Source of the DNA: Actinoallomurus sp.
Lineage (GTDB): Bacteria; Actinomycetota; Actinomycetes; Streptosporangiales; Streptosporangiaceae
Length of the DNA: 64,000 nucleotides
Assembly (NCBI GenBank): GCA_025964625.1
Contig: JAOPYL010000214.1
Coordinates: forward strand, 7,542 to 71,541
Reading direction: 5' to 3'
Shown here: positions 1 to 64,000 of the stretch, one piece after another
How the letters are laid out: each line of letters opens with the position of its first letter
Position numbering within the stretch: the first letter of the stretch is position 1
Position numbers and translations under genes: made by a program
The notes under the pieces: generated by a model
What the model was told of the DNA's origin: nothing
Database searches by the model: none
The model's input: only the letters and a program-made list of their open reading frames with translations

Positions 1-26
1 ATAAGTAAGGCACTGCCGGAGGCGTG

Positions 27-1091
27 ATGTCCCTACGGGTCAGCGTGGGTTACGAGCTCGAGGTGCGGGGGCGCACCCGGGAGGTCGAGCGGCGGACGTT
101 CGAGAACGTCATCGGCCAGGTCACGCTGGCGGACCGGCTCGGCTACGACACCGCCTGGTTCGTCGAGCACCACTTCACGCGCGGCTTCTCCCACTCCTCC
201 GCCCCCGACCTGGTCCTCGCCGCGTGCTCGCAGCGCACCGAGCGCATCCACCTGGGCCTCGGCGTCGTGCTGCTGCCGTTCCAGCATCCGGTCCACACCG
301 CCGAGCGGGTCGCCACTCTCGACGTCATCAGCGGGGGGCGCGTGGAGTTCGGCACCGGCCGGGGCGCGTCCCCGCTGGAGTACCAGGCGTTCCGGCGTCC
401 GTTCGAGCAGTCCCGGCAGATCTGGGAGGACACCCTCGAGGCGGTGCTCGCGATCTGGAACGCCGACGGCGAGCCGGTCACCCGGTCCAGCGAGTTCTTC
501 GAGGTGCCGGGCGTCGCCGTCTACCCGCGGCCGGCGCAGACCCCGCACCCGCCGGTGTGGGTCGCCTCCACGTCCCTCGACGGCTACCTCGCCGCGGCGC
601 GCAAGGGCTACAACCTGCTCGGCATGACGATGCTGAAGGGCCTGGACGACGTCGCCGCGGACATCGCCGAGTACCGGGAGTGCCTCGCCGAGAACGGTTT
701 CGACCCGGAGACACGGCGCGTCGCGCTCATGATCCCGTGGCACGTCGCACGGACCAGGGACGAGGCGATCGCCACCGCCGCCGACCCGGTCCTCTGGTAC
801 ATCCGCCGCCAGGTGAACCTCGTCACCCCGCCCGACTACTACGACGCCCGGCACGCCACCCACCGCGTACTCGGCCAGCTCGCCGCCGGCATGCCGCCCG
901 AAGAGGCCATGGCCACCCTGCGCGAGCACCACATGGTCGTGGTCGATGACGTGGAGGGCTCGCGCAAGGCCGTCGAGCGCATCCAGGCCGCCGGGGCCAC
1001 CGACCTGATCCTGCAGGCCCAGGTCGGCGGACTGGCGGATCAGCACGTCACCGGCTCGATGAGGCTCTTCATGGACGAGGTGATCCGATGA
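27..1091 (+). CDS. LLM-class (luciferase-like) flavin-dependent oxidoreductase
   Basis: ORF with ADRLGYDTAWFVEHHF and GRVEFGTGRG motifs typical of the LLM family; its stop overlaps the next start (ATGA at 1088). Confidence 0.9.
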   Translation: MSLRVSVGYELEVRGRTREVERRTFENVIGQVTLADRLGYDTAWFVEHHFTRGFSHSSAPDLVLAACSQRTERIHLGLGVVLLPFQHPVHTAERVATLDVISGGRVEFGTGRGASPLEYQAFRRPFEQSRQIWEDTLEAVLAIWNADGEPVTRSSEFFEVPGVAVYPRPAQTPHPPVWVASTSLDGYLAAARKGYNLLGMTMLKGLDDVAADIAEYRECLAENGFDPETRRVALMIPWHVARTRDEAIATAADPVLWYIRRQVNLVTPPDYYDARHATHRVLGQLAAGMPPEEAMATLREHHMVVVDDVEGSRKAVERIQAAGATDLILQAQVGGLADQHVTGSMRLFMDEVIR

Positions 1092-2209
1092 CCGGGCGGA
1101 GCGGGCAAACCGACGGGCACCGGACGGACATGACCTGGCTGACGCGGGAGGGCTTTCCGCCGGCCCGCGACGCGGAAGGGCTGCTGCTGGTATCCCCCGA
1201 GGCCGACGTGGTGGTGCCGCTGACCGCCGGCGACCGCGAAGCGGCGCTCGGCATCGCGACGGCCACGCTCACCGGCGCCGGTCTGGAGGCGTCCGACCGG
1301 GTGGTGGTCGCGCTCAACAACGACGGCGAGGCCACCGGATCACTGATCGCGCGGGCGTGCGCCGGCATCGCCCGGGCGGCCGCCGCACCGGGCCCGCGCG
1401 GGCGGATGAGGCTGCACGGCGCGCTCGAGGCCGTGCGGGCGACCACCCTGATCACGACGCCGACCGGCGCGACGGACTTCCTCGCCCGGCTACACCTGGA
1501 ATTCCTGCTCGACCCGCTCGACCTCGGGCTGCGTCACATCCTGCTCGCCGGCGAGATCCCGTCGCCGGGCACGTACGCCCAGCTCGCCTCCGAGTTCGAC
1601 GCCGAGGTGACCGAGCTGTACGCCGACCCTTTCTTCGGGCTGCCGCTGGCGCACCGGTCGCCGCGGGACGCCGTCCACACACAGGCCCGCGACGGCCTGC
1701 TCGGGCTCGCGCCGCTCGGCAAGGACGCGCTGCTGGAACCGCCGCACGCCGCCGGGCCGGCGGAGATCGTGATCACCCCGTCGTGGCACTCCACGCTGGC
1801 CGGCGCGACGCTGCGCACCGGCCACGTCGTACGGCTGCGGGACGGCGAGGACGGCATGCCGGGTCCGGAGCACACCGCCGGCGAGCACGTCCTGGTCCGC
1901 GGCCGGTGGCTGCCGATCCCGCGCGTCGCCGAGGCGCTGACCCGGATCGACGGGATCAGCCACTGGGACCTGCGGATCGGCCGGGAGGGCACGCTCGACT
2001 CCGCCGCCCTGCACGTCACCTTCACCCGGGAAACGCTCGTTGAGAACCCGATGTGGAGGTCGCGCATCCGCCAGGCGCTGGTGGCGATCACCCCGGTCAC
2101 CGTCGAGGTGATCGTCGAGGAGGAGGTCTCCGAGGACGCCCGGCCGGGAACGGTCACCGATCTCCGCGGCCACCATCTCGGCCGCGATCGCTCCACCATC
2201 GCCGAATAG
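1088..2209 (+). CDS. Phenylacetate-CoA ligase (PaaK)-like protein with degenerate adenylation motif
   Basis: PaaK-like central region (TLITTPT, HILLAGE) and C-terminal small domain; no recognisable TSGTTG P-loop. Coupled to the upstream gene. Confidence 0.65.
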   Translation: MTGRSGQTDGHRTDMTWLTREGFPPARDAEGLLLVSPEADVVVPLTAGDREAALGIATATLTGAGLEASDRVVVALNNDGEATGSLIARACAGIARAAAAPGPRGRMRLHGALEAVRATTLITTPTGATDFLARLHLEFLLDPLDLGLRHILLAGEIPSPGTYAQLASEFDAEVTELYADPFFGLPLAHRSPRDAVHTQARDGLLGLAPLGKDALLEPPHAAGPAEIVITPSWHSTLAGATLRTGHVVRLRDGEDGMPGPEHTAGEHVLVRGRWLPIPRVAEALTRIDGISHWDLRIGREGTLDSAALHVTFTRETLVENPMWRSRIRQALVAITPVTVEVIVEEEVSEDARPGTVTDLRGHHLGRDRSTIAE

Positions 2210-2224
2210 CCCGGGAGGCGTGCC

Positions 2225-3844
2225 GTGGAACCGGTACCGGACTGGGGAACGATCCCGCGGATGCTGCGCGACCAGGCCACGCGCCATCCCGGTGCCGTGG
2301 TCGTCGCGGACGGCGGCACCACGCTGACGCTGCGGGAGCTGCGGAAGCGGGCGGGACAGGTCGCCCGCGCGCTCATCGCGCTCGGCATCGGGCCCGGCGA
2401 CAGAGTCGCCGTGCAGGCGCCGAACTCGGCCGCCTGGGTCGTCGTCGCGTTCGGCATCTGGGACGCCGGTGCGATCGTCGTTCCGCTCTCGACGCGGTTC
2501 CGCGGCATCGAGGCCGCGGAGATGCTCGTCAAGACCGGCGCGAGGGCGCTCTTCGCCGCGGAGGGCTTCCTGGGCGTGTCCTACCTGGGCCTGCTGCAGG
2601 AGACCTGCGGCGGCGTGGCCGACGGGCGCCCGTTCCGTGACCTGCCCGATCTGCGCCACGCGATCCTGCTGTCCGGCGAGGCCGGTGGGACGGCCCGCAG
2701 GGCATCGGCCTGGCCGTACCCGGCCTTGTCGTACGGGGCCTTCCTGGCCGGCGGCGACGGCGTGGCCGACGACGAGGAACGCGCGCTGGCGGTGGACCCG
2801 GACGATCTCGCCGAGATCATGGCGACCTCGGGGACGACGGGTGCGCCGAAAGGCGTGATGCTCCACCATTCCCAGCTGCTGCGCGGCTACTGGGACTGGG
2901 CGTCCATCGTGACGCTGGACAAGGATGACCGCTATCCGATCATCGCGCCCTTCTCGCACGGCTTCGGGCTGAACGCCGGCCTGATCGCCTGCGTGCTGAA
3001 ACGCGCCACGATGATGCCGATCGCGATGTTCGCCCCGGATGCCCTGATGGACATGATCGAGCGGGACCGGATCAGCATCCTGGCCGGCCCTCCGACGCTC
3101 TTCCACCGGGTCCTCGAGGAGCTCGGCGGCCGTGACGTGTCCTCGCTGCGAGTGGCCATCTGCGGGGCCGCCGCGGTGCCTCCCGAGCTCATCCGGCGCC
3201 TGCTCGACCGGGTCGGCCTCGACCGCATGATCAACGCGTACGGGCTGATGGAGGGCACCGTCGTGTCGATGACGCGGGCCGGCGATCCGGTCGGCGTGAT
3301 CGCGGCCACCACCGGGCGCGCGGTGCCGGGAGTGACGCTGCGCATCGTCGACCATGAAGGTGCGGACCTGCCGCCGGGCGAGCGCGGGGAGATCCTCGTG
3401 GGCGGGTACGGCGTCATGCGCGGCTACTGGGAGGATCCGGCCAGGACCGCGGAGGCCGTGGACCCCGGGGGGTGGCTGCGCACCGGCGACATCGGCGCCC
3501 TGGACGAGGACGGCAACCTCGCGATCGTCGACCGCAAGAAGGAGATGTTCATCGTCGGCGGCTTCAACGCCTACCCGGCCGAGATCGAGGCGCTGCTGCT
3601 GCAACACCCGGGCATCGCCCAGGCCGCGGTGGTGGGCGTGCCCGACGACGCGATGGGCGAGGTCGGCTGGGCGTTCGTCGTCCCGCGCGCCGCCGTCGAA
3701 CCGGAAGCGATCATCGCGTGGGCGCGGGAGAACATGTCCAACTACAAGGTTCCCCGCAAGGTGGCCGTCGTCGACGCACTGCCCGCCAACGTCAACGGCA
3801 AGATCGACAAGCAGGCTCTCCGCGCCCGCGCCACAGTTCGCTGA
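2225..3844 (+). CDS. Acyl-CoA synthetase, FadD3 (HIP-CoA ligase)-like
   Basis: ATSGTTGAPKG P-loop, YGLMEG, WLRTGDIG, NGKIDK. The N-terminus (WGTIPRML, GDRVAVQAPNS) and GGFNAYPAEIE resemble FadD3 as I recall it. Confidence 0.85.
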   Translation: MEPVPDWGTIPRMLRDQATRHPGAVVVADGGTTLTLRELRKRAGQVARALIALGIGPGDRVAVQAPNSAAWVVVAFGIWDAGAIVVPLSTRFRGIEAAEMLVKTGARALFAAEGFLGVSYLGLLQETCGGVADGRPFRDLPDLRHAILLSGEAGGTARRASAWPYPALSYGAFLAGGDGVADDEERALAVDPDDLAEIMATSGTTGAPKGVMLHHSQLLRGYWDWASIVTLDKDDRYPIIAPFSHGFGLNAGLIACVLKRATMMPIAMFAPDALMDMIERDRISILAGPPTLFHRVLEELGGRDVSSLRVAICGAAAVPPELIRRLLDRVGLDRMINAYGLMEGTVVSMTRAGDPVGVIAATTGRAVPGVTLRIVDHEGADLPPGERGEILVGGYGVMRGYWEDPARTAEAVDPGGWLRTGDIGALDEDGNLAIVDRKKEMFIVGGFNAYPAEIEALLLQHPGIAQAAVVGVPDDAMGEVGWAFVVPRAAVEPEAIIAWARENMSNYKVPRKVAVVDALPANVNGKIDKQALRARATVR

Positions 3845-3850
3845 GCGCGG

Positions 3851-4762
3851 CTACGCCCTGTCGGCCACGAGCGCCGGTGTGCTCACGGCCGGCTCCGGCT
3901 CGTCGTCCTGGCGCGGCAACAGCGTCACGACGACCATCGCGACGCCGAACCCGGCCAACCTCAGCACCAGCCGCACCGAGTCCTGCGGCAACGGCTCTCC
4001 GAACACCGCCGTGCCGGCCAGCACGGTGTAGACGGCACCCACGACGCTGGAGACCGGGACCACGATGGAGGCGCGTCCGCGCTGCAGCGCGGTCTGGAAG
4101 AGCAGCAGCCCGGCGCCGGACAGGGCCAGGTACAGGTAGGGGTACGGCGAGGCGAGCGTCCTGCCGAGGAAGCCGTGCGGGTTCTCGGCGAGAAAGCCCG
4201 AGACCCCCTTGGTCTGCAACCCGGCGGCGCCGTACAGCAGGCCGGACGCGGCGCCGTACAGCAGGCCGGGCGCCGGTCTGCCGCCGCGCGATTCCGAGCG
4301 CGCGGCCGAGACGAACGCGCCGCCGGCAAGGAGTACGGTGCCGGCCACCACGGCCATCATGGCCCCGGTGCCGGCGTGCAGGCCGAGCCTGGCCGGCTCC
4401 ATCGACAGGCAGATCAGCAGCAGCGACAGCGCCAGCACGCCCAGGCCCGCCCAGTCTCGCGGCGTGGTCCGCTCGCCGAGGAAAACCGCCGAGAAGACCA
4501 CCAGCAGTGCCAGCCCGGCCAGCTGGATCGGCTGCGCGACGCTGAGCGGGACGAGGGACATCACGACGATCTGGCATGCCATGCCCAAGCCCATGACGAA
4601 GAAGCCGGTCAGCCACGCCCGGCTGGTGCAGAGCACGCGGAGCAGGCGGCCGACCCGGCGCATGCTGATCGGGGGCAGGTCGCGCAGCGCCCGCTTCTCC
4701 AAGACGAAGCCGGCGTTGTACAGAACCGTGGCGATCAGCCCGAGGACGATGCCGAAGAACAA
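3851..4762 (-). CDS. DMT/EamA-like inner membrane transporter
   Basis: Multi-TM hydrophobic ORF (LEKRAL, SLVPLSVAQPI, FQTALQRGRASIVVPV); AGGAGG precedes TTG at 4762. The track ORF extends to 4897. Confidence 0.8.
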   Translation of the reverse strand: MFFGIVLGLIATVLYNAGFVLEKRALRDLPPISMRRVGRLLRVLCTSRAWLTGFFVMGLGMACQIVVMSLVPLSVAQPIQLAGLALLVVFSAVFLGERTTPRDWAGLGVLALSLLLICLSMEPARLGLHAGTGAMMAVVAGTVLLAGGAFVSAARSESRGGRPAPGLLYGAASGLLYGAAGLQTKGVSGFLAENPHGFLGRTLASPYPYLYLALSGAGLLLFQTALQRGRASIVVPVSSVVGAVYTVLAGTAVFGEPLPQDSVRLVLRLAGFGVAMVVVTLLPRQDDEPEPAVSTPALVADRA

Positions 4763-4924
4763 GCGGCCTCCTGTGGGCCTGCTGCGGGGGGATGGGCGAT
4801 CCGGGTCACCGGGGGCGAGCCCGATCGCGCACATCACGCCAGGCACTGGGGTGTGCAGGGCGCGACTTTGAACCAAGAATTTACCCGATTGCCCCAAATA
4901 GGAGGTACGGACCGGGCGAAAAGG

Positions 4925-5338
4925 TCAGCGGGGCCGCCACTGGACCAGGGCCAGCTCATGATCGACATCGGCGAACACCGCCTCGACCGGCATGTCCGGT
5001 TCGATCTCCGCGGGGTTCGTGCCGGCCAGGTTCCCGTACATGAATACGCCGTCTCCGTCGTCCAGCCGCACGTGCAGCACAGCGTAGGGCACCTCGTCGG
5101 CGAAGGCCCTCATGAAGACCTGGTGGGAGACGGTCCAGCTCGCCACCCGCCCGGTGCCGAGGGCGGGGACCCAACCGGCCTCGCGCGACCGGCACCGGCC
5201 GCACACGGCCCGGGGCGGGAACCGGAGCGTGCCGCAACCGTCGCACCGCTGGAGCAGCAGCTCGTGCCGCCGGACCGCCTCCCACCAGGGGGTGGAGTCG
5301 CGATCGAGGTCCGGCCTGGGCCGGTCCGGCAGGCTCAT
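4925..5338 (-). CDS. Zn-ribbon/OB-fold (DUF35, ChsH2 C-terminal-like) protein
   Basis: PWWEAVRRHELLLQRCDGC...CGRC and GRVASWTV; overlaps the thiolase-like gene by 4 nt. Confidence 0.9.
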   Translation of the reverse strand: MSLPDRPRPDLDRDSTPWWEAVRRHELLLQRCDGCGTLRFPPRAVCGRCRSREAGWVPALGTGRVASWTVSHQVFMRAFADEVPYAVLHVRLDDGDGVFMYGNLAGTNPAEIEPDMPVEAVFADVDHELALVQWRPR

Positions 5339-6492
5339 CGGTCCGCCTTCAGGATCAGCGCGGAGGTGCCCGCGAGGACGTATCCGGGTTGCGCGGTCGA
5401 CAGCGCCACCTCCGCGCCGGCCACCTGCCGGTCACCGGCCGTGCCGCGCAGCTGCGACACGGCCTCCGCGACGTGGTTGATGCCGTGCACGTACCCCTCC
5501 GACAGAAAGCCGCCGTGTGTGTTCACCGGCAGGGCGCCGTCCAGCCGGGTCGCGCCGGAGGCGGCGTACGGGCCGCCCTCGCCCTTGGGGCAGAACCCGT
5601 AGTCCTCCAGCTGCACGATCACCGAGTAGGTGAAGCAGTCGTACAGCTCGGCGACGTCGATGTCCTCCGGCCCCGCACCGGCCATGGCGTACAGCCGCGG
5701 AGCGATCCGGGCCGCCTCCGAGACCGTGAAGTCGCCGCCCTGGCCGGAGAAGAAGCTGTCGCCGCCGCCCCACACCGCCCCGGAGATGAGTACCGGCCGC
5801 ACCGGCAGGTCCCGTGCCCTCCCGGCGGATGTGATCACGATCGCGCAGGCGCCGTCGGTCTCCAGGCAGCAGTCGAGCAGCCGCAGCGGCTCGGCGATCC
5901 AGCGCGACGCGAGGTAGTCGTCCAGAGTGATCGGATCGCGCTTCAGCGCTCGCGGGTTCTTCACCGCGTTGGCGCGCTGCCCCACCGCCACCTGGCCGAG
6001 CTGCTCGTGCGTCGTGCCGTACTTGATCATGTGGGCCCGGGTGAAAATGGCGAACTGCTGCGGCGGGGCAAGGTGGCCGTACGGCGCCTGGTACTGCGCG
6101 TCGAAGATCGGGGCGGGGTCACGGCCGGTGCCGCCCATCCGGAACTCCGACCGCGCGTTGATCGCCCGGTAGCAGACCACGGTTCGGGCGGCGCCGGAGG
6201 CGACCGCCATGGCGGCCTGGCCGATCACCGCGTGGGAGACGCTGCCGCCGCCGAACTGGTCGAGGTACCAGGTGATCTCCGGAATGCCCAGTGCGGGGGC
6301 GACCACCCACGGCGGCGTGGAGTCGCCGACCCGATGAGTCGCCAGGGCGTCCACGTCGTCGACGGTCAGGCCCGCGTCGTCGAGCGCGTTCGTGATCGCG
6401 TCGATCGCCAGAGTGAGCGTCGAGACTCCGGAGTTCCTGCTGAACGGCGTGTACCCGACCCCGGCGATCGCGGCCTGATCACGGAAGCTCAT
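5335..6492 (-). CDS. Lipid-transfer protein / thiolase-like (Ltp2-type aldolase)
   Basis: AAIAGVGYT, LLDCCLETDG, AELYDCF, NTHGGFLSEGY motifs; ATG at 6492. Confidence 0.9.
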   Translation of the reverse strand: MSFRDQAAIAGVGYTPFSRNSGVSTLTLAIDAITNALDDAGLTVDDVDALATHRVGDSTPPWVVAPALGIPEITWYLDQFGGGSVSHAVIGQAAMAVASGAARTVVCYRAINARSEFRMGGTGRDPAPIFDAQYQAPYGHLAPPQQFAIFTRAHMIKYGTTHEQLGQVAVGQRANAVKNPRALKRDPITLDDYLASRWIAEPLRLLDCCLETDGACAIVITSAGRARDLPVRPVLISGAVWGGGDSFFSGQGGDFTVSEAARIAPRLYAMAGAGPEDIDVAELYDCFTYSVIVQLEDYGFCPKGEGGPYAASGATRLDGALPVNTHGGFLSEGYVHGINHVAEAVSQLRGTAGDRQVAGAEVALSTAQPGYVLAGTSALILKADR

Positions 6493-6525
6493 GCTGGCCT
6501 TTCGTACGGCTGCCCGGGACACGCC

Positions 6526-6543
6526 ACCAAGCAAGCGTTAGGT
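6526..6543. promoter_or_regulatory. KstR2-type operator ACCAAGCAAGCGTTAGGT
   Basis: Imperfect copy of the recurring palindrome, 33 nt upstream of the ltp start. Confidence 0.7.
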
Positions 6544-6725
6544 TAAGAGCCTAGGACCGTACACCGCGCCCTGTCAACGCGGCGCTCCGGCGGCGGGTGG
6601 TCGTAGGTCCTTCGGCGGATATCTGGTGTTCGCCGGAATCTCTGGGGCCGGCCGGCGCTTTACTGGAGGTGCGCCGGGCATCGCAGTCAGCGCGGGTTGA
6701 CACTCCCCGACGGGCCCGCCTATCG

Positions 6726-6743
6726 TCCAAGCAAGCGCTTGGC
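6726..6743. promoter_or_regulatory. KstR2-type operator TCCAAGCAAGCGCTTGGC
   Basis: Near-perfect palindrome; inner AGCAAGCGCTTGGC has one mismatch to AnCAAGnnCTTGnT; 19 nt before ATG 6763. Confidence 0.8.
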
Positions 6744-6762
6744 TAAGAGAAGGGATCGGGTC

Positions 6763-7374
6763 ATGGCCGACGGTGCGACCGCCGCGACGTCAATCCCCTA
6801 CGGCTCGGCTGCACGACCCTCCGGCCAGAACATGAGAAGACACGTGCCGGGTTCACCCAACGGCTCGGCGACGACCGCGTCCGACCCGGTCACCGACATG
6901 GACAGCATGCGGTTCCGCAGCATCCTCGGGCGCTTCGCCACGGGCGTCGTCGCGATCACCGCGATCGATCCCCGCACGGGCGGGCCCACCGGGCTGGCCG
7001 CGAACTCGTTCACGTCGGTGTCGCTGGACCCGGCGCTCGTCGCCTTCTGTGTCGCGCACACCAGCTCGACCTGGCCCAAGCTGCGCGAGGCCGGGCGGCA
7101 CTGCGTCAACATCCTGTCCGAGCCGCAGCGTGAGCTCTGCCTGCAACTCGCCACGAAGGGCGGCGACAAGTTCGCCGATCTGGAGTGGACCAAGTCACCC
7201 GGCGGCAGCCCGGTGATCGACGGCGCCCTCGCCTGGCTGGAGTGCTCGGTCGAGGCCGAGCACACCGCCGGCGACCATGTCATCGTGGTGGCCCGGGTGC
7301 ACCACCTCGACAAGCACCATGACGGCGACCCGCTCGTCTTCTACAAGGGCTCGTACGGCCGCTTCGACGGCTGA
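6763..7374 (+). CDS. Flavin reductase family protein (HpaC/HsaB-like)
   Basis: FRSILGRFATGVVAIT, ANSFTSVSLDP, AGDHVIVV, PLVFYKG. The start may be later (6832 or 6898). Confidence 0.9.
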   Translation: MADGATAATSIPYGSAARPSGQNMRRHVPGSPNGSATTASDPVTDMDSMRFRSILGRFATGVVAITAIDPRTGGPTGLAANSFTSVSLDPALVAFCVAHTSSTWPKLREAGRHCVNILSEPQRELCLQLATKGGDKFADLEWTKSPGGSPVIDGALAWLECSVEAEHTAGDHVIVVARVHHLDKHHDGDPLVFYKGSYGRFDG

Positions 7375-7383
7375 GCGCGGCGA

Positions 7384-8562
7384 GTGAGAAGCGGCGCCCG
7401 GAGCGAGGGCACGGAGCGGAACCTCCGTGAGGAGGTGCGCGCCTGGCTCGAGGCGAACCTCACCGGGGTGTTCGCCCGCGCTCGGGGACTGGGCGGCCCC
7501 GGACGCGAGCACGAGGGGTTCGAGCTGCGGCGCGCCTGGGAACGACGGCTCGGGGAGGCGGGCTGGACCTGCCTCGGCTGGCCGGAGGCGTATGGCGGCC
7601 GCGACGCCTCGCTGTCCCAGCAGGTCGTCTTCCATGAGGAGTACGCGCGCGCGAACGCACCGCACCGGGTCGGCCACATCGGCGAGGGCCTGATCGGGCC
7701 GACGATCATCGAGTTCGGCACCGAGGAGCAGAAGCAGCGGTTCCTGCCGCCCATCCGGCGGGGCGACGAACTGTGGTGCCAGGGCTATTCCGAGCCGGGC
7801 GCCGGCTCCGACCTCGCGAACGTCCAGACCAGGGCGGAACTGCGCGGCGGCGAATGGGTGATCACCGGTCAGAAGATCTGGACCTCGCTCGCCCACCTGT
7901 CCGACTGGTGCTTCGCCGTCTGCCGCACCGAGCCTGGTTCCAAGCGCCATCACGGGCTTTCCTACCTTCTCGTCCCGATGCGGCAGCCCGGCATCGAGGT
8001 ACGCCCGATCACGTCGATGACCGGCACCAGCGAGTTCAACGAGGTGTTCTTCGACGGCGCCCGCACGGGGGCGGAGAACATTCTCGGCGAGCCCGGCGAC
8101 GGCTGGCGGGTGGCACTGGCGACGCTCGGGTACGAACGCGGGGCCTCGACGCTCGGCCAGCAGATCGGGTTCCGGCGGGAGTTCGACGAGGTCGTGGCCA
8201 CGGCCAGGCGCACCGGAGCGGCCGAGGACCCCATCCTGCGCGACCGGCTCGTCCAGTCGTGGATCGAGCTGGAGATCATGCGGCTCAACGCGCTGCGCAC
8301 CATGTCGTCCCTGGCCTCCGGCGAGCCGGGGCCGGAGGTGTCCATCGCCAAGCTGTACTGGTCGGAGTGGCACCGGCGGCTCGGTGAGCTGGCCGTGACG
8401 GCTCTCGGCGAGGAGGTCCTCATCGGCGAGGCGGAGCCGTACGGGCTGAACGACCTGCAGCGGATGTACCTGTTCAGCCGCGCCGACACGATCTATGCCG
8501 GCTCGAGTGAGATCCAGCGGAACATCATCGCGGAGCGCACTCTCGGCCTGCCTCGCGGCTGA
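7384..8562 (+). CDS. fadE30: Acyl-CoA dehydrogenase FadE30/IpdE1 (HIP catabolism)
   Basis: GLGGPGREH, WCQGYSEPGAGSDLA, ERGASTLGQQI and YLFSRADTIYAGSSEIQRNIIAER closely match mycobacterial FadE30 as recalled. Confidence 0.85.
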   Translation: MRSGARSEGTERNLREEVRAWLEANLTGVFARARGLGGPGREHEGFELRRAWERRLGEAGWTCLGWPEAYGGRDASLSQQVVFHEEYARANAPHRVGHIGEGLIGPTIIEFGTEEQKQRFLPPIRRGDELWCQGYSEPGAGSDLANVQTRAELRGGEWVITGQKIWTSLAHLSDWCFAVCRTEPGSKRHHGLSYLLVPMRQPGIEVRPITSMTGTSEFNEVFFDGARTGAENILGEPGDGWRVALATLGYERGASTLGQQIGFRREFDEVVATARRTGAAEDPILRDRLVQSWIELEIMRLNALRTMSSLASGEPGPEVSIAKLYWSEWHRRLGELAVTALGEEVLIGEAEPYGLNDLQRMYLFSRADTIYAGSSEIQRNIIAERTLGLPRG

Positions 8563-8590
8563 CGCCGCCGCGAGGAGCCGCGCGCCCGGC

Positions 8591-8628
8591 GGAGGCGGCC
8601 GGCGCTGGAGGGCTTGGCCGCCTCCAGC
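8591..8628. terminator. GC-rich hairpin between convergent genes
   Basis: GGAGGCGGCC (8591-8600) pairs with GGCCGCCTCC (8616-8625); alternative stem GCTGGAGG/CCTCCAGC. Confidence 0.45.
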
Positions 8629-8634
8629 ACCCTC

Positions 8635-8937
8635 TCAGGAGCTGTGCTCGCCCGTCGCGGCGAGCACCCGGGCGACGCGGTCGGCGGCCTCGGCGAGGTC
8701 GTCGGCGAGGGCGATGCGCTCCGCCCACGACCACCAGAACCACCAGCTCCCCTCGGTGGTCTCCGCGAGGATGCTCTCGGCGAGGGCCGACACCCGTGGG
8801 TTCACCACGTGCAGGCTCGGCGGTCCTCCCCGTGGAATCGCCAGCCGTACGGCGAAACCCCGTGCCCGGAGTTCGTCGCCGAGGCCTTCGAGATATGCGA
8901 TACGCGTCCGTGCTAACGCGGCCGTCTCATGGGACAC
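8635..8937 (-). CDS. Small hypothetical protein with WWFWWSWAERI motif
   Basis: 100-aa ORF with ATG start and protein-like composition (LHVVNP...WWFWWSW). Confidence 0.75.
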   Translation of the reverse strand: MSHETAALARTRIAYLEGLGDELRARGFAVRLAIPRGGPPSLHVVNPRVSALAESILAETTEGSWWFWWSWAERIALADDLAEAADRVARVLAATGEHSS

Positions 8938-9176
8938 GCTCGGATCACCTCATCTTGAAAGGACGTGGCCCGACGGAGAATCAGCATTCCGCCGCCGCTC
9001 TCTGGGCGCAATCCGCATCACCGAAGGCGCCGGAACTTCTGCCCCGTCCGGCAACGGCGGGGGAGAAAGCTTGACCCTGGTGGCAGGTTCTGACTCCCGT
9101 CACGTCTCAAACCCACCGCCCACTGGGTACGTCCTACAGGCGGTGGCATAGAGGCCGGTGACATAGAGGGGGCGCA

Positions 9177-9959
9177 GTGGACCGGGCGGTACAGACGGCG
9201 GCACCGGGGAGGCCCGGCGCGAGCCGGCGCGGCCTCCACTACGGGGTGTGCGTGTTCCTGATCGTCTTCGGCATCACGAAGATCGCTGAGCTCGTCGGCT
9301 GGTCCCGCCTGCACGGTGACGCCGTCACGATGCTCGGCCTCGGCGGTGGCTCGGTGACGGCGCTGCTGGTCGCCGGGAAGGGCGCCGAGCTGCTGCTCAC
9401 CGCGGCCGCCGCGCTCGCCCTGGCCCGCCGCGACGACGTGTGGCTGCTCGCCGCGCTCGCGGGCTGGACGGCCTACCTCGCGCTGCTGGCGGTCGTGGCC
9501 GGGATCTGCGGCGACACGGGCAGGCTCGTCCAGCACGGGCTCTTCTTCGTCGCCTTCGCCGGGCTGCTGGTGGTGACCTGCGTGCTGGGCCGCGGCGTCC
9601 GCGCTCCGCATCCGGCCGGCACGGCCCGTGGCCCGCTCTCGCAGACCCAGGAGATCGCGCTCGCCACGCTCGCGCGGCTGCGGCGGCCCGGCTCACGGGC
9701 GGGATCGGGGCCACTTCCGGATCCGGGGCGGGATCCGCTTCCCGGGCCGGACTCGGGACCTGGCCCGCACGCCTCCCCCGAACCGACCCGTCAGGATCCG
9801 CCCGTGCGCCGCAGCGACATCACACGGCAGGAGCCGCCGGTGCACCGGACCGATGTCACACGTCAGGACCTGCCCGTTCGCGGAGGCTGTGCCACTCCAT
9901 CTGAGCCGCCCTCCGACCCGCCTCCGGACGACGTCACCCGCCCCGGGCAGGGCCCCTGA
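9177..9959 (+). CDS. Membrane protein with Pro-rich, repeat-containing C-terminal tail
   Basis: About four hydrophobic segments, then a Pro/Thr-rich tail; GAGGGG precedes the GTG start. Confidence 0.7.
   Translation: MDRAVQTAAPGRPGASRRGLHYGVCVFLIVFGITKIAELVGWSRLHGDAVTMLGLGGGSVTALLVAGKGAELLLTAAAALALARRDDVWLLAALAGWTAYLALLAVVAGICGDTGRLVQHGLFFVAFAGLLVVTCVLGRGVRAPHPAGTARGPLSQTQEIALATLARLRRPGSRAGSGPLPDPGRDPLPGPDSGPGPHASPEPTRQDPPVRRSDITRQEPPVHRTDVTRQDLPVRGGCATPSEPPSDPPPDDVTRPGQGP
9786..9881 (+). repeat. 36-bp coding tandem repeat (TRQDPPVRRSDI / TRQEPPVHRTDV / TRQDLPVR)
   Basis: Read directly from the translation of 9177-9959. Confidence 0.8.
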
Positions 9960-10038
9960 GACCGGGGCGATTCGCGCCTGAGCCCGGGCGAGTGAAGATG
10001 GCATCGGGAAGAGCGACAAAAGTTCGGCAAAATTGCAC

Positions 10039-10068
10039 AATCTCGACGATTAACACAGTTGTGTCAAT
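10039..10068 (-). promoter_or_regulatory. Sigma70-like promoter TTGACA-N17-GAGATT with an overlapping 20-bp palindrome
   Basis: Minus strand TTGACA at 10067-10062 and GAGATT at 10044-10039; ATTAACACA-GT-TGTGTCAAT at 10049-10068; AT-rich patch between convergent genes. Confidence 0.45.
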
Positions 10069-10127
10069 TTATCGGCATCATCCCCTGACCATACCGGCCG
10101 ATCCCGCGACCGGCGCCCCAGGGGCTT

Positions 10128-10802
10128 TCAGGATTCGGAGACGAGGCGGGCGACGGCGGTCATGGTGCCGGGGGCGACCTCGGTGAAACCGCCGTCGTGG
10201 ACGGAGACGTCGGCCTCGGCGACGGCGCGACGCCAGTCGTCCGGCTCGGCCACCCGCACGCGCAGGCCCGGCCAGGCGCCCACCGCGCGCAACAGCAGCT
10301 GCGCCGCATGGCCGCACTGCGCGGCCGCCTTGCCGGTCGTTATCGCCACGCCGGGATTCAGGCTGACAAGGGCGTACGGGACCGCCGGCGGCGGTTTGGG
10401 CTCGTCGTCGCGTGGCAGGTCCGTGCCGCCGACCTGAAGCTTGGATATCTCCGGGGGTACCTCGGTGACCGGGCCGGGAACGAACGCCCTGGCCTGCGCA
10501 CCCTCGTGGTCCACCAGTACACCGGGAAGGTGGCCGACGGCGTCCCAGCGGGCGCCCCGGGCGCGCCGGACGACCTTGCGGATGCGCCGGGACTCCCAGC
10601 TCGCGACGGCCTCGTGCCACTCCCCGCCCGGCGCCGACCGCGGGTCGGCGAGCAGGGTCACGGCGGCCATCGCGGCGGCCTCACACACGGCCAGATGGGA
10701 TGGCGGCGCGGCCTTCTCCACGCGCAGGGCGAGCTGCATCGCCCACGCCGGTTCATCTGCCGGATCTTCGTACCCGCTCGCCGAGCTACTCACGACCACC
10801 AT
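10128..10802 (-). CDS. Actinobacterial peptidyl-tRNA hydrolase (PTH2-like)
   Basis: RIRKVVRRARGARW, GKAAAQCGHAAQL, VHDGGFTEVAPGTMT motifs; start uncertain. Confidence 0.8.
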   Translation of the reverse strand: MVVVSSSASGYEDPADEPAWAMQLALRVEKAAPPSHLAVCEAAAMAAVTLLADPRSAPGGEWHEAVASWESRRIRKVVRRARGARWDAVGHLPGVLVDHEGAQARAFVPGPVTEVPPEISKLQVGGTDLPRDDEPKPPPAVPYALVSLNPGVAITTGKAAAQCGHAAQLLLRAVGAWPGLRVRVAEPDDWRRAVAEADVSVHDGGFTEVAPGTMTAVARLVSES

Positions 10803-11085
10803 GTCTACACAACGCGAGCCCGCCCGGCCCAATCGGGAGGTGACGGGCCGTTCATTGCGCGTCTCGCGCCGACCACGAACGGGCCTGACGAGGTGCGGCC
10901 GGCCCAGGGCCAGCGGAGCTTGGTCAGGGCGTCAGGGGAGCACCCGGTGTCATCGCACTGGCGATCGTCGGAGCCGGCGCCCGCATAGAGGCCGCCATAC
11001 GCGATTCCGCTCGTGGCAGCGTGGATGAATGACCCGGATCTCCCTGACGACCTCCGGCCGCACCCGCCCATGGGATGGTGGACAG

Positions 11086-11634
11086 ATGATCCAGATCTCC
11101 ACTCGCGTGGTCTATGAGAACCGCTGGATGTCGGTGCGTGAGGACGACATCCGCCACCCCGACGGCTCTCCCGGCATCTACGGCGTCGTGGACAAGCCGA
11201 CGGCGGCGCTGATCATCCCGATGGAGAATGACGGGTTCCACCTGGTCGAGCAGTACCGTTACACGCTTTCCCGCAGGTCGTGGGAGTTCCCTCAGGGGAC
11301 CTGGCCCGATGACCGGGAGACCACCATCGAGGAGCTGGCCCGTGCGGAGCTGGTCCAGGAGACCGGTCTGCGTGCGGCGACGCTCGAGCACATCGGCTCC
11401 TTCGCGATCGGGCCCGGTTTCACGAGCCAGGGCTGTGAGGTCTTCCTTGCCACGGACCTGACGCCGGGCGAGCCGGACCCCGACCCTGAGGAGCAGGAGA
11501 TGCGCCGGCGCTGGTTCGCCCGCACGGAGGTCGAGCGGATGATGCGCGACGGTGAAATCGTCGACGGCTGCACCATGGCCGCGTACACCCTGCTGTGGCG
11601 GGGAGCGCCCCGTGGCGGGACGCTCGATCGGTAG
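11086..11634 (+). CDS. NUDIX hydrolase (ADP-ribose pyrophosphatase-like)
   Basis: VVYENRWMSVREDDI, VEQYRY, Nudix box WEFPQG...ARAELVQETG. The track ORF starts at 11029. Confidence 0.9.
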   Translation: MIQISTRVVYENRWMSVREDDIRHPDGSPGIYGVVDKPTAALIIPMENDGFHLVEQYRYTLSRRSWEFPQGTWPDDRETTIEELARAELVQETGLRAATLEHIGSFAIGPGFTSQGCEVFLATDLTPGEPDPDPEEQEMRRRWFARTEVERMMRDGEIVDGCTMAAYTLLWRGAPRGGTLDR

Positions 11635-11736
11635 GGGCGCCCGGGGCGGTGCGGCTGTGCCGGCCTGCTTCCGCTACCGGCCCGGACGCTGGGACGTCGA
11701 CGCGCTCAACGCACGGCTGGGGAAGGAACTTTTCCG

Positions 11737-12292
11737 ATGAAGCGCATCCGCTGGTGGTACGGGCCGCTGTTGCCGGCCTGTCTGTCGCTGTGCGCAGCCG
11801 GGTGCGCGGGGGCACGGCGTCGGCACCGCGCAGCCCAGCCTCGGCCGGCAGCGGCTCCGCGTCCGCTGCGCTCATCGGCCCGGAGGGCCGGCCCGGATGT
11901 CGTCCGGCCTCTCCGATGCGCACGGTGCCGCCCCTGCAGGGGACCGGCCCAGGCAGTCCCGAGGTGCAGGGGACCGGCCGTGGAGTTCAACTGTGGGGTC
12001 TCATCATGCTTCCGCTGCGATCACCCCTAGTCCACACGGGGGACAACACGGTGAAGATCGTCTGGAGGATGACCGGCGAAGGTGACCTGCGACTGTCGGC
12101 CATCGGGCCGATGGCCGACACCGGCGCCTGATCTGGGGGCCCGAGGAGCACGGCGGCAGCACCTACCACCGCCCCGGCCAGGAATGGGGCGCCGCATACC
12201 GCTTCGACCAACCAGGCTGCTGGGACCTGCACGCCGTCCGGGGCACGGCGAGCGCCGATGTCTGGATCAAGGTCGCCGGCCGATCCTCATGA
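11737..12292 (+). pseudogene. Secreted lipoprotein gene split by two -1 frameshifts
   Basis: Signal peptide and lipobox (MKRIRWW...LCAAGC) in one frame, middle (VQLWGLIM...VKIVWRMTGEG) in a second, C-terminus (LIWGPEEHGGSTYHRPGQEWGAAYRFDQPGCWDL...*) in a third. Confidence 0.7.
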
Positions 12293-12322
12293 CCCCACCC
12301 GGATCTGCGGCGGCCGGCCCGC

Positions 12323-13621
12323 TCAGACCGCGGACAGCGTGGCGCTCAGCTCGTCGGCGCGGGCCTTCGTGAGGCCGCCCTCACGGAGCCGTACAGCGAT
12401 CTTGGCGCGCAGCTCGGTCACCCGCTGCCGCAGGTCGATCCGTTGCCCCGCGGCGAGCTCACCCTGCAGGCCGGTGATGAGGTTGTCGAGATCGACGGCC
12501 ACGTCGGGGCGTACCTCGCGGACCGCCATGCCCTCGTCGACGGTGCGGCGCATGCGGGTCAGCGCCTCGATCGCGCCCGGCGGGGTGGCCCCCAGCAGCC
12601 GCAGCGGTGCGGTGGGCGTGGTCCGGGTCCGGCTCCGTCTTCTGTACGGCCTGGTGGACGGCGTCGCGGACGCCGATGCCGACGGCGAATCGGAACTCGT
12701 GATGGGCGCCATCGGGGTGGCGCTGACCGCCGTCGGCGGGGGCGGCCCGGGCGGCGACGAGTTGACCGGCGCGGCCACCGGCCTGAAGGCCGCGCCGCCC
12801 AGGACGATGGTGAGCGCGGCGACGGCCGACGCCGCTGCCCCGCCCCCGACGAGGACCAGGCGGCGGTGCGTCGCCGTCTTGTCGGTGAGCACACGCGTGC
12901 GCGGGCGTACGACCGGCTCGGGCGGGGCGGAGTCCTGCCCGGCGGCCGGCTGCTCCTCGGGCCCCATCCCCAGCGCCGCCGCGACCTCGGCGGCCGATGG
13001 CCGGGCCGAGGAGGAGTCCGCGACGCAGCGTTCCTGCAGTCCGCCGAGGCTCTCCCCCGGCTCTGGGCGGCGTCCCTTCACCGCTTCGAACCACACGATC
13101 CCGAGGGCGTACACGTCGGCGGAGGGCGAAAGGTCGTTCTCCGGCGGGAGGTAGGCGGGTGTGCCCATCCCCGCGTCGTCGGCGATGCCGAAGTCGAGCA
13201 CCTTCACCCCGGAGGAGGTCAGGAACACGTTCGTGGGCTTGATGTCGCGGTGGACGATCCGCGCGGCGTGCGCGGCGGCCAGCGCCGACGCGATCTCGCC
13301 GATCACGCGTTCGACATCCGGCACCGGGAACCGCTCGACGAGCGTCGTGCCCGTGAGCAGCTCCATGACGATGTACGGCGTGCCGTCGGACTCACCGTAG
13401 TCGTGGACGGTCACGATGTGCGGGTGCGACAGCGCGGCGGCGGCCCTCGCCTCCTCGCGGAAGCGTTCGCGGAACGCCGGTTCCCGCACCAGGTCCGGGT
13501 CTATGAGCTTCACCGCCACGGGGCGGACCAGAACCTCGTCGCGTGCGAGCCATACCGATGCCATGCCACCGCTGCCGATGCGCTGGCGCAGCCGGTAACG
13601 GCCGGCGAGGAGCGAGTCCAT
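12323..13621 (-). CDS. Membrane-anchored Hanks-type Ser/Thr protein kinase
   Basis: GSGGMASVW, VAVK, HRDIKPTN, DFG, GTPAYLPPE, ADVYALG; then a TM helix, Pro/Ser linker and helical C-terminal domain. Confidence 0.9.
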   Translation of the reverse strand: MDSLLAGRYRLRQRIGSGGMASVWLARDEVLVRPVAVKLIDPDLVREPAFRERFREEARAAAALSHPHIVTVHDYGESDGTPYIVMELLTGTTLVERFPVPDVERVIGEIASALAAAHAARIVHRDIKPTNVFLTSSGVKVLDFGIADDAGMGTPAYLPPENDLSPSADVYALGIVWFEAVKGRRPEPGESLGGLQERCVADSSSARPSAAEVAAALGMGPEEQPAAGQDSAPPEPVVRPRTRVLTDKTATHRRLVLVGGGAAASAVAALTIVLGGAAFRPVAAPVNSSPPGPPPPTAVSATPMAPITSSDSPSASASATPSTRPYRRRSRTRTTPTAPLRLLGATPPGAIEALTRMRRTVDEGMAVREVRPDVAVDLDNLITGLQGELAAGQRIDLRQRVTELRAKIAVRLREGGLTKARADELSATLSAV

Positions 13622-13625
13622 TCGC

Positions 13626-14645
13626 TCAGTCTTGCGCACAGGAGGATTCCCGCGTCACCAGATGCGTATCCAAGATGATCATGGACCGCTCCATCGCCTC
13701 CCCCCGGATGCGGGAGACGAGCAGCCGCGCCATCTCGCGGCCCATCGCCTCCAGTGGCTGGTGCACCGAGGTCAGAGGCGGGTCGGTGTGCCGTGCCGTC
13801 GCCGAGTCGTCGAAGCCGACCACGGCGACGTCGCCGGGAATCCGCCGTCCTTCTTGCTTCAGAGCCCGCATCGCGCCCATCGCCATCGTGTCCGAGGCGG
13901 CGAACACCGCGTCCAGTCCGGCGTCCCGTGCGAGCAGTTCGCGCATTCCGCGCGCCCCGGACTCCTCGCTGAAGTCGCCGACGGCGACCAGCTCCTCCAG
14001 CCCGGCCGCGGACAGGGCGTCGGAGTAGCCGCTGAGCCGGTCGACGCCCACGCGCATGTCCTGCGGGCCGGTGATCGTGGCGACCCGGCGGCGTCCCAGG
14101 CCGATCAGATGCTCGACGGCGTTACGGGCGCCGCCGCGGTTGTCGGCGTCCACGCAGCTCACCGGCTCTACGCCGACGGGCGCGCCGCCGAGGACGGTGG
14201 GCACGCCGCTGTCCTCCAGGTGACGCGGCAGCGGATCGCCGCCGTGCAAGGAGATCAGCAGTACGCCGTCGACGTGGTGACCGGTCAGGTAGTGCTCGAA
14301 GCGCTCGTGCTCGTCGGCGGACTGGGCGATCGCCAGCAGGAGCTGCAGGCCGGTGCCGGCGAGCCCGGCGCTGATCCCCCGGATGATCCCGGCGAAGTAC
14401 GGCTCCCCGAAGACCCGTTCCTCCGACTCGGACACGAACAACGCCACCGTGTCCGTACGTCGCGTGACGAGGGTGCGGGCGGCACGGTTGGGGACGTACC
14501 CGAGCTCGTCGATGGCCTGCCGCACGGCCTCCCGCGCCTCCGGGCTGACCTTCGGCGACCCGTTGATCACGCGCGACACCGTGCCGCGGCCGACCCCCGC
14601 GCGCGCCGCCACGGCTTCGAGGGTCGGCCGCCCACCGGTCGTCAC
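13626..14645 (-). CDS. cebR: LacI-family cellobiose repressor (CebR/CelR)
   Basis: PTLEAVAARAGVGRGTVSRVING HTH; VVGFDD, PPLTSVHQP; downstream of bglC; CebR box upstream of the operon. Confidence 0.9.
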   Translation of the reverse strand: MTTGGRPTLEAVAARAGVGRGTVSRVINGSPKVSPEAREAVRQAIDELGYVPNRAARTLVTRRTDTVALFVSESEERVFGEPYFAGIIRGISAGLAGTGLQLLLAIAQSADEHERFEHYLTGHHVDGVLLISLHGGDPLPRHLEDSGVPTVLGGAPVGVEPVSCVDADNRGGARNAVEHLIGLGRRRVATITGPQDMRVGVDRLSGYSDALSAAGLEELVAVGDFSEESGARGMRELLARDAGLDAVFAASDTMAMGAMRALKQEGRRIPGDVAVVGFDDSATARHTDPPLTSVHQPLEAMGREMARLLVSRIRGEAMERSMIILDTHLVTRESSCAQD

Positions 14646-14724
14646 GAGTTCTTCTCCCCGTACGGATCGGGGCCCGGCGGCAGGTGCCGTGGGAGGGGAT
14701 CCGGCGTTCGCTCGTTCGCTGCGC

Positions 14725-16136
<1,412 letters not shown>

Positions 16137-16140
<4 letters not shown>

Positions 16141-17012
16141 GCTTTGACGGCACCTTCCATAATTCCGCCGATGATCTGGCGGCCGAAGACCACGAAGACG
16201 ACGAACAGCGGGACGATCGCGATGACGGTCCCGGCGAACATGAGCGTGTAGTCGTTGAAGTAGGCGCTGTTGAGCAGCGCCAGGGAGTACTGGACCGTCG
16301 GGTTGTCGGGGTTGAGCACCGCGCGCGGCCAGATGAACTCGTTCCACGTCTGCATGAACGTGAACAGCGCCAGCACCGAGGCGGCCGGGCGCAGCGCGGG
16401 CAGCACCACGCTCCAGAAGATCCGGAATGTGGTGGCGCCGTCGACGCGGGCCGCCTCGATCAGCTCGTCCGGGACGGCCTGCGCCGCGTACTGGCGCATC
16501 ATGAACACCCCGAACCCGGTGACCAGGAACGGCACGATCACGGCCTGGAGCCTCCCGGTCCAGTGCAGGTGCACCATGACCATGTAGAGCGGGATGATCC
16601 CCATCTGGACCGGGACCATCATCGTGGCCACGATCACCAGCAGCAGCGCGTTGCGCCCGCGGAAGCGCAGCTTGGCGAAGGCGAACCCGGCCAGCGAGGA
16701 GAAGAACACCGTCGAGGCGGCCACGACGGCCGAGGCGATCGCGGAGTTCACCAGCGCCTTGGCGAAGTGCGCCTGCTCGTTCTCGAACAGGCGGCGGACG
16801 TTCTCACCGAGGTGGTGTCCGGCGATGAACGGCGGCGGCACCGCGCCGACGACGTCGTTGGTCCGGGTCGCGACGACGAACATCCAGTACAGCGGGAACG
16901 CCGACAGCACGATCCCGACGATGAGCACCGCGTAGGTCAGCGGGCTCGCCTGCCAGAGCCGCGCGGAGCCCGCCACGGCGCCCCGCGTACGGCGGCGGAT
17001 GACGTCCTTCAT
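16137..17012 (-). CDS. cebG: Cellobiose ABC transporter permease
   Basis: AFAKLRFRGR and EAA loop ELIEAARVDGA; 4-nt overlaps with neighbours. Confidence 0.9.
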
Positions 17013-17971
17013 GTCCTGCCTCCCGCGAGACGGCGAATGATCAGGAAGTTGAGGAGCGAGAAGACGAGGATCAGCAGGAAGAGCATCCAGGCGACCGCCG
17101 AGCCGTAGCCGTACTGGAAGCGCTGGAAGGCGTTCTCGAACATGTACATCGCCACGGTCTGGGACTGCCTGAGAGAGCCGCCGTTCATGTAGCCGTTGTT
17201 GAACAGCAGCGGCTCGGTGAACAGCTGCAGGCCACCGATGGTGGAGACGATCGAGACGAAGACGATCGTCGGGCGCAGCAGCGGCACCGTGATCCGCCAG
17301 AACTGCCTGGTACGCGAGGCGCCGTCGATCGCCGCCGCCTCGTACAGGCTCTGCGGGATCGCCTGCATGCCGGCGAGGAAGATCAGCGCGTTGTAGCCGG
17401 TCCACCGCCAGTCGACCATGGTGGCGACCGCCAGCCACGACGACCACTTGTTCGCCTGCCAGTCGATCTTGTGGACGCCGAAGAAGTGCAGCACCCAGTT
17501 GGCCATGCCGTAGTCGCGGCCGTAGAGCTGCGTGAACACGATCGCGACCGCCGCCACCGAGGTCACCAGCGGCAGCAGCACGCCCATCCGGAACAGGGTC
17601 GGCGCCCGCATCCGCCGGTTCAGCGCGCCCGCGAGCATGAGCGCCAGCAGCAGCTGCGGGACCGTGGCGATGACGAACATCCCGAAGGTGTTGCCGACGG
17701 CGTTCCAGAACTGGTCGTCGGCGAGCAGGGCCCGGTAGTTGCGGAGGCCGATGTACTGGTGACCGCCGATGATCTCCCAGTGGTTCAGGGAGACCCAGAA
17801 GGTGTAGCCGAGCGGGAACAGGCCGAACACCACGAACAGCAGGTAGAACGGCGAGATGTACAGGTAAGGGGAGAGTGTCAGGTCCAGCTGCGAGAGCCGG
17901 GCCCGGATGCGCCCCCGCCCGGACGGCGCGGCGCGGACGCCGGCCGGGGCGGGTCGCAGATCGACAGCCAT
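17009..17971 (-). CDS. cebF: Cellobiose ABC transporter permease
   Basis: YLYISPF, WRWTGYNALIFLAGMQAIP, LYEAAAIDGA. Confidence 0.9.
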   Translation of the reverse strand: MAVDLRPAPAGVRAAPSGRGRIRARLSQLDLTLSPYLYISPFYLLFVVFGLFPLGYTFWVSLNHWEIIGGHQYIGLRNYRALLADDQFWNAVGNTFGMFVIATVPQLLLALMLAGALNRRMRAPTLFRMGVLLPLVTSVAAVAIVFTQLYGRDYGMANWVLHFFGVHKIDWQANKWSSWLAVATMVDWRWTGYNALIFLAGMQAIPQSLYEAAAIDGASRTRQFWRITVPLLRPTIVFVSIVSTIGGLQLFTEPLLFNNGYMNGGSLRQSQTVAMYMFENAFQRFQYGYGSAVAWMLFLLILVFSLLNFLIIRRLAGGRT

Positions 17972-18008
17972 CGAGATGTCCTTTCACGGGGACGGCGAGC
18001 CGTGGGAG

Positions 18009-18041
18009 GCGGGCGGCGTGTCCTGGGAGAGCGCCGCCCGC
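18009..18041. other. Intercistronic stem-loop after cebE
   Basis: 10-bp stem GCGGGCGGCG/CGCCGCCCGC between the SBP and permease genes. Confidence 0.55.
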
Positions 18042-18047
18042 CCGTTC

Positions 18048-19376
18048 TCACCCCGTGCCCGCCGCCTTCTTGGCGTCGGAGACGGCCCTGTCCCATCCGG
18101 AGGCCGGCGAGAGCTTGCCCTGGGCGATCGCCCGAATGTCGGCCTCGACCGCCTGCCGGACCTCCTGGTTGTCGGCTCCCAGGTAGACGGGCTTGAGGCT
18201 CGTCGCGGCCGGTCCGTAGATCTGGCCCACCGGCGCGTTGTTGAAGTACGGGTTGGCGAACGCCTTGACCGCCGGGTCGTTCAGCGCCTGCGGTGAGGAG
18301 GGCAGGTTGTTGGCCGCCTTGAAGGCCCCGATCTGGCCCTGCGGGCTGGTCAGGAACTTGACCAGGTCTGCGGCCTCCTTCGGGTGTTTGCTCTGCGTGG
18401 GCACCGCGAGCCAGGAGCCGCCCCAGCTGCCGCCGCCGCCCGGGACGCCTGCGACGTCCCACTCGCCGCTCTGCCCGGCGCCGCCGAACTGCTTGATGAG
18501 CCCCAGCATCCAGGCCGGGCACGGCGCGGTCGCGAAGGCGTTCTTCTTGAGCGCCTGGCTCCACGGGTCCGACAGGAACTGGACGCCGTTCGCGAGGCCG
18601 GCCTGCGACATCTTCACGGTCTCGTCCCAGGCCGCCTTCACGGCCGGGTTGGAGTCCATGACGAACTTATTGCTCTGGTCGAAGTAGGTCTGGTTGGTGC
18701 CCTTGCCGGCCTCCTGCATGAGGATCGTGTTGTAGTACGTCTCGGGGCTGTCGATGAACTTCGTGCCGCCACCGATCTTGGACGTGAAGTTCTTCCCGGT
18801 GTTGATGAAGTCGTCCCAGGTGGGCCAGAGCTTGGTGACCGCGTCACGGTCCGAGGGCAGCCCGGCCTTCTTGAACAGGTCCCGGCGGTAACACAGCGCC
18901 ATGCTGCCGACGTCGGTGCCGAGCCCGATGAGCTTGCTGCCGTCCGGGCTCATGCCGCCCTGCCACTTCCACGGCACGAAGTCGTTCCGCAGCGCCGACG
19001 CGCCGTACTTCCTGAGGTCGACGAACCTGTCGGGCTGGGCCTTGAACTTGACCATGATGCCCTCTTCGATCGCGACCACGTCGCCGGCTCCGGCGCCCGC
19101 CGCGATCCACTGCTGGAGCCTCGGGGTGTAGTCGTCGAGCTTCGGGACGTTCCGCTCGTTGATCTTGATGTTCGGGTGCTGCGCCTCGTACTGCTTGTAA
19201 AGCTCCTGGTAGCCGAAGGTGCCGAAGTCGTCGACGGTCAGCGTGATCTTGTCGCTGGACCCGCCCGAACCACTCGGCGTGCCGTCGTCCCCCGAGCATG
19301 CCGTCGCCGCCGCGAGTGCGGCGGACAGCACCATCGCCAGGGCGGTGACTCGCCCGCGATGTCTGGTGACCCTCAT
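18048..19376 (-). CDS. cebE: Cellobiose/cello-oligosaccharide ABC solute-binding lipoprotein
   Basis: Lipobox AATACSG; GLGTDVGSMALCYRRDLF, GGGGSWGGSWL. Confidence 0.9.
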   Translation of the reverse strand: MRVTRHRGRVTALAMVLSAALAAATACSGDDGTPSGSGGSSDKITLTVDDFGTFGYQELYKQYEAQHPNIKINERNVPKLDDYTPRLQQWIAAGAGAGDVVAIEEGIMVKFKAQPDRFVDLRKYGASALRNDFVPWKWQGGMSPDGSKLIGLGTDVGSMALCYRRDLFKKAGLPSDRDAVTKLWPTWDDFINTGKNFTSKIGGGTKFIDSPETYYNTILMQEAGKGTNQTYFDQSNKFVMDSNPAVKAAWDETVKMSQAGLANGVQFLSDPWSQALKKNAFATAPCPAWMLGLIKQFGGAGQSGEWDVAGVPGGGGSWGGSWLAVPTQSKHPKEAADLVKFLTSPQGQIGAFKAANNLPSSPQALNDPAVKAFANPYFNNAPVGQIYGPAATSLKPVYLGADNQEVRQAVEADIRAIAQGKLSPASGWDRAVSDAKKAAGTG

Positions 19377-19442
19377 GACGGACCCCTCTCAGGTCGTCTC
19401 CATAGACGGGTTTGTGGCTGGGCTCACCGCGAGCCCGGCGCG

Positions 19443-19456
19443 TGGGAGCGCTCCCA
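19443..19456. promoter_or_regulatory. CebR/CelR box TGGGAGCGCTCCCA
   Basis: Exact 14-bp palindrome (extends to 18 bp, 19441-19458) upstream of cebE; this is the established CebR/CelR operator. Confidence 0.95.
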
Positions 19457-19559
19457 CGAAGCGAAGCCGGGAGGAGGCGAGATGTCAATAGCTCGCAACA
19501 GGTTCGTTACACGGGCGTCGGGTGGCACCAGGCCGCCGGGTCCGTGGCACGCTCGGAGG

Positions 19560-19976
19560 ATGAGGCTGAAGGAGGAGGCCGCCCGCGAACGGCTGGAGTG
19601 GGTGCCCGTCGTGCACCTGGCCACCGCGGACGAGACCGGATGCCCGCACGTCGTCGTCGCGACCTTCGCGGTCGACGGCGAGCGCGTCTACACGGCCGTC
19701 GACGCGAAGCCGAAGAGGACCCGTGACCTGAAACGCCTGCACAACATCCGGGAGAACCCCCGGGTGGCCGTGCTCGCCGACCACTACGAGGACGACTGGA
19801 CTCGCATCTGGTGGGTACGCGGCGACGCGACCGCCACGATCATCGAGGATCCGGACGGCATGGCCCTGCCCATCGCCCTGCTACAGGAGCGCTACGACCA
19901 GTACCGCGACGACCCGCCCGCGGGACCCGTCATCGCCATGACCGTCGAACGCTGGACCGGCTGGGCGTACGCCTGA
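19560..19976 (+). CDS. PPOX-class F420-dependent oxidoreductase (Rv0121/TIGR03668-like)
   Basis: VYTAVDAKPK, LHNIRENPRVAVLADHYEDDWTRIWWVR. Confidence 0.85.
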   Translation: MRLKEEAARERLEWVPVVHLATADETGCPHVVVATFAVDGERVYTAVDAKPKRTRDLKRLHNIRENPRVAVLADHYEDDWTRIWWVRGDATATIIEDPDGMALPIALLQERYDQYRDDPPAGPVIAMTVERWTGWAYA

Positions 19977-20103
19977 CCGCTACCCGGCGAGCAGCGCACG
20001 GACCTGGTCCCGCGAGCGGAACACCTCCGCACGCATACCGAGCTCGCGGGCCGCCGCCACGTTGACGGGGCGGCCCGGCGGCGCGACCCGGCGCGGCGCA
20101 CTT

Positions 20104-20136
20104 GTTGAGCAAGCGGTTGGGCGGACGCGCCATAAT
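20104..20136 (+). promoter_or_regulatory. KstR2-type operator (GTTGAGCAAGCGGTTGGG) plus -10 CATAAT; probable leaderless autoregulated promoter
   Basis: Degenerate operator at 20104-20121; CATAAT at 20131-20136 lies 6 nt before GTG 20143. Confidence 0.6.
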
Positions 20137-20142
20137 GAGAGG

Positions 20143-20820
20143 GTGACGACCACGAGCAAGGACAACGGACCGCAGCGGTCCGACGCCCGCACCGGCACCG
20201 GGGGCGGTGCCCGCCGTCGCGCCAAGGGCTCGTCGGCGCTCGCCTCCGAGCGCCGGGAGCACCTCGTGAAGCTCGCGGCCGAGCTCTTCGCCAAGAAGGG
20301 GTATCAGGCCACGACCGTCCGCAACATCGCGGATGAGGCGGGGATCCTGTCCGGCAGCCTCTACCACCACTTCGACTCCAAGGAGTCGATCGTCGACGAG
20401 ATCCTCTCGTCGTTCTTCAACGAGTTGACCGCCGCGAACCAGGCCGCACTGGAGAAGGGCGGCGATCCGCGTGCGGTCATCTCCGCCCTGGTCCGCATCT
20501 GCTTCAGCACGCTGGTACCCCACCGCGCCGCCATCATGGTCATGCAGAACGACTGGAACTACCTCAAGCAGTTCGACCGGTTCGACTACCTGTCCAGGTC
20601 CGAGGAAGAGACCGAGCGGATGTGGATCGGCCAGATCGAGCGGGGCCAGGAGACGGACCTGTTCCGGAGCGACATCGACCCGAAGCTGACCTACCGGATG
20701 ATCCGCGACACCATCTGGGTGACGGTGCGCTGGTTCCAGCCCGGCGGCCGGCTCGACGCCCAGGGCCTCGCCGATCACTACATCAAGGTTCTGTTCGACG
20801 GTATCTCCGTCCACCAGTGA
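20143..20820 (+). CDS. kstR2: TetR-family regulator KstR2
   Basis: ATTVRNIADEAGILSGSLYHHFDSKE and YRMIRDTIWVTVRWFQPGG closely match KstR2 (Rv3557c) as recalled. Confidence 0.85.
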   Translation: MTTTSKDNGPQRSDARTGTGGGARRRAKGSSALASERREHLVKLAAELFAKKGYQATTVRNIADEAGILSGSLYHHFDSKESIVDEILSSFFNELTAANQAALEKGGDPRAVISALVRICFSTLVPHRAAIMVMQNDWNYLKQFDRFDYLSRSEEETERMWIGQIERGQETDLFRSDIDPKLTYRMIRDTIWVTVRWFQPGGRLDAQGLADHYIKVLFDGISVHQ

Positions 20821-20823
20821 GCC

Positions 20824-20848
20824 CGCGCTCCCCGGTTCGGGGAACGCG
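20824..20848 (+). terminator. Hairpin after kstR2
   Basis: CGCG-c-TCCCCG-GTT-CGGGGA-a-CGCG immediately after the stop. Confidence 0.45.
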
Positions 20849-21072
20849 TCCGGACGCCGGCGCCGACGATCCACGTCAGTAGAACCCACCGCCGGCGGCG
20901 GTGACAGAAACGGGCCCGCCGGGTGAGCGGGCCGCCATACATGGGAATCACCTCGGTAACTCGTCTGTCCCGAGAGTCCCGGTTCAGGGGACGAGCTGCG
21001 CGCGGTCTCGGGCACCCGATGGGACGTCAGGGGCCCGCCGTAAAATAGAGGTCGTCAGCGAATGGAGGGGCG

Positions 21073-21882
21073 ATGACGAGCGATCTGAACTCTCTGGCCG
21101 ACGGGGTGTTCTTCATCGGCAACGCCACCACGGTGATCCGCTTCGGCGGGTTCACTCTGCTGACCGATCCGAACTTCCTGCGCCGTGGCCAGCGCGCCTA
21201 CCTGGGGTGGGGGCTCAGCACCCGGCGGTTACGCGATCCCGCCGTGTCGATCGATCAGCTGCCGGCACTGGACGCGGTCGTGCTGTCGCACCTCCACGGT
21301 GACCACTGGGACCGGGTGGCGACTCGTCACCTCGACCGCGACCTGCCGATCGTCACGACCAGCGCCGCGTCGCGGCGGTTGCGGCTGCGCGGGTTCGGCG
21401 GAGCCCAGGGTCTGCGGCGGTGGCAGCAGCACGAGTTCACGAAGGGCGATCGGACCGTACGGATCACCTCGTTGCCCGCCCGGCACGCGCCGGGCGCCGC
21501 CCAGATGCTGCTGCCGCCGGTGATGGGCAGCCTGCTGGAGTTCGGGCCCCGTGGTGGCGGCGTGGACCTGCGGATGTACATCAGCGGCGACACCATCATG
21601 TGCGACGAGCTCCGGGCGATCCCGCGCCGCTACCCCGACATCGACGTCGGCGTGGTGCATCTCGGCGGGACGACGGTGCTCGGCGTGCTGGTGGTGACGA
21701 TGGACGGCCGGCAGGGCGCCGACTGGATGGAGCTCATCGGAGGCCGGCAGGTCATCCCCATCCACACCGACGACTACGACGCGTTCAAGTCCCCGTACTC
21801 CGACTTCGAACGCGAGGTGCGGAAGCGGGGCCTTCTCGACAACGTGCGGCACGTCGAGCGCGGGACCGCGGTACCGCTCTGA
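21073..21882 (+). CDS. MBL-fold metallo-hydrolase (UPF0173/beta-lactamase-like)
   Basis: LLTDPNF, SHLHGDH, YISGDT, IPIHTDDY; GGAGG RBS. Confidence 0.9.
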   Translation: MTSDLNSLADGVFFIGNATTVIRFGGFTLLTDPNFLRRGQRAYLGWGLSTRRLRDPAVSIDQLPALDAVVLSHLHGDHWDRVATRHLDRDLPIVTTSAASRRLRLRGFGGAQGLRRWQQHEFTKGDRTVRITSLPARHAPGAAQMLLPPVMGSLLEFGPRGGGVDLRMYISGDTIMCDELRAIPRRYPDIDVGVVHLGGTTVLGVLVVTMDGRQGADWMELIGGRQVIPIHTDDYDAFKSPYSDFEREVRKRGLLDNVRHVERGTAVPL

Positions 21883-21908
21883 CCGGGCCTTGCCCGCCTC
21901 GTGACGGG

Positions 21909-23009
21909 TCAGCGCGTGAGTATCGCGGCGCTGCCGTAGCTGCCGCCGAATCCGGCGCAGAGGGCGACCTCGGCGCCGGGCACCTGGTTCACGCCGTCGC
22001 CGCGCAGCTGGCGTACGGCTTCGGCGACGTTGTTGAGGCCGTGGACGTACCCCTCGGACAGCAGGCCGCCATGCGGGTTGACCGTCCGGAGGCCGCCGTC
22101 GCGCAGCACGCCGGGCAGGTCCTCGCGGGCACAGAGCCCGAAGTCCTCGAGCTGACGGGGCACCAGCCAGGAGTAGGCGTCGTACAGCAGCGCCACGTCC
22201 ACGTCCCCGGGCGTCATGCCCGCGGCTTCGTAGAGCGGGCCGGAGACGTACGAGGAGAAGATCCTCGTCACGTCGCCGGCCGTGCCCATGGTCGACGCGC
22301 CCGTGCCGCCGCCTCGTACGACCGCGTGGATCCTGGGCGCGCCGGGCGCGCCATCGGCCTCGGTGACGACGAGCGCGCAGGCGCCGTCGGTCTCCTGACA
22401 GCAGTCCGCACGGCGCAGCGGTGAGGCCACCAGGGGGCTTGCCCAGTAGTCCTCCGGCTCGCGGCGCAGTGCGCGGGGGTTGGCGGCGGCGTGCTCACGC
22501 GACTGGCGTACCACCCCGCACAGGTCGTGCTCGGTGAGCCCGGAGTCGTACAGATAGCGCTGGGCGGCGAGCGCGAACTGCTGCACCGGGCCGGCCATGC
22601 CGTACGGATGGGTGAACTGCTCCTCGACGCCTTCGCCGAGCCTGAGGCCGAGGGTGTTCATGCGCCGCCCGGACCGGCCGTTCAGCGCACGGTAGACCAG
22701 CACGGTCCTGGCCAGGCCGGCGTGGATCAGCATCGCGGCGTCGCCGAGGATGGAGGCGGACTGCGTGCCGCCGCCATAGATCTCGTTGTGCCAGCCCAGC
22801 TCGATCCGCAGTTCGCGGGCCAGGTGGGTCACGGGCGCGGAGTCACCGAGGTGATAGCTCAGGATCGCGTCCGGCGTCCGCCCGGCCTCCTCGATGGCGC
22901 CGCGCGAGGCCTCCGTGGCGAGGTCCAGCTCGGTCCGGCCGGACGCGCGGGACAGCTCCGTCATCCCGACCCCGGCGATCGCCGCCTTGCCCGAGAACCC
23001 CTGCCTCAT
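21909..23009 (-). CDS. Second lipid-transfer protein / thiolase-like protein
   Basis: AAIAGVGMT, RADCCQETDG, LLYDAYS, NPHGGLLSEGY. Confidence 0.9.
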   Translation of the reverse strand: MRQGFSGKAAIAGVGMTELSRASGRTELDLATEASRGAIEEAGRTPDAILSYHLGDSAPVTHLARELRIELGWHNEIYGGGTQSASILGDAAMLIHAGLARTVLVYRALNGRSGRRMNTLGLRLGEGVEEQFTHPYGMAGPVQQFALAAQRYLYDSGLTEHDLCGVVRQSREHAAANPRALRREPEDYWASPLVASPLRRADCCQETDGACALVVTEADGAPGAPRIHAVVRGGGTGASTMGTAGDVTRIFSSYVSGPLYEAAGMTPGDVDVALLYDAYSWLVPRQLEDFGLCAREDLPGVLRDGGLRTVNPHGGLLSEGYVHGLNNVAEAVRQLRGDGVNQVPGAEVALCAGFGGSYGSAAILTR

Positions 23010-23045
23010 TCGGCTCCTCAGTGAGCACCGGCCCGACCCGCGGCG

Positions 23046-23345
23046 CTACAGCTCGTACTGGACCGCGGCGCGCTCGGCGAGGATCGGCTTGAGGCACTCG
23101 TCGATGACCGTGCGGTGCGCGGGATGGTCGCGGTAGACGGTGTACGCCTGGCGGTCGGCGAAGTCGGCGACCACCGCGAAGTCGAAGTTGCCCGGGTTGA
23201 TGCCCGCGTCGCCTCCGATGGCGTAGGCCTCCAGCTCGGAGATCAGACCGGGCAGCTCGTTCAGCCGGTCTTCGAGCGTCTGCTTCTGCTCCTCGGTCGC
23301 GCCCTCGCGCCACCGGAACACCACCACGTGACGGAATCCGGCCAT
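23046..23345 (-). CDS. Dabb (stress-responsive A/B barrel) protein
   Basis: FRHVVVFRW...YRDHPAH; GAGGAGG RBS. Confidence 0.85.
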   Translation of the reverse strand: MAGFRHVVVFRWREGATEEQKQTLEDRLNELPGLISELEAYAIGGDAGINPGNFDFAVVADFADRQAYTVYRDHPAHRTVIDECLKPILAERAAVQYEL

Positions 23346-23421
23346 CGTTCCTCCTCGCGCTCACTCCCGATACGTCGGAGACGACCCTACGGAGTCCGGG
23401 CTCCCACGCCCGCGGGGTCCC

Positions 23422-23560
23422 CCGTGGAAGCTCTCACCCGGCGACCGGATACCCGGGGACGAGGCGCGGACCAACGCCTGAAGCACGGCGGTACGCGGCA
23501 ACGGGGGCGGTCAGCCACCCCTGACCGCCCCACGGCCGAACTCTCAGGCCCATGACACGC
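23422..23560 (+). ncRNA. Glycine-riboswitch-like single aptamer (variant)
   Basis: CGTG-GA...GA-CACG P1, CGCCTGAAG...GCAAC, 11-bp hairpin GGGGCGGTCAG/CTGACCGCCCC, GAACTCTCAGGC; atypical insertion between GAAG and GCAA. Confidence 0.4.
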
Positions 23561-23802
23561 CGTCCATTGCCGCCTCCCTCTCCCGTTCTGCCCGCGGTGG
23601 CCCCGCTCCCGGATGCGGTGATCTCGTGGCACTGAGGCTAGGAAATCGTCGGCCGACTGGAAATACGTATTTTGACCTATTTTGACACGGCCACTACCGG
23701 TATTTACCGATCCACTCGCTGTCACCGGGCACTCTCGGCCAGGGCCGGTCCGAGCCGGGACCGATGGTCCGGGGCTTTCCCGGCGGCCGAAAGCTGCTAC
23801 GC

Positions 23803-23822
23803 TACCAAGCGAGCGCTTGGTA
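23803..23822. promoter_or_regulatory. KstR2-type operator TACCAAGC-GAGC-GCTTGGTA
   Basis: Perfect 8-bp inverted arms, 55 nt upstream of the LLM ATG. Confidence 0.85.
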
Positions 23823-23877
23823 CGGATGCTGGTCATCCGCACACCGAGGAGGAGCCCGACCCGTGGCCGACCGACGG

Positions 23878-24936
23878 ATGAAGTTCTCGACCTTCCACCT
23901 CTTCCACCGGTTCGAAGGGCAGACCGCGAAGGAGGTGTACGACTACCAGATCGAGGTCGCCGAGCTCTGCGAGGAGCTGGGCTTCGACGGGATCTGGGTC
24001 GCCGAGCACCACTTCCGCGACTACGGGGTGATCCCGAACATCTTCACCCTGCTGTCGAACCTCGCCGCGCGCACCGAGAGGCTGCGGCTGGGCACCGGCA
24101 TCGTCGTCCTCCCCCTGCACAACCCGGTCCACGTGGCCGAAGAGGCGGCAATGGTCGACCTGCTGTCGGGCGGCCGGCTGGAGATGGGCGTCGGCCGCGG
24201 CTACCAGAGCGTGGAGTTCGAGAGCTTCGGCATCGACCTCGGCGAGGCACGCGCGCGGTTCGACGAGGCGCTCGACATCATCATCGGGCTCTGGACACAG
24301 GAGAACTTCCACTTCCAGGGCACGTTCTACGGCACGGGCAACGAGCTCACGCTGACGCCCCGGCCCCTGCAGTCGCCACACCCGCCGTTGCACGTCGCCG
24401 CGGTGAGCCCCGAGACCGTCGAGCTGTACGCCGCGCGCGGGCTGCCGATCCTCGCCGACCCGGCCGCGACGTTCAAGAAGCTCGCCAGAGCCGCGGAGAC
24501 CTGGTACCGCACCGCCGACGCCAACGGGATCGACACCGGCAGTACCGAGCTGGTGGCCAGCCGGTCGGTGTACGTCGCACCCACCGTCGAGCAGGCGCGC
24601 GAGGACCAGGTCCGCTTCGAGAAGTCCTTCGACCGGTCCAGGATCTTCAACCGGCGGAGCGCTCCGATCGACTCCAGAACCGGCCAGGTCGCCAAGGGCT
24701 TCGAGTACTGGCAGGACCGCTACCTGAAGGGCGGCACGGTGGACGCCGACTTCCGCTGGGAACAGCTGGAGGTGATCGGCGACCCCGGCCGTGTGGTCGA
24801 CCAGATCAAGATGATCCAGGACTTCGGCTTCACGAACCTGATGTGCGACTTCGGCAGCACCCGGCCGGTGCCGATCGAGGAGATGAGGAAGATGCTCAGG
24901 TTCTTCGCCGCCGAGGTCATCCCCGCCTTCCGCTAG
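23878..24936 (+). CDS. LLM-class flavin-dependent oxidoreductase
   Basis: MKFSTFHLF, LGFDGIWVAEHHF, GRLEMGVGRGY. Confidence 0.9.
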   Translation: MKFSTFHLFHRFEGQTAKEVYDYQIEVAELCEELGFDGIWVAEHHFRDYGVIPNIFTLLSNLAARTERLRLGTGIVVLPLHNPVHVAEEAAMVDLLSGGRLEMGVGRGYQSVEFESFGIDLGEARARFDEALDIIIGLWTQENFHFQGTFYGTGNELTLTPRPLQSPHPPLHVAAVSPETVELYAARGLPILADPAATFKKLARAAETWYRTADANGIDTGSTELVASRSVYVAPTVEQAREDQVRFEKSFDRSRIFNRRSAPIDSRTGQVAKGFEYWQDRYLKGGTVDADFRWEQLEVIGDPGRVVDQIKMIQDFGFTNLMCDFGSTRPVPIEEMRKMLRFFAAEVIPAFR

Positions 24937-24966
24937 ACACGCGGCGAGAACCCCACAGGAGGCGCG

Positions 24967-26472
24967 ATGTCCGTTCACGGATTGACCCTCGGCGACGTCC
25001 TCGGCGAGCACCGACGCGGCCGCCCCCTCGGCGTCGCCGCCGTCGACGCGCACGTACGGCTGACGTACCCGCAGCTCGACGAGCGGGTGAACCGGCTCGC
25101 GAATGCCCTGGCCCGCGACGGCCTCGCCCCGGGCGACCGGGTGCTGTGGCTCGGCCGGAACTCCTTCCGCGTGCTCGAGCTGCTGCTCGCCGGTGCCCGG
25201 CTCGGCGCCATCTTCAGTCCGGCCAACTGGCGGCAGAGTGCGGACGAGCTGGCCTTCGTCCTCGACGACCTCACACCGGAGGTCGTCGTCTTCGAGGAGT
25301 CCGCGTCGGTGGACGAGGCGCGCGCCAGGTCGTCCGCGACCGCGCGCTGGGTGCGGTCCGGCGAGGAGTACGAGGCGTACGTCCGCGGCGCGCCGGCCGC
25401 CGAGCCGGCCGTGGACGTCTCTCCGGCGGACCCGGTGCTCGCGCTGTACACGGCGGCCTTCGACGGGCGACCGGTCGCGGCTCTGCTCAGCCACTCGGCG
25501 CTGATCGCGCACGCGATGACGATGCTGCACATCCGGCAGATGGAGGACGGCTTCACGTTCCTCGACTGCGGCCCGCTCTTCCACGTCGGCACGATGATGT
25601 TCTGCCTGGCCACGTTCCAGATCGGCGGGACCAACGTGTTCACCCCGGCGTACGAGCCCAAGGAGGTCTGCCGGCTGATCGAGGCCGAGAGGTGCGCGCA
25701 GGCGTTCCTGTTCGGCCCGATGATCGACCAGCTCGTCGAGGCGAACTCCGGCGGCACGTACGACCTGTCGTCGCTGCGCTTCGTCTCCCACTCCCCCGAG
25801 TGGGACGCGATGATCACCGTGGACGACAGCCCGTGGTGCGCGTCGAAGATGGGGGGCTACGGGCAGACCGAGGCCGGCGGCATGCTCACCTTCCTCGGCC
25901 TGGGGCGCGGCGGACAGGGTCACGCTGGCCGGCCGTCACCGCTGGTGCACGTGCGCATCCTCGACGCCGCCGGCGCTGAGCTGCCGCCCGGCGAGACCGG
26001 CGAGATCTGCGCCCGGGGCCAGAGCCTGTTCAGCGGCTACTGGAACCGGCCGGAGCTCAACGAGGCCAAGGCCGCGGGCGGCTGGCACCACACCGGCGAC
26101 CTGGGCCGCCGGGAGGCCGACGGCACTCTCACGTTCATCGGGCCGAAACTCCGGATGATCAAGTCGGCCAGCGAGAACATCTACCCCGCCGAGGTCGAGC
26201 GGGCGCTGAGGTCGCACGGAGCCGTCGCCGACGCCGCGGTGATCGGCGTGCCCGACCCGCGGTGGGGCCAGAACGTCAAGGCGATCATCGTCCTCAGGGA
26301 AGGCGCCTCGACCCCCGCCGAGGAGATCATCGAGCATGTGCGGTCGGAGATCGCCTCGTACAAGAAACCCCGCCACGTCGAGTTCGCCGAGTCGATCCCG
26401 AAGAAGGGCCACGTCCCGGACTACGACGCCCTCGACGCGGCGTACGGCGGGGGCGGCTACCCGGGCGCCTGA
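24967..26472 (+). CDS. AMP-binding (acyl-CoA synthetase fold) protein with non-canonical P-loop
   Basis: YGQTE, WHHTGDLG and ENIYPAEVE are present, but the P-loop reads YTAAFDGRP instead of YTSGTTGxPK. Confidence 0.85.
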   Translation: MSVHGLTLGDVLGEHRRGRPLGVAAVDAHVRLTYPQLDERVNRLANALARDGLAPGDRVLWLGRNSFRVLELLLAGARLGAIFSPANWRQSADELAFVLDDLTPEVVVFEESASVDEARARSSATARWVRSGEEYEAYVRGAPAAEPAVDVSPADPVLALYTAAFDGRPVAALLSHSALIAHAMTMLHIRQMEDGFTFLDCGPLFHVGTMMFCLATFQIGGTNVFTPAYEPKEVCRLIEAERCAQAFLFGPMIDQLVEANSGGTYDLSSLRFVSHSPEWDAMITVDDSPWCASKMGGYGQTEAGGMLTFLGLGRGGQGHAGRPSPLVHVRILDAAGAELPPGETGEICARGQSLFSGYWNRPELNEAKAAGGWHHTGDLGRREADGTLTFIGPKLRMIKSASENIYPAEVERALRSHGAVADAAVIGVPDPRWGQNVKAIIVLREGASTPAEEIIEHVRSEIASYKKPRHVEFAESIPKKGHVPDYDALDAAYGGGGYPGA

Positions 26473-26497
26473 CCTGCCACGCCCCGGCCGATCCGGG

Positions 26498-27406
26498 CTA
26501 CAGGACGGCGACCGGATTGATCGGACTGCCGGTACCCCCCTCGATCGCGAGCGGCGCCGCGACGAACAGGAACTCCGTGCGTCCCATCCCTGCCAGCTCT
26601 TCCAGCCAGAGCATCTCGGCGAGGTGGATGCCGTGCCGCCACAGGAAGATCAGGTGAAGGTCGTCGCCGAGCTCCTCGTCGGCCAGCTGGTGCTCGTTCA
26701 GTCCGCCGATCGCGGCGTTGTCGCAGGCCACCATCGTGACGTCCCGTTCGGCGAGCCAGCGGCCCGCCTCGGCGGACAGCCCGGGCTGGCCGGCCCAGTA
26801 CGCCTCCGGCGAGTCCTGCCAGGTCAGCGGCCAGCCGGTGCGGACGACCGCGACGTCCCCCGGTCGCAGCCGCGTTCCGCAGGCCGCCAGGTCCTCGGCC
26901 GAGACCCGGTCACCCGCCGCCAGATGACGGACCCCCCGGAGTCCGGGGACGTCGAAGAGCACGCCGCGCGCCACCACGGGTCCCGCCTTGTCGATGCCGC
27001 ACCGCGTCGCGCCGTACGAGCGGACCCGCCCGGCCGGATGCCCGTTGTAGAGCTCCTCCCCCGCCCACATGTGGCAGAGCGCGTCCATGTGGGTGGTGGT
27101 GCCGTGCGGCGTGACGATCAGCGCGTCGTCGGCCATCTTGAGGCCTGCCCCGATCGAGCGGGCACCTGCGGCGTAGTCGCCGCCGTCGACCGACATGAAG
27201 TGCTGCGGCAGCGGCCGTCCGCGCAGGTGGGGGACGGTGGTGGGGGCCGGCGAGGAGGTGGCGCCGCGGATCGGGAGCGACAGGCTGAGCGTCCGGCCCT
27301 CGCGAACGCAGGACGCGGCGGCCAGGATGACGTCGGGGGTGAGTAGATTCATCGCACCCCGCTCGTCGGTGTCTCCCCACCGACCCCAATTATTGGTCTC
27401 GCGCAC
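26498..27406 (-). CDS. Cyclase family (kynurenine formamidase-like) metal hydrolase
   Basis: NNWGRWGDTDERGAMN, HGTTTHMDALCH, GGTGSPINPVAV. Confidence 0.9.
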   Translation of the reverse strand: MRETNNWGRWGDTDERGAMNLLTPDVILAAASCVREGRTLSLSLPIRGATSSPAPTTVPHLRGRPLPQHFMSVDGGDYAAGARSIGAGLKMADDALIVTPHGTTTHMDALCHMWAGEELYNGHPAGRVRSYGATRCGIDKAGPVVARGVLFDVPGLRGVRHLAAGDRVSAEDLAACGTRLRPGDVAVVRTGWPLTWQDSPEAYWAGQPGLSAEAGRWLAERDVTMVACDNAAIGGLNEHQLADEELGDDLHLIFLWRHGIHLAEMLWLEELAGMGRTEFLFVAAPLAIEGGTGSPINPVAVL

Positions 27407-27431
27407 TGTCGATTCCTTCCTGGAGAAGCAC

Positions 27432-28640
27432 ATGATCGAGGGTCACTGCGATCCGGCGTTCGAAGCGGTACGCACGGCGTTCACCGACGGCTTCGAGCGA
27501 GGTGAGGAGTCCGGCGCGGCCGTCGCGGTCTATGCGGGCGACCGGCTCGTCGTGGACCTGTGGGGTGGCGTGGCCGACCGCAGGACCGGGCGGCCCTGGC
27601 TCCATGACACGCCCTGCCTGGCGTTCTCCTGCACGAAGGCGGTGACCGGCACTGCGGCGCTGCTGCTCGCCGAGCGCGGCGCGTACGACCTGAACGGCCC
27701 GGTGACCTCGTGGTGGCCGGAGTTCGGCGCCGGCGGAAAGGACTCCGCGACCGCCGAACATCTGCTCTCGCATCAGGCAGGGCTGCCCGCGCTCGGCCGT
27801 CCGGTGCCGGCCGCGGAGGCCCACGACCCGGCCGCGATGGCGGCGCTGCTGGCGTCGCAGGAGCCGGAGTGGAAGCCCGGCACCGGCCACGGCTACCACG
27901 CGCTGACGTACGGCTGGCTGGCCGGCGAGATCGTCCGCCGTCACTCGGGCCGCACGGTCGGCGAGTTCGTCCGCGAGGAGATCGCCGGCCCACGCGGCCT
28001 GGACCTGCACGTCGGCGCCCCGGACGACGTGATCGAACGCACCGCGCGGCTGACCGCCGGCCGCAGGACCGGCAACGGCGGGACGGGCCGCCGGGGCGGG
28101 CGCAGCGGAACGGGCGATACGCCGCTGCCCATGGATCCCGAAGACCCGCTCGCCAAGATGATGGCCGGCTTCGCCGAGCCGGACAGCCTGATCAACCGGA
28201 CCTTCGGCAACCCGGCGATCACCGCCGTGGCCGGGGGCAACAACAACCCGGAGATGCTGCGGGCCGGTTGGCCGGCACTCGGCATCGTGACCACCGCGCG
28301 AGCCCTCGCCGGGTTCTACCGCGACCTGCTCGCCGGCCGGATCATCGGCCGCACGACGCTGCGCGACGCCGTCGCCCGGCGGGTGGCCGGACCGGACCGC
28401 GTGATGTACATCGACAGCTCGTTCGGCCTGGGCTTCATGCGGCCCTCCCTCGTGTTCCTCACTCCGGCGGCGGGCTGGGAGTCGGCGTTCGGGCACACCG
28501 GGCTGGGCGGCTCGATCAGCCTCGGCGACATCGAGAACGGCCTGGCCGTGGCGTACATCCCGAACCGGATGGGCGACGAGATCTCCGGCGGCGTCCGGGC
28601 CTTCCGGCTCCTGGAGGCCGCCTACGCCTCGGTCGGCTGA
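27432..28640 (+). CDS. Serine hydrolase, beta-lactamase/family VIII esterase
   Basis: SxxK (FSCTK), LLSHQAG, YHALTYGWL, FGHTGLGG. Confidence 0.9.
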   Translation: MIEGHCDPAFEAVRTAFTDGFERGEESGAAVAVYAGDRLVVDLWGGVADRRTGRPWLHDTPCLAFSCTKAVTGTAALLLAERGAYDLNGPVTSWWPEFGAGGKDSATAEHLLSHQAGLPALGRPVPAAEAHDPAAMAALLASQEPEWKPGTGHGYHALTYGWLAGEIVRRHSGRTVGEFVREEIAGPRGLDLHVGAPDDVIERTARLTAGRRTGNGGTGRRGGRSGTGDTPLPMDPEDPLAKMMAGFAEPDSLINRTFGNPAITAVAGGNNNPEMLRAGWPALGIVTTARALAGFYRDLLAGRIIGRTTLRDAVARRVAGPDRVMYIDSSFGLGFMRPSLVFLTPAAGWESAFGHTGLGGSISLGDIENGLAVAYIPNRMGDEISGGVRAFRLLEAAYASVG

Positions 28641-28657
28641 GCGCCGCCGCGCGGGTT

Positions 28658-29389
28658 TCAATGCATCGTGATTCCGCCGCTGACGGACACGGTCTGGCCG
28701 GTGATGTAGCCGGCGCGGTCCGTGCAGAGGAAGGCGACGATACCCGCGACGTCGTCCGGGCGGCCGATGCGGCGCAGCGGGATCTGCCGGGCCAGCTTGT
28801 CGAGCAGGCCGGGATGCTCCCCGGCGACGGCGCGCACCATCGGGGTGTCCGTCGGGCCGGGGCAGACGACGTTGCTGGTGACGCCCTGCCGCGCGGCCTC
28901 GCGCGCCAGCGTCTTTGCCAGTCCGAACAGCCCCGCCTTGGTCGCCGCGTACGCGCCCTCGCCGCCGGACCCGGCCCGCGCTCCGTCGGAGGAGATGAAG
29001 ATCAGGCGGCCCCAGCCGCGCATGCCCGGCAGCAGCAGTCTGGTGAGCTGCATCGGCGCGCGCAGGTTGACCTTCCACATCAGGTCCCAGCTCGCCGGGT
29101 CGCTCTCGGCGAACGCCTCGACAACGCTCACCCCGGCGTTGTGAACGAGGATGTCGGCGTGACCGGTGCGGGCCGCCAGGTCGTCGATGCTCGCCGGGTC
29201 GGCGAGGTCGACCGGCTCGGCGACCGCGTCCGGAAGATCGGCGGCGGTCCTCCGTGCGGCGTCCTCGTTCAGGTCGGCGACGACCACCCGGGCGCCGAGC
29301 GCGGCCAGGTCGGCGCAGACCGCCCGCCCGATTCCGCCGGCGCCACCGGTCACCAGCGCCGTACGGCCGCCGAGCGACAGCCCCTCCAT
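28658..29389 (-). CDS. SDR oxidoreductase (BadH-like)
   Basis: TGGAGGIG, NAG, YAATK, VCPGPTDT; GAGGGAGG RBS before ATG 29389. Confidence 0.9.
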   Translation of the reverse strand: MEGLSLGGRTALVTGGAGGIGRAVCADLAALGARVVVADLNEDAARRTAADLPDAVAEPVDLADPASIDDLAARTGHADILVHNAGVSVVEAFAESDPASWDLMWKVNLRAPMQLTRLLLPGMRGWGRLIFISSDGARAGSGGEGAYAATKAGLFGLAKTLAREAARQGVTSNVVCPGPTDTPMVRAVAGEHPGLLDKLARQIPLRRIGRPDDVAGIVAFLCTDRAGYITGQTVSVSGGITMH

Positions 29390-29459
29390 TCGCCCTCCCT
29401 CACTGGTCACGCGGTCGTCGTGGCCGGCAAGCTCGACCGGCATGCCGACCACACTAACG

Positions 29460-29477
29460 AGCGAGCACTTGCTTGGG
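29460..29477. promoter_or_regulatory. KstR2-type operator AGCGAGCACTTGCTTGGG
   Basis: AGCGAGCACTTGCT has one mismatch to AnCAAGnnCTTGnT; upstream of the SDR. Confidence 0.75.
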
Positions 29478-29568
29478 TAGATGCGTCACGGGCGCGGGTA
29501 GTGTGGCGACCCGTGGAAATAGTTGCCGGAGACGACCCGGCGGGCGGATCACCTGGCGCGGGAGACCC

Positions 29569-31206
29569 TCACAGCCCGTTGAGGAAGCGCGTGGCGATGG
29601 GGGCGGCGGCCTTGGCGCCGAACCCTCCGCCCTCGACGATGACCGCGAACGCCATGTCGCCCCGGAAGCCCAGGAACCACGCGTGCGTGGGCAGCTTCGT
29701 CCCAGAGCCGTACTCGGCCGTCCCGGTCTTGCCGGCGGTGCCCGGCGGCAGCCCGGCCGGCTTGGCGGTGCCCGTGGTCACCACCGCGCGCATCATGTCG
29801 GTGAGCTGACTCGTGATCCCCGGGTCGAGCCTGTTGGCCTTGACCTTCTGCGGGACCTGCGGCTCGGACACGAGGGACGGCGGCCGCCAGGTTCCACCCG
29901 CGACGCCGGCCGCCACCCCGGCCATGCTGAAGGCGTTGGCGAGGTCACGTCCCTGGCCGAAGCCGGCGACGGCCAGTTCGGCGTCGCTCGTCGGTGTCGG
30001 GAAGCTTCCCGCGTTGACGGGCACCCCGGGGTCGAGCTTCTGGTTGAAGCCGAAGATGCCCGCGGCGCTCGCCAGCTTGCCCGGACTGAGCAGCCTGTGG
30101 GTCTGCAGGGCGAAGGCGGTGTTGCAGGACTGGGCGAGCGCGTCCTTGAACGTGATGCTCCCGAGCTGCTCGCTCTCGGAGTTGTGGATGACCTGCCCGC
30201 CCACGTTGGCGGTCTTGGGGCAGTCCACCTTGGCGGAGGGGCTGAGGCCCGCCTGCAGCAGTGCGTACGCGGTGACGACCTTGAACGTGGACCCCGGCGG
30301 ATACGTCCCCTGCATCGCCCGGTCGAACCCGCCGGGGAGGTTGGCGACCGCGAGGATCTGCCCGGTGGAGGGCCGGATGGCGACCATCGACGTCGGCTTG
30401 GTCTGGCCCTGCATGGCGTTCGCCGCGGCCTGCTGGACGTGCGGATCCAGGGTGGTCTTCACGTCGCGGCCGGGTTTCCCGGGGAACGTGCCGACCGTAT
30501 TCACCGCGTGATCCGACGCGTCGGCGGTGGAGACGGTCACGGTGGGCGTTCCGGCCAGCCGCTTGTCGAAGCGCTGCTGGAGGCCTGCCTGCCCGACGAC
30601 GTCGCCCTTCTCGTACGGCGTGCCGAGCCGATTGGCCTGCTTGGCGGTGATGGGCCCGGTGCTGCCGACGAGTTGCTGCACCGAACCGGAGACGCCGGCG
30701 CCGTCGATGGGCGTGCCGTCGGCCGCCATGACCGTGGCGCGCTTCGGCCAGGTGTAGGAGGTCCTCAGATGCTGGCCGGCGTGCAGGTCGGGATGGATGG
30801 CCTCCGGTGACCAGGCGACCTTCCACCGCCGGTGACTCGTCGTCAGCAGCAGCCGCCCCTGGTAGTGCAAGGTCCCCATCGGCAGGCCGAGATCGGCGGT
30901 GAACGGTGCGGTGGCACGGTCGCCGTGCCTGGTCACCTTTTCGAGCGAGGCGCGCACCTTGGTGACGCCGAGGTCGCCGCGCAGCGACTGATACTGCTCG
31001 TCGAAGTCGCCCGGCGGTGAGACGGTCGCGACACGCATCGCCGCCAGGTCGCCGCGCTGCCATCCGGACAGGAAGTCGCGCGCCGTCTGCGCGGGACCGC
31101 CCTTGGTCCGGAGCAGGATGTACGCGCCGCCCGCCACCCCCACGAGCACAACCGTCGCGGCGGCGACCATAACCCATAGATGCTTACGCTGCACAGTTCC
31201 CGGCAC
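29569..31206 (-). CDS. Class B-like penicillin-binding protein (NTF2-like N-domain + transpeptidase)
   Basis: N-terminal TM; YPPGSTFK (SxxK), QSCN (SxN), GKTGTAE (KTG). Confidence 0.9.
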   Translation of the reverse strand: MPGTVQRKHLWVMVAAATVVLVGVAGGAYILLRTKGGPAQTARDFLSGWQRGDLAAMRVATVSPPGDFDEQYQSLRGDLGVTKVRASLEKVTRHGDRATAPFTADLGLPMGTLHYQGRLLLTTSHRRWKVAWSPEAIHPDLHAGQHLRTSYTWPKRATVMAADGTPIDGAGVSGSVQQLVGSTGPITAKQANRLGTPYEKGDVVGQAGLQQRFDKRLAGTPTVTVSTADASDHAVNTVGTFPGKPGRDVKTTLDPHVQQAAANAMQGQTKPTSMVAIRPSTGQILAVANLPGGFDRAMQGTYPPGSTFKVVTAYALLQAGLSPSAKVDCPKTANVGGQVIHNSESEQLGSITFKDALAQSCNTAFALQTHRLLSPGKLASAAGIFGFNQKLDPGVPVNAGSFPTPTSDAELAVAGFGQGRDLANAFSMAGVAAGVAGGTWRPPSLVSEPQVPQKVKANRLDPGITSQLTDMMRAVVTTGTAKPAGLPPGTAGKTGTAEYGSGTKLPTHAWFLGFRGDMAFAVIVEGGGFGAKAAAPIATRFLNGL

Positions 31207-31360
31207 TCCCCCGTATCACTGACCTGATCGGCCAATCGTAGTGTCTGGCACCAAAACCACGGCGAGATCGGAATCTCGGCGTCGGCCCCGTCGTCCCCTC
31301 CCCGGTCGGGCGGGCTTCCCACCGATTCCAGTCCGCCGTTCCGCGGCCCCTTGCCGCCCA

Positions 31361-31382
31361 ACCAAGCGTGCGCTAGCTTGGC
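31361..31382. promoter_or_regulatory. Degenerate KstR2-type operator ACCAAGCGTGCGCTAGCTTGGC
   Basis: Both arms (ACCAAGC, GCTTGGC) are present with an 8-nt spacer, ending 5 nt before ATG 31388. Confidence 0.55.
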
Positions 31383-31387
31383 ACGCG

Positions 31388-31828
31388 ATGGACCAGCGCC
31401 CGTTGCCCCTGCCGAGCGCGCTGACGGCGCCCTACTGGGAGGCGTGCCGGCGCGGCGAGCTCGCCATTCAGCGGTGCCGGAGCTGCCGTCGCCACGTCCA
31501 CTTCCCCGAGCCGGCCTGCCCGCACTGCGGCGGCGACCTGTCGTACGAGGTCGTCTCCGGACGCGGGGTCGTGCACACCTTCAGCGTCGTGCACCGCTCT
31601 TTTCTGCCGGGCTTCGTGACACCGTACGTCATCGCCTGGGTCGACCTCGATGAGGGTGTCCGGACGTTCGGCAACATCGCGGGCGACAGTCCGGCCGGCG
31701 GCCCGGCCGAAGAGGACGCGCCGAGCGGCCGGAGCGGACCGGAAGGCGTCCGGATCGGCATGCCCGTGCGGGTGCGCTTCGACGACCTTCCCGGATTCGG
31801 CCGCGTCCCCAACTGGAGGCCCGCTTGA
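31388..31828 (+). CDS. Zn-ribbon/OB-fold (DUF35) protein
   Basis: PYWEACRRGELAIQRCRSC...CPHC, GRGVVHTFSVVH. Confidence 0.9.
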   Translation: MDQRPLPLPSALTAPYWEACRRGELAIQRCRSCRRHVHFPEPACPHCGGDLSYEVVSGRGVVHTFSVVHRSFLPGFVTPYVIAWVDLDEGVRTFGNIAGDSPAGGPAEEDAPSGRSGPEGVRIGMPVRVRFDDLPGFGRVPNWRPA

Positions 31829-32166
31829 ACATCGGCAACGTCCTGTATCCGGTCAGAGACGTCCAGGAGGCCGTGGCCTTCTACCGAGACGGCCTCGGGC
31901 TCACGCTGAAGTTCACCGACGCCGGCAGATTCGCGGCAATGGACGGGGGCGGCACGACGTTCGCGCTGACCGGCCCGGACGAAGACGTGACCGGTGGCGC
32001 GCCCGCGGCCTCGTTCCTGGTCACCGACGCGGCGGCCGCCGTGGAGAGGCTCACCGCGGCCGGTGCGCGGCTGGTCCGCGGCCCCGAGGAAGGCCCGCAC
32101 GAGGTGCGCGCGGTGCTCCGCGATCCCGACGGGAACGCCTTCATCGTCTACACGCCCCGGCAGTAG
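31825..32166 (+). CDS. VOC/glyoxalase family protein
   Basis: DVQEAVAFYRDGLG...AVLRDPDGN; 4-nt overlap with the upstream gene. Confidence 0.85.
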   Translation: MNIGNVLYPVRDVQEAVAFYRDGLGLTLKFTDAGRFAAMDGGGTTFALTGPDEDVTGGAPAASFLVTDAAAAVERLTAAGARLVRGPEEGPHEVRAVLRDPDGNAFIVYTPRQ

Positions 32167-32187
32167 CCCATCCCCGAGGAGACCGCA

Positions 32188-33771
32188 GTGGCGCGATCAC
32201 CATTCTCCAACTACGCGTACGCCATCCTCACCGCGAACGCGCTGCGCGGCCCGGACAAGGTCGCGCTGACCTACTGCGGCGGGACGGCCCTCACGTACGA
32301 CCGGCTCAACCGGAAGGTCAACCAGGTCGCGCATGCCCTTCTGGACGCGGGCGTCCAGAAGGGCATGCGCGTCGCTTCGCTGCTGAACGAGACGCTGAAC
32401 GTGGCCGAGGTGTACCTCGCGCAGATGAAGCTCGGCTCGGTCGTGTGCGCGCTCAACCCCTACTGGCCGGCGGAGACGCTCGCCCGGGTGGTGGAGCGGT
32501 CGGGCTGCACGGCGTTCGTGTACGACGCGAGCGTCGACGGGCTGGTCGAGGCCGTGCGGCCGAAGCTGCCCGGCGTCACGCTCTGGCTGCGGCTCGGCGG
32601 GCCCGCCGAGGGAGCCACCGACCTCGGCGCGCTGGCCTCGGCCGCCCCCGAGGAGGAGCCTCCGCTCGGCGGGCACGGCGACGACCTGATGGCGCTGTTC
32701 TACACCTCCGGCACGACCGGCCTGCCCAAGGCGGTGATGCACTCCCACTACTCCAGCCTGGCCTCGGCGCAGATCTGGCTGGACATCCCCGGCGGCGGCG
32801 ACTCGGTCATGGGCACCGGAGCGATCATCTGGGGAATCGGCTTCCCGGCGCTGGTCGGCCCGGCGTTCTACGCGGGCATGCGGCTCGTCCTCGAACAGGA
32901 CTGGGGCCCGGCGAACTTCCTGAAGGTCGTGCCGCGCGAGCGCGTCACGCACGTCAGCCTGATCCCCAGCTTCTTCTCCGCCCTGCTCGGCTCGGACGAC
33001 CACACCGGAGCGGACCTGTCGTCGCTGCGCGCGATCGTGCTCGGCGGCGAGCCGCTGCTGCCGTCCCTCCGCGAGAAGATCATGAAGCGGCTGCCGGGGA
33101 CCCGGATCTTCTCCTACTACGGGCAGACCGAGGCGCCCTACACATGCGTCGGCCGTCAGGACGACGGCAGCCAGGACATCTCGTCGGTGGGCCGGGCGCG
33201 CACGTCCACGGCGGTACGCATCACCGGCCCGGACGGCGAACGCGTCGTGGGTGAGGTCGGTGAGATCAACCTGACCGGCCCGAACCTGATGCAGGGCTAT
33301 GACGGGCAGCCGGACAGGACCGCCGAGGTGCTACGCGACGGCTGGTACGTCGGCGGCGACCTCGGGATGATGGATTCCGACGGGTACGTGACCGTGCTCG
33401 GCCGCCGGGAGGACTCGATCCTCAAGGGCGGCGTCTGGTCCCAGCCCGCCCACCTGGAGGAGGCCGCGATCGAGGTGGGCGGCGTGGCGGAGGCCGGCGT
33501 CGTCGGAGTTCCCGCGCACACCGCGGGCGGGGACGCCGCCGAGCAGCGGATCCTCCTCGCGGTCGTGCCGCGCGCCGGCGCGGTTCTCGATCCCGGCGCC
33601 GTGAGGGCCGAGCTCGGTGAGAGGCTCCCCGCCCACCAGGCGCCCGACCTCGTGGTCGTGGCCGAGGAACTGCCCCATACCCAGGACGCCTCCGGCGGAC
33701 CCGGCAAGCTGCTCCGCCGCGAGATCCGCGCCAGGTACGCCGACCGTCTGCGGCAGTCCGGACCGAAGTGA
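32188..33771 (+). CDS. Class I adenylate-forming acyl-CoA synthetase
   Basis: YTSGTTGLPK, YGQTE, WYVGGDLG. Confidence 0.9.
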   Translation: MARSPFSNYAYAILTANALRGPDKVALTYCGGTALTYDRLNRKVNQVAHALLDAGVQKGMRVASLLNETLNVAEVYLAQMKLGSVVCALNPYWPAETLARVVERSGCTAFVYDASVDGLVEAVRPKLPGVTLWLRLGGPAEGATDLGALASAAPEEEPPLGGHGDDLMALFYTSGTTGLPKAVMHSHYSSLASAQIWLDIPGGGDSVMGTGAIIWGIGFPALVGPAFYAGMRLVLEQDWGPANFLKVVPRERVTHVSLIPSFFSALLGSDDHTGADLSSLRAIVLGGEPLLPSLREKIMKRLPGTRIFSYYGQTEAPYTCVGRQDDGSQDISSVGRARTSTAVRITGPDGERVVGEVGEINLTGPNLMQGYDGQPDRTAEVLRDGWYVGGDLGMMDSDGYVTVLGRREDSILKGGVWSQPAHLEEAAIEVGGVAEAGVVGVPAHTAGGDAAEQRILLAVVPRAGAVLDPGAVRAELGERLPAHQAPDLVVVAEELPHTQDASGGPGKLLRREIRARYADRLRQSGPK

Positions 33772-33826
33772 ACAGGAGACTCCGGCCAGTGGATCCGAGC
33801 GGCGCGGCAGACGGGGAGCACGACCA

Positions 33827-35947
33827 TTGATCGCCGAACATCGGGTGAAGGAGTTCGTCTCCGGCTTCGGGGTCGCCGTGCCGCGCGGCACGACGGCCGC
33901 CGGTCCTGACGACGTCGCGGACGCCGCGGCGGGGCTGACCCCGCCTCTCGTGGTCAAGGCGCACGGCCCCGGGCTGGTGCACAAGAGCGACGCGGGCGCC
34001 GTGCGGCTGGGGCTTCGATCGCCGGCCGAGGCGGCGCGTGCGGCCGCCGGCATGCGGGCGGAGCTGGGTGACCGGGTCGACGGCTACCTCGTCGAGGAGC
34101 AGTCCGCCCCGGGCGTCGAAGTCATCGTCGGCGCCGTACGAGACCCCTCGTTCGGACCCGTGCTGCTGGCCGGCCTCGGCGGCGTGTGGACCGAGGCGCT
34201 CGGGGACACCGCCCTGCGCCTGTGCCCCGTCACCGAGGAGGATGCCCGGGAGATGCTGGCCGAGCTGCGCGGCGCCGCTCTGCTGGAAGGCTTCCGCGGC
34301 CGGCCCGCGATCGACAAGGACGCCCTCGTGAAGGTACTGCTCGCGGTCGGCGGCCCCGGTGGAGTGGCCGAGTCCCTGGGCGACCGGTTCACCGAGTTCG
34401 AGCTCAACCCGGTGATCTGCACCCCCGAAGGCGCCGTCGCGGTGGACGCGCGCCTCCTGGGCGCGTCCGCCTCCGACCCCGGTGAGCGTATCGGTGAGCG
34501 GATCGGTGAGCGGAGCCCTCGCGGTCGCCCCGGCCGCCCGGCCGAAGCCCGCGGCGAGACGGGCGCGGCGCAGGACTTCGGCCGGCTGTTCGCGCCGCGC
34601 GGGGTGGCGGTCGTCGGCGCGTCCGCCAAGAAGCCGAACTTCGGAAACATGTTCCTGGGCTTCTACCGCGCCGCGGGGTACGGCGGCCGGCTCGTTGCCG
34701 TGCACCCGAGCGCCGGAGACATCGACGGTGTGCCCTGCGTGCCCTCGCTCGACGGGGCGGAGGTCGACTACGCGCTGGTCGCGGTCCCCGCCGAAAGATG
34801 CCCGGACGTCGTGCGCGAGGCCCGTGGTGTCCCGTTCGTGCAGGTCATGAGCGGCGGCTTCCGCGAGACCGGGGCCGTACGCCTCGAAGCGGACCTCATC
34901 GCCGCCGCCCGGCAGGCGGGCACACGCCTGCTCGGCCCCAACTGCATGGGCGTCTACTCGCCCAGGGGCGGCCAGACGTTCATCGGCGGCACGCCGGGAC
35001 GGCCGGGACACATCGCGCTGATCTCCCAGAGCGGCGGCATGGCCGGCGAGGTCATCAAGGTCGGGGAACGCCGCGGCATGGCCTTCTCCAAGGTCGTCAC
35101 GGTCGGCAACAGCACCGACGTCGCCCCGGCCGAGCTGCTGCGGTACCTCGCGGACGACGACGACACCTCGGTGATCGGCCTCTACCTGGAGGACCCGCGT
35201 GACGGGCGCGCGCTGTCCGAGGCGCTGCGGGCCGTCCGCAAGCCGGTCGTCGCGCTCGTGGGCGGCCGTTCCGCACAGGGCCACCGGACCGCGGCGTCGC
35301 ACACCGGCGCCATGGTCGCCGACACCCGCCTCTGGGACGCCCTGGCGAGACAGACCGGCATGGCCCTCGTCACGTGCCAGGACGACCTGATCGGCGCGCT
35401 GGACCTCCTCGACCTGCACGCCGCGAGGAAGGTTCCGCGCACCGCGGACGTGCTCGTCGTCGGGCCGAGCGGCGGGGCCGGCGTGCTCGCCGCGGACGCG
35501 CTGGACCGCGCCGGGCTCCGCCTGGGCCCGCTGCCCGAGATCGACCTCGGCCTGGCCGTGGGCAGCTCGCCCGCCAACCCGCTGGAGATCCCGGTCGGCC
35601 CGCGCGGCAGACCCGGCCTGGTCCGCGAGGTCGTCTCGGCGATCGACCGGGCACGGCCGTACCCCGACGTGATCGCCCACGTGAACGTGCAGAGCTTCTT
35701 CACCTACGGCGACAGCGTGGACGCTCTGCTCGCGTACGCGCGCAGCGTGGCCGGCCTGCAGGAGGAGATCGGCGGAACGCGCGTCACCCTCGTCATGCGC
35801 AATGCCGAGTGCGCGCCCCCCGGTGTCGAGGACGAGGTACGGGCGGTCGCGCGCGCCGCGGGCGTACCGGCCTATCGGAGCATGGAGGCCGCCGCCGCGG
35901 CGGTCGCCGCGGGACAGACCATTGAGAGGTGCCATGGGCAGGCTTGA
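33827..35947 (+). CDS. ADP-forming acyl-CoA synthetase (ATP-grasp + CoA-binding fusion)
   Basis: HKSDAGAV and ELNPV (ATP-grasp), then LLGPNCMG, SQSGG, SHTGAM (alpha subunit); GGGGAG RBS before TTG. Confidence 0.9.
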   Translation: MIAEHRVKEFVSGFGVAVPRGTTAAGPDDVADAAAGLTPPLVVKAHGPGLVHKSDAGAVRLGLRSPAEAARAAAGMRAELGDRVDGYLVEEQSAPGVEVIVGAVRDPSFGPVLLAGLGGVWTEALGDTALRLCPVTEEDAREMLAELRGAALLEGFRGRPAIDKDALVKVLLAVGGPGGVAESLGDRFTEFELNPVICTPEGAVAVDARLLGASASDPGERIGERIGERSPRGRPGRPAEARGETGAAQDFGRLFAPRGVAVVGASAKKPNFGNMFLGFYRAAGYGGRLVAVHPSAGDIDGVPCVPSLDGAEVDYALVAVPAERCPDVVREARGVPFVQVMSGGFRETGAVRLEADLIAAARQAGTRLLGPNCMGVYSPRGGQTFIGGTPGRPGHIALISQSGGMAGEVIKVGERRGMAFSKVVTVGNSTDVAPAELLRYLADDDDTSVIGLYLEDPRDGRALSEALRAVRKPVVALVGGRSAQGHRTAASHTGAMVADTRLWDALARQTGMALVTCQDDLIGALDLLDLHAARKVPRTADVLVVGPSGGAGVLAADALDRAGLRLGPLPEIDLGLAVGSSPANPLEIPVGPRGRPGLVREVVSAIDRARPYPDVIAHVNVQSFFTYGDSVDALLAYARSVAGLQEEIGGTRVTLVMRNAECAPPGVEDEVRAVARAAGVPAYRSMEAAAAAVAAGQTIERCHGQA
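34481..34516 (+). repeat. 12-bp tandem repeat x3 (GERI-GERI-GERS) in the inter-domain linker
   Basis: ggtgagcgtatc ggtgagcggatc ggtgagcggagc. Confidence 0.8.
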
Positions 35948-36695
35948 GGGAAAGGTCGCGCTCGTCACCGGCGGCGCGCGCGGCATGGGCAAGGCGCACG
36001 TGAAGCGGTTCGCCGCCGAGGGCGCCAAGGTCGTCTGCGGCGACGTGCTCGAGGAGGAGGGCGGCAGGCTCGCCGCCGAGCTCGGCGACGCGGTGCGGTT
36101 CATCCGGATGGACGTCACGCGGCCCGGCGACTGGCGGGCCGCCGTGGACACCGCCGTCACCGTCTTCGGCACGCTCGACGTGCTGGTCAACAACGCCGGG
36201 ATCATCAAGCACAGGCTGATCGAGGACATGTCGCTCGAGGAGTTCACCCAGGTCCTCGAGGTCAACCTGATCGGCCAGTGGCTCGGTGTGAAGGCGGTCA
36301 TCGCGCCGATGAGGGCGGCCGGCGGCGGCTCGATCGTCAACGTGTCCTCGGCCGAGGGCTTCATCGGGGCAGCCGGACTGGCCGCCTACAGCGCCAGCAA
36401 GTTCGGCGTGCGCGGCCTGACGAAGGCCGCCGCCCGCGAACTCGGCGAGTACGGCATTCGCGTCAACTCCATCCACCCGGGCGGCATCCTCACGGCCCTG
36501 TCGCTGGACCCGGACCTCGTCGCGGCGACCGCGGACAGCGCCGAGGCGTTCCTGAAGGCCCTGCCGCTGAAACGGATGGGCAGGGCCGAGGAGGTCCCCG
36601 CGCTCGTGGTGTTCCTCGCCTCCGACGAGGCGAGCTACTGCACCGGCAGCGAGATCCTCGTCGACGGCGGCATGCTCACCGGAGCCGGTTACTGA
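35934..36695 (+). CDS. SDR, 3-alpha(20-beta)-hydroxysteroid dehydrogenase-like
   Basis: MGRLEGKVALVTGGARGMG, NNAG, YSASKFGVRGLTK, IRVNSIHPG. Confidence 0.9.
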   Translation: MGRLEGKVALVTGGARGMGKAHVKRFAAEGAKVVCGDVLEEEGGRLAAELGDAVRFIRMDVTRPGDWRAAVDTAVTVFGTLDVLVNNAGIIKHRLIEDMSLEEFTQVLEVNLIGQWLGVKAVIAPMRAAGGGSIVNVSSAEGFIGAAGLAAYSASKFGVRGLTKAAARELGEYGIRVNSIHPGGILTALSLDPDLVAATADSAEAFLKALPLKRMGRAEEVPALVVFLASDEASYCTGSEILVDGGMLTGAGY

Positions 36696-36714
36696 CGCCC
36701 GGAAGCTCCACTCC

Positions 36715-39052
<2,338 letters not shown>

Positions 39053-39268
39053 GAGTCACCTCATTCGGAACTTTCGTCTCGCCATGCGGGGTCCGCGGAT
39101 CCGGCAGGCGTCCCCCTTAGTGCGCAGATGCCCAGGTCGCCCTCTCTCAATGCGCTGTGGGACGAACCTCCTTGTCCCTGATGGTCAAAAAGGGCATCCC
39201 GCCCGTAGTCCACCGGTGCCGCGGCGCGACCCGGCGTGGCGCCCGCGTCGCCGGGTAGATGCCACGAT

Positions 39269-40240
39269 GTGACCAGGCGAATCGTCCATGTGGGCTTCGT
39301 GGGCGCCGGCTATGTCGCGGTCCGCCATGTCGAGTCGCTCGCACGGCTCGACGGTGTGCGCATCACCGCGGTCACCGACCCGCGCGTCGAACGCATGGAA
39401 CGCTTCGCACGCCTTACCGGTGCCCGGTCCTACGCGGGTCACGAGGACATGTTGGATCACGAGCGGCTCGATGCCGTCTACATCTGCGTGCCGCCCGGCG
39501 CCCACGGCGCGCCCGAACGTACCGCGATCGAGCGCGGTCTGCCCTTCTTCGTCGAGAAGCCGCTGGCCTGCGACGTGACGACCGCGGAGGGCATCGCCGA
39601 GCTGGTCCGTGACGCCGCGCTGCCCACCGCGACCGGATATCACTGGCGCTACCTGGACACCGTCGAACGCGCCGCCGAACTGCTCGCCGACAATCCACCA
39701 CTGCTGGTCCTGGGCTTCTGGCTTGACCGGCCGCCGGGCACCGACTGGTGGTTGCGGCAGGACCAGTCCGGTGGACAGCTCGTCGAGCAGGCGACGCACC
39801 TGTTCGACCTGGCCCGGCTGCTGGTCGGGGACCTCGAGGTGCTGCACGCGGACGCGGCCCGCCTCCCGGGGGCCGACGGCGGCGAGATCCACCGGGCCGC
39901 CATGTCGTCACTGCGCTTCGCTTCGGGCGCCATCGGGTCGATCGCCGCCACCTGCGTGCTCAGCCACGGCTATCGGATGGGCATCGAGTTCTTCTGCTCG
40001 GGCCGCACGGTGACGCTGTCCGAACGCGAACTACTGGTCGACGAAGGCGTACGGCGATGGGTGACCACGGCCCAGGGCGACCCCTTCTTACGCGAAGACG
40101 CCGATTTCGTCGACGCCGTGCGTGGAGGACCGTCCCAGGTGCGCGCCCCGTACGCGGAGGCGCTCCGGACTCACCGCATCGCCTGTGCCGCCGCGGCGGC
40201 GTACACGGGCGCGAAGGGTGAGGTGAGCGTCCGTGGCTGA
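39269..40240 (+). CDS. Gfo/Idh/MocA NAD(P)-dependent oxidoreductase
   Basis: GFVGAG, AVYICVPP, FVEKP, GGQLVEQATHLFD; start uncertain. Confidence 0.9.
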   Translation: MTRRIVHVGFVGAGYVAVRHVESLARLDGVRITAVTDPRVERMERFARLTGARSYAGHEDMLDHERLDAVYICVPPGAHGAPERTAIERGLPFFVEKPLACDVTTAEGIAELVRDAALPTATGYHWRYLDTVERAAELLADNPPLLVLGFWLDRPPGTDWWLRQDQSGGQLVEQATHLFDLARLLVGDLEVLHADAARLPGADGGEIHRAAMSSLRFASGAIGSIAATCVLSHGYRMGIEFFCSGRTVTLSERELLVDEGVRRWVTTAQGDPFLREDADFVDAVRGGPSQVRAPYAEALRTHRIACAAAAAYTGAKGEVSVRG

Positions 40241-41321
40241 GGTCCGCAGCCTCGGGGTGCGCGCACCCGGGCAGCCGGAGATCTTCACCCAGCCCGCCGA
40301 CCCGCTACGCGCCGGCGACTTCGAGGTCGAGACGCTCTTCAGCGGCCTGTCCGCGGGAACCGAACTGGCCACCGTGAAGGGCACCAGCCCGTTCCTGAGA
40401 CGCCGTTTCGACCGGGAGCTACGGCTGTTCGAGGACAGTGCGCCGGCCGGGTCGTATCCGGTGCGCTGCCTTGGTTATATGGAGGTCGGCCGGGTCCGGG
40501 AGAGCCGGTGCGCGAGCGTTCCCGCCGGGGCGACAGTGGCCATGGCGTACGGACACCGCACCGCCTATCGCGCGGACCCGTGCTCCGACCACGTCGTCGT
40601 GTTGCCCGACGATCTGGACCCGCTGCTCGGTGTCTACCTGGCCCAGATGGGTCCGATCTGCGCCAACGGGCTCCTGCACGCCGCCGCCGAGCACGCCGGT
40701 CCGCTCAGCGGAGAGACCGACGGGCTGGCCGGAGGAGTGGCCGGCCGGCGTGTCCTTGTCACCGGGGCGGGCGTCGTCGGCCTGCTCACCGCGCTCTTCG
40801 CCCTGCACCATGGCGCCGCTGAGGTCGCGGTGGCCGACCCGACGCCTCGGCGGCTCGCGGCGGCCGCAGCACTCGGCTGCGTGCCCGTCGACGAGCGCGA
40901 ACACGACCCCGCCCGATGGTGCAAGGAGCGGTGGGGGAACGCCGAGCCCGGCGCCGACCTGGTGTTCCAGTGCCGAGGCCAGGGTCGCGCGCTCCGCACC
41001 GCACTGCGTGCGCTACGGCCGCAGGGTGCAGTCATCGACCTGGCCTTTTATCAGGACGGAGCGACCGACGTATGCCTCGGAGAGGAGTTCCACCACAACG
41101 GGCTGACCGTACGGTCCGCCCAGATCGCCCGGATGCCGCGCGGCTGCTCCTGGAATCGCTCCGACCTGTCCGCTGCCACGGTCGAGCTGCTCCGCGCCCG
41201 CGGCGCGGATGTCCGGCGGCATCTGATCACCGACATCCTGCACGTCGACGAGGCGCCGGCCTTTCTGCGAGACCTGGCCGCCCGGCGGCGCCATACCATC
41301 CAGGCCGTCTTCACCTTCTGA
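40233..41321 (+). CDS. MDR-family (Zn-ADH-like) dehydrogenase
   Basis: SGLSAGTE, GYMEVG, VTGAGVVG, EEFHHNGL. Confidence 0.8.
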   Translation: MAEVRSLGVRAPGQPEIFTQPADPLRAGDFEVETLFSGLSAGTELATVKGTSPFLRRRFDRELRLFEDSAPAGSYPVRCLGYMEVGRVRESRCASVPAGATVAMAYGHRTAYRADPCSDHVVVLPDDLDPLLGVYLAQMGPICANGLLHAAAEHAGPLSGETDGLAGGVAGRRVLVTGAGVVGLLTALFALHHGAAEVAVADPTPRRLAAAAALGCVPVDEREHDPARWCKERWGNAEPGADLVFQCRGQGRALRTALRALRPQGAVIDLAFYQDGATDVCLGEEFHHNGLTVRSAQIARMPRGCSWNRSDLSAATVELLRARGADVRRHLITDILHVDEAPAFLRDLAARRRHTIQAVFTF

Positions 41322-41337
41322 CTCACCGGGGCCGGTG

Positions 41338-42582
41338 ATGCGCGTCCTGCTGGTGACCAGTCACTACAAACCCGGACCGGGCGGCGCGGAAACCGTGGTC
41401 TCCCTGACCGAACAGTTGCTCCGCGAGGCCGGTCATGACGTCGTGCCGTTCGCCGTGGCAGAGCCGGACACCTCCCCGACCCCCTGGCTCCCGTGGTTCC
41501 CACCGCCCGCGGGCTCGGGCGCGCGTACCGAGCCCGGACGCCGGCTGGCCGGGATCTACAGCACACCCGCCCGCAGAGCCCTGGACGCGCTGTTGACCCA
41601 GATCGGGCCGGACATCGCGCATGTCCATCACGTGCACGAGTTCCTCACACTCTCGGTGCTGGACGCGCTGCGCCACCACGAGATCCCGACCGTCATGACG
41701 CTGCATGACTACAAGGCCGTCTGCCCGAACTACCGGCTGTTCACCCAAGGCCGTCCCTGCGAGCGGTGCCTCAGCGGCGGACGGCTCGTCAATGCGCTGC
41801 GCCACGGATGCCTGGCGGGGGAAGGGTCGGCCTGGCGCGCCGCCGCGGCGGGCGCCGAGGCCGGCTTGGCGGCGATGCGGGGCTGGTGGCGATGGGTCGG
41901 CCTGTTCATCGCGCCGAGCGTCTTCCTGCGCGACCGGGTGGTCGCGGGCGGCCTGCCCTCCGACCGGGTCGTGGTCCTGCCCAATCCAGTGGTCCCGCCC
42001 GATCGTCCCGTCGCACCGCCGGGACGACCGGCCCGGTTCGTGTACGCCGGCCGGCTCGTGGCCGAGAAGGGACTGGACGTGCTGTTGACCGCCGCACATG
42101 GGCTGCCGCCGGGGTCGGCGATCGACCTTTACGGCGTCGGCCGGGCCGAGGCGTCGATCCGCCGGCGTGTCGCGACCGAGAGCCTGCCGGTACGCCTGCA
42201 CGGCTTCACCGCCAAGACGATCGTGACGGAGGCGTTCGGCGGTGCGACCGCCGCCGTCCTGCCCGCCCTGTGGTACGAGAACTGCCCGATGAGCGTGCTG
42301 GAGGCAGCCGCCTGCGGCCTGCCCGTGGTGGCGTCCCGGATCGGCGGCCTCCCGGAGTTGCTGGACGACGGCCGCACGGGTCTGCTCGTGCCACCCGGTG
42401 AGCCGCGCGCGCTGGCCGCCGCGCTGAGGTCGCTCGCCGCCGATCCGTCCTATGCCCGAGCGCTCGGCGCCGCCGCACGCGGACACGTGATCCGGCACCA
42501 TGCCCCGGTGCAGCATCTCACCGTGCTGCTGCGCCACTACGCGTCCGTGATGACCAGCCATCATCGTGCCGCTCCGCCCTGA
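41338..42582 (+). CDS. GT4 glycosyltransferase
   Basis: GGAETV, TLHDYKAVCPN, AGRLVAEKG, WYENCPMSVLEA. Confidence 0.9.
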   Translation: MRVLLVTSHYKPGPGGAETVVSLTEQLLREAGHDVVPFAVAEPDTSPTPWLPWFPPPAGSGARTEPGRRLAGIYSTPARRALDALLTQIGPDIAHVHHVHEFLTLSVLDALRHHEIPTVMTLHDYKAVCPNYRLFTQGRPCERCLSGGRLVNALRHGCLAGEGSAWRAAAAGAEAGLAAMRGWWRWVGLFIAPSVFLRDRVVAGGLPSDRVVVLPNPVVPPDRPVAPPGRPARFVYAGRLVAEKGLDVLLTAAHGLPPGSAIDLYGVGRAEASIRRRVATESLPVRLHGFTAKTIVTEAFGGATAAVLPALWYENCPMSVLEAAACGLPVVASRIGGLPELLDDGRTGLLVPPGEPRALAAALRSLAADPSYARALGAAARGHVIRHHAPVQHLTVLLRHYASVMTSHHRAAPP

Positions 42583-42597
42583 GCCGGCAGGGCGTGA

Positions 42598-44513
42598 TCA
42601 GGGCAGGGCCGCACCGGTGGTGAGCCGGCGGAACAGGGCGATGAGGTCGTCGACGTGCGCGTCGAACGTGAAGGAATCCCGGTGCGCCCTCACCGCCGAG
42701 CGGGCGTGCGCCAGCGTGGCATGGTCGTGCAGCCGGTCGGCGAGGTCGTCGGCATCGTCGTACAGCACCCCGATCCCGGTCGCCTCGATCAGCCGGGCGG
42801 CCGCCACCCGGGATCCGGTGACGCGGGGCTGCAGGAGAGGGACGCCGCCGGCCATGAGGGGCGGGATACGTGCCGGGATATTCAGGTCGTCCCAGGTCGC
42901 CACGCGCAGATCCCCGCCGTTCGCGCTGGGCACGCGGTGCAGCCAGCCCGCGTCGTATCTGGACAGCCGGCCCACCCAGCGCCTCTGATCGACATGCGGA
43001 TGGACGTGCACGTGGCCGGGGGCGGCGCGAACCGCCCGCGCCAGCCAGGTGGCCCAGGCGCCCTTCGCTCCCGGTGCGGCGACGAGCCCGTGCAGGTGGG
43101 TGTGCACGCCGCGGCGGGCAAGGGCGGTGACGAACTCCGCGTCGAGCCCCAGAGGCCGGCCGAGGACCACGGTGTGGATCTCGCCATCGCGCTGCGACAG
43201 TCGCCGGCTCCGGCTCCCGGCGAACCAGTCGGCCTTGGGCAGATCTCCGTCGAGCACATGCGCGCGATCCGGATCGGCCATGCCCGGCAGCGCCGCGAGG
43301 AACCAGTCTCGCTCCTCGGCGGAACAGTACAGTTGGGCGGCTGACCGCGTCGCCAGTTCGGCCAGCCGGGGCCAGTCCCCGCAGCGGATACTGTGCTGCG
43401 GCGCCTCCTTGAAGTGCCAGACGAACGGTATCTCGGGCAGGGCCCGCAGCACCCGGTGGCAGAAGGGCACCGCCCGCCAGTTGAGCTGGGCGTAGATCAC
43501 ATCGGGCCGCAGCCGGCGAGCGGACTCCTGCCAGCCGAGGCGAGGCAGGTCGGTCACGTGCCCGAACGGCAGGGGGCCCACGGTGCTGCAGCCCAGGCCG
43601 TCCTCGGTCCAGAGCCCGTACAGGCGGTGCCCGCGCTCGGTCAGTGCGAGCACCCGCTCCGGGTTGTAGGCCAGTTCACCCACGAGCAGGATGCACAGGC
43701 CGTCCGGGGACGGCGACAGCCGGCGGCGGCGGAACCGGTCGTACAGCGCCACCTCGTCGGTCTCACCGCTGTCGGTCGAGTGGAAGCGGAGCGGGACGGG
43801 GACGCGGTACCGAGAGCGGAAGACATTGAGGCCGCCGTCGTGGCTCTCCCGGATCGCCTTGTGCCGCTGCGCGGGATGGTCCGTCCACGTACACGTCACC
43901 CGGCCGGTGCGACACGCCGGGCCCTGTGCCCGCAGCCGTGCCCAGTACAGCCGGTCGAGGTCGTCGCTCTCCAGCTCGGCACGTTCGGGCCAGGGGTGAC
44001 CGATCCGGCGATGGGCCACCTGGACCAGTTGTAACGGATGCCCGTCGGGCGCACCGAGCGAGGTGCGCCCCCCCTGCTGGCGGACCCCCGAATAGGCGAG
44101 GACGGTGGCCGGGTCGGCGAGCGCGGTCAGCAGGGCCTTCAGGTGACCGGGCTCATAGAGATCATCCGAGGGCAGATAGGCGACCACCGGCGCGGTCGTC
44201 AGCGCGAGCCCCGCGTTGAGCGCCGCGCCCAGCCCCTGATTCGCGGGCAGCCGGTGATAGCGCACCCGAGGGTCGCCGAGGAAACGTCCGGCGACGTCGC
44301 CGGTCTCGTCGGGTGATCCGTCATCGACGATCACGAGTTCCCAGTCCGGGAACGTCTGTGCGAGCAGCCCACCGAGCGCCCGCGGCAGGAAGGTGGCCTG
44401 CAGGTATGTCGGCATGATCACGGAAACGGCGCATTCCGGGCGAGCGGCCGGGTACGGGTCCCATCGGGCCGTTCGGGGATTCGGCCCCAGGGGCGTCTGG
44501 AGGTTTCCGTCAT
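42598..44513 (-). CDS. GT2 + GT-B-like fusion glycosyltransferase (5' end ambiguous, possible frameshift)
   Basis: VSVIMPTY, IVDDGS, AYLPSDD, then a second domain (LLVGELAYNPER...RYDAGW). In-frame starts occur only at 44421/44415; the ATG at 44513 is one frame off. Confidence 0.75.
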
Positions 44514-45570
44514 GCCCGTCCCACCGCTCTCCGACCCCGGAGTCCGCCACGTCGCCTTCCTGCGGGCCCGTGTCGGCCTCGGTGACCTCCTGTGCTCGGT
44601 GCCCGCCCTTCGCGCGCTGCGCCACGCCAGGCCGGACATCCGGATCACGGTGATCACCTGGGTGGAGACCGCCCCCGTATTGGCGCGTTTCGCGCCTTAC
44701 ATTGATGAATTGCTCCCCTTCAGCGGATACCCGGGTATTCCCGACCGGCCGCCGGACGGCAGGCGCCTGCACGACCTGTTGTCCGGCGCCGCCGCGCGCC
44801 ACTTCGACCTGGTCCTGCAGGCGTACGGCGACAGGATCGCCGCCAACGAGATCTGCGAGCGGATCGGCCGATCCGCCGACGCTCGTGTCGGCGGATTCGC
44901 CGCGGCGGGCTTCACCGGCCGCGGCGAGCTGTACCTCCCGTATCCGCGGCGCGTGCACGAAGTCCACCGTCACCTGGCCCTCGTGCGGCATCTGGGCGTC
45001 ACGGGCGGCGATTCCGCGCTGGAGTTCGGTAAGCTGCCGGGCGATACCGCGGCCTTCGCGGCGCTCGCCGACCGGCACGGCCTGGTCCCCGGCCGGTACG
45101 CCGTCCTGCACCCCGGCGCGTCCGCCACAACCCGCCGATGGCCACCGGCCCGTTTCGCCGCCGTCGCCGACCAACTCTCCTCGCGCGGGCTGGAGGTGGT
45201 GCTGAGCGGCGTGGCCGCCGAGCGGTACCTCGGTCGTGCCGTCCTTCGGCATACCCGCTGCCGCCCGGTCGACCTCACCGGCGCCACGACCCTGGGTACG
45301 CTGGCTCTCCTCCTGCGCAATGCTGCCCTGCTGGTGGCCAACGACACGGGCGTCGCGCATCTCGCGGCCGCCACCGGGACCTCCAGCGTCACGCTCTTCA
45401 TGGCCGGAGATCCCGTGCGCTGGGCCTACCATGACGACCGGCACCGCGTTGTCCGTGCCGGCGTGCCCTGCAGTCCCTGTCCGCATCTGTCCTGTCCCAT
45501 CGACCTGCGCTGCGCTCAGGATCTGTCGGTCGGCGCGGTTCTGAAGGAGGTCCGGTCGCTGCTGGACTGA
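44512..45570 (+). CDS. GT9 (heptosyltransferase-like) glycosyltransferase
   Basis: GLGDLLCSVPALRALR, HPGAS...RRWP, ANDTGVAHLAAA, C-terminal CSPC...CPIDLRC. Confidence 0.9.
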   Translation: MPVPPLSDPGVRHVAFLRARVGLGDLLCSVPALRALRHARPDIRITVITWVETAPVLARFAPYIDELLPFSGYPGIPDRPPDGRRLHDLLSGAAARHFDLVLQAYGDRIAANEICERIGRSADARVGGFAAAGFTGRGELYLPYPRRVHEVHRHLALVRHLGVTGGDSALEFGKLPGDTAAFAALADRHGLVPGRYAVLHPGASATTRRWPPARFAAVADQLSSRGLEVVLSGVAAERYLGRAVLRHTRCRPVDLTGATTLGTLALLLRNAALLVANDTGVAHLAAATGTSSVTLFMAGDPVRWAYHDDRHRVVRAGVPCSPCPHLSCPIDLRCAQDLSVGAVLKEVRSLLD

Positions 45571-46640
45571 ACGGCCGCCGCGGGCGGCGCGGCGGCCGCG
45601 GCCCCGAGCACCCCGGCCACGGCCACCACCATGTCGGCGGCGTCGAAACGCCGCACGGCGACCGCGCGGGCCCGTGCCCCGAGCCGCCGGCGCCGGCCCG
45701 GGTCGGTGAGGAGCCGCTCAAGGGCGTCCGCCAGCGCAACGGGGTCGTCCGGTGACACCAGGACGGCCGCGTCACCGACCGCCTCGGGGATGTCCCCCAC
45801 CTGTGTCGTGACGCATGGAAGCCCGTGCGCCATCGCCTCGAGCAGCGTCAGGGGCAGCGCCTCCCTACGTGAAGGGAGACAGAAGACCGCAAGGCGCCGC
45901 AGGAGGGCGGGAATGTCATCCACGAAGCCGACAAAGCGAATCGGCAGCCCGGCAGCAGTGGCCTCGAGCAGGCTCCGATCACGCCCTTCACCCGCCACCA
46001 CCACGTCCAGCGCACAACCACGTGCGATAAGGAGTCCGACCGCCGCGATCAGCGTGTCGAACCCCTTCTGGTCGGTGAGCCGCCCTACCGCACCCACGAG
46101 CGGCCGCGTCCCCGCGACGGAGACAGCGCCCTGCCAGGGCTCCGGCAGGTCCACGCCGTTGCGTATCCGCACCACCCGGTCGGGCGGCATCCCCAGCCGG
46201 TCACGCAGCAGGTCCGCGATCTGCGCGGACACCGCCATCGCGGCGGTCAACCGCGCGTATGGACCGTCCGGGCCGCCCAGCCCGTCCGTCACCGTGCCCG
46301 GCATGTGAAGGGTCGCCACGGTCGGCGCCGCCGAGCTCGCCGCCGCCAGCGCGGCCCGGTTGCTGGCCGGATCCACCAGGTTCACATGCCATAAGTCGGC
46401 ACGGACCTCGCCCAGCCGCCGTACGAGCTCCGGCGCGCGCTCCCGGCCACGTGCCAGCGGAACCCGAGTGCACGATGAACAACGGCCGGCGAGGTCGTCG
46501 AACCCCGGAGCCACCGGTTCGGTGACCACCAGATGCCGCTCGAACTCCTCGGGGAGGCGACCCAGCAGCTGCCGTACATAGACCTCCGCACCGCCGTAGG
46601 CGTCGCTGTCCACGAGAAGACCCAGCCGAATCGCTGTCAT
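45516..46640 (-). CDS. GT4 glycosyltransferase
   Basis: DAYGGAEVY, GRLTDQKG, SRREALPLTLLEAM. Confidence 0.9.
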   Translation of the reverse strand: MTAIRLGLLVDSDAYGGAEVYVRQLLGRLPEEFERHLVVTEPVAPGFDDLAGRCSSCTRVPLARGRERAPELVRRLGEVRADLWHVNLVDPASNRAALAAASSAAPTVATLHMPGTVTDGLGGPDGPYARLTAAMAVSAQIADLLRDRLGMPPDRVVRIRNGVDLPEPWQGAVSVAGTRPLVGAVGRLTDQKGFDTLIAAVGLLIARGCALDVVVAGEGRDRSLLEATAAGLPIRFVGFVDDIPALLRRLAVFCLPSRREALPLTLLEAMAHGLPCVTTQVGDIPEAVGDAAVLVSPDDPVALADALERLLTDPGRRRRLGARARAVAVRRFDAADMVVAVAGVLGAAAAAPPAAAVQSSSDRTSFRTAPTDRS

Positions 46641-46823
46641 GCCCTCCCGCTTCCCCGGACGCCCAGCGCGAAAACGGTCAGCGGCGTCCGGCGAGCCCGG
46701 AGAACGTCCCGGGCACCGCCCGCATGGTGGGCCCGGAACGGAGGAACAGCGGGGCGACGAGGCCGTCGCGGCCGAGCGTCTCGGCGCCGTCGGCCAGTCG
46801 CGGTTCGGCCGCGACGGCCGCCA

Positions 46824-48209
46824 CTAGGCCGTGGCGGGGTCGAGAGGACGCCGGTCCGGCCAGCCTTCGGCGACCTGCAGCTGCGCCGCGAGCATCAACA
46901 GCGTCGCCTCGTCGTTCTCGCGGCCGAGAAACTGCACGCCGATCGGCAGCCCGGCACCACTGAGCCCGGCGGGCACGCTGATGGCCGGCCAGCCGACGAC
47001 GTTCCACGCCCAGCAGAACGGGCAGGCGGCGACCGACAGCTTGCCGGCGTCCCACCAGCCCAGGCCCTGCAGCGCGCCCACCTCGAGGGGAAGCTGCGCG
47101 GTGGCCGGGGTGAGGACGACGTCGGCCCGCTCGAAGATCCTCCCGACGCGGCGGCGCAGGGCCGGCTCGGCACGGCGCGCGGCGGGCAGCAGCCGCCGTC
47201 CGATGTGCCGGCCGAGGAACGCCTCGGTCCGGGTGGCCGCCTCCGGGTCGGCGCCCGGGACCTCGCCCAGGCAGTCGGCGACGCCCGTGGTGCCGCGTGG
47301 CAGGAAGCTGAGTCCGATCAGCCCGTAGGTGGGGTCAGCCGGGAAGACCCGGTGCCCGAGTTCGGTGAGGACCCCGGCGAGACGCAGCACGGCCGCCCGG
47401 ATCTCCGGATCGACCTTGCCGGGCACGCCGAAGGGCGTGCGGAAGGACAGCGCGACCCTCAGACGTCCGGGTTCGCGCCCGGCCGCCCGCGCGTACGACT
47501 CCGCGGGCGCGGGGGGCCGGTACACGTCATCCGGATGGCTGCCGGTCAGCACGTCGAGCAGCAGGCCCGCGTCCTCGACCGTGCGGGTCAGCGGGCCGGC
47601 GACGGTGATCCCATAGAACGGGTCGACGTGCGGCCATACGGAGATGCGGCCGCGCTGCGGCTTCAGGCCGACGAGCCCGGTCCAGGCGGCCGGAATGCGC
47701 ACCGATCCGGCACCGTCGGAGCCGACCGCCCCGGAGACCATCCCGGCCGCGACCGCCACCGCCGAACCGGCGCTCGACCCGCCCGGCGAATGCTGGGCGC
47801 TCCAGGGATTGCGGACCGCACCGAAAGCCGCGGTCTCGCCGGTGGGCCACTGTCCGAACTCGCTCGTGTTCGTCTTGCCGACGATGATCGCGCCTGCCTC
47901 CCGCAGGCGCCGGACGATCTCGCTGTCCTGTGTCCTGGGCCGGTGGTCGCCCCGGCAGCCGTACGGCGTGGTCTCCCCCGCCAGGTCGGTGTCGTCCTTG
48001 ATCGCGACCGGAACGCCGAGCAACGGCGGCCGCTCGCCCTCCCAGCGGTCGGCCTCGGCGGCCTCGGCCAGCGCCGCCTCGGCGCGTACGACCCGGAAGG
48101 CACCGAGCGTGTCACGCTCGATGCACTCCAGGGCATACGCGGTCAGCTCACGGGCGGAGACCGCTCCGGCCGCCAGCCGTACGGCGTCGGCGGCGAGTCC
48201 TTCGATCAA
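46824..48209 (-). CDS. Amidase-signature family amidase
   Basis: GVPVAIKD, GKTNTSEFG, PGGSSAGS, GSDGAGSVRIPA; GGGAGG RBS before TTG. Confidence 0.9.
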   Translation of the reverse strand: MIEGLAADAVRLAAGAVSARELTAYALECIERDTLGAFRVVRAEAALAEAAEADRWEGERPPLLGVPVAIKDDTDLAGETTPYGCRGDHRPRTQDSEIVRRLREAGAIIVGKTNTSEFGQWPTGETAAFGAVRNPWSAQHSPGGSSAGSAVAVAAGMVSGAVGSDGAGSVRIPAAWTGLVGLKPQRGRISVWPHVDPFYGITVAGPLTRTVEDAGLLLDVLTGSHPDDVYRPPAPAESYARAAGREPGRLRVALSFRTPFGVPGKVDPEIRAAVLRLAGVLTELGHRVFPADPTYGLIGLSFLPRGTTGVADCLGEVPGADPEAATRTEAFLGRHIGRRLLPAARRAEPALRRRVGRIFERADVVLTPATAQLPLEVGALQGLGWWDAGKLSVAACPFCWAWNVVGWPAISVPAGLSGAGLPIGVQFLGRENDEATLLMLAAQLQVAEGWPDRRPLDPATA

Positions 48210-48219
48210 TGCGGCCTCC

Positions 48220-48237
48220 CGTTCGTTCGAACGAACG
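48220..48237. promoter_or_regulatory. Perfect 18-bp palindrome CGTTCGTTCGAACGAACG (probable TetR operator)
   Basis: Directly upstream of the amidase RBS, in the divergent amidase/tetR gap. Confidence 0.7.
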
Positions 48238-48415
48238 ATAATCGCGCGGCGTCGCGGCGGGAAGATGTACGGGGAGGCCGGCGCTTCCAGGAACCGGCGG
48301 AAGAATCACGAGGAGCCCGGCACCCGAAACACCCGGCACGGGCGGGCGGCGTCCCGCGCACCCAATAGGACAGACTCGTCATTCAACGCAACCCGTACGA
48401 GAGACTCGTCCACCC

Positions 48416-48973
48416 ATGGAAGACGCAAGAGAACGCATTCTGCGCGCCACGCTTCGGCTGATCGGCGAGCACGGCCTCGGCGCGGTCACCAACCGCCGCG
48501 TGGCCGCCGCCGCGGGCGTCTCCCTGGGGTCGCTGACCTACCACTTCCCGAGCCAGGCCGAGTTGCTGCGGGCAAGTCTCTGCCGGCACGTCGACGAGGA
48601 GATCAACCGCATCGGCGCGATCGCCGTGAAGCTGGCGGGAATCACTCCCGACCAGGCCCCGGCGGAGGTCGAGCACGCCATCGCCGGCCTCCCGTCGGGG
48701 CCGGAGGAGGTGGCGACACTCGAACTGCACCTGCATGCCTCCCGCGATCCGCTGATACGCGAGACGGCCACCCGCTCGATGGAGGCGTACGACCGGCTGG
48801 CCGCGGCCGTCCTGACCGCCCTCGGCATTCCGGACGCCGGCAGCAAGGCCCCGGCCGTGGTGGCACTCCTCTACGGCCTGGCGGTGCGCCGGCTGGCAAC
48901 CGGCGATTCGTCGGGTACCGCGGAGGCGCTCAGCCTTCTCCTTCACGGCGCGGAGCAGCGCCCGGGCCGGTAG
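48416..48973 (+). CDS. TetR-family regulator
   Basis: TNRRVAAAAGVSLGSLTYHFPS HTH. Confidence 0.9.
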   Translation: MEDARERILRATLRLIGEHGLGAVTNRRVAAAAGVSLGSLTYHFPSQAELLRASLCRHVDEEINRIGAIAVKLAGITPDQAPAEVEHAIAGLPSGPEEVATLELHLHASRDPLIRETATRSMEAYDRLAAAVLTALGIPDAGSKAPAVVALLYGLAVRRLATGDSSGTAEALSLLLHGAEQRPGR

Positions 48974-49118
48974 CGGCGTCCTCCAGGGTGTCCTCGCGGC
49001 GAGGCCCCGGCTGCGCGCAGGCGCAGAGCCCGTGCGCGGTGATCGAGCGGGCTCGGAGCACGGTGTATTCGGCCGGACTCTTCGCCGGGCGGACCCCGTT
49101 GCAGGTCAGGCAGAGCAA
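48930..49118 (-). CDS. Putative small Cys-rich protein (CxxC...CxC), 62 aa
   Basis: GGAGG 8 nt before TTG 49118; LLCLTCNG...HGLCAC; divergent from the GAF regulator. Confidence 0.4.
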   Translation of the reverse strand: MLCLTCNGVRPAKSPAEYTVLRARSITAHGLCACAQPGPRREDTLEDAATGPGAAPRREGEG

Positions 49119-49312
49119 TTCGTTTTCCTCCCCTGGTGCCACCCGCCGCCGGAGACCCCCTCTCCCTGAGGCTCCCAGCGGCGGCGGGCGCATGCGCGGC
49201 GACGCCGGATCCGTCCCCTCAAACGGGTCCGGGCAGACCGCCTCCGGGCGGTTGCGCGGGGCGAAGGGATGTCACCCTGCCGAGGCCGCGATACGCACGG
49301 TAGGCGACCCCG

Positions 49313-49388
49313 GGTTGCAAACAGGTTGCACCCGATCGACAGCAGCGCGCAACAAGTGCGAGGTGAACGTTTCGCGTATCCGGTTGCA
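49313..49388. promoter_or_regulatory. GGTTGCA direct repeats (49313, 49324, 49382)
   Basis: The first two copies are 11 bp apart, a spacing suited to a winged-helix regulator. Confidence 0.55.
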
Positions 49389-49442
49389 ACACACGCCGCC
49401 GACGCCGATGCTCGAGACAGGCACGGCCGATGGAGAACCCCG

Positions 49443-50891
49443 ATGCGGAACAGCCACGTGCACGATGATCTCGCGGACTGTGATCGCCGGACCGCCCTCG
49501 TGCGCGAGGCGGCCGTCACCGGCCCCGCCCCCACCGGCAGGCCGCTGATCTCAGAGTCGTGGCGGCGTTCACTGGACGCCGGCGTCGATCCGGAGATCCG
49601 GTCGGCCCCGCTGGTCTTCGACGCGGACGTCATCGCCGGCGCGCGGGAGAGTCATCCGCTCGGCCGTCACCTGCCGATGCTGCGCGACACGCTCCGCGGC
49701 ATGACCGACGCCACCGCTCACCTCATGGTGATCACCGACGCCGAGGGGCACGTGCTGTGGAGTGAGGGTCCCAGCGATATACGCCGGCGGGCGGACGGCA
49801 TCGGCTTGGCCGAAGGCTTCCGCTGGTCCGAGGCTTCGATCGGGACGAACGGCATCGGCACGTCGCTGAGCGTCGGCGCGCCGGTCTGCGTCCAGGCCAC
49901 CGAGCATCTCGCCCGGGTGCTGCATCCGTGGTCGTGCGTCGCCGCTCCGATCTCGGACCCCGACACGAGCCGAGTGATCGGCTGCGTCGACGTCAGCGGC
50001 ACGGCGAGCACACTGCATCCGGCCGTCATCGCGCTCGTCGAAGCGGCGGCGCGCCTCACCGAGGCCCAGCTCACCGTGGAGATGAACCGCCGGGACGACC
50101 ACCTGCGCGCGCGTTATCTCCGCCATCTGCACGGCGACACGCACGTGCTGGTGACGGCGACCGGGCGGATCCTGGCAGCCGATCCCGACGGCTGGCGCGG
50201 CGGACGGGTCGCGGTCCCGGAGGCGGGCTGCCGGGTGGCGCTGCCCGACGGCCGGACGGCGGTCGCGGAGACACTGGGCCAGGCGTTCCTGCTGCGTACG
50301 GCCGGCACCGCCGACGACCGATCCTCACTGATGCTGCGGCTGCTCGGCGAGGAGCAGCCGTGCGCGTTCCTCGACGGCCGGCGCATCCCGCTGTCACTAC
50401 GGCACGCTGAGCTGCTCGCCCTGCTGGCGCTTCACCCGCGCGGCCTGACCTGCGAGCAGTCCTCGCTTCACCTCTACGGTGACGAGGGCAATCCGGTCAC
50501 CGTCAGGGCGGAGATCCATCGCCTCCGCGCGCAGCTCGGGGACGTCGTGCGGGCCAAGCCGTACCGGCTCGACTGCGACGTCGACGCCGACTTCCTGACG
50601 GTGCGGCGACTGCTCGCGGCAGGAGACGTCACCGCTGCCGTGCGGCTGTACCAGGGGCCGTTGCTGCCACGCTCGGAGTCGCCGGCCATCCAGTCCGAGC
50701 GGGACGAGCTCACCGCACAGCTGCGCAGGCAGCTTCTTCGCAGCGGTGACGCCGACGCCCTGTGGACGTACACGCAGAGCGGCGAGGACGACCTGGAGAT
50801 ACTCGGCAGGCTGACGACGGCGCTCCCGCCGGGAGACCCGCGCCGCGTGTCGGCACACCTGCGCGAACGCCGCATCCTGGAGAACGACTGA
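49443..50891 (+). CDS. GAF-domain transcriptional regulator with OmpR-type winged HTH
   Basis: SWRRS, WSEASIGTNGIGT, WSCVAAPI (AcoR-like GAF); LSLRHAELLALL...TVRAEIHRLR. Confidence 0.9.
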   Translation: MRNSHVHDDLADCDRRTALVREAAVTGPAPTGRPLISESWRRSLDAGVDPEIRSAPLVFDADVIAGARESHPLGRHLPMLRDTLRGMTDATAHLMVITDAEGHVLWSEGPSDIRRRADGIGLAEGFRWSEASIGTNGIGTSLSVGAPVCVQATEHLARVLHPWSCVAAPISDPDTSRVIGCVDVSGTASTLHPAVIALVEAAARLTEAQLTVEMNRRDDHLRARYLRHLHGDTHVLVTATGRILAADPDGWRGGRVAVPEAGCRVALPDGRTAVAETLGQAFLLRTAGTADDRSSLMLRLLGEEQPCAFLDGRRIPLSLRHAELLALLALHPRGLTCEQSSLHLYGDEGNPVTVRAEIHRLRAQLGDVVRAKPYRLDCDVDADFLTVRRLLAAGDVTAAVRLYQGPLLPRSESPAIQSERDELTAQLRRQLLRSGDADALWTYTQSGEDDLEILGRLTTALPPGDPRRVSAHLRERRILEND

Positions 50892-50896
50892 ACCTC

Positions 50897-51112
50897 TCAG
50901 GACTGCTGTTGCTCCTCGACCATGTCGTCGAACTCGCCGTCCTTGACCCCGAGAACGAACGCCTCCCACTCACTCGGGGTGTAATACAGCGCGTCGCCGT
51001 CAGGTTTGCTGGAGTCGCGCATGACGACCATGCGGTCGGCGTGCTTGTGCTTGATCGGCACGTCCTTACCGTCGACGAACAGGATTTCGACGGACCCGGA
51101 TTCCTCGCTCAT
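50897..51112 (-). CDS. DUF397-like small protein
   Basis: VMRDSSKPDGDALYYTPSEWEAFVLGVKDGEFD; AGAGG RBS. Confidence 0.8.
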   Translation of the reverse strand: MSEESGSVEILFVDGKDVPIKHKHADRMVVMRDSSKPDGDALYYTPSEWEAFVLGVKDGEFDDMVEEQQQS

Positions 51113-51328
51113 GCCGTCCTCTTCTACTCAGGGAGACGCGGACGCCCGAAGGTCGTCGGGACCAGGCTATAGCTCCGTGCGTCTTCGCCGTGGCCGGAAC
51201 GAACCCGCGGCCTCCGGCGGCGTTCCGGACAGACCGCTGCAGGCGGCGGGATTCCGGACAGGACGGTGGCGCCCCGCCGGGCGGCCCGAACCGAACGCGG
51301 CCGGGAGATGAGATGCTCAGGCCCTATA

Positions 51329-51344
51329 GTTACCCATGGGTAAC
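51329..51344. promoter_or_regulatory. Perfect 16-bp palindrome GTTACCCATGGGTAAC
   Basis: 18 nt upstream of the enoyl-CoA hydratase ATG; preceded by TATAGT. Confidence 0.65.
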
Positions 51345-51362
51345 CAGGATGGAAGGGACAGC

Positions 51363-52019
51363 ATGATCGATCTACGGCGCGACGGGGACGTGCACGTCCT
51401 GCGGTTCGACAACGGCGAGAACCGCTTCAGCCCGGGGCTCCTCGATGAGATCGAGAAGGCGCTCGGCGAGCTGGAGACCGCCACGAGGCCGGTGGCACTG
51501 GTGACGGCCGGCACCGGGAAGTTCTACTCGAACGGGCTCGACCTCGACTGGATCACGCACAATCCCGAGCAGTGGGGCCCCTACCTGGACCGGGTGCACG
51601 GCCTGTTCGCCCGGCTGCTGACGCTGCCGATGCCGACGGTCGCGGCACTGAACGGCCACGCGTTCGCGGCCGGCGCCATGCTGGCGCTCAGCCACGACTA
51701 CCGCGTCATGCGCGCCGACCGCGGCTACTTCTGCCTGCCCGAGGTCGACCTCGGACTGTCCTTCACGCCAGGCATGAGCGCCCTCATCCAGGCGCGGCTG
51801 CCGAAGACGACCGCGCACGAGGCCATGGTCACCGGCCGGCGGTACGGCGGCGAGGACGCCCGGGCCGCGGGCATCGTGCACCGCACCGCATCCGAGGCCG
51901 GCGTGGTGTCCGCCGCGATCGACCTCGCCGCTTCCCTGACGGGCAAGGACGGGGAGGCCATCGCCAAGATCCGGACGGTGATGTACGGACCGGTGCTCGA
52001 AGCGCTCAGGGGCGCGTAG
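51363..52019 (+). CDS. Enoyl-CoA hydratase/isomerase (delta3-delta2 type)
   Basis: FYSNGLDLDW, NGHAFAAGAMLA, FCLPEVDLG. Confidence 0.9.
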   Translation: MIDLRRDGDVHVLRFDNGENRFSPGLLDEIEKALGELETATRPVALVTAGTGKFYSNGLDLDWITHNPEQWGPYLDRVHGLFARLLTLPMPTVAALNGHAFAAGAMLALSHDYRVMRADRGYFCLPEVDLGLSFTPGMSALIQARLPKTTAHEAMVTGRRYGGEDARAAGIVHRTASEAGVVSAAIDLAASLTGKDGEAIAKIRTVMYGPVLEALRGA

Positions 52020-52051
52020 CCGCCTCCCTGACGTCCCTCATCCCGGGAAGC

Positions 52052-52210
52052 TTTACAAGTTAATCCCTATCGGTATAGTAGGTAATGCTGACCAGTTCAT
52101 GCGGCAGCCATCGCACCGCTGGTCGTGGTAACCGTCTCGACAGCCCTGCGCGTCCGGCCGGCCGAGACGGCGGAAGGGCCGGCCCCGAGTGGCAGCGGGG
52201 CCGGCCCTGT
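52052..52210 (+). ncRNA. Candidate sRNA or attenuator leader (promoter, 10-aa uORF, two hairpins)
   Basis: TTTACA-N16-TATAGT (52052-52079); ORF MRQPSHRWSW* (52099-52131); stems 52132-39/52163-70 and a perfect 13-bp stem 52175-87/52196-208. Confidence 0.4.
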
Positions 52211-52602
52211 CACTTCCCCGCACCGCCCCGTGTCCGATTGCGGTCGTCTCCTGGCGCACCGACAACCGGCCCAACGTTCGCGATCAACGTCCACAGACCG
52301 CCGAGGTTGAGCAAAGGTTCTGCAAAATCCCTCGCAAGAGACATGAGTCACTCGGACCTTCCCTGCGTGGCGCGCCCTGGGAGCGGATGGCGGAATGGGC
52401 GAGCCGGTGCGACGACAAGGCATTTATCCGAATAGTTCGAATTGAGGCTCCGACTCACCTCTCTCCCTTTCGGTTCGAGGCATGGTAACGTCCAAAACCA
52501 GCAGCACCTTGATCGTCGCGCCAGGTCTCCGACGATGGATGACCATCGCGTTCAGCCCAGCATGTGGTGGGCGGTCTCGTGGCCGTCTTCCGAAAGGATT
52601 CG

Positions 52603-53358
52603 ATGCTCACGCCCGATCCCCCGACAGACGCCGCCCCCTCCCGCGTCAAGGCGCATCAGCTGACGGTGGCGGTGCTGGTGGTCTCGGCCGGAGTTCTGGG
52701 CGTGATCCTCGCCGCCACCACATCGCCGACCGCCACCGCGTCTCCCGGCTCCGCGGCCTCGCGGACCGCATCACCGACCGCATCACCGACCGCATCACCG
52801 GCCGCCATGGCGTCGCCCGCCATCACCGTGTCACCGTCCCCCCGCGCGAGCGCGTCGGCCTCGGCGAGCACGTCCGCGCCGGTCACCGCCTCCGTCAGGT
52901 CGGACAGGGGCGCGCTGGGGCCCTGCCGGCCAGGCCCGTTCTTCAAGGTCGAGTTCGCCGATCCGAAGAACTTCTACGTCCCCCGCACCCATTACGTCGA
53001 CGGCCCTGGCGGCGACATAAGAGTATGGGTCAAGCAGTGGCACACCGTTAAGTTCGACGTCCACCTGGAACGAGAGGTCCAGACCGAGTTCCATATTCAG
53101 GACTTCATCGCCCGGATGCGGAAGGAGATAAACCCCGAGATCGACGAGGAGCACACCGTCGAGAGCGGACACGAATACCACGTTACTATTTCCAAGAAGA
53201 TGTACGGTCACGTGCGTTACCGGGTCTTCGGTTACAAGGTCGGCTTCCAGCAGTGGCGAGTGCTGGACAATTGCGGAATGCTGAAAGTCGTCTCCGGAAT
53301 CGCCAGCGTTCCCACCCGGAAGGAAGGCTGGCAATATTGGGAGAGCAGGTCCCCCTGA
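52603..53358 (+). CDS. Secreted/anchored protein with S/T/A/P linker and beta-rich C-terminal domain
   Basis: GAAAGGA RBS; hydrophobic N-terminal segment; C-domain YVDGPGG...GHEY...YGH...GYKV...EGWQYWE with two Cys. Confidence 0.75.
   Translation: MLTPDPPTDAAPSRVKAHQLTVAVLVVSAGVLGVILAATTSPTATASPGSAASRTASPTASPTASPAAMASPAITVSPSPRASASASASTSAPVTASVRSDRGALGPCRPGPFFKVEFADPKNFYVPRTHYVDGPGGDIRVWVKQWHTVKFDVHLEREVQTEFHIQDFIARMRKEINPEIDEEHTVESGHEYHVTISKKMYGHVRYRVFGYKVGFQQWRVLDNCGMLKVVSGIASVPTRKEGWQYWESRSP
52765..52800 (+). repeat. Exact 12-bp tandem repeat x3 (TASP)
   Basis: accgcatcaccg x3. Confidence 0.9.
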
Positions 53359-53440
53359 GCGCACCCGCACTCCGGACGGCGGCTGAAGCCGATTCGCGGA
53401 GGAACCACCATCGGCCGACGTTCGTCCTACGATTGTGATC

Positions 53441-54052
53441 ATGCCGGAGTCGTACACATGGTCGCCTCGTTCGGAGGGCGACGCGGTCGAGTTGTACGAC
53501 GCGGCCTCGGGGCGCTCCACCGTGCTCCGCCGCCCGCCCGCCGAGCTGCTGGCGATGGACGACGTCGTCCGCATCGAGGCGCTCGCCTTCCGGGAGAGCG
53601 ACCGGCCGCAGGCGGAGCTGTTCGGCGCGCTGGACACCGACCCGCTGCGCGTGCTCACCGGGATGAACTGGCTGATCGCCTTCTGGACGGTGCTCTGGGA
53701 TCTGCGCTCGGGCGCCCCCGCGGAAGAACTGATCCGCGATTTGAACTATGACGGCCCCTGGCGCAGGGGCGCCACGCCCGAACGTGAACAGGTGTGGCGG
53801 TCGATGAGCCAGCGCGTCCGCTCCGGGGTGCTCGCCGCGCTGACCGGCAACCCGGAGGCGCATCGCGTGTACGAGTCCGAGGTGCGGCGGCTCGCGCCGG
53901 ACGTCTTCCTGCACGTGACGCTGACCATCATGGACGCGCTGAGCCGCGAGCTGACCCGGCAGGGGCTCGGTCTCGACGGCATGGCCGCCGGCCTCGCCGA
54001 GCGCACCCGGCCCGGCCCGGGCAACGGACCGTCGTTCACTCCTCCGCGCTAG
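53441..54052 (+). CDS. Hypothetical protein
   Basis: 204-aa ORF with protein-like composition; convergent 4-nt overlap with the thioesterase. Confidence 0.7.
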   Translation: MPESYTWSPRSEGDAVELYDAASGRSTVLRRPPAELLAMDDVVRIEALAFRESDRPQAELFGALDTDPLRVLTGMNWLIAFWTVLWDLRSGAPAEELIRDLNYDGPWRRGATPEREQVWRSMSQRVRSGVLAALTGNPEAHRVYESEVRRLAPDVFLHVTLTIMDALSRELTRQGLGLDGMAAGLAERTRPGPGNGPSFTPPR

Positions 54053-54705
54053 GACCCGTCAACGCGAACCGGCATGACGAAGACGCCGGTCGCCTCGGTG
54101 GTCACCTCACCGTCCGGTCCGATGATGCGGCTCTCGACGAACGTCTTGCGGCCGTCCACCCGGACCGTCCTCGCCTCGGCGGACAGGGGCACGCCGTGCG
54201 GAGTCGGCCGGCGGTAGCGCAGGTCGAGGCCGGCCGTCATGCCGGGCGTGCCGTTCGCCGCGGCCGCGCTTCCGGAGAGATGGTCGAGGATCATCGCCGA
54301 CACGCCCCCGTGCACGAACCCCGGCGGTCCCTCGTAGACGGCACTGAGGGTGAACTCGGCCCGCGCCGCGCCGTCGGGCGACAGGCTGATCACGATCGGC
54401 GGGGCGATCGGGTTCAGCTCGCCCGTGACCGGGCTGCCCGGCTGGCGGATGACCCCGGAGGCGTCGACCTCGGTGACAGGAGGAGCCGTACGCCTGGCGA
54501 CGGCCAGTCTCCGGGTGAGCGCATCCACCTCCCGGGCGACCGCGGCGACCTCGGCGGTCTCCGCGTCGGTCAGCACGACCGACGCGATCAGCTCGCGGAC
54601 GCTCGCGGCGAGCTCGGCGAGCACCAGCGCCTGCTCGCCGGTCAAGGCGTGACGCTCGTCGTCGTCGAAGAACACTCGCGGCATCGCCGATCCGGCCCCG
54701 GTCAT
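54049..54705 (-). CDS. PaaI-family hotdog thioesterase
   Basis: NPIAPP, YEGPPGFVHGGVSAMILD, YRRPTP; GGGGAGG RBS. Confidence 0.9.
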   Translation of the reverse strand: MTGAGSAMPRVFFDDDERHALTGEQALVLAELAASVRELIASVVLTDAETAEVAAVAREVDALTRRLAVARRTAPPVTEVDASGVIRQPGSPVTGELNPIAPPIVISLSPDGAARAEFTLSAVYEGPPGFVHGGVSAMILDHLSGSAAAANGTPGMTAGLDLRYRRPTPHGVPLSAEARTVRVDGRKTFVESRIIGPDGEVTTEATGVFVMPVRVDGS

Positions 54706-54774
54706 CCAGCCTCCCCGCCCAATACCGAACAGCATTCTAGGGGTACGTGCGCGCACGGGCCGCCGGCGATCTCG

Positions 54775-54792
54775 ACCAAGCAATTGCTTGGT
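54775..54792. promoter_or_regulatory. KstR2-type operator ACCAAGCAATTGCTTGGT (perfect palindrome)
   Basis: Perfect 18-bp palindrome between the divergent thioesterase and ADH. Confidence 0.85.
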
Positions 54793-54808
54793 GTTAGCGT
54801 TCGGTCCC

Positions 54809-55930
54809 ATGAGCATGAACGGAGTGCTGACAGCGCGGGCGGCGGTGCTACGGGAGTTCGGCTCCCCGATGGAGATCGCCGAGGTCGAGATCGACGAGCC
54901 GAAGGCCGGTGAGGTGCTGGTCAAGGTCGCGGCGTCCGGCGTCTGCGGTTCCGACATCAAGGCACTCGACGGCAACAGCCCGGTCGTGCGAGAGCTGCCG
55001 TACATCCTGGGCCACGAGAGCGCGGGCGTGGTCGCCGCGGTGGGCCCGGCGGTGACGAGCGTCAGGCCGGACGACCATGTGATCATCGCGATGAACGGGC
55101 CGTGCGGCCGCTGCCACAACTGCGCGCGCGGCCGGGTGCACCTGTGCGCCGGACCGGCGCGGCTGAGCGCGATCATGGGCCTGATGGGGGACGGCACGAC
55201 ACGGCTGAAGGTCGGCGGCACACCGGCCCGCCCGATGATCGGCATCGGATCTTTCGCGGAGTACGCGGTGGTGGGCGAAGCCGCCTGTGTCAAGGTGCGC
55301 GAGGACGCACCGCTCGACCTGCTCGCGCTGACCGCCTGCGGCGTGGTGACCGGCGTCGGCGCGGTCCTGAACACCGCACGCGTCGAGCCCGGGGCGAGTG
55401 TCCTGGTCGTCGGGTGCGGCGGCGTCGGGCTCAACGTGATCCAGGGCGCGGTGCTGGCCGGGGCCACGACGATCATCGCGGCCGACGTGATGGAGTCCAA
55501 GCTCGAGCTGGCCGCGGAGTTCGGCGCGACGCACACCATCCTCGCCGGTGACCTGCCCGGGCAGGTCGGCGAGATCGTACGCGGCGGCACCGACTACGCC
55601 TTCGATGTGACCGGGAACGCGGACGTCCTGGCCAAGGCGTTCGGCGCGACGCAACCGGGCGGCACCACGGTGATGGTCGGCAGCCCGCCTCAGGCGCAGA
55701 CGCTCGCCATCGCGCCGCAGACGCTGTTCGGGTCGCGGCGGCTGATGGGGACCCAGGGCGGTGACGCCCGGCCGAGCCACGACCTGCCGCTCCTGGCCGA
55801 CCTGCACCGCCGGGGCCGTCTCAACCTCGAGGGCCTGGTCAGCGAGCGCCTGCCGCTCGAGAAGATCAACGAAGCGGTGGACCACGTGCGAGCCGGCGCA
55901 GTCGCGCGCTCCGTCATCGTGTTCGACTGA
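54809..55930 (+). CDS. Zn-dependent alcohol dehydrogenase
   Basis: GVCGSD, GHESAG, CGRCHNC...C, GCGGVG. Confidence 0.9.
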   Translation: MSMNGVLTARAAVLREFGSPMEIAEVEIDEPKAGEVLVKVAASGVCGSDIKALDGNSPVVRELPYILGHESAGVVAAVGPAVTSVRPDDHVIIAMNGPCGRCHNCARGRVHLCAGPARLSAIMGLMGDGTTRLKVGGTPARPMIGIGSFAEYAVVGEAACVKVREDAPLDLLALTACGVVTGVGAVLNTARVEPGASVLVVGCGGVGLNVIQGAVLAGATTIIAADVMESKLELAAEFGATHTILAGDLPGQVGEIVRGGTDYAFDVTGNADVLAKAFGATQPGGTTVMVGSPPQAQTLAIAPQTLFGSRRLMGTQGGDARPSHDLPLLADLHRRGRLNLEGLVSERLPLEKINEAVDHVRAGAVARSVIVFD

Positions 55931-55973
55931 TCCCGGACGCATGAGCGGCCTCCCCTCCGCCGAATGTCACTCG

Positions 55974-55991
55974 ACCAAGCGATTGCTCGGC
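55974..55991. promoter_or_regulatory. KstR2-type operator ACCAAGCGATTGCTCGGC
   Basis: ACCAAGCGATTGCT has one mismatch to AnCAAGnnCTTGnT; upstream of the hydrolase-LLM-LLM operon. Confidence 0.75.
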
Positions 55992-56048
55992 AACTCTGGT
56001 CTGATGTAGCGTGCGCTTGTCCGGGTAGCCGGCCGAGAGGGGGCACCA

Positions 56049-56861
56049 TTGCCGTTCGCCGACCTCGCGAGGCACGGCCGTACGGGAGAGCCCCTCCGGC
56101 TCTTCTACACGGACGACGGATCCGGCGACCTGCCGCTGCTCCTGGTGCACGGCTGGGGATCGGACTCCCACGAGTGGACCTGGCACCTCCCCGGCCTGGC
56201 GATCAGGCACCGCGTGATCGCGGCCGACCTGCGCGGCCACGGGTACTCATCCGTGCCGGCCGGCGGCTTCCGCCCACGCGACCTCGCCGAGGACCTGGTC
56301 CACCTCCTCGACCACCTGGACATCGGGCCGGTCGTCGCCGTCGGCCACTCGATGGGCGCGCAGGTCGTCAGCATCCTCGCGGTCGAGCACCCGGAGCGGG
56401 CAAAGGCGCTGGTCTGCGTCGACCCCGGCTACGGCTACCCCCCGGAGGTCGCGGCCACCTTCCCGGGGATAGTGAAGGCGCTGACGGCGGACACGAGCGC
56501 GGCCCTGCGGATCGACGAGTGGTGCTACACCCCCGCGACACCGCCCATGCTCCGCCCGTGGCACACCCGCAGGCTGCTGGCGATGCCGCCGCACGTGCTG
56601 GCCGAGGCGTTCGCCGGGATGTTCACCGACGCCGGGCAGATCGGCGTACGGCCGGCCTCGGACGAGTACCTGTCCCGCCGGGACTGCCCGGTGCTGAGCC
56701 TCTGGTCCGACCCGGCCCAGTCCGCGTGGGAGGAGTCGCTGTTCAAGCACCCCGCATCGAAGACCGTGACGTGGCCGGGCTCCGGCCACCGGTTGCACGA
56801 GGAACGCCCCGGGGAGTTCCTGCTCGTCGTGGACCAATGGATACGAGAGGTAGTGACGTGA
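56049..56861 (+). CDS. Alpha/beta hydrolase
   Basis: LLVHGW, DLRGHG, GHSMG nucleophile motif, SGHRLHEE. Confidence 0.9.
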   Translation: MPFADLARHGRTGEPLRLFYTDDGSGDLPLLLVHGWGSDSHEWTWHLPGLAIRHRVIAADLRGHGYSSVPAGGFRPRDLAEDLVHLLDHLDIGPVVAVGHSMGAQVVSILAVEHPERAKALVCVDPGYGYPPEVAATFPGIVKALTADTSAALRIDEWCYTPATPPMLRPWHTRRLLAMPPHVLAEAFAGMFTDAGQIGVRPASDEYLSRRDCPVLSLWSDPAQSAWEESLFKHPASKTVTWPGSGHRLHEERPGEFLLVVDQWIREVVT

Positions 56862-58108
56862 AGTTCTCCATTTTCCTGAACCCGCAGATTCCCGGGTCGG
56901 GCTACAGCGCCGAGGAGAACGCCAAGGCCAAGCGGCCCATCGGGCGAGACGTCGAGTCGTACCAGAAGCTGCTCCACGAGGTGCGCGAGATCGCGGTGCA
57001 CGCGGACCAGATCGGTTTCCACGCCCTGATGATGACCGAGCACCATTTCCACTCTGAGGGCTTCGAGTTCTCCGTGAACCCGCTGATGTTCCTCACCGAC
57101 CTGGCCGCCCGCACCGAGCGGATCCTGCTCGCCCCGCTCGGCCTCGTCCTGCCCGCGTGGGATCCGATCCGCGCGGCCGAGGACGTCGCGCTGCTCGACC
57201 ACTTCTCCAAGGGACGGCTGCGGCTCGGCATCGCCCGTGGCTACCAGAAACGCTGGGCGGACGTGCTCGGCCAGCGCTGGCACGCCGCCGCGGCACGCTC
57301 GGACGGCTCGGCGTCCGACACGCGGAACTTCGATGTGTTCGGCGAGATCCTGCACATCATGAAGCTGGCCTGGACCCAGGACACGCTGAAGTACAGGAGC
57401 GACGTGCTCGACTACCAGGTGCCGTTTCCGTACGAGGGCATGGAGGGCTGGCCGGCCGCCGAGTGGACGAAGACGTTCGGCGCTCCCGGTGAGATCGACG
57501 ACGAGGGCGTCCTGCGCGCGGTCTCGGTGTGCCCGAAGCCGTACCAGAGCCCCCACCCCGAGCTGTGGCAGCCGTTCACGATCAGCGACCGGTCCGTGAT
57601 CCGGGCCGCGCAGGAGAACATCCTGCCGTGGATGTTCACCCCGAACCCGGACGAGCACGCCGCCAAGGCCAAGCTCTACCAGGAGGAGGCGGCCAGGCAG
57701 GGCCGCGACTACAAGCTCGGCGAGCACACCGGCATCCTCAAGATCGTCGGCATGGCCGACACGCGTGCGGAGGCCATCGCCACGTACGGCAAGGGGATGC
57801 AGAAGGACTTCGCGGCGTTCTTCGGGCCGTTCGGGTACCTGGAGGTGCTCCGCAAGAAGGAGGACGACAAGCACCAGCCCATCTCTCCGGAGAAGGGCGA
57901 CTTCAAGCGGATGAACGAGGTCGAGATGGCGTTGCTCGGCGGTCCCGACGACGTCAAGCGCGGCATCCAGCGGATGCTCGACCGGATGCCCGACCTGGAG
58001 TGGTTCGGCCTGTTCATGCAGGGCCAGCAGGGCGTGCTGCCGCTCGACACCGTCAAGCGGAACCTGGAGCTGTTCGCCACGAAGGTCATCCCGGAGTTCC
58101 AGGACTGA
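56858..58108 (+). CDS. LLM-class flavin-dependent oxidoreductase
   Basis: GFHALMMTEHHF, GRLRLGIARGY; GTGA and TGATG overlaps with neighbours. Confidence 0.9.
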   Translation: MKFSIFLNPQIPGSGYSAEENAKAKRPIGRDVESYQKLLHEVREIAVHADQIGFHALMMTEHHFHSEGFEFSVNPLMFLTDLAARTERILLAPLGLVLPAWDPIRAAEDVALLDHFSKGRLRLGIARGYQKRWADVLGQRWHAAAARSDGSASDTRNFDVFGEILHIMKLAWTQDTLKYRSDVLDYQVPFPYEGMEGWPAAEWTKTFGAPGEIDDEGVLRAVSVCPKPYQSPHPELWQPFTISDRSVIRAAQENILPWMFTPNPDEHAAKAKLYQEEAARQGRDYKLGEHTGILKIVGMADTRAEAIATYGKGMQKDFAAFFGPFGYLEVLRKKEDDKHQPISPEKGDFKRMNEVEMALLGGPDDVKRGIQRMLDRMPDLEWFGLFMQGQQGVLPLDTVKRNLELFATKVIPEFQD

Positions 58109-58986
58109 TGGAGTTCTGGCTGGGCGCGGCGTTCTGTGACGCCGGCGAGTACCTGGGGCTGGCGCGGGCCGCCGAGCGGCTGGGGTATGACACCCTCGCC
58201 ATCTCCGACCACATCTTCCACACCGACTACCAGTCGCGGTATCCGTACTCCGACACCGGCGCACCGCCGTACAAGCCGGACACCCACTGGCCGGACGTGT
58301 GGGTGACGATCGGCGCGATGGCGGCCGTCACCACCCGGCTGAACCTCGCCACCAACGTGTACGTCGCCCCGGCGCGCGACCTGTTCACCGTGGCCAAGGC
58401 GGTGTCGACCGCCGCAGCGCTGTCGGGGAACCGGGTGCGGTTCGGGGTGGGCGCCGGCTGGTGCGAGGACGAGTTCCGGCAGACCGGCCAGGACTTCCAC
58501 ACCCGCGGCAGGCGGCTCGACGAGATGCTGCCGGTCCTGCGCACGCTGTGGCGGGGCGGGACGGCCGAGCATCGCGGGCAGTGGTACGACTTCGGCCCGC
58601 TGACCATCGCGCCGGTGCCGTCCGAACCGGTGCCCGTCTACGTCGGCGGCGACAGCGACGCGGCGCTCCGCCGGGCGGCCCGCCTCGGCGACGGCTGGAT
58701 CGGCAGCCGCGTCTACTCCGAAGACGACCTGTCCGGCCTGCTGGAACGCCTGTCCGGGCACCTCTCCGAGCACGGCCGTACGCTCGCCGACCTGCGCGTC
58801 ATCGCCCCGATCGGCGCCATGCCCAGCGCGGACCTCTACCGGAAGTGGCACGACCGAGGCGTCGACGGCACCCTCGCCGCCCCCTGGTGGCCGGCCACCA
58901 GGGAGGAGAAGCACCGCCTGTCCGGCCTCGGCCTCAAGCTCGCCACCATGGAGCGCTTCGCCGAAAAGGTGATCGCGAAGATGTGA
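58108..58986 (+). CDS. F420-dependent LLM oxidoreductase (TIGR03619-like)
   Basis: AISDH, FGVGAGWCEDEF, RGRRLDE, VGGDSDAALRRAARLGDGW. Confidence 0.85.
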   Translation: MEFWLGAAFCDAGEYLGLARAAERLGYDTLAISDHIFHTDYQSRYPYSDTGAPPYKPDTHWPDVWVTIGAMAAVTTRLNLATNVYVAPARDLFTVAKAVSTAAALSGNRVRFGVGAGWCEDEFRQTGQDFHTRGRRLDEMLPVLRTLWRGGTAEHRGQWYDFGPLTIAPVPSEPVPVYVGGDSDAALRRAARLGDGWIGSRVYSEDDLSGLLERLSGHLSEHGRTLADLRVIAPIGAMPSADLYRKWHDRGVDGTLAAPWWPATREEKHRLSGLGLKLATMERFAEKVIAKM

Positions 58987-58993
58987 CGGCGGG

Positions 58994-59818
58994 TCATGCC
59001 TGCGGAAGCTGCTCTCCGCGTACGGCCTGGATGTCCAGCTCGACCTTGAGCGTGGTGCCGATGGCCCCGATCCCGGCGGCCAGCAACTGGTTGTACGGCA
59101 TGGCGAAGTCGTCGCGCTTCAGCTCGGTCGTGGCGCGGAAGGCGGCGCGGGTGCCGCCCCATGGGTCGGGGCCGGTGCCGAGGTAGGACAGGCCCAGGTC
59201 CACGGGGCGCCGCACGTCCTTGAGGGTCAGTTCGCCGTGCACCGTCCACTGGTCGCCGCCCGCCGGGACCACGTCGGTGCCGGTGTAGGTGATGAGCGGG
59301 AACCTCTCCACGTCCAGGAAGTCGGCGCCCCGCAGGTGGGCGTCGCGCATCGTGCTGGCGGTGTCGACCGTCGCCGCCTTGATCTCCGCCTCCACGCGGG
59401 AGTGCTCGACGTGCTCGGCGATGTCGATGCGCCCGCCGAACTCGTCGAACCGCCCGTGGATGCTGGACAGGCCCAGATGGCGGACGGTCACCATGATGCT
59501 CGAGTGCACCGGATCGATGGTCCACGGCCCCGGAGGGGGCGGCTCGGCTCCGTCCTGGCGAGCCAGCACCACCGTGCCGAGCTCCGCGGATCCGGCCGCA
59601 CCGACCATCGCCGTGGAGGCCGAGGGCGCGTACCCGGCGGCCGTGACGATCGCGGTGTACCGGCCGGCCGGCAGCGGCCCGGTGCGCACGACGCCCTCGG
59701 CGTCCGCCTGAGCACGGGAGACCTGCTGTCCCGTCATGTCGGCGACCGTGACGACCGCGTGCGGAACCGCCCAGCCGTCCTTCGTACGGACCCGTGCGCG
59801 AAGGCCCCGCTCGTCCAT
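58994..59818 (-). CDS. YceI protein with N-terminal carboxypeptidase-regulatory-like domain
   Basis: WTIDPVHSSI, RDAHLRGADFLDVERFP, GPDPWGGTRA. Confidence 0.9.
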   Translation of the reverse strand: MDERGLRARVRTKDGWAVPHAVVTVADMTGQQVSRAQADAEGVVRTGPLPAGRYTAIVTAAGYAPSASTAMVGAAGSAELGTVVLARQDGAEPPPPGPWTIDPVHSSIMVTVRHLGLSSIHGRFDEFGGRIDIAEHVEHSRVEAEIKAATVDTASTMRDAHLRGADFLDVERFPLITYTGTDVVPAGGDQWTVHGELTLKDVRRPVDLGLSYLGTGPDPWGGTRAAFRATTELKRDDFAMPYNQLLAAGIGAIGTTLKVELDIQAVRGEQLPQA

Positions 59819-59847
59819 TGCTGCTCCTGCTCTCCTCTGTCGGTGCG

Positions 59848-62262
59848 TCATTGGTCCGGATGGCCGAGCGTGAGGCCGAAGGCGCTCTCGCCCGTCTCGC
59901 CGACCATCAGCGCGGCGGCGACCGGCGGGTAGCCACTGGCGATCACCGTATACGGGCCTGGGTTCAGATCGTGGAAGGCGTACTCGCCATCGGGGCCGGT
60001 GGTGGCCATGGCGATGACGTTGCCCGCGGCGTCCACCAGGGTGACCCGGGCGTCGGCCAGCGGGAGGTCGTCGCTCGCCGTACGGACCGTGCCCTGCACG
60101 CGGGCACCCGCCCGCAGCTCGACCTCACAACGCGTGGTGCCCTGGCCCGCGACCTCGACCGGCAGCGCGCTCGGCCGGTGGCCGCTCGCGCTCACCGCGA
60201 TGACGAACGTGCCGGAGAGGAAGTCCTGGAAGGAGAACGTGCCGTCCTCGCCCGTCGCGGCGGACGCGACGACCTCGCCGCGGACGTCGGTCACGACGAC
60301 CATGGCATCGGCGACCGGGATTCCGGTCGCCGCGCTCCGGACCAGGCCGGCGATGCCGGAGGTGCCCGACAGGGTCAGGTCGTACGAGAGCGGTTCCTCC
60401 CCCACCACGACCGTGGCCGCCTGCGGCTGGTGGCCGTCGGCCGCCGCGATCAGCATGTACGAACCGGCCACCGGGACGGTCAGCGCGTACGAACCGTCGC
60501 GCCCGGTGGCGGCCCGGTCGATCTGGCGCCCGCCCAGTTCGATGAGGGTGAGCGCCGCGCCGGCGATCGAGCCGCCCTCGTTTCCGCGTACGTGACCGCG
60601 GATCCGGGGGCCCTGGCCGTCGGGGCCGGCGCCGTCGGCCGACGCCATCGGCGCGGTGACCGCCACCGGTTGGCCCTGAGCGGTCAGGTCGCCGTCCTGC
60701 CGCGGCCCGGTCTGGGCCCCCACCGGCACGAACTCCCGGGGCGCCGCGGCCTCCGCCGCGGCCTCGGCCGCCATCGCCTTCACGTCGCCGCCGACCGGCG
60801 CGACGACCGATCGCCGCCCCTCGCCCCTGCTGTCGACCAGGACCGCGACGACGACGGCGGCGAGCACCAGCACGCCGACGGCCCACCAGAGTGCGACGCT
60901 GAAGCCATGGACCAGGCCGACCGCGGCGAGCCGCGGGGACGGACGGCCCTGGGCGTGCGCGACGAGGTACGTCGTGGTTGCGGTCGCGGCGATCGTGTTG
61001 AGCAGCGCGGTGCCGATGGAGCCGCCGATCTGCTGTGAGGTGTTGACCATCGCCGACGCCACGCCCGCGTCGCGCGGGTCGACGCCCATCGTGGCGAGGT
61101 TCATGGCGGGCATGAACGCCGCGCCCAGCCCGACGCCGAGCAGCAGCTGCGCGGGCAGGACCAGGCTCGTGTAGGCGCTGTCGACCTGGAGCCTGGTCAG
61201 CAGCACTATGCCGGTCGCGGCCACGAGCAGGCCGGGCACCATCAGCAGGCGCGGCGGGACGTGGTTCATCAGGCGGGCCGAGATCTGCGTCGAGCCGATG
61301 ATCATGCCCGCCGTCATCGGCAGGAACGCCAGGCCGCTCTCGACGGGTGAGTACCGCTTGACGGTCTGCAGGTAGTACGTCAGGAACAGGAAGAGGCCGA
61401 ACATCCCGATCACGGAGAGGCCGACCGCGAGGTAGGCGCCGCCGCGGTTGCGGTCCAGGACGACCCGCAGCGGCAGCAGCGGAGCCTTGGCCAGGCCCTC
61501 GACGACGACGAAGGCCACGAGCAGCACGCCCGCGGCCACGAACAGGCCGATCACGCCGCGCTCACTCCAGCCCTCGGATTCGGCACGGGTGAAGCCGTAC
61601 ACCAGCGAGATCAGGCCCGCGGTGACCAGGACGACTCCGGGAACATCCAGGCGGGAGCGGCCGCGCGGCGGGGCGGGGTCCTTCACGAAGGCGATGCCGC
61701 CGGCCAGTCCGAGTACGGCGATCGGCACGTTGACGTACAGCGCCCAGCGCCAGTTGAGGTACTCGGTCAGCACGCCGCCGAGGATGAGGCCGATGGCCGC
61801 GCCGCCGCCCGCGATCGCGCCGTAGATGCCGAACGCCTTGGCCCGTTCCCTCGCGGCGGTGAACGTCACCGCGAGCAGCGAGAGGGCCGACGGGGCGAGC
61901 AGCGCGCCGAACGCGCCCTGAAGCGCACGGGCACTGAGCAGCATCACCTCGTTGGCCGCGGCGCCGCCGAGCGCGGAGGCGCCGGCGAAGCCGACCAGGC
62001 CGATGAGGAAGGTGAGCTTGCGGCCGATGAGGTCGCCGATCCTGCCGCCGAACAGGAGCAGTCCGCCGAAGGCGAGGGTGTAGGCCGTGATCACCCACTG
62101 GCGGTCGCCGTCGGAGATGTCCAGCGCCTTCTGGGCGGACGGCAGGGCGATGTTCACGACGGTCGCGTCGAGGACCACCATCAACTGGGCGAGTGCGATG
62201 AAGACCAGGGCGATCCAGCGCCGGGGCGCTGGATCGCCGGAGACCGATGCGCTCGTCGACAT
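59848..62262 (-). CDS. DHA2 (14-TMS) MFS transporter with three C-terminal carboxypeptidase-regulatory-like repeats
   Basis: LDATVVNIALP, GGRIGDLIGRK; repeats of the GxVR...IxGAxLTL...TGxDGxY type. Confidence 0.9.
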   Translation of the reverse strand: MSTSASVSGDPAPRRWIALVFIALAQLMVVLDATVVNIALPSAQKALDISDGDRQWVITAYTLAFGGLLLFGGRIGDLIGRKLTFLIGLVGFAGASALGGAAANEVMLLSARALQGAFGALLAPSALSLLAVTFTAARERAKAFGIYGAIAGGGAAIGLILGGVLTEYLNWRWALYVNVPIAVLGLAGGIAFVKDPAPPRGRSRLDVPGVVLVTAGLISLVYGFTRAESEGWSERGVIGLFVAAGVLLVAFVVVEGLAKAPLLPLRVVLDRNRGGAYLAVGLSVIGMFGLFLFLTYYLQTVKRYSPVESGLAFLPMTAGMIIGSTQISARLMNHVPPRLLMVPGLLVAATGIVLLTRLQVDSAYTSLVLPAQLLLGVGLGAAFMPAMNLATMGVDPRDAGVASAMVNTSQQIGGSIGTALLNTIAATATTTYLVAHAQGRPSPRLAAVGLVHGFSVALWWAVGVLVLAAVVVAVLVDSRGEGRRSVVAPVGGDVKAMAAEAAAEAAAPREFVPVGAQTGPRQDGDLTAQGQPVAVTAPMASADGAGPDGQGPRIRGHVRGNEGGSIAGAALTLIELGGRQIDRAATGRDGSYALTVPVAGSYMLIAAADGHQPQAATVVVGEEPLSYDLTLSGTSGIAGLVRSAATGIPVADAMVVVTDVRGEVVASAATGEDGTFSFQDFLSGTFVIAVSASGHRPSALPVEVAGQGTTRCEVELRAGARVQGTVRTASDDLPLADARVTLVDAAGNVIAMATTGPDGEYAFHDLNPGPYTVIASGYPPVAAALMVGETGESAFGLTLGHPDQ

Positions 62263-62500
62263 GGGAGACGTCTCCAGTGTTCGAGGAGTCAGAGCCTGGA
62301 CGTGCGGGGCTGCCGGAGCAGGGTGACGCAGGTCGAAGCGACGTGAGCAGCGGCACCCCCCTGTCGAATTGCCGGAAATCGTCGCTCATGGTACAAGTTT
62401 CGTCACTCAGGGTACATCGAGCGCTTGGCGTGATAAAGAGGCAAGGCGCTATTCACGAGCGGAGGAACCGCTCAGCGGTCGCCGATGGGCCGGCCGGCGC

Positions 62501-64000
62501 TCAGGGTGTGAGGGACAGGGCCGCGAGGGCGGCGTTGACGATGGAGCCGGGTAGCAGGTCGTGCAGTTCGTACAGCTCCGGAATCGAGCCGGACTGGCCG
62601 AACTCGTCGACGCCGAGCGGCACGCACGGCACGCCCAGCGCCGAACCGAGCCACGCCAGCGCGTGCGACGCCGCGTCGTGCACCGTGACGACCGGCGCCC
62701 GGTTCGCGAACGCCGCCCGGAGCGCGCCCGCCTCGGAGGGCATCGTCGCGGTCCGCACGCCCTGACGCAGGGTGCGCTGCCAGGCCGAGTACAGCCGGTC
62801 CGGCGAGGTCAGGTCGACGACGTGCGCGGCGATGCCCTCCTCCTCCAGCTCACGTGCGGCGGCCAGTGTCTCCGGCAGCACGGCGCCGGTGGCCGCCAGG
62901 TAGACGGCCGGGCCGTCCACCTCGGCCTCGCGCAGGAGGTACGCACCGGCCAGCACCTGGCGGCGGAGGACCGCGTCGCCCAGCCGGGCACGCGCCTCCT
63001 CGAACGGCGTCTGGTCCAGCGGCCGGGTCGTCAGGCGGAAGTAGTACGCGCCGTCCTCGGCCGGCACCGCGGTCGTCCTGTCCGCCGGGCCGGCGGCGAT
63101 GCGGCCGAGGGCGTCGCAGAGCAGCCAGTCCAGCGCGGTGGCGTAGGCCGGCTCCAGGTACGTGACGTTCGGCAGTTCCAGGCCGAGCGAGGCGGTGATC
63201 GTCGACTGGTGCGCGCCGCCCTCGGGCGCGAGCGTCACTCCGGACGGGGTGCCGGCCACGACGAACCGCGCGCCCGAGTAGACCCCGTAGATGAACGCGT
63301 CGAGCCCCCGGCACACGAACGGGTCGTAGACGGTGCCGACCGGGAGCAGCGGCTGACCGTGCAGGTCGCCGGAGAGACCGAGCTGGCCGAGCAGCAGGAA
63401 CAGGTTCATCTCGGAGATGCCCAGCTCGATGTGCTGCCCCTTGGGTCCCTCGGTCCACTTCAGCAGCGGGTCGGCGCTCCACGCGCGCTGCGCGGCGGGT
63501 GCGAACACCCCGGTGCGGTTGATGAAGCCCGCCAGGTTGGTGGAGGTCGCGACGTCGGGCGCGGTGGTCACCAGGTACGGCGCCACCTTCTCGTCCCGTG
63601 ACAGGTCGACGAGGATCTTGCCGAACGCGTCCTGGGTGGACACCGGGCGCGCCGTCCGCACCCCCGTGGCGGTGGGCACCGTCACGCCGAGCGAGTTCTG
63701 CACCGGCGTACGGAGCAGCGCCTCGCGCCGCCGGTTGCACAGGATGCCCGCCGGCGTGGCCGCGTCGAAGCGGGCCCAGTCGTCAGTCAGCCCCAGCGAG
63801 TCGCGCAGCCCGCCGATCTGCTCGGGCGTGAGCAGTGCCGAGTGGTTGCGCGGGTTGCCGGCGATCGGCAGCCCGTGACCCTTGACGGTGTAGGCGAACA
63901 CGACGCTGGGGCGGTCGGTGACCGCGTCGCACTCCGCGTACGCCTCCAGCATGGCCACCAGGTCGTGGCCGCCCAGGTCCTGGACGAGCTCGGCGAGCTC
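62501..64000 (-). CDS. Pyruvate dehydrogenase E1 / transketolase-like protein, 5' end outside the window
   Basis: YTVKGHGL, ELGISEMNL, EGGAHQS, LGVDEFGQSG; the frame stays open to the window edge. Confidence 0.85.
   Translation of the reverse strand, partial: ELAELVQDLGGHDLVAMLEAYAECDAVTDRPSVVFAYTVKGHGLPIAGNPRNHSALLTPEQIGGLRDSLGLTDDWARFDAATPAGILCNRRREALLRTPVQNSLGVTVPTATGVRTARPVSTQDAFGKILVDLSRDEKVAPYLVTTAPDVATSTNLAGFINRTGVFAPAAQRAWSADPLLKWTEGPKGQHIELGISEMNLFLLLGQLGLSGDLHGQPLLPVGTVYDPFVCRGLDAFIYGVYSGARFVVAGTPSGVTLAPEGGAHQSTITASLGLELPNVTYLEPAYATALDWLLCDALGRIAAGPADRTTAVPAEDGAYYFRLTTRPLDQTPFEEARARLGDAVLRRQVLAGAYLLREAEVDGPAVYLAATGAVLPETLAAARELEEEGIAAHVVDLTSPDRLYSAWQRTLRQGVRTATMPSEAGALRAAFANRAPVVTVHDAASHALAWLGSALGVPCVPLGVDEFGQSGSIPELYELHDLLPGSIVNAALAALSLTP

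Follow-up and report, generated by a model that had tools for sequence, protein, structure and literature searches.

Putative KstR2-type operators accompany luciferase-like monooxygenase, lipid-transfer and ligase genes in an Actinoallomurus sequence

Introduction

KstR2 of Mycobacterium tuberculosis (Rv3557c), M. smegmatis (MSMEG_6009) and Rhodococcus RHA1 (ro04598) is a steroid-ring repressor with TetR_N and TetR_C_24 domains and a 14-bp operator core, AnCAAGnnCTTGnT. The 64,000-nt stretch of Actinoallomurus sp. DNA analysed here (the window; among sequencing runs, its sequence occurs in soil-metagenome DNA runs only) encodes a repressor with the same domain pair and contains sites with the same core and flanks, including the ACCA, TGGT and CGGC flanks of the EMSA-validated M. 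tuberculosis operators. As in the Mycobacterium and Rhodococcus regulons, sites lie in short divergent gaps and one of the boxed operons (those preceded by such a site) includes a FadD3-type ligase, and, as for MSMEG_6009, the autoregulatory site lies 22 bp before the start. The systems differ in extent and content: in M. tuberculosis, M. smegmatis and RHA1 a single block contains 15 genes and three motifs, whereas in the window the boxes number six to nine and are spread over 56 kb, and ipdABC and echA20 belong to the textbook KstR2 regulon but not to the window.

Results

Table 1. Predicted operators and associated genes in the window (PWM, position weight matrix score, with the scored position in parentheses where it differs; loci of relatives carry L numbers)
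Feature	Coordinates	Strand	PWM	Remarks
LLM_a, unknown 373-aa protein, FadD3-like acyl-CoA ligase	24..3844	+		Pfam Bac_luciferase, AMP-binding
OB_a, ChsH2-type OB/zinc-ribbon protein	4925-5338	-		OB_ChsH2_C + zf-ChsH2
Ltp_a, thiolase-like lipid-transfer protein	5335-6492	-		Pfam Thiolase_C_1
Predicted operator before Ltp_a-OB_a (6492->4925, -)	6526..6543		15.9 (6530)	core 6530-6543
Predicted operator before flavin reductase-ACAD	6726..6743		18.8 (6730)	core 6730-6743
Flavin reductase (HsaB-like), acyl-CoA dehydrogenase (ACAD)	6832..8562	+		Pfam Flavin_Reduct, three ACAD domains
Predicted autoregulatory operator	20104..20121		16.8 (20108)	core 20108-20121, AGCAAGCGGTTGGG; 22 bp before GTG start
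kstR2-family TetR repressor gene	20143..20820	+		225 aa; Pfam TetR_N + TetR_C_24
Dabb-Ltp_b pair	21909..23327	-		regulon member in relatives
Predicted operator before LLM_b-Lig_b	23804..23821		15.5 (23808)	perfect 7-4-7 palindrome ACCAAGCGAGCGCTTGGT; +4 register
LLM_b (FMN luciferase-like monooxygenase), acyl-CoA ligase Lig_b	23878..26472	+		Pfam
Moderate operator-like site before SDR_a (29443->28658, -)	29460..29477		8.2	14-mer with 1 mismatch
Promoter-embedded element before OB_c-glyoxalase-Lig_c-ACS-SDR_b	31361..31382		2.9	ACCAAGCGTGCGCTAGCTTGG
OB_c, glyoxalase-fold protein, ligase Lig_c, ADP-forming acyl-CoA synthetase (ACS), SDR_b	31388..36695	+		Pfam
4HBT thioesterase	54049-54705	-		Pfam 4HBT
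Predicted operator, 103-bp gap between divergent thioesterase/Zn-ADH genes	54775..54792		13.6 (54775 and 54779, both registers)	perfect 18-bp palindrome ACCAAGCAATTGCTTGGT
Zn-dependent alcohol dehydrogenase	54809-55930	+		Pfam ADH_N/ADH_zinc_N
Strongest predicted operator, before ABhyd-LLM_c-LLM_d	55974..55991		21.2	
Weak second box	56008-56021			34 bp downstream of 55974; conserved in L085
Alpha/beta hydrolase (ABhyd), LLM_c, LLM_d (F420-type LLM)	56049..58986	+		Pfam
Weak extra candidate box	62416..62429		8.7	ATCGAGCGCTTGGC; intergenic; 154 bp before MFS-fusion gene
MFS-fusion gene	62262->59848			MFS_1 + CarboxypepD_reg

The earlier note had named the 20143-20820 product KstR2, and its two Pfam domains and its similarity to solved KstR2 structures (PDB 2ibd from RHA1, E 1.3e-51; 4w1u/4w97 from M. 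tuberculosis, E 1e-46) bear this out. The recognition helices of these proteins are near-identical, and that of the window protein (ILSGSLYHHFDSKES) is identical to that of RHA1. Overall identity is 86% with the Actinoallomurus soli homologue (residues 1-225) and 41-45% with Mycobacterium and Rhodococcus KstR2; a 33-aa N-terminal extension is common to the clade of the window protein. The YRxIRDTxW motif (M. tuberculosis residues 158-166) is preserved as YRFIRDTTW, with Arg in 78 and Trp in 76 of the 79 aligned sequences (window, M. tuberculosis and RHA1 included), as are the residues that we take to be the HIP-CoA contacts of KstR2. Judged by its sequence, the product is a genuine KstR2-family protein, and by homology it would sense HIP-CoA and act as a repressor.

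Eight sites had been described as one palindrome family, ACCAAGC-N4-GCTTGGT. Only two exact matches occur in the window, at 54775 and at 23804 (the latter palindrome had been placed at 23803), while six sites (6526, 6726, 23804, 31361, 54775 and 55974) lie within two mismatches of the 18-mer against 0.09 expected; 29460 has three mismatches, and 20104 (GTTGAGCAAGCGGTTGGG) departs from the 18-mer at more than three positions and fits the nested 14-bp core alone. A PWM derived from 66 autoregulatory sites upstream of kstR2 orthologues in other genomes, and hence independent of the window, ranked six of the eight highest in the window (13.6-21.2, all intergenic), and at scores of at least 12 it gave 7 matches against 0.30 expected. 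Intergenic DNA makes up 13.4% of the window and contains every listed match, and the remaining intergenic regions score at most 4.0 each. The family comprises six strong members, a moderate and unconserved one (29460, with a box at 1 of 13 SDR_a homologues) and one that is weak in score yet conserved (31361). The scan also added 62416, absent from the earlier list, so that the claim that ceb, glycosylation and MFS genes lack a site stands for the first two, while the MFS-fusion gene has this weak candidate.

It is most improbable that these recurrences as a whole are chance or promoter-derived sequence without repressor function. For the six strong sites this reading is contradicted by the mismatch statistics, by the confinement to intergenic DNA and by the conservation of the sites across families, neighbouring genes having no boxes; it is possible for 29460 and 62416, whose scores are close to the level at which 1.7 chance matches per window are expected, and the double role of the right half of 31361 as a -10-like TAGCTT is also in keeping with it. 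Agreement with the published motif and the validated operators, flanks included, supports the earlier designation of the sites as KstR2-type operators, and the predicted ro04652/53 site of RHA1 contains ACCAAGCGATTGCT, identical to the window site at 55974.

Promoters of the form TTGACA-18-TAnnnT lie directly upstream of 6530 and 6730: the 6526 operator begins 4 bp past TTGACA-18-TAGGCT on the minus strand, and the 6726 operator 3 bp past TTGACA-18-TATCGT. Other sites overlap -35/-10-like hexamers, and the 31361 element, whose score in the 14-bp model does not rise above background, is flanked by TTGCCG-17-TAGCTT. For many window sites, half-sites set 4 bp wider apart than in the canonical operator give the better description, a spacing that one TetR dimer should not tolerate.

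Orthologous boxes were counted only at loci with the full upstream region. They precede LLM_b (12/13), Lig_b (8/11), Ltp_b (16/22), Ltp_a (2/2) and flavin reductase (3/3) homologues, against 1/35 for the control gene BlaFold and none for cyclase (0/6), PBP (0/6), amidase (0/19), PNPOx (0/7) or kinase (0/6). Boxes at LLM_b, Ltp_a/flavin reductase, the alpha/beta-hydrolase-LLM operon (in three further genera) and the SDR_b operon are kept across Actinomadura, Nocardiopsis and Streptosporangium. The gap between Ltp_a and the flavin reductase has boxes in Nocardiopsis L064 and L072, and the 6726 site is also kept in L065; many relatives have the AGCAAGCGGTTGGG variant around -35 relative to kstR2; and ACCAAGCGATTGCT, the 14-mer of 55974, recurs unchanged ahead of the corresponding operon of Actinoallomurus acanthiterrae (L085) and of Streptosporangium (L086). 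Nocardiopsis gilva (L087) has GCCAAGCAATTGCTTGGT between its ZnADH and ABhyd genes. The 14-mer of 31361 is identical in L043, and ACCAAGCGTTCGCTAGGT occurs about 34 bp before SDR_b in some 20 Actinomadura and Spirillospora genomes, in L032 together with a strong box; comparison with L003, L005 and L010 shows the four genes that precede SDR_b to be an insertion between element and SDR_b. In the window the 36-bp gap between Ltp_b and Dabb contains no operator site by the PWM scan of intergenic regions. For the LLM_a operon an operator is expected just left of base 1, as N. rhodophaea (L072) has a box, AGCGAACGCTTGGT, 23 bp before LLM_a and the same three genes. The proposal that LLM, Ltp/OB, ligase, ADH, thioesterase and hydrolase genes are under KstR2 is thus upheld as regards boxes at orthologous positions in other genera, from which their control may be inferred; the thioesterase is indeed a 4HBT protein.

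These genes could also serve another pathway. Under a tentative alternative, to which we give distinctly less credence, the same regulator and operators govern non-steroid catabolism: the ligand of the repressor would be a different alicyclic or terpenoid-derived acyl-CoA, and cyclic ketones would be broken down by the LLM, hydrolase, ADH and ligase sets through oxygenation of the Baeyer-Villiger type, hydrolysis of lactones and beta-oxidation. Four LLM genes with a flavin reductase and several hydrolase folds are consistent with this, as are the failure to find ipd and echA20 genes in the window and best NCBIfam resemblances to BadH, ChcB1 and the PimC large subunit (cyclohexane-carboxylate/pimeloyl-CoA enzymes), all sub-cut-off; the acyl-CoA dehydrogenase, for example, scores 250 (cut-off 624) for the pimeloyl-CoA dehydrogenase large subunit. 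A 2016 survey of steroid degraders names neither Actinomadura nor Nocardiopsis nor any Streptosporang* taxon among its 16 listed actinobacterial genera or elsewhere in its main text. Against this stand two relatives (L006, L012) in which LLM_b and Ltp_b boxes accompany a canonical ipd operon adjacent to the same kstR2, the presumed HIP-CoA contacts noted above, and the nearest matches of the flavin reductase (HsaB, 184 bits, cut-off 230) and of one ligase (FadD3 family, 570 bits, cut-off 657). Among the other products, LLM_d scores 216 bits for TIGR03619, above the cut-off of 167, LLM_c is 78-94% identical across Streptosporangiales, LLM_b has luciferase-like monooxygenases as nearest solved relatives (7bip, E 4e-40), and Ltp_a/OB_a reaches 395 bits for the NCBIfam lipid-transfer protein (cut-off 469).

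Discussion

Homology, motif identity with validated operators, site statistics, promoter overlap and cross-genus conservation make it probable that the sites are operators of the 20143-20820 repressor and control about nine units; binding, repression, effector and pathway are what we infer from them. Each operator lies on or just past a promoter, where a bound dimer would block transcription, possibly as two dimers at the 18-bp class of site. The predicted units are kstR2, Ltp_a-OB_a, flavin reductase-ACAD, LLM_b-ligase, the OB_c to SDR_b operon, the thioesterase, the Zn-ADH and the hydrolase-LLM_c-LLM_d operon, with the LLM_a operon at the left edge as a probable ninth. By homology with M. 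tuberculosis KstR2, derepression would follow binding of an alicyclic acyl-CoA to the C-terminal domain; HIP-CoA or one of its close analogues is a candidate for this effector, with the FadD3-like ligase as its plausible producer.

A KstR2-type paralogue outside the window might instead be the main reader of the sites, leaving the local TetR protein to autoregulation, and we regard this as quite unlikely. Two KstR2 lineages do exist, the second (Salinispora and two MAGs labelled Streptosporangiaceae) being 54-55% identical to the window protein and MAGs so labelled occurring in both; moreover, the window autoregulatory site is a degenerate variant, while the other sites have CC-rich outer half-sites. 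However, the boxed genes flank clade-A kstR2 in dozens of genomes, none of the examined loci has two kstR2 copies, and with near-identical recognition helices both copies would bind anyway.

The regulon had been called dispersed. This is a secondary state, produced by insertions into an ancestrally compact cluster: N. rhodophaea (L072) has most of these genes in one 20-kb cluster around kstR2, and in the window they are separated by the ceb/kinase block, the gene for a penicillin-binding protein (PBP) and the glycosylation island. The regulon cannot be called expanded for this genome, whose steroid link is unproven because the 64,000-nt window lacks ipdABC and echA20 and the FadD3-like ligase is under its cut-off. 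The echA20-ipdABC operon adjoins the ceb-kstR2 block in a close relative (L006), and parts of it are seen at the cut ends of three others (L007, L009, L012). Taken as a whole, the best explanation, and in our judgement a likely one, is that these genes form an extension of the KstR2 regulon shared across Streptosporangiales, standing in some relatives beside the canonical operon.

The sites, six to eight over 50 kb, predict a KstR2 gene set both larger than and different from the mycobacterial one: the M. tuberculosis list includes no LLM oxygenase or F420 reductase, Ltp/OB pair, flavin reductase, ADH, thioesterase or alpha/beta hydrolase, all of which are boxed in the window. In Nocardioides simplex VKM Ac-2033D, motif scans predict 29 KstR2 operons in several clusters, 10 of them phytosterol-induced. 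Like the window, this non-mycolic actinomycete has more predicted KstR2 operons than mycobacteria, and scattered ones, but its regulon centres on ipdAB, fadD3, fadE30-33, echA20 and fadA6; the paper describing it does not mention luciferase or lipid-transfer, and the conservation reported here concerns a different order, Streptosporangiales. The Salinispora and MAG loci (L075-L079), whose regulator is a sister lineage of that in the window, have boxes with the same nCCA flank and an SDR gene behind a box after kstR2, and two of them (L078, L079) have a Zn-ADH homologue divergent from kstR2 with a box in between. Unlike the window, these five loci have a box before echA20-ipdA-ipdB-ipdC (Pfam ECH, two CoA_trans, NMO).

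The regulator and the textbook KstR2 genes

The TetR-type protein of the window combines an N-terminal helix-turn-helix (Pfam TetR_N, 8e-18) with a KstR2-type C-terminal domain (TetR_C_24, 2e-16) and is homologous to Rv3557c and ro04598, matching the KstR2 structures of RHA1 (PDB 2ibd, 1.3e-51) and M. tuberculosis (4w1u/4w97, ~1e-46), compared with 6e-20 for the second-best TetR family in the same search. Its recognition helix is nearly unchanged. NCBIfam has no KstR2 model, and its KstR model reached only 29 bits. In a neighbour-joining tree the protein grouped with M. tuberculosis and RHA1 KstR2, as a member of a Streptosporangiales clade (clade A, 61–88% identical to it) whose sister clade (clade B: Salinispora and two MAGs labelled Streptosporangiaceae) was 54–55% identical to it; both clades grouped with the M. 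tuberculosis and RHA1 proteins (41–47% identity). The closest relatives were from Actinoallomurus soli and Actinoallomurus sp. CA-150999 (85–86% identity), followed by proteins of Actinomadura, Spirillospora, Actinocorallia, Nocardiopsis and Streptosporangiaceae. In the structure of KstR2 with HIP-CoA, Arg-162 and Trp-166 reportedly contact the ligand, and both lie within YRFIRDTTW (M. tuberculosis residues 158–166). The window counterpart is YRMIRDTIW, and across the alignment (window, M. tuberculosis and RHA1 proteins included) the Arg was kept in 78/79 and the Trp in 76/79 sequences.

In the clade-B loci (Salinispora and the MAG locus L078) a box precedes genes with Pfam ECH, CoA_trans (two genes) and NMO domains, corresponding to echA20-ipdA-ipdB-ipdC; a homologue search with the IpdA-like protein of L078 returned metagenomic sequences only. 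When the window was searched by tblastn with the four Salinispora proteins EchA20, IpdA, IpdB and IpdC, no matches were obtained. Of the textbook set under operators (ipdABC, echA20, fadA6, ipdF, fadE30-33 and fadD3), ipdABC and echA20 were not found in the window by this search, and a FadD3-like ligase (570 bits against a cut-off of 657) was the sole textbook-type gene seen. By tblastn, echA20-ipdABC was located in four clade-A loci, separated from kstR2 by the cellobiose (ceb) block: L006 has all four genes, and L007, L009 and L012 each show part of it at a cut end. Because of this operon, the window regulator is assigned as an orthologue of canonical KstR2, and the alternative of a KstR2 paralogue unrelated to steroid genes is weakened, since the operon adjoins clade-A kstR2 in all four loci. 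Two of the four also carry boxed Ltp_b (lipid-transfer-like) or LLM_b (luciferase-like). At clade level the LLM and Ltp genes are predicted additions to the textbook regulon. The "expanded" regulon proposed in the earlier note is supported for the clade; in the window no match to EchA20 or IpdABC was obtained.

Locus architecture

The window has 71% G+C; genes were called by third-position G+C and named with Pfam and NCBIfam, and a search of the window against Rfam gave no matches. Its sequence occurs only in soil-metagenome DNA runs and in no RNA-seq runs. The description of the regulon as dispersed is true of the window, in which the genes are separated by a cebR-bglC-cebGFE/kinase block, a penicillin-binding-protein (PBP) gene and other inserts, but not of Nocardiopsis rhodophaea (L072), where LLM_a-unknown-FadD3-like, OB_a-Ltp_a, the flavin reductase, kstR2, Ltp_b, Dabb, LLM_b-Lig_b and a beta-lactamase-fold gene all lie within 20 kb. 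The ceb cluster adjoins kstR2 in loci L001–L012 (Actinoallomurus, Actinomadura and related genera) and stands between kstR2 and echA20-ipdABC in L006 and at the three cut ends, which would fit its insertion into a pre-existing KstR2 cluster. The gap between Dabb and LLM_b measures 550 bp in the window compared with ~130 bp in Nocardiopsis and includes A+T-rich sequence in which tattttgac occurs twice as a direct repeat. The box that is usual before Ltp_b in most relatives is missing in the window. An island of glycosyltransferase and UDP-galactopyranose-mutase genes, free of KstR2 boxes, has a third-position G+C of 0.85–0.87 compared with 0.92–0.96 elsewhere, and may have been horizontally acquired.

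Coordinates of predicted KstR2 sites and other features in the window (boxes by start coordinate; PWM, score by the position weight matrix)
Feature	Position	Strand	PWM	Remark
373-aa protein	1088-2209	+		between LLM_a and FadD3-like ligase
Box	6526/6530			among seven best PWM matches
Box	6726/6730			among seven best PWM matches
ceb cluster	13626-19976			cebR-bglC-cebGFE
Box	20108-20121		16.8	before kstR2
kstR2	20143-20820			TetR-type regulator
MBL	21073-21882			rejected as regulon member
Dabb/LLM_b gap	23328-23877			direct repeat twice near 23668-23690
Box	23804/23808			among seven best PWM matches
Box	29460		8.2	before SDR_a
Box	31361		2.9	conserved element
Sugar island	36715-46385			no KstR2 box
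18-mer match	51161			3 mismatches
ECH	51363-52019			rejected as regulon member
18-mer match	53954			3 mismatches
4HBT thioesterase	54049-54705	-		inside 513-codon open frame
Box	54775/54779			two of seven best PWM matches
Box	55974			among seven best PWM matches
LLM_c	56858-58108	+		
Weak box	62416-62429		8.7	before MFS fusion

Operators and half-site spacing

Kendall et al. (2010) derived AnCAAGnnCTTGnT as the KstR2 motif, showed by EMSA that M. tuberculosis KstR2 binds three operators (TACCAAGCAAGTGCTTGCTTAGGT, TATCAACCAAGCGCTTGCTCGGCC and AACCTACCAAGCACTTGCTTTGTT), and predicted ACCGAACCAAGCGATTGCTTGGTA in RHA1. These operators have ACCA, TGGT and CGGC flanks as do the window sites, and therefore the 18-mer of the earlier note, ACCAAGC-N4-GCTTGGT, can be read as a 14-bp core with a 4-bp flank or, equally, as two half-sites whose spacing exceeds the canonical one by 4 bp. 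Window site 55974 has the same sequence as the RHA1 core ACCAAGCGATTGCT. The window sites match both the motif and the EMSA-validated operators, and KstR2 binding to them is predicted. A role of the ACCA flank as a promoter element was rejected, as it is found on different sides with respect to the gene (6526 compared with 6726 and 55974) and the same flanks occur in validated M. tuberculosis operators.

Pairs of the form CCAAGC-N(k)-GCTTGG with at most one mismatch were counted in 1.64 Mb (window plus loci), with shuffled sequences as control. Thirty pairs were found at k=0 (6 in shuffles), 62 at k=4 (0 in shuffles) and 10 in a small peak at k=8 (1 in shuffles), with almost none at k=1 to 3. 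The peak at k=4 shows that the 18-bp operator class is real and conserved. The spacing classes are seen in the window (e.g. 23804, 31361, 54775 and 55974) and in the compared loci L001–L088, and the 18-bp class can be recognised as well in the operators published for M. tuberculosis Rv3549c/50 and RHA1 ro04652/53, although no description of the class was met with in the literature seen. Our guess is that both spacings might be read by two TetR dimers on overlapping registers; the two geometries would imply that KstR2 can bind as two dimers, a mode that has not been described for this repressor, and pose a concrete structural question.

Operator sites in the window

The earlier note had placed the palindrome at eight positions. 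The exact 18-mer was present at two of these, 23804 and 54775, but not at the other six, and 20104 did not fit it at all. With up to two mismatches the 18-mer matched six window sites (0.09 expected) and with up to three, nine (1.72 expected), of which 51161 and 53954 look like noise; the published 14-mer gave six matches with at most one mismatch (0.22 expected). The best 14-mer was then sought upstream of the kstR2 orthologue in 80 loci: most had A[ACG]CAAGCGCTTGnT ~80 bp before kstR2, and many had the variant AGCAAGCGGTTGGG at about -35, beside the main box or alone. The window kstR2 has the variant only, at 20108, as a predicted operator in its own promoter, and the 22 bp from this site to the kstR2 start equal the distance reported for MSMEG_6009. 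By an operon-aware count, 57/76 relatives scored at least 11 upstream of kstR2, with the canonical box and/or the variant.

A symmetrised PWM built from 66 autoregulatory kstR2 sites was scanned across the window as an independent measure. Seven matches scored at least 12 (0.30 expected), and six of the eight sites accounted for these seven best matches, the remaining two (29460 and 31361) scoring lower (Table). All matches fell in intergenic DNA, which accounts for 13.4% of the window; by region, six scored at least 13.6, two near 8 and the remainder at most 4.0. The weak box at 62416 (ATCGAGCGCTTGGC), absent from the earlier list, lies 154 bp before the gene of an 804-aa MFS transporter fused to carboxypeptidase-regulatory-like domains.

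As for promoter context, 6530 and 6730 start 4 bp and 3 bp, respectively, after two divergent TTGACA-18-TAnnnT promoters, and 54775 and 31361 are each flanked by a -35-like and a -10-like hexamer near the start codon. Candidate hexamers at 55974 and 29460 were spotted only by eye in the sequence.

Conservation in relatives

Genes in the 80 loci were labelled by BLAST to the window proteins, and the region upstream of each operon was scored. A box was found for 12/13 homologues of LLM_b, 8/11 of Lig_b (a CoA ligase), 16/22 of Ltp_b, 2/2 of Ltp_a and 3/3 flavin reductases with a complete upstream region, and at the sole locus having the LLM_a-unknown-FadD3-like operon (L072). For this operon in the window, the expected operator would lie beyond the left edge. 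Among the controls, boxes were found for 1/35 beta-lactamase-fold proteins, 0/6 cyclases, 0/6 PBP, 0/19 amidases, 0/7 PNPOx and 0/6 kinases. SDR_a, in the same list, was boxed in only 1/13 homologues, and the proposed operator at 29460 is consequently left without conservation support. MBL, ECH, the cyclase, the beta-lactamase-fold protein and PBP, which have no box in the window or in relatives, were excluded from the regulon.

The proposed operator at 31361, despite its low PWM score, proved to be a conserved element: ACCAAGCGTGCGCT is identical in L043, and ACCAAGCGTTCGCTAGGT occurs ~34 bp before SDR_b in roughly 20 Actinomadura/Spirillospora genomes. The left half-site of these SDR_b elements is framed by a TTGTCC-like -35 and a TAGGTT-like -10. 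In the window, OB_c, a glyoxalase, Lig_c and ACS are inserted between the element and SDR_b.

For the far module, LLM_c homologues were searched and four contexts compared. Actinoallomurus acanthiterrae and Streptosporangium have ACCAAGCGATTGCT before ABhyd-LLM_c-LLM_d (ABhyd, alpha/beta hydrolase), A. acanthiterrae also keeping a weak second box 34 bp downstream. In Nocardiopsis gilva GCCAAGCAATTGCTTGGT lies between ZnADH and ABhyd, with a further box before an aldehyde dehydrogenase; in the Frankia context, with the LLM by itself, a box was not found. LLM_c is 78–94% identical across the order (87–94% to named homologues in other Thermomonosporaceae/Streptosporangiaceae genera, 78–80% in Nocardiopsis) and 62–65% identical in Frankia and Catenulispora. 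This is far above the identity of neighbouring genes, which suggests that LLM_c is under strong functional constraint.

Products of the boxed genes and comparison with known KstR2 systems

The boxed set encodes four luciferase-like enzymes (LLM_d passing the F420 family cut-off, LLM_b closest to FMN monooxygenases), an HsaB-like flavin reductase, two Ltp/OB pairs, three AMP-forming acyl-CoA ligases and one ADP-forming acyl-CoA synthetase, one ACAD, two SDRs closest to hydroxy-cyclohexane-carboxyl dehydrogenases, and one each of Zn-ADH, hot-dog thioesterase and alpha/beta hydrolase. Ltp/OB pairs of this kind are aldolases in steroid side-chain cleavage. The thioesterase, of the 4HBT type, was missed by G+C-based gene calling; it is divergent from Zn-ADH, and the 103 bp between the two genes contain the 54775 box. 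The 373-aa protein has no Pfam, NCBIfam or PDB match; a homologue with 56% identity occupies the same position in N. rhodophaea, and several soil-metagenome contigs, all <2.5 kb, carry the protein.

We infer that this set would suit the breakdown of an alicyclic ketone-acid in the form of its CoA ester, possibly as an oxygenative side path for HIP-like compounds. A more far-reaching scheme, which is tentative and which we judge rather unlikely, is that Streptosporangiales KstR2 governs a second enzyme set (two-component luciferase-like oxygenases with the HsaB-like reductase, Ltp/OB aldolase- or thiolase-like pairs, lactone- or ester-type hydrolases, ADH and extra CoA ligases) that would open HIP-like bicyclic ketones oxygenatively, as a supplement to the hydrolytic IpdAB/EchA20 route or, in this genome, as its replacement, the repressor using two operator geometries in which half-sites either abut or stand 4 bp apart. 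The boxed genes revive an old idea, recounted in the introduction of Crowe et al. (2017), that the HIP rings can be opened by Baeyer-Villiger oxygenation.

The prediction of a KstR2 regulon with non-textbook members, conserved across the order, is sound and well supported in silico, the pathway being putative; it places some 20 enzymes in a regulatory and metabolic setting that can be tested. KstR2 controls the final stages of steroid breakdown, is relevant to M. tuberculosis virulence and to industrial steroid strains, and its regulon is treated as a fixed set of 15 genes. From motif scans, 8 KstR2 operons had been predicted for Mycobacterium sp. VKM Ac-1817D and 29 for Nocardioides simplex, 10 of the latter induced by phytosterol, and therefore enlarged predicted KstR2 regulons are not new. 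In the literature searched, KstR2 was not connected with luciferase-like or Ltp genes, nor with Streptosporangiales. A 2016 survey of steroid degraders named 16 actinobacterial genera, including Thermomonospora and Salinispora, and its main text contains neither Actinomadura, Nocardiopsis nor any name beginning with Streptosporang. In mycobacteria and RHA1 the KstR2 regulon comprises three motifs and 15 genes; the present data point to a conserved, order-wide extension of it by flavin/F420 oxidoreductases, Ltp/OB pairs and hydrolases, before which the predicted operators are as good as the validated ones.
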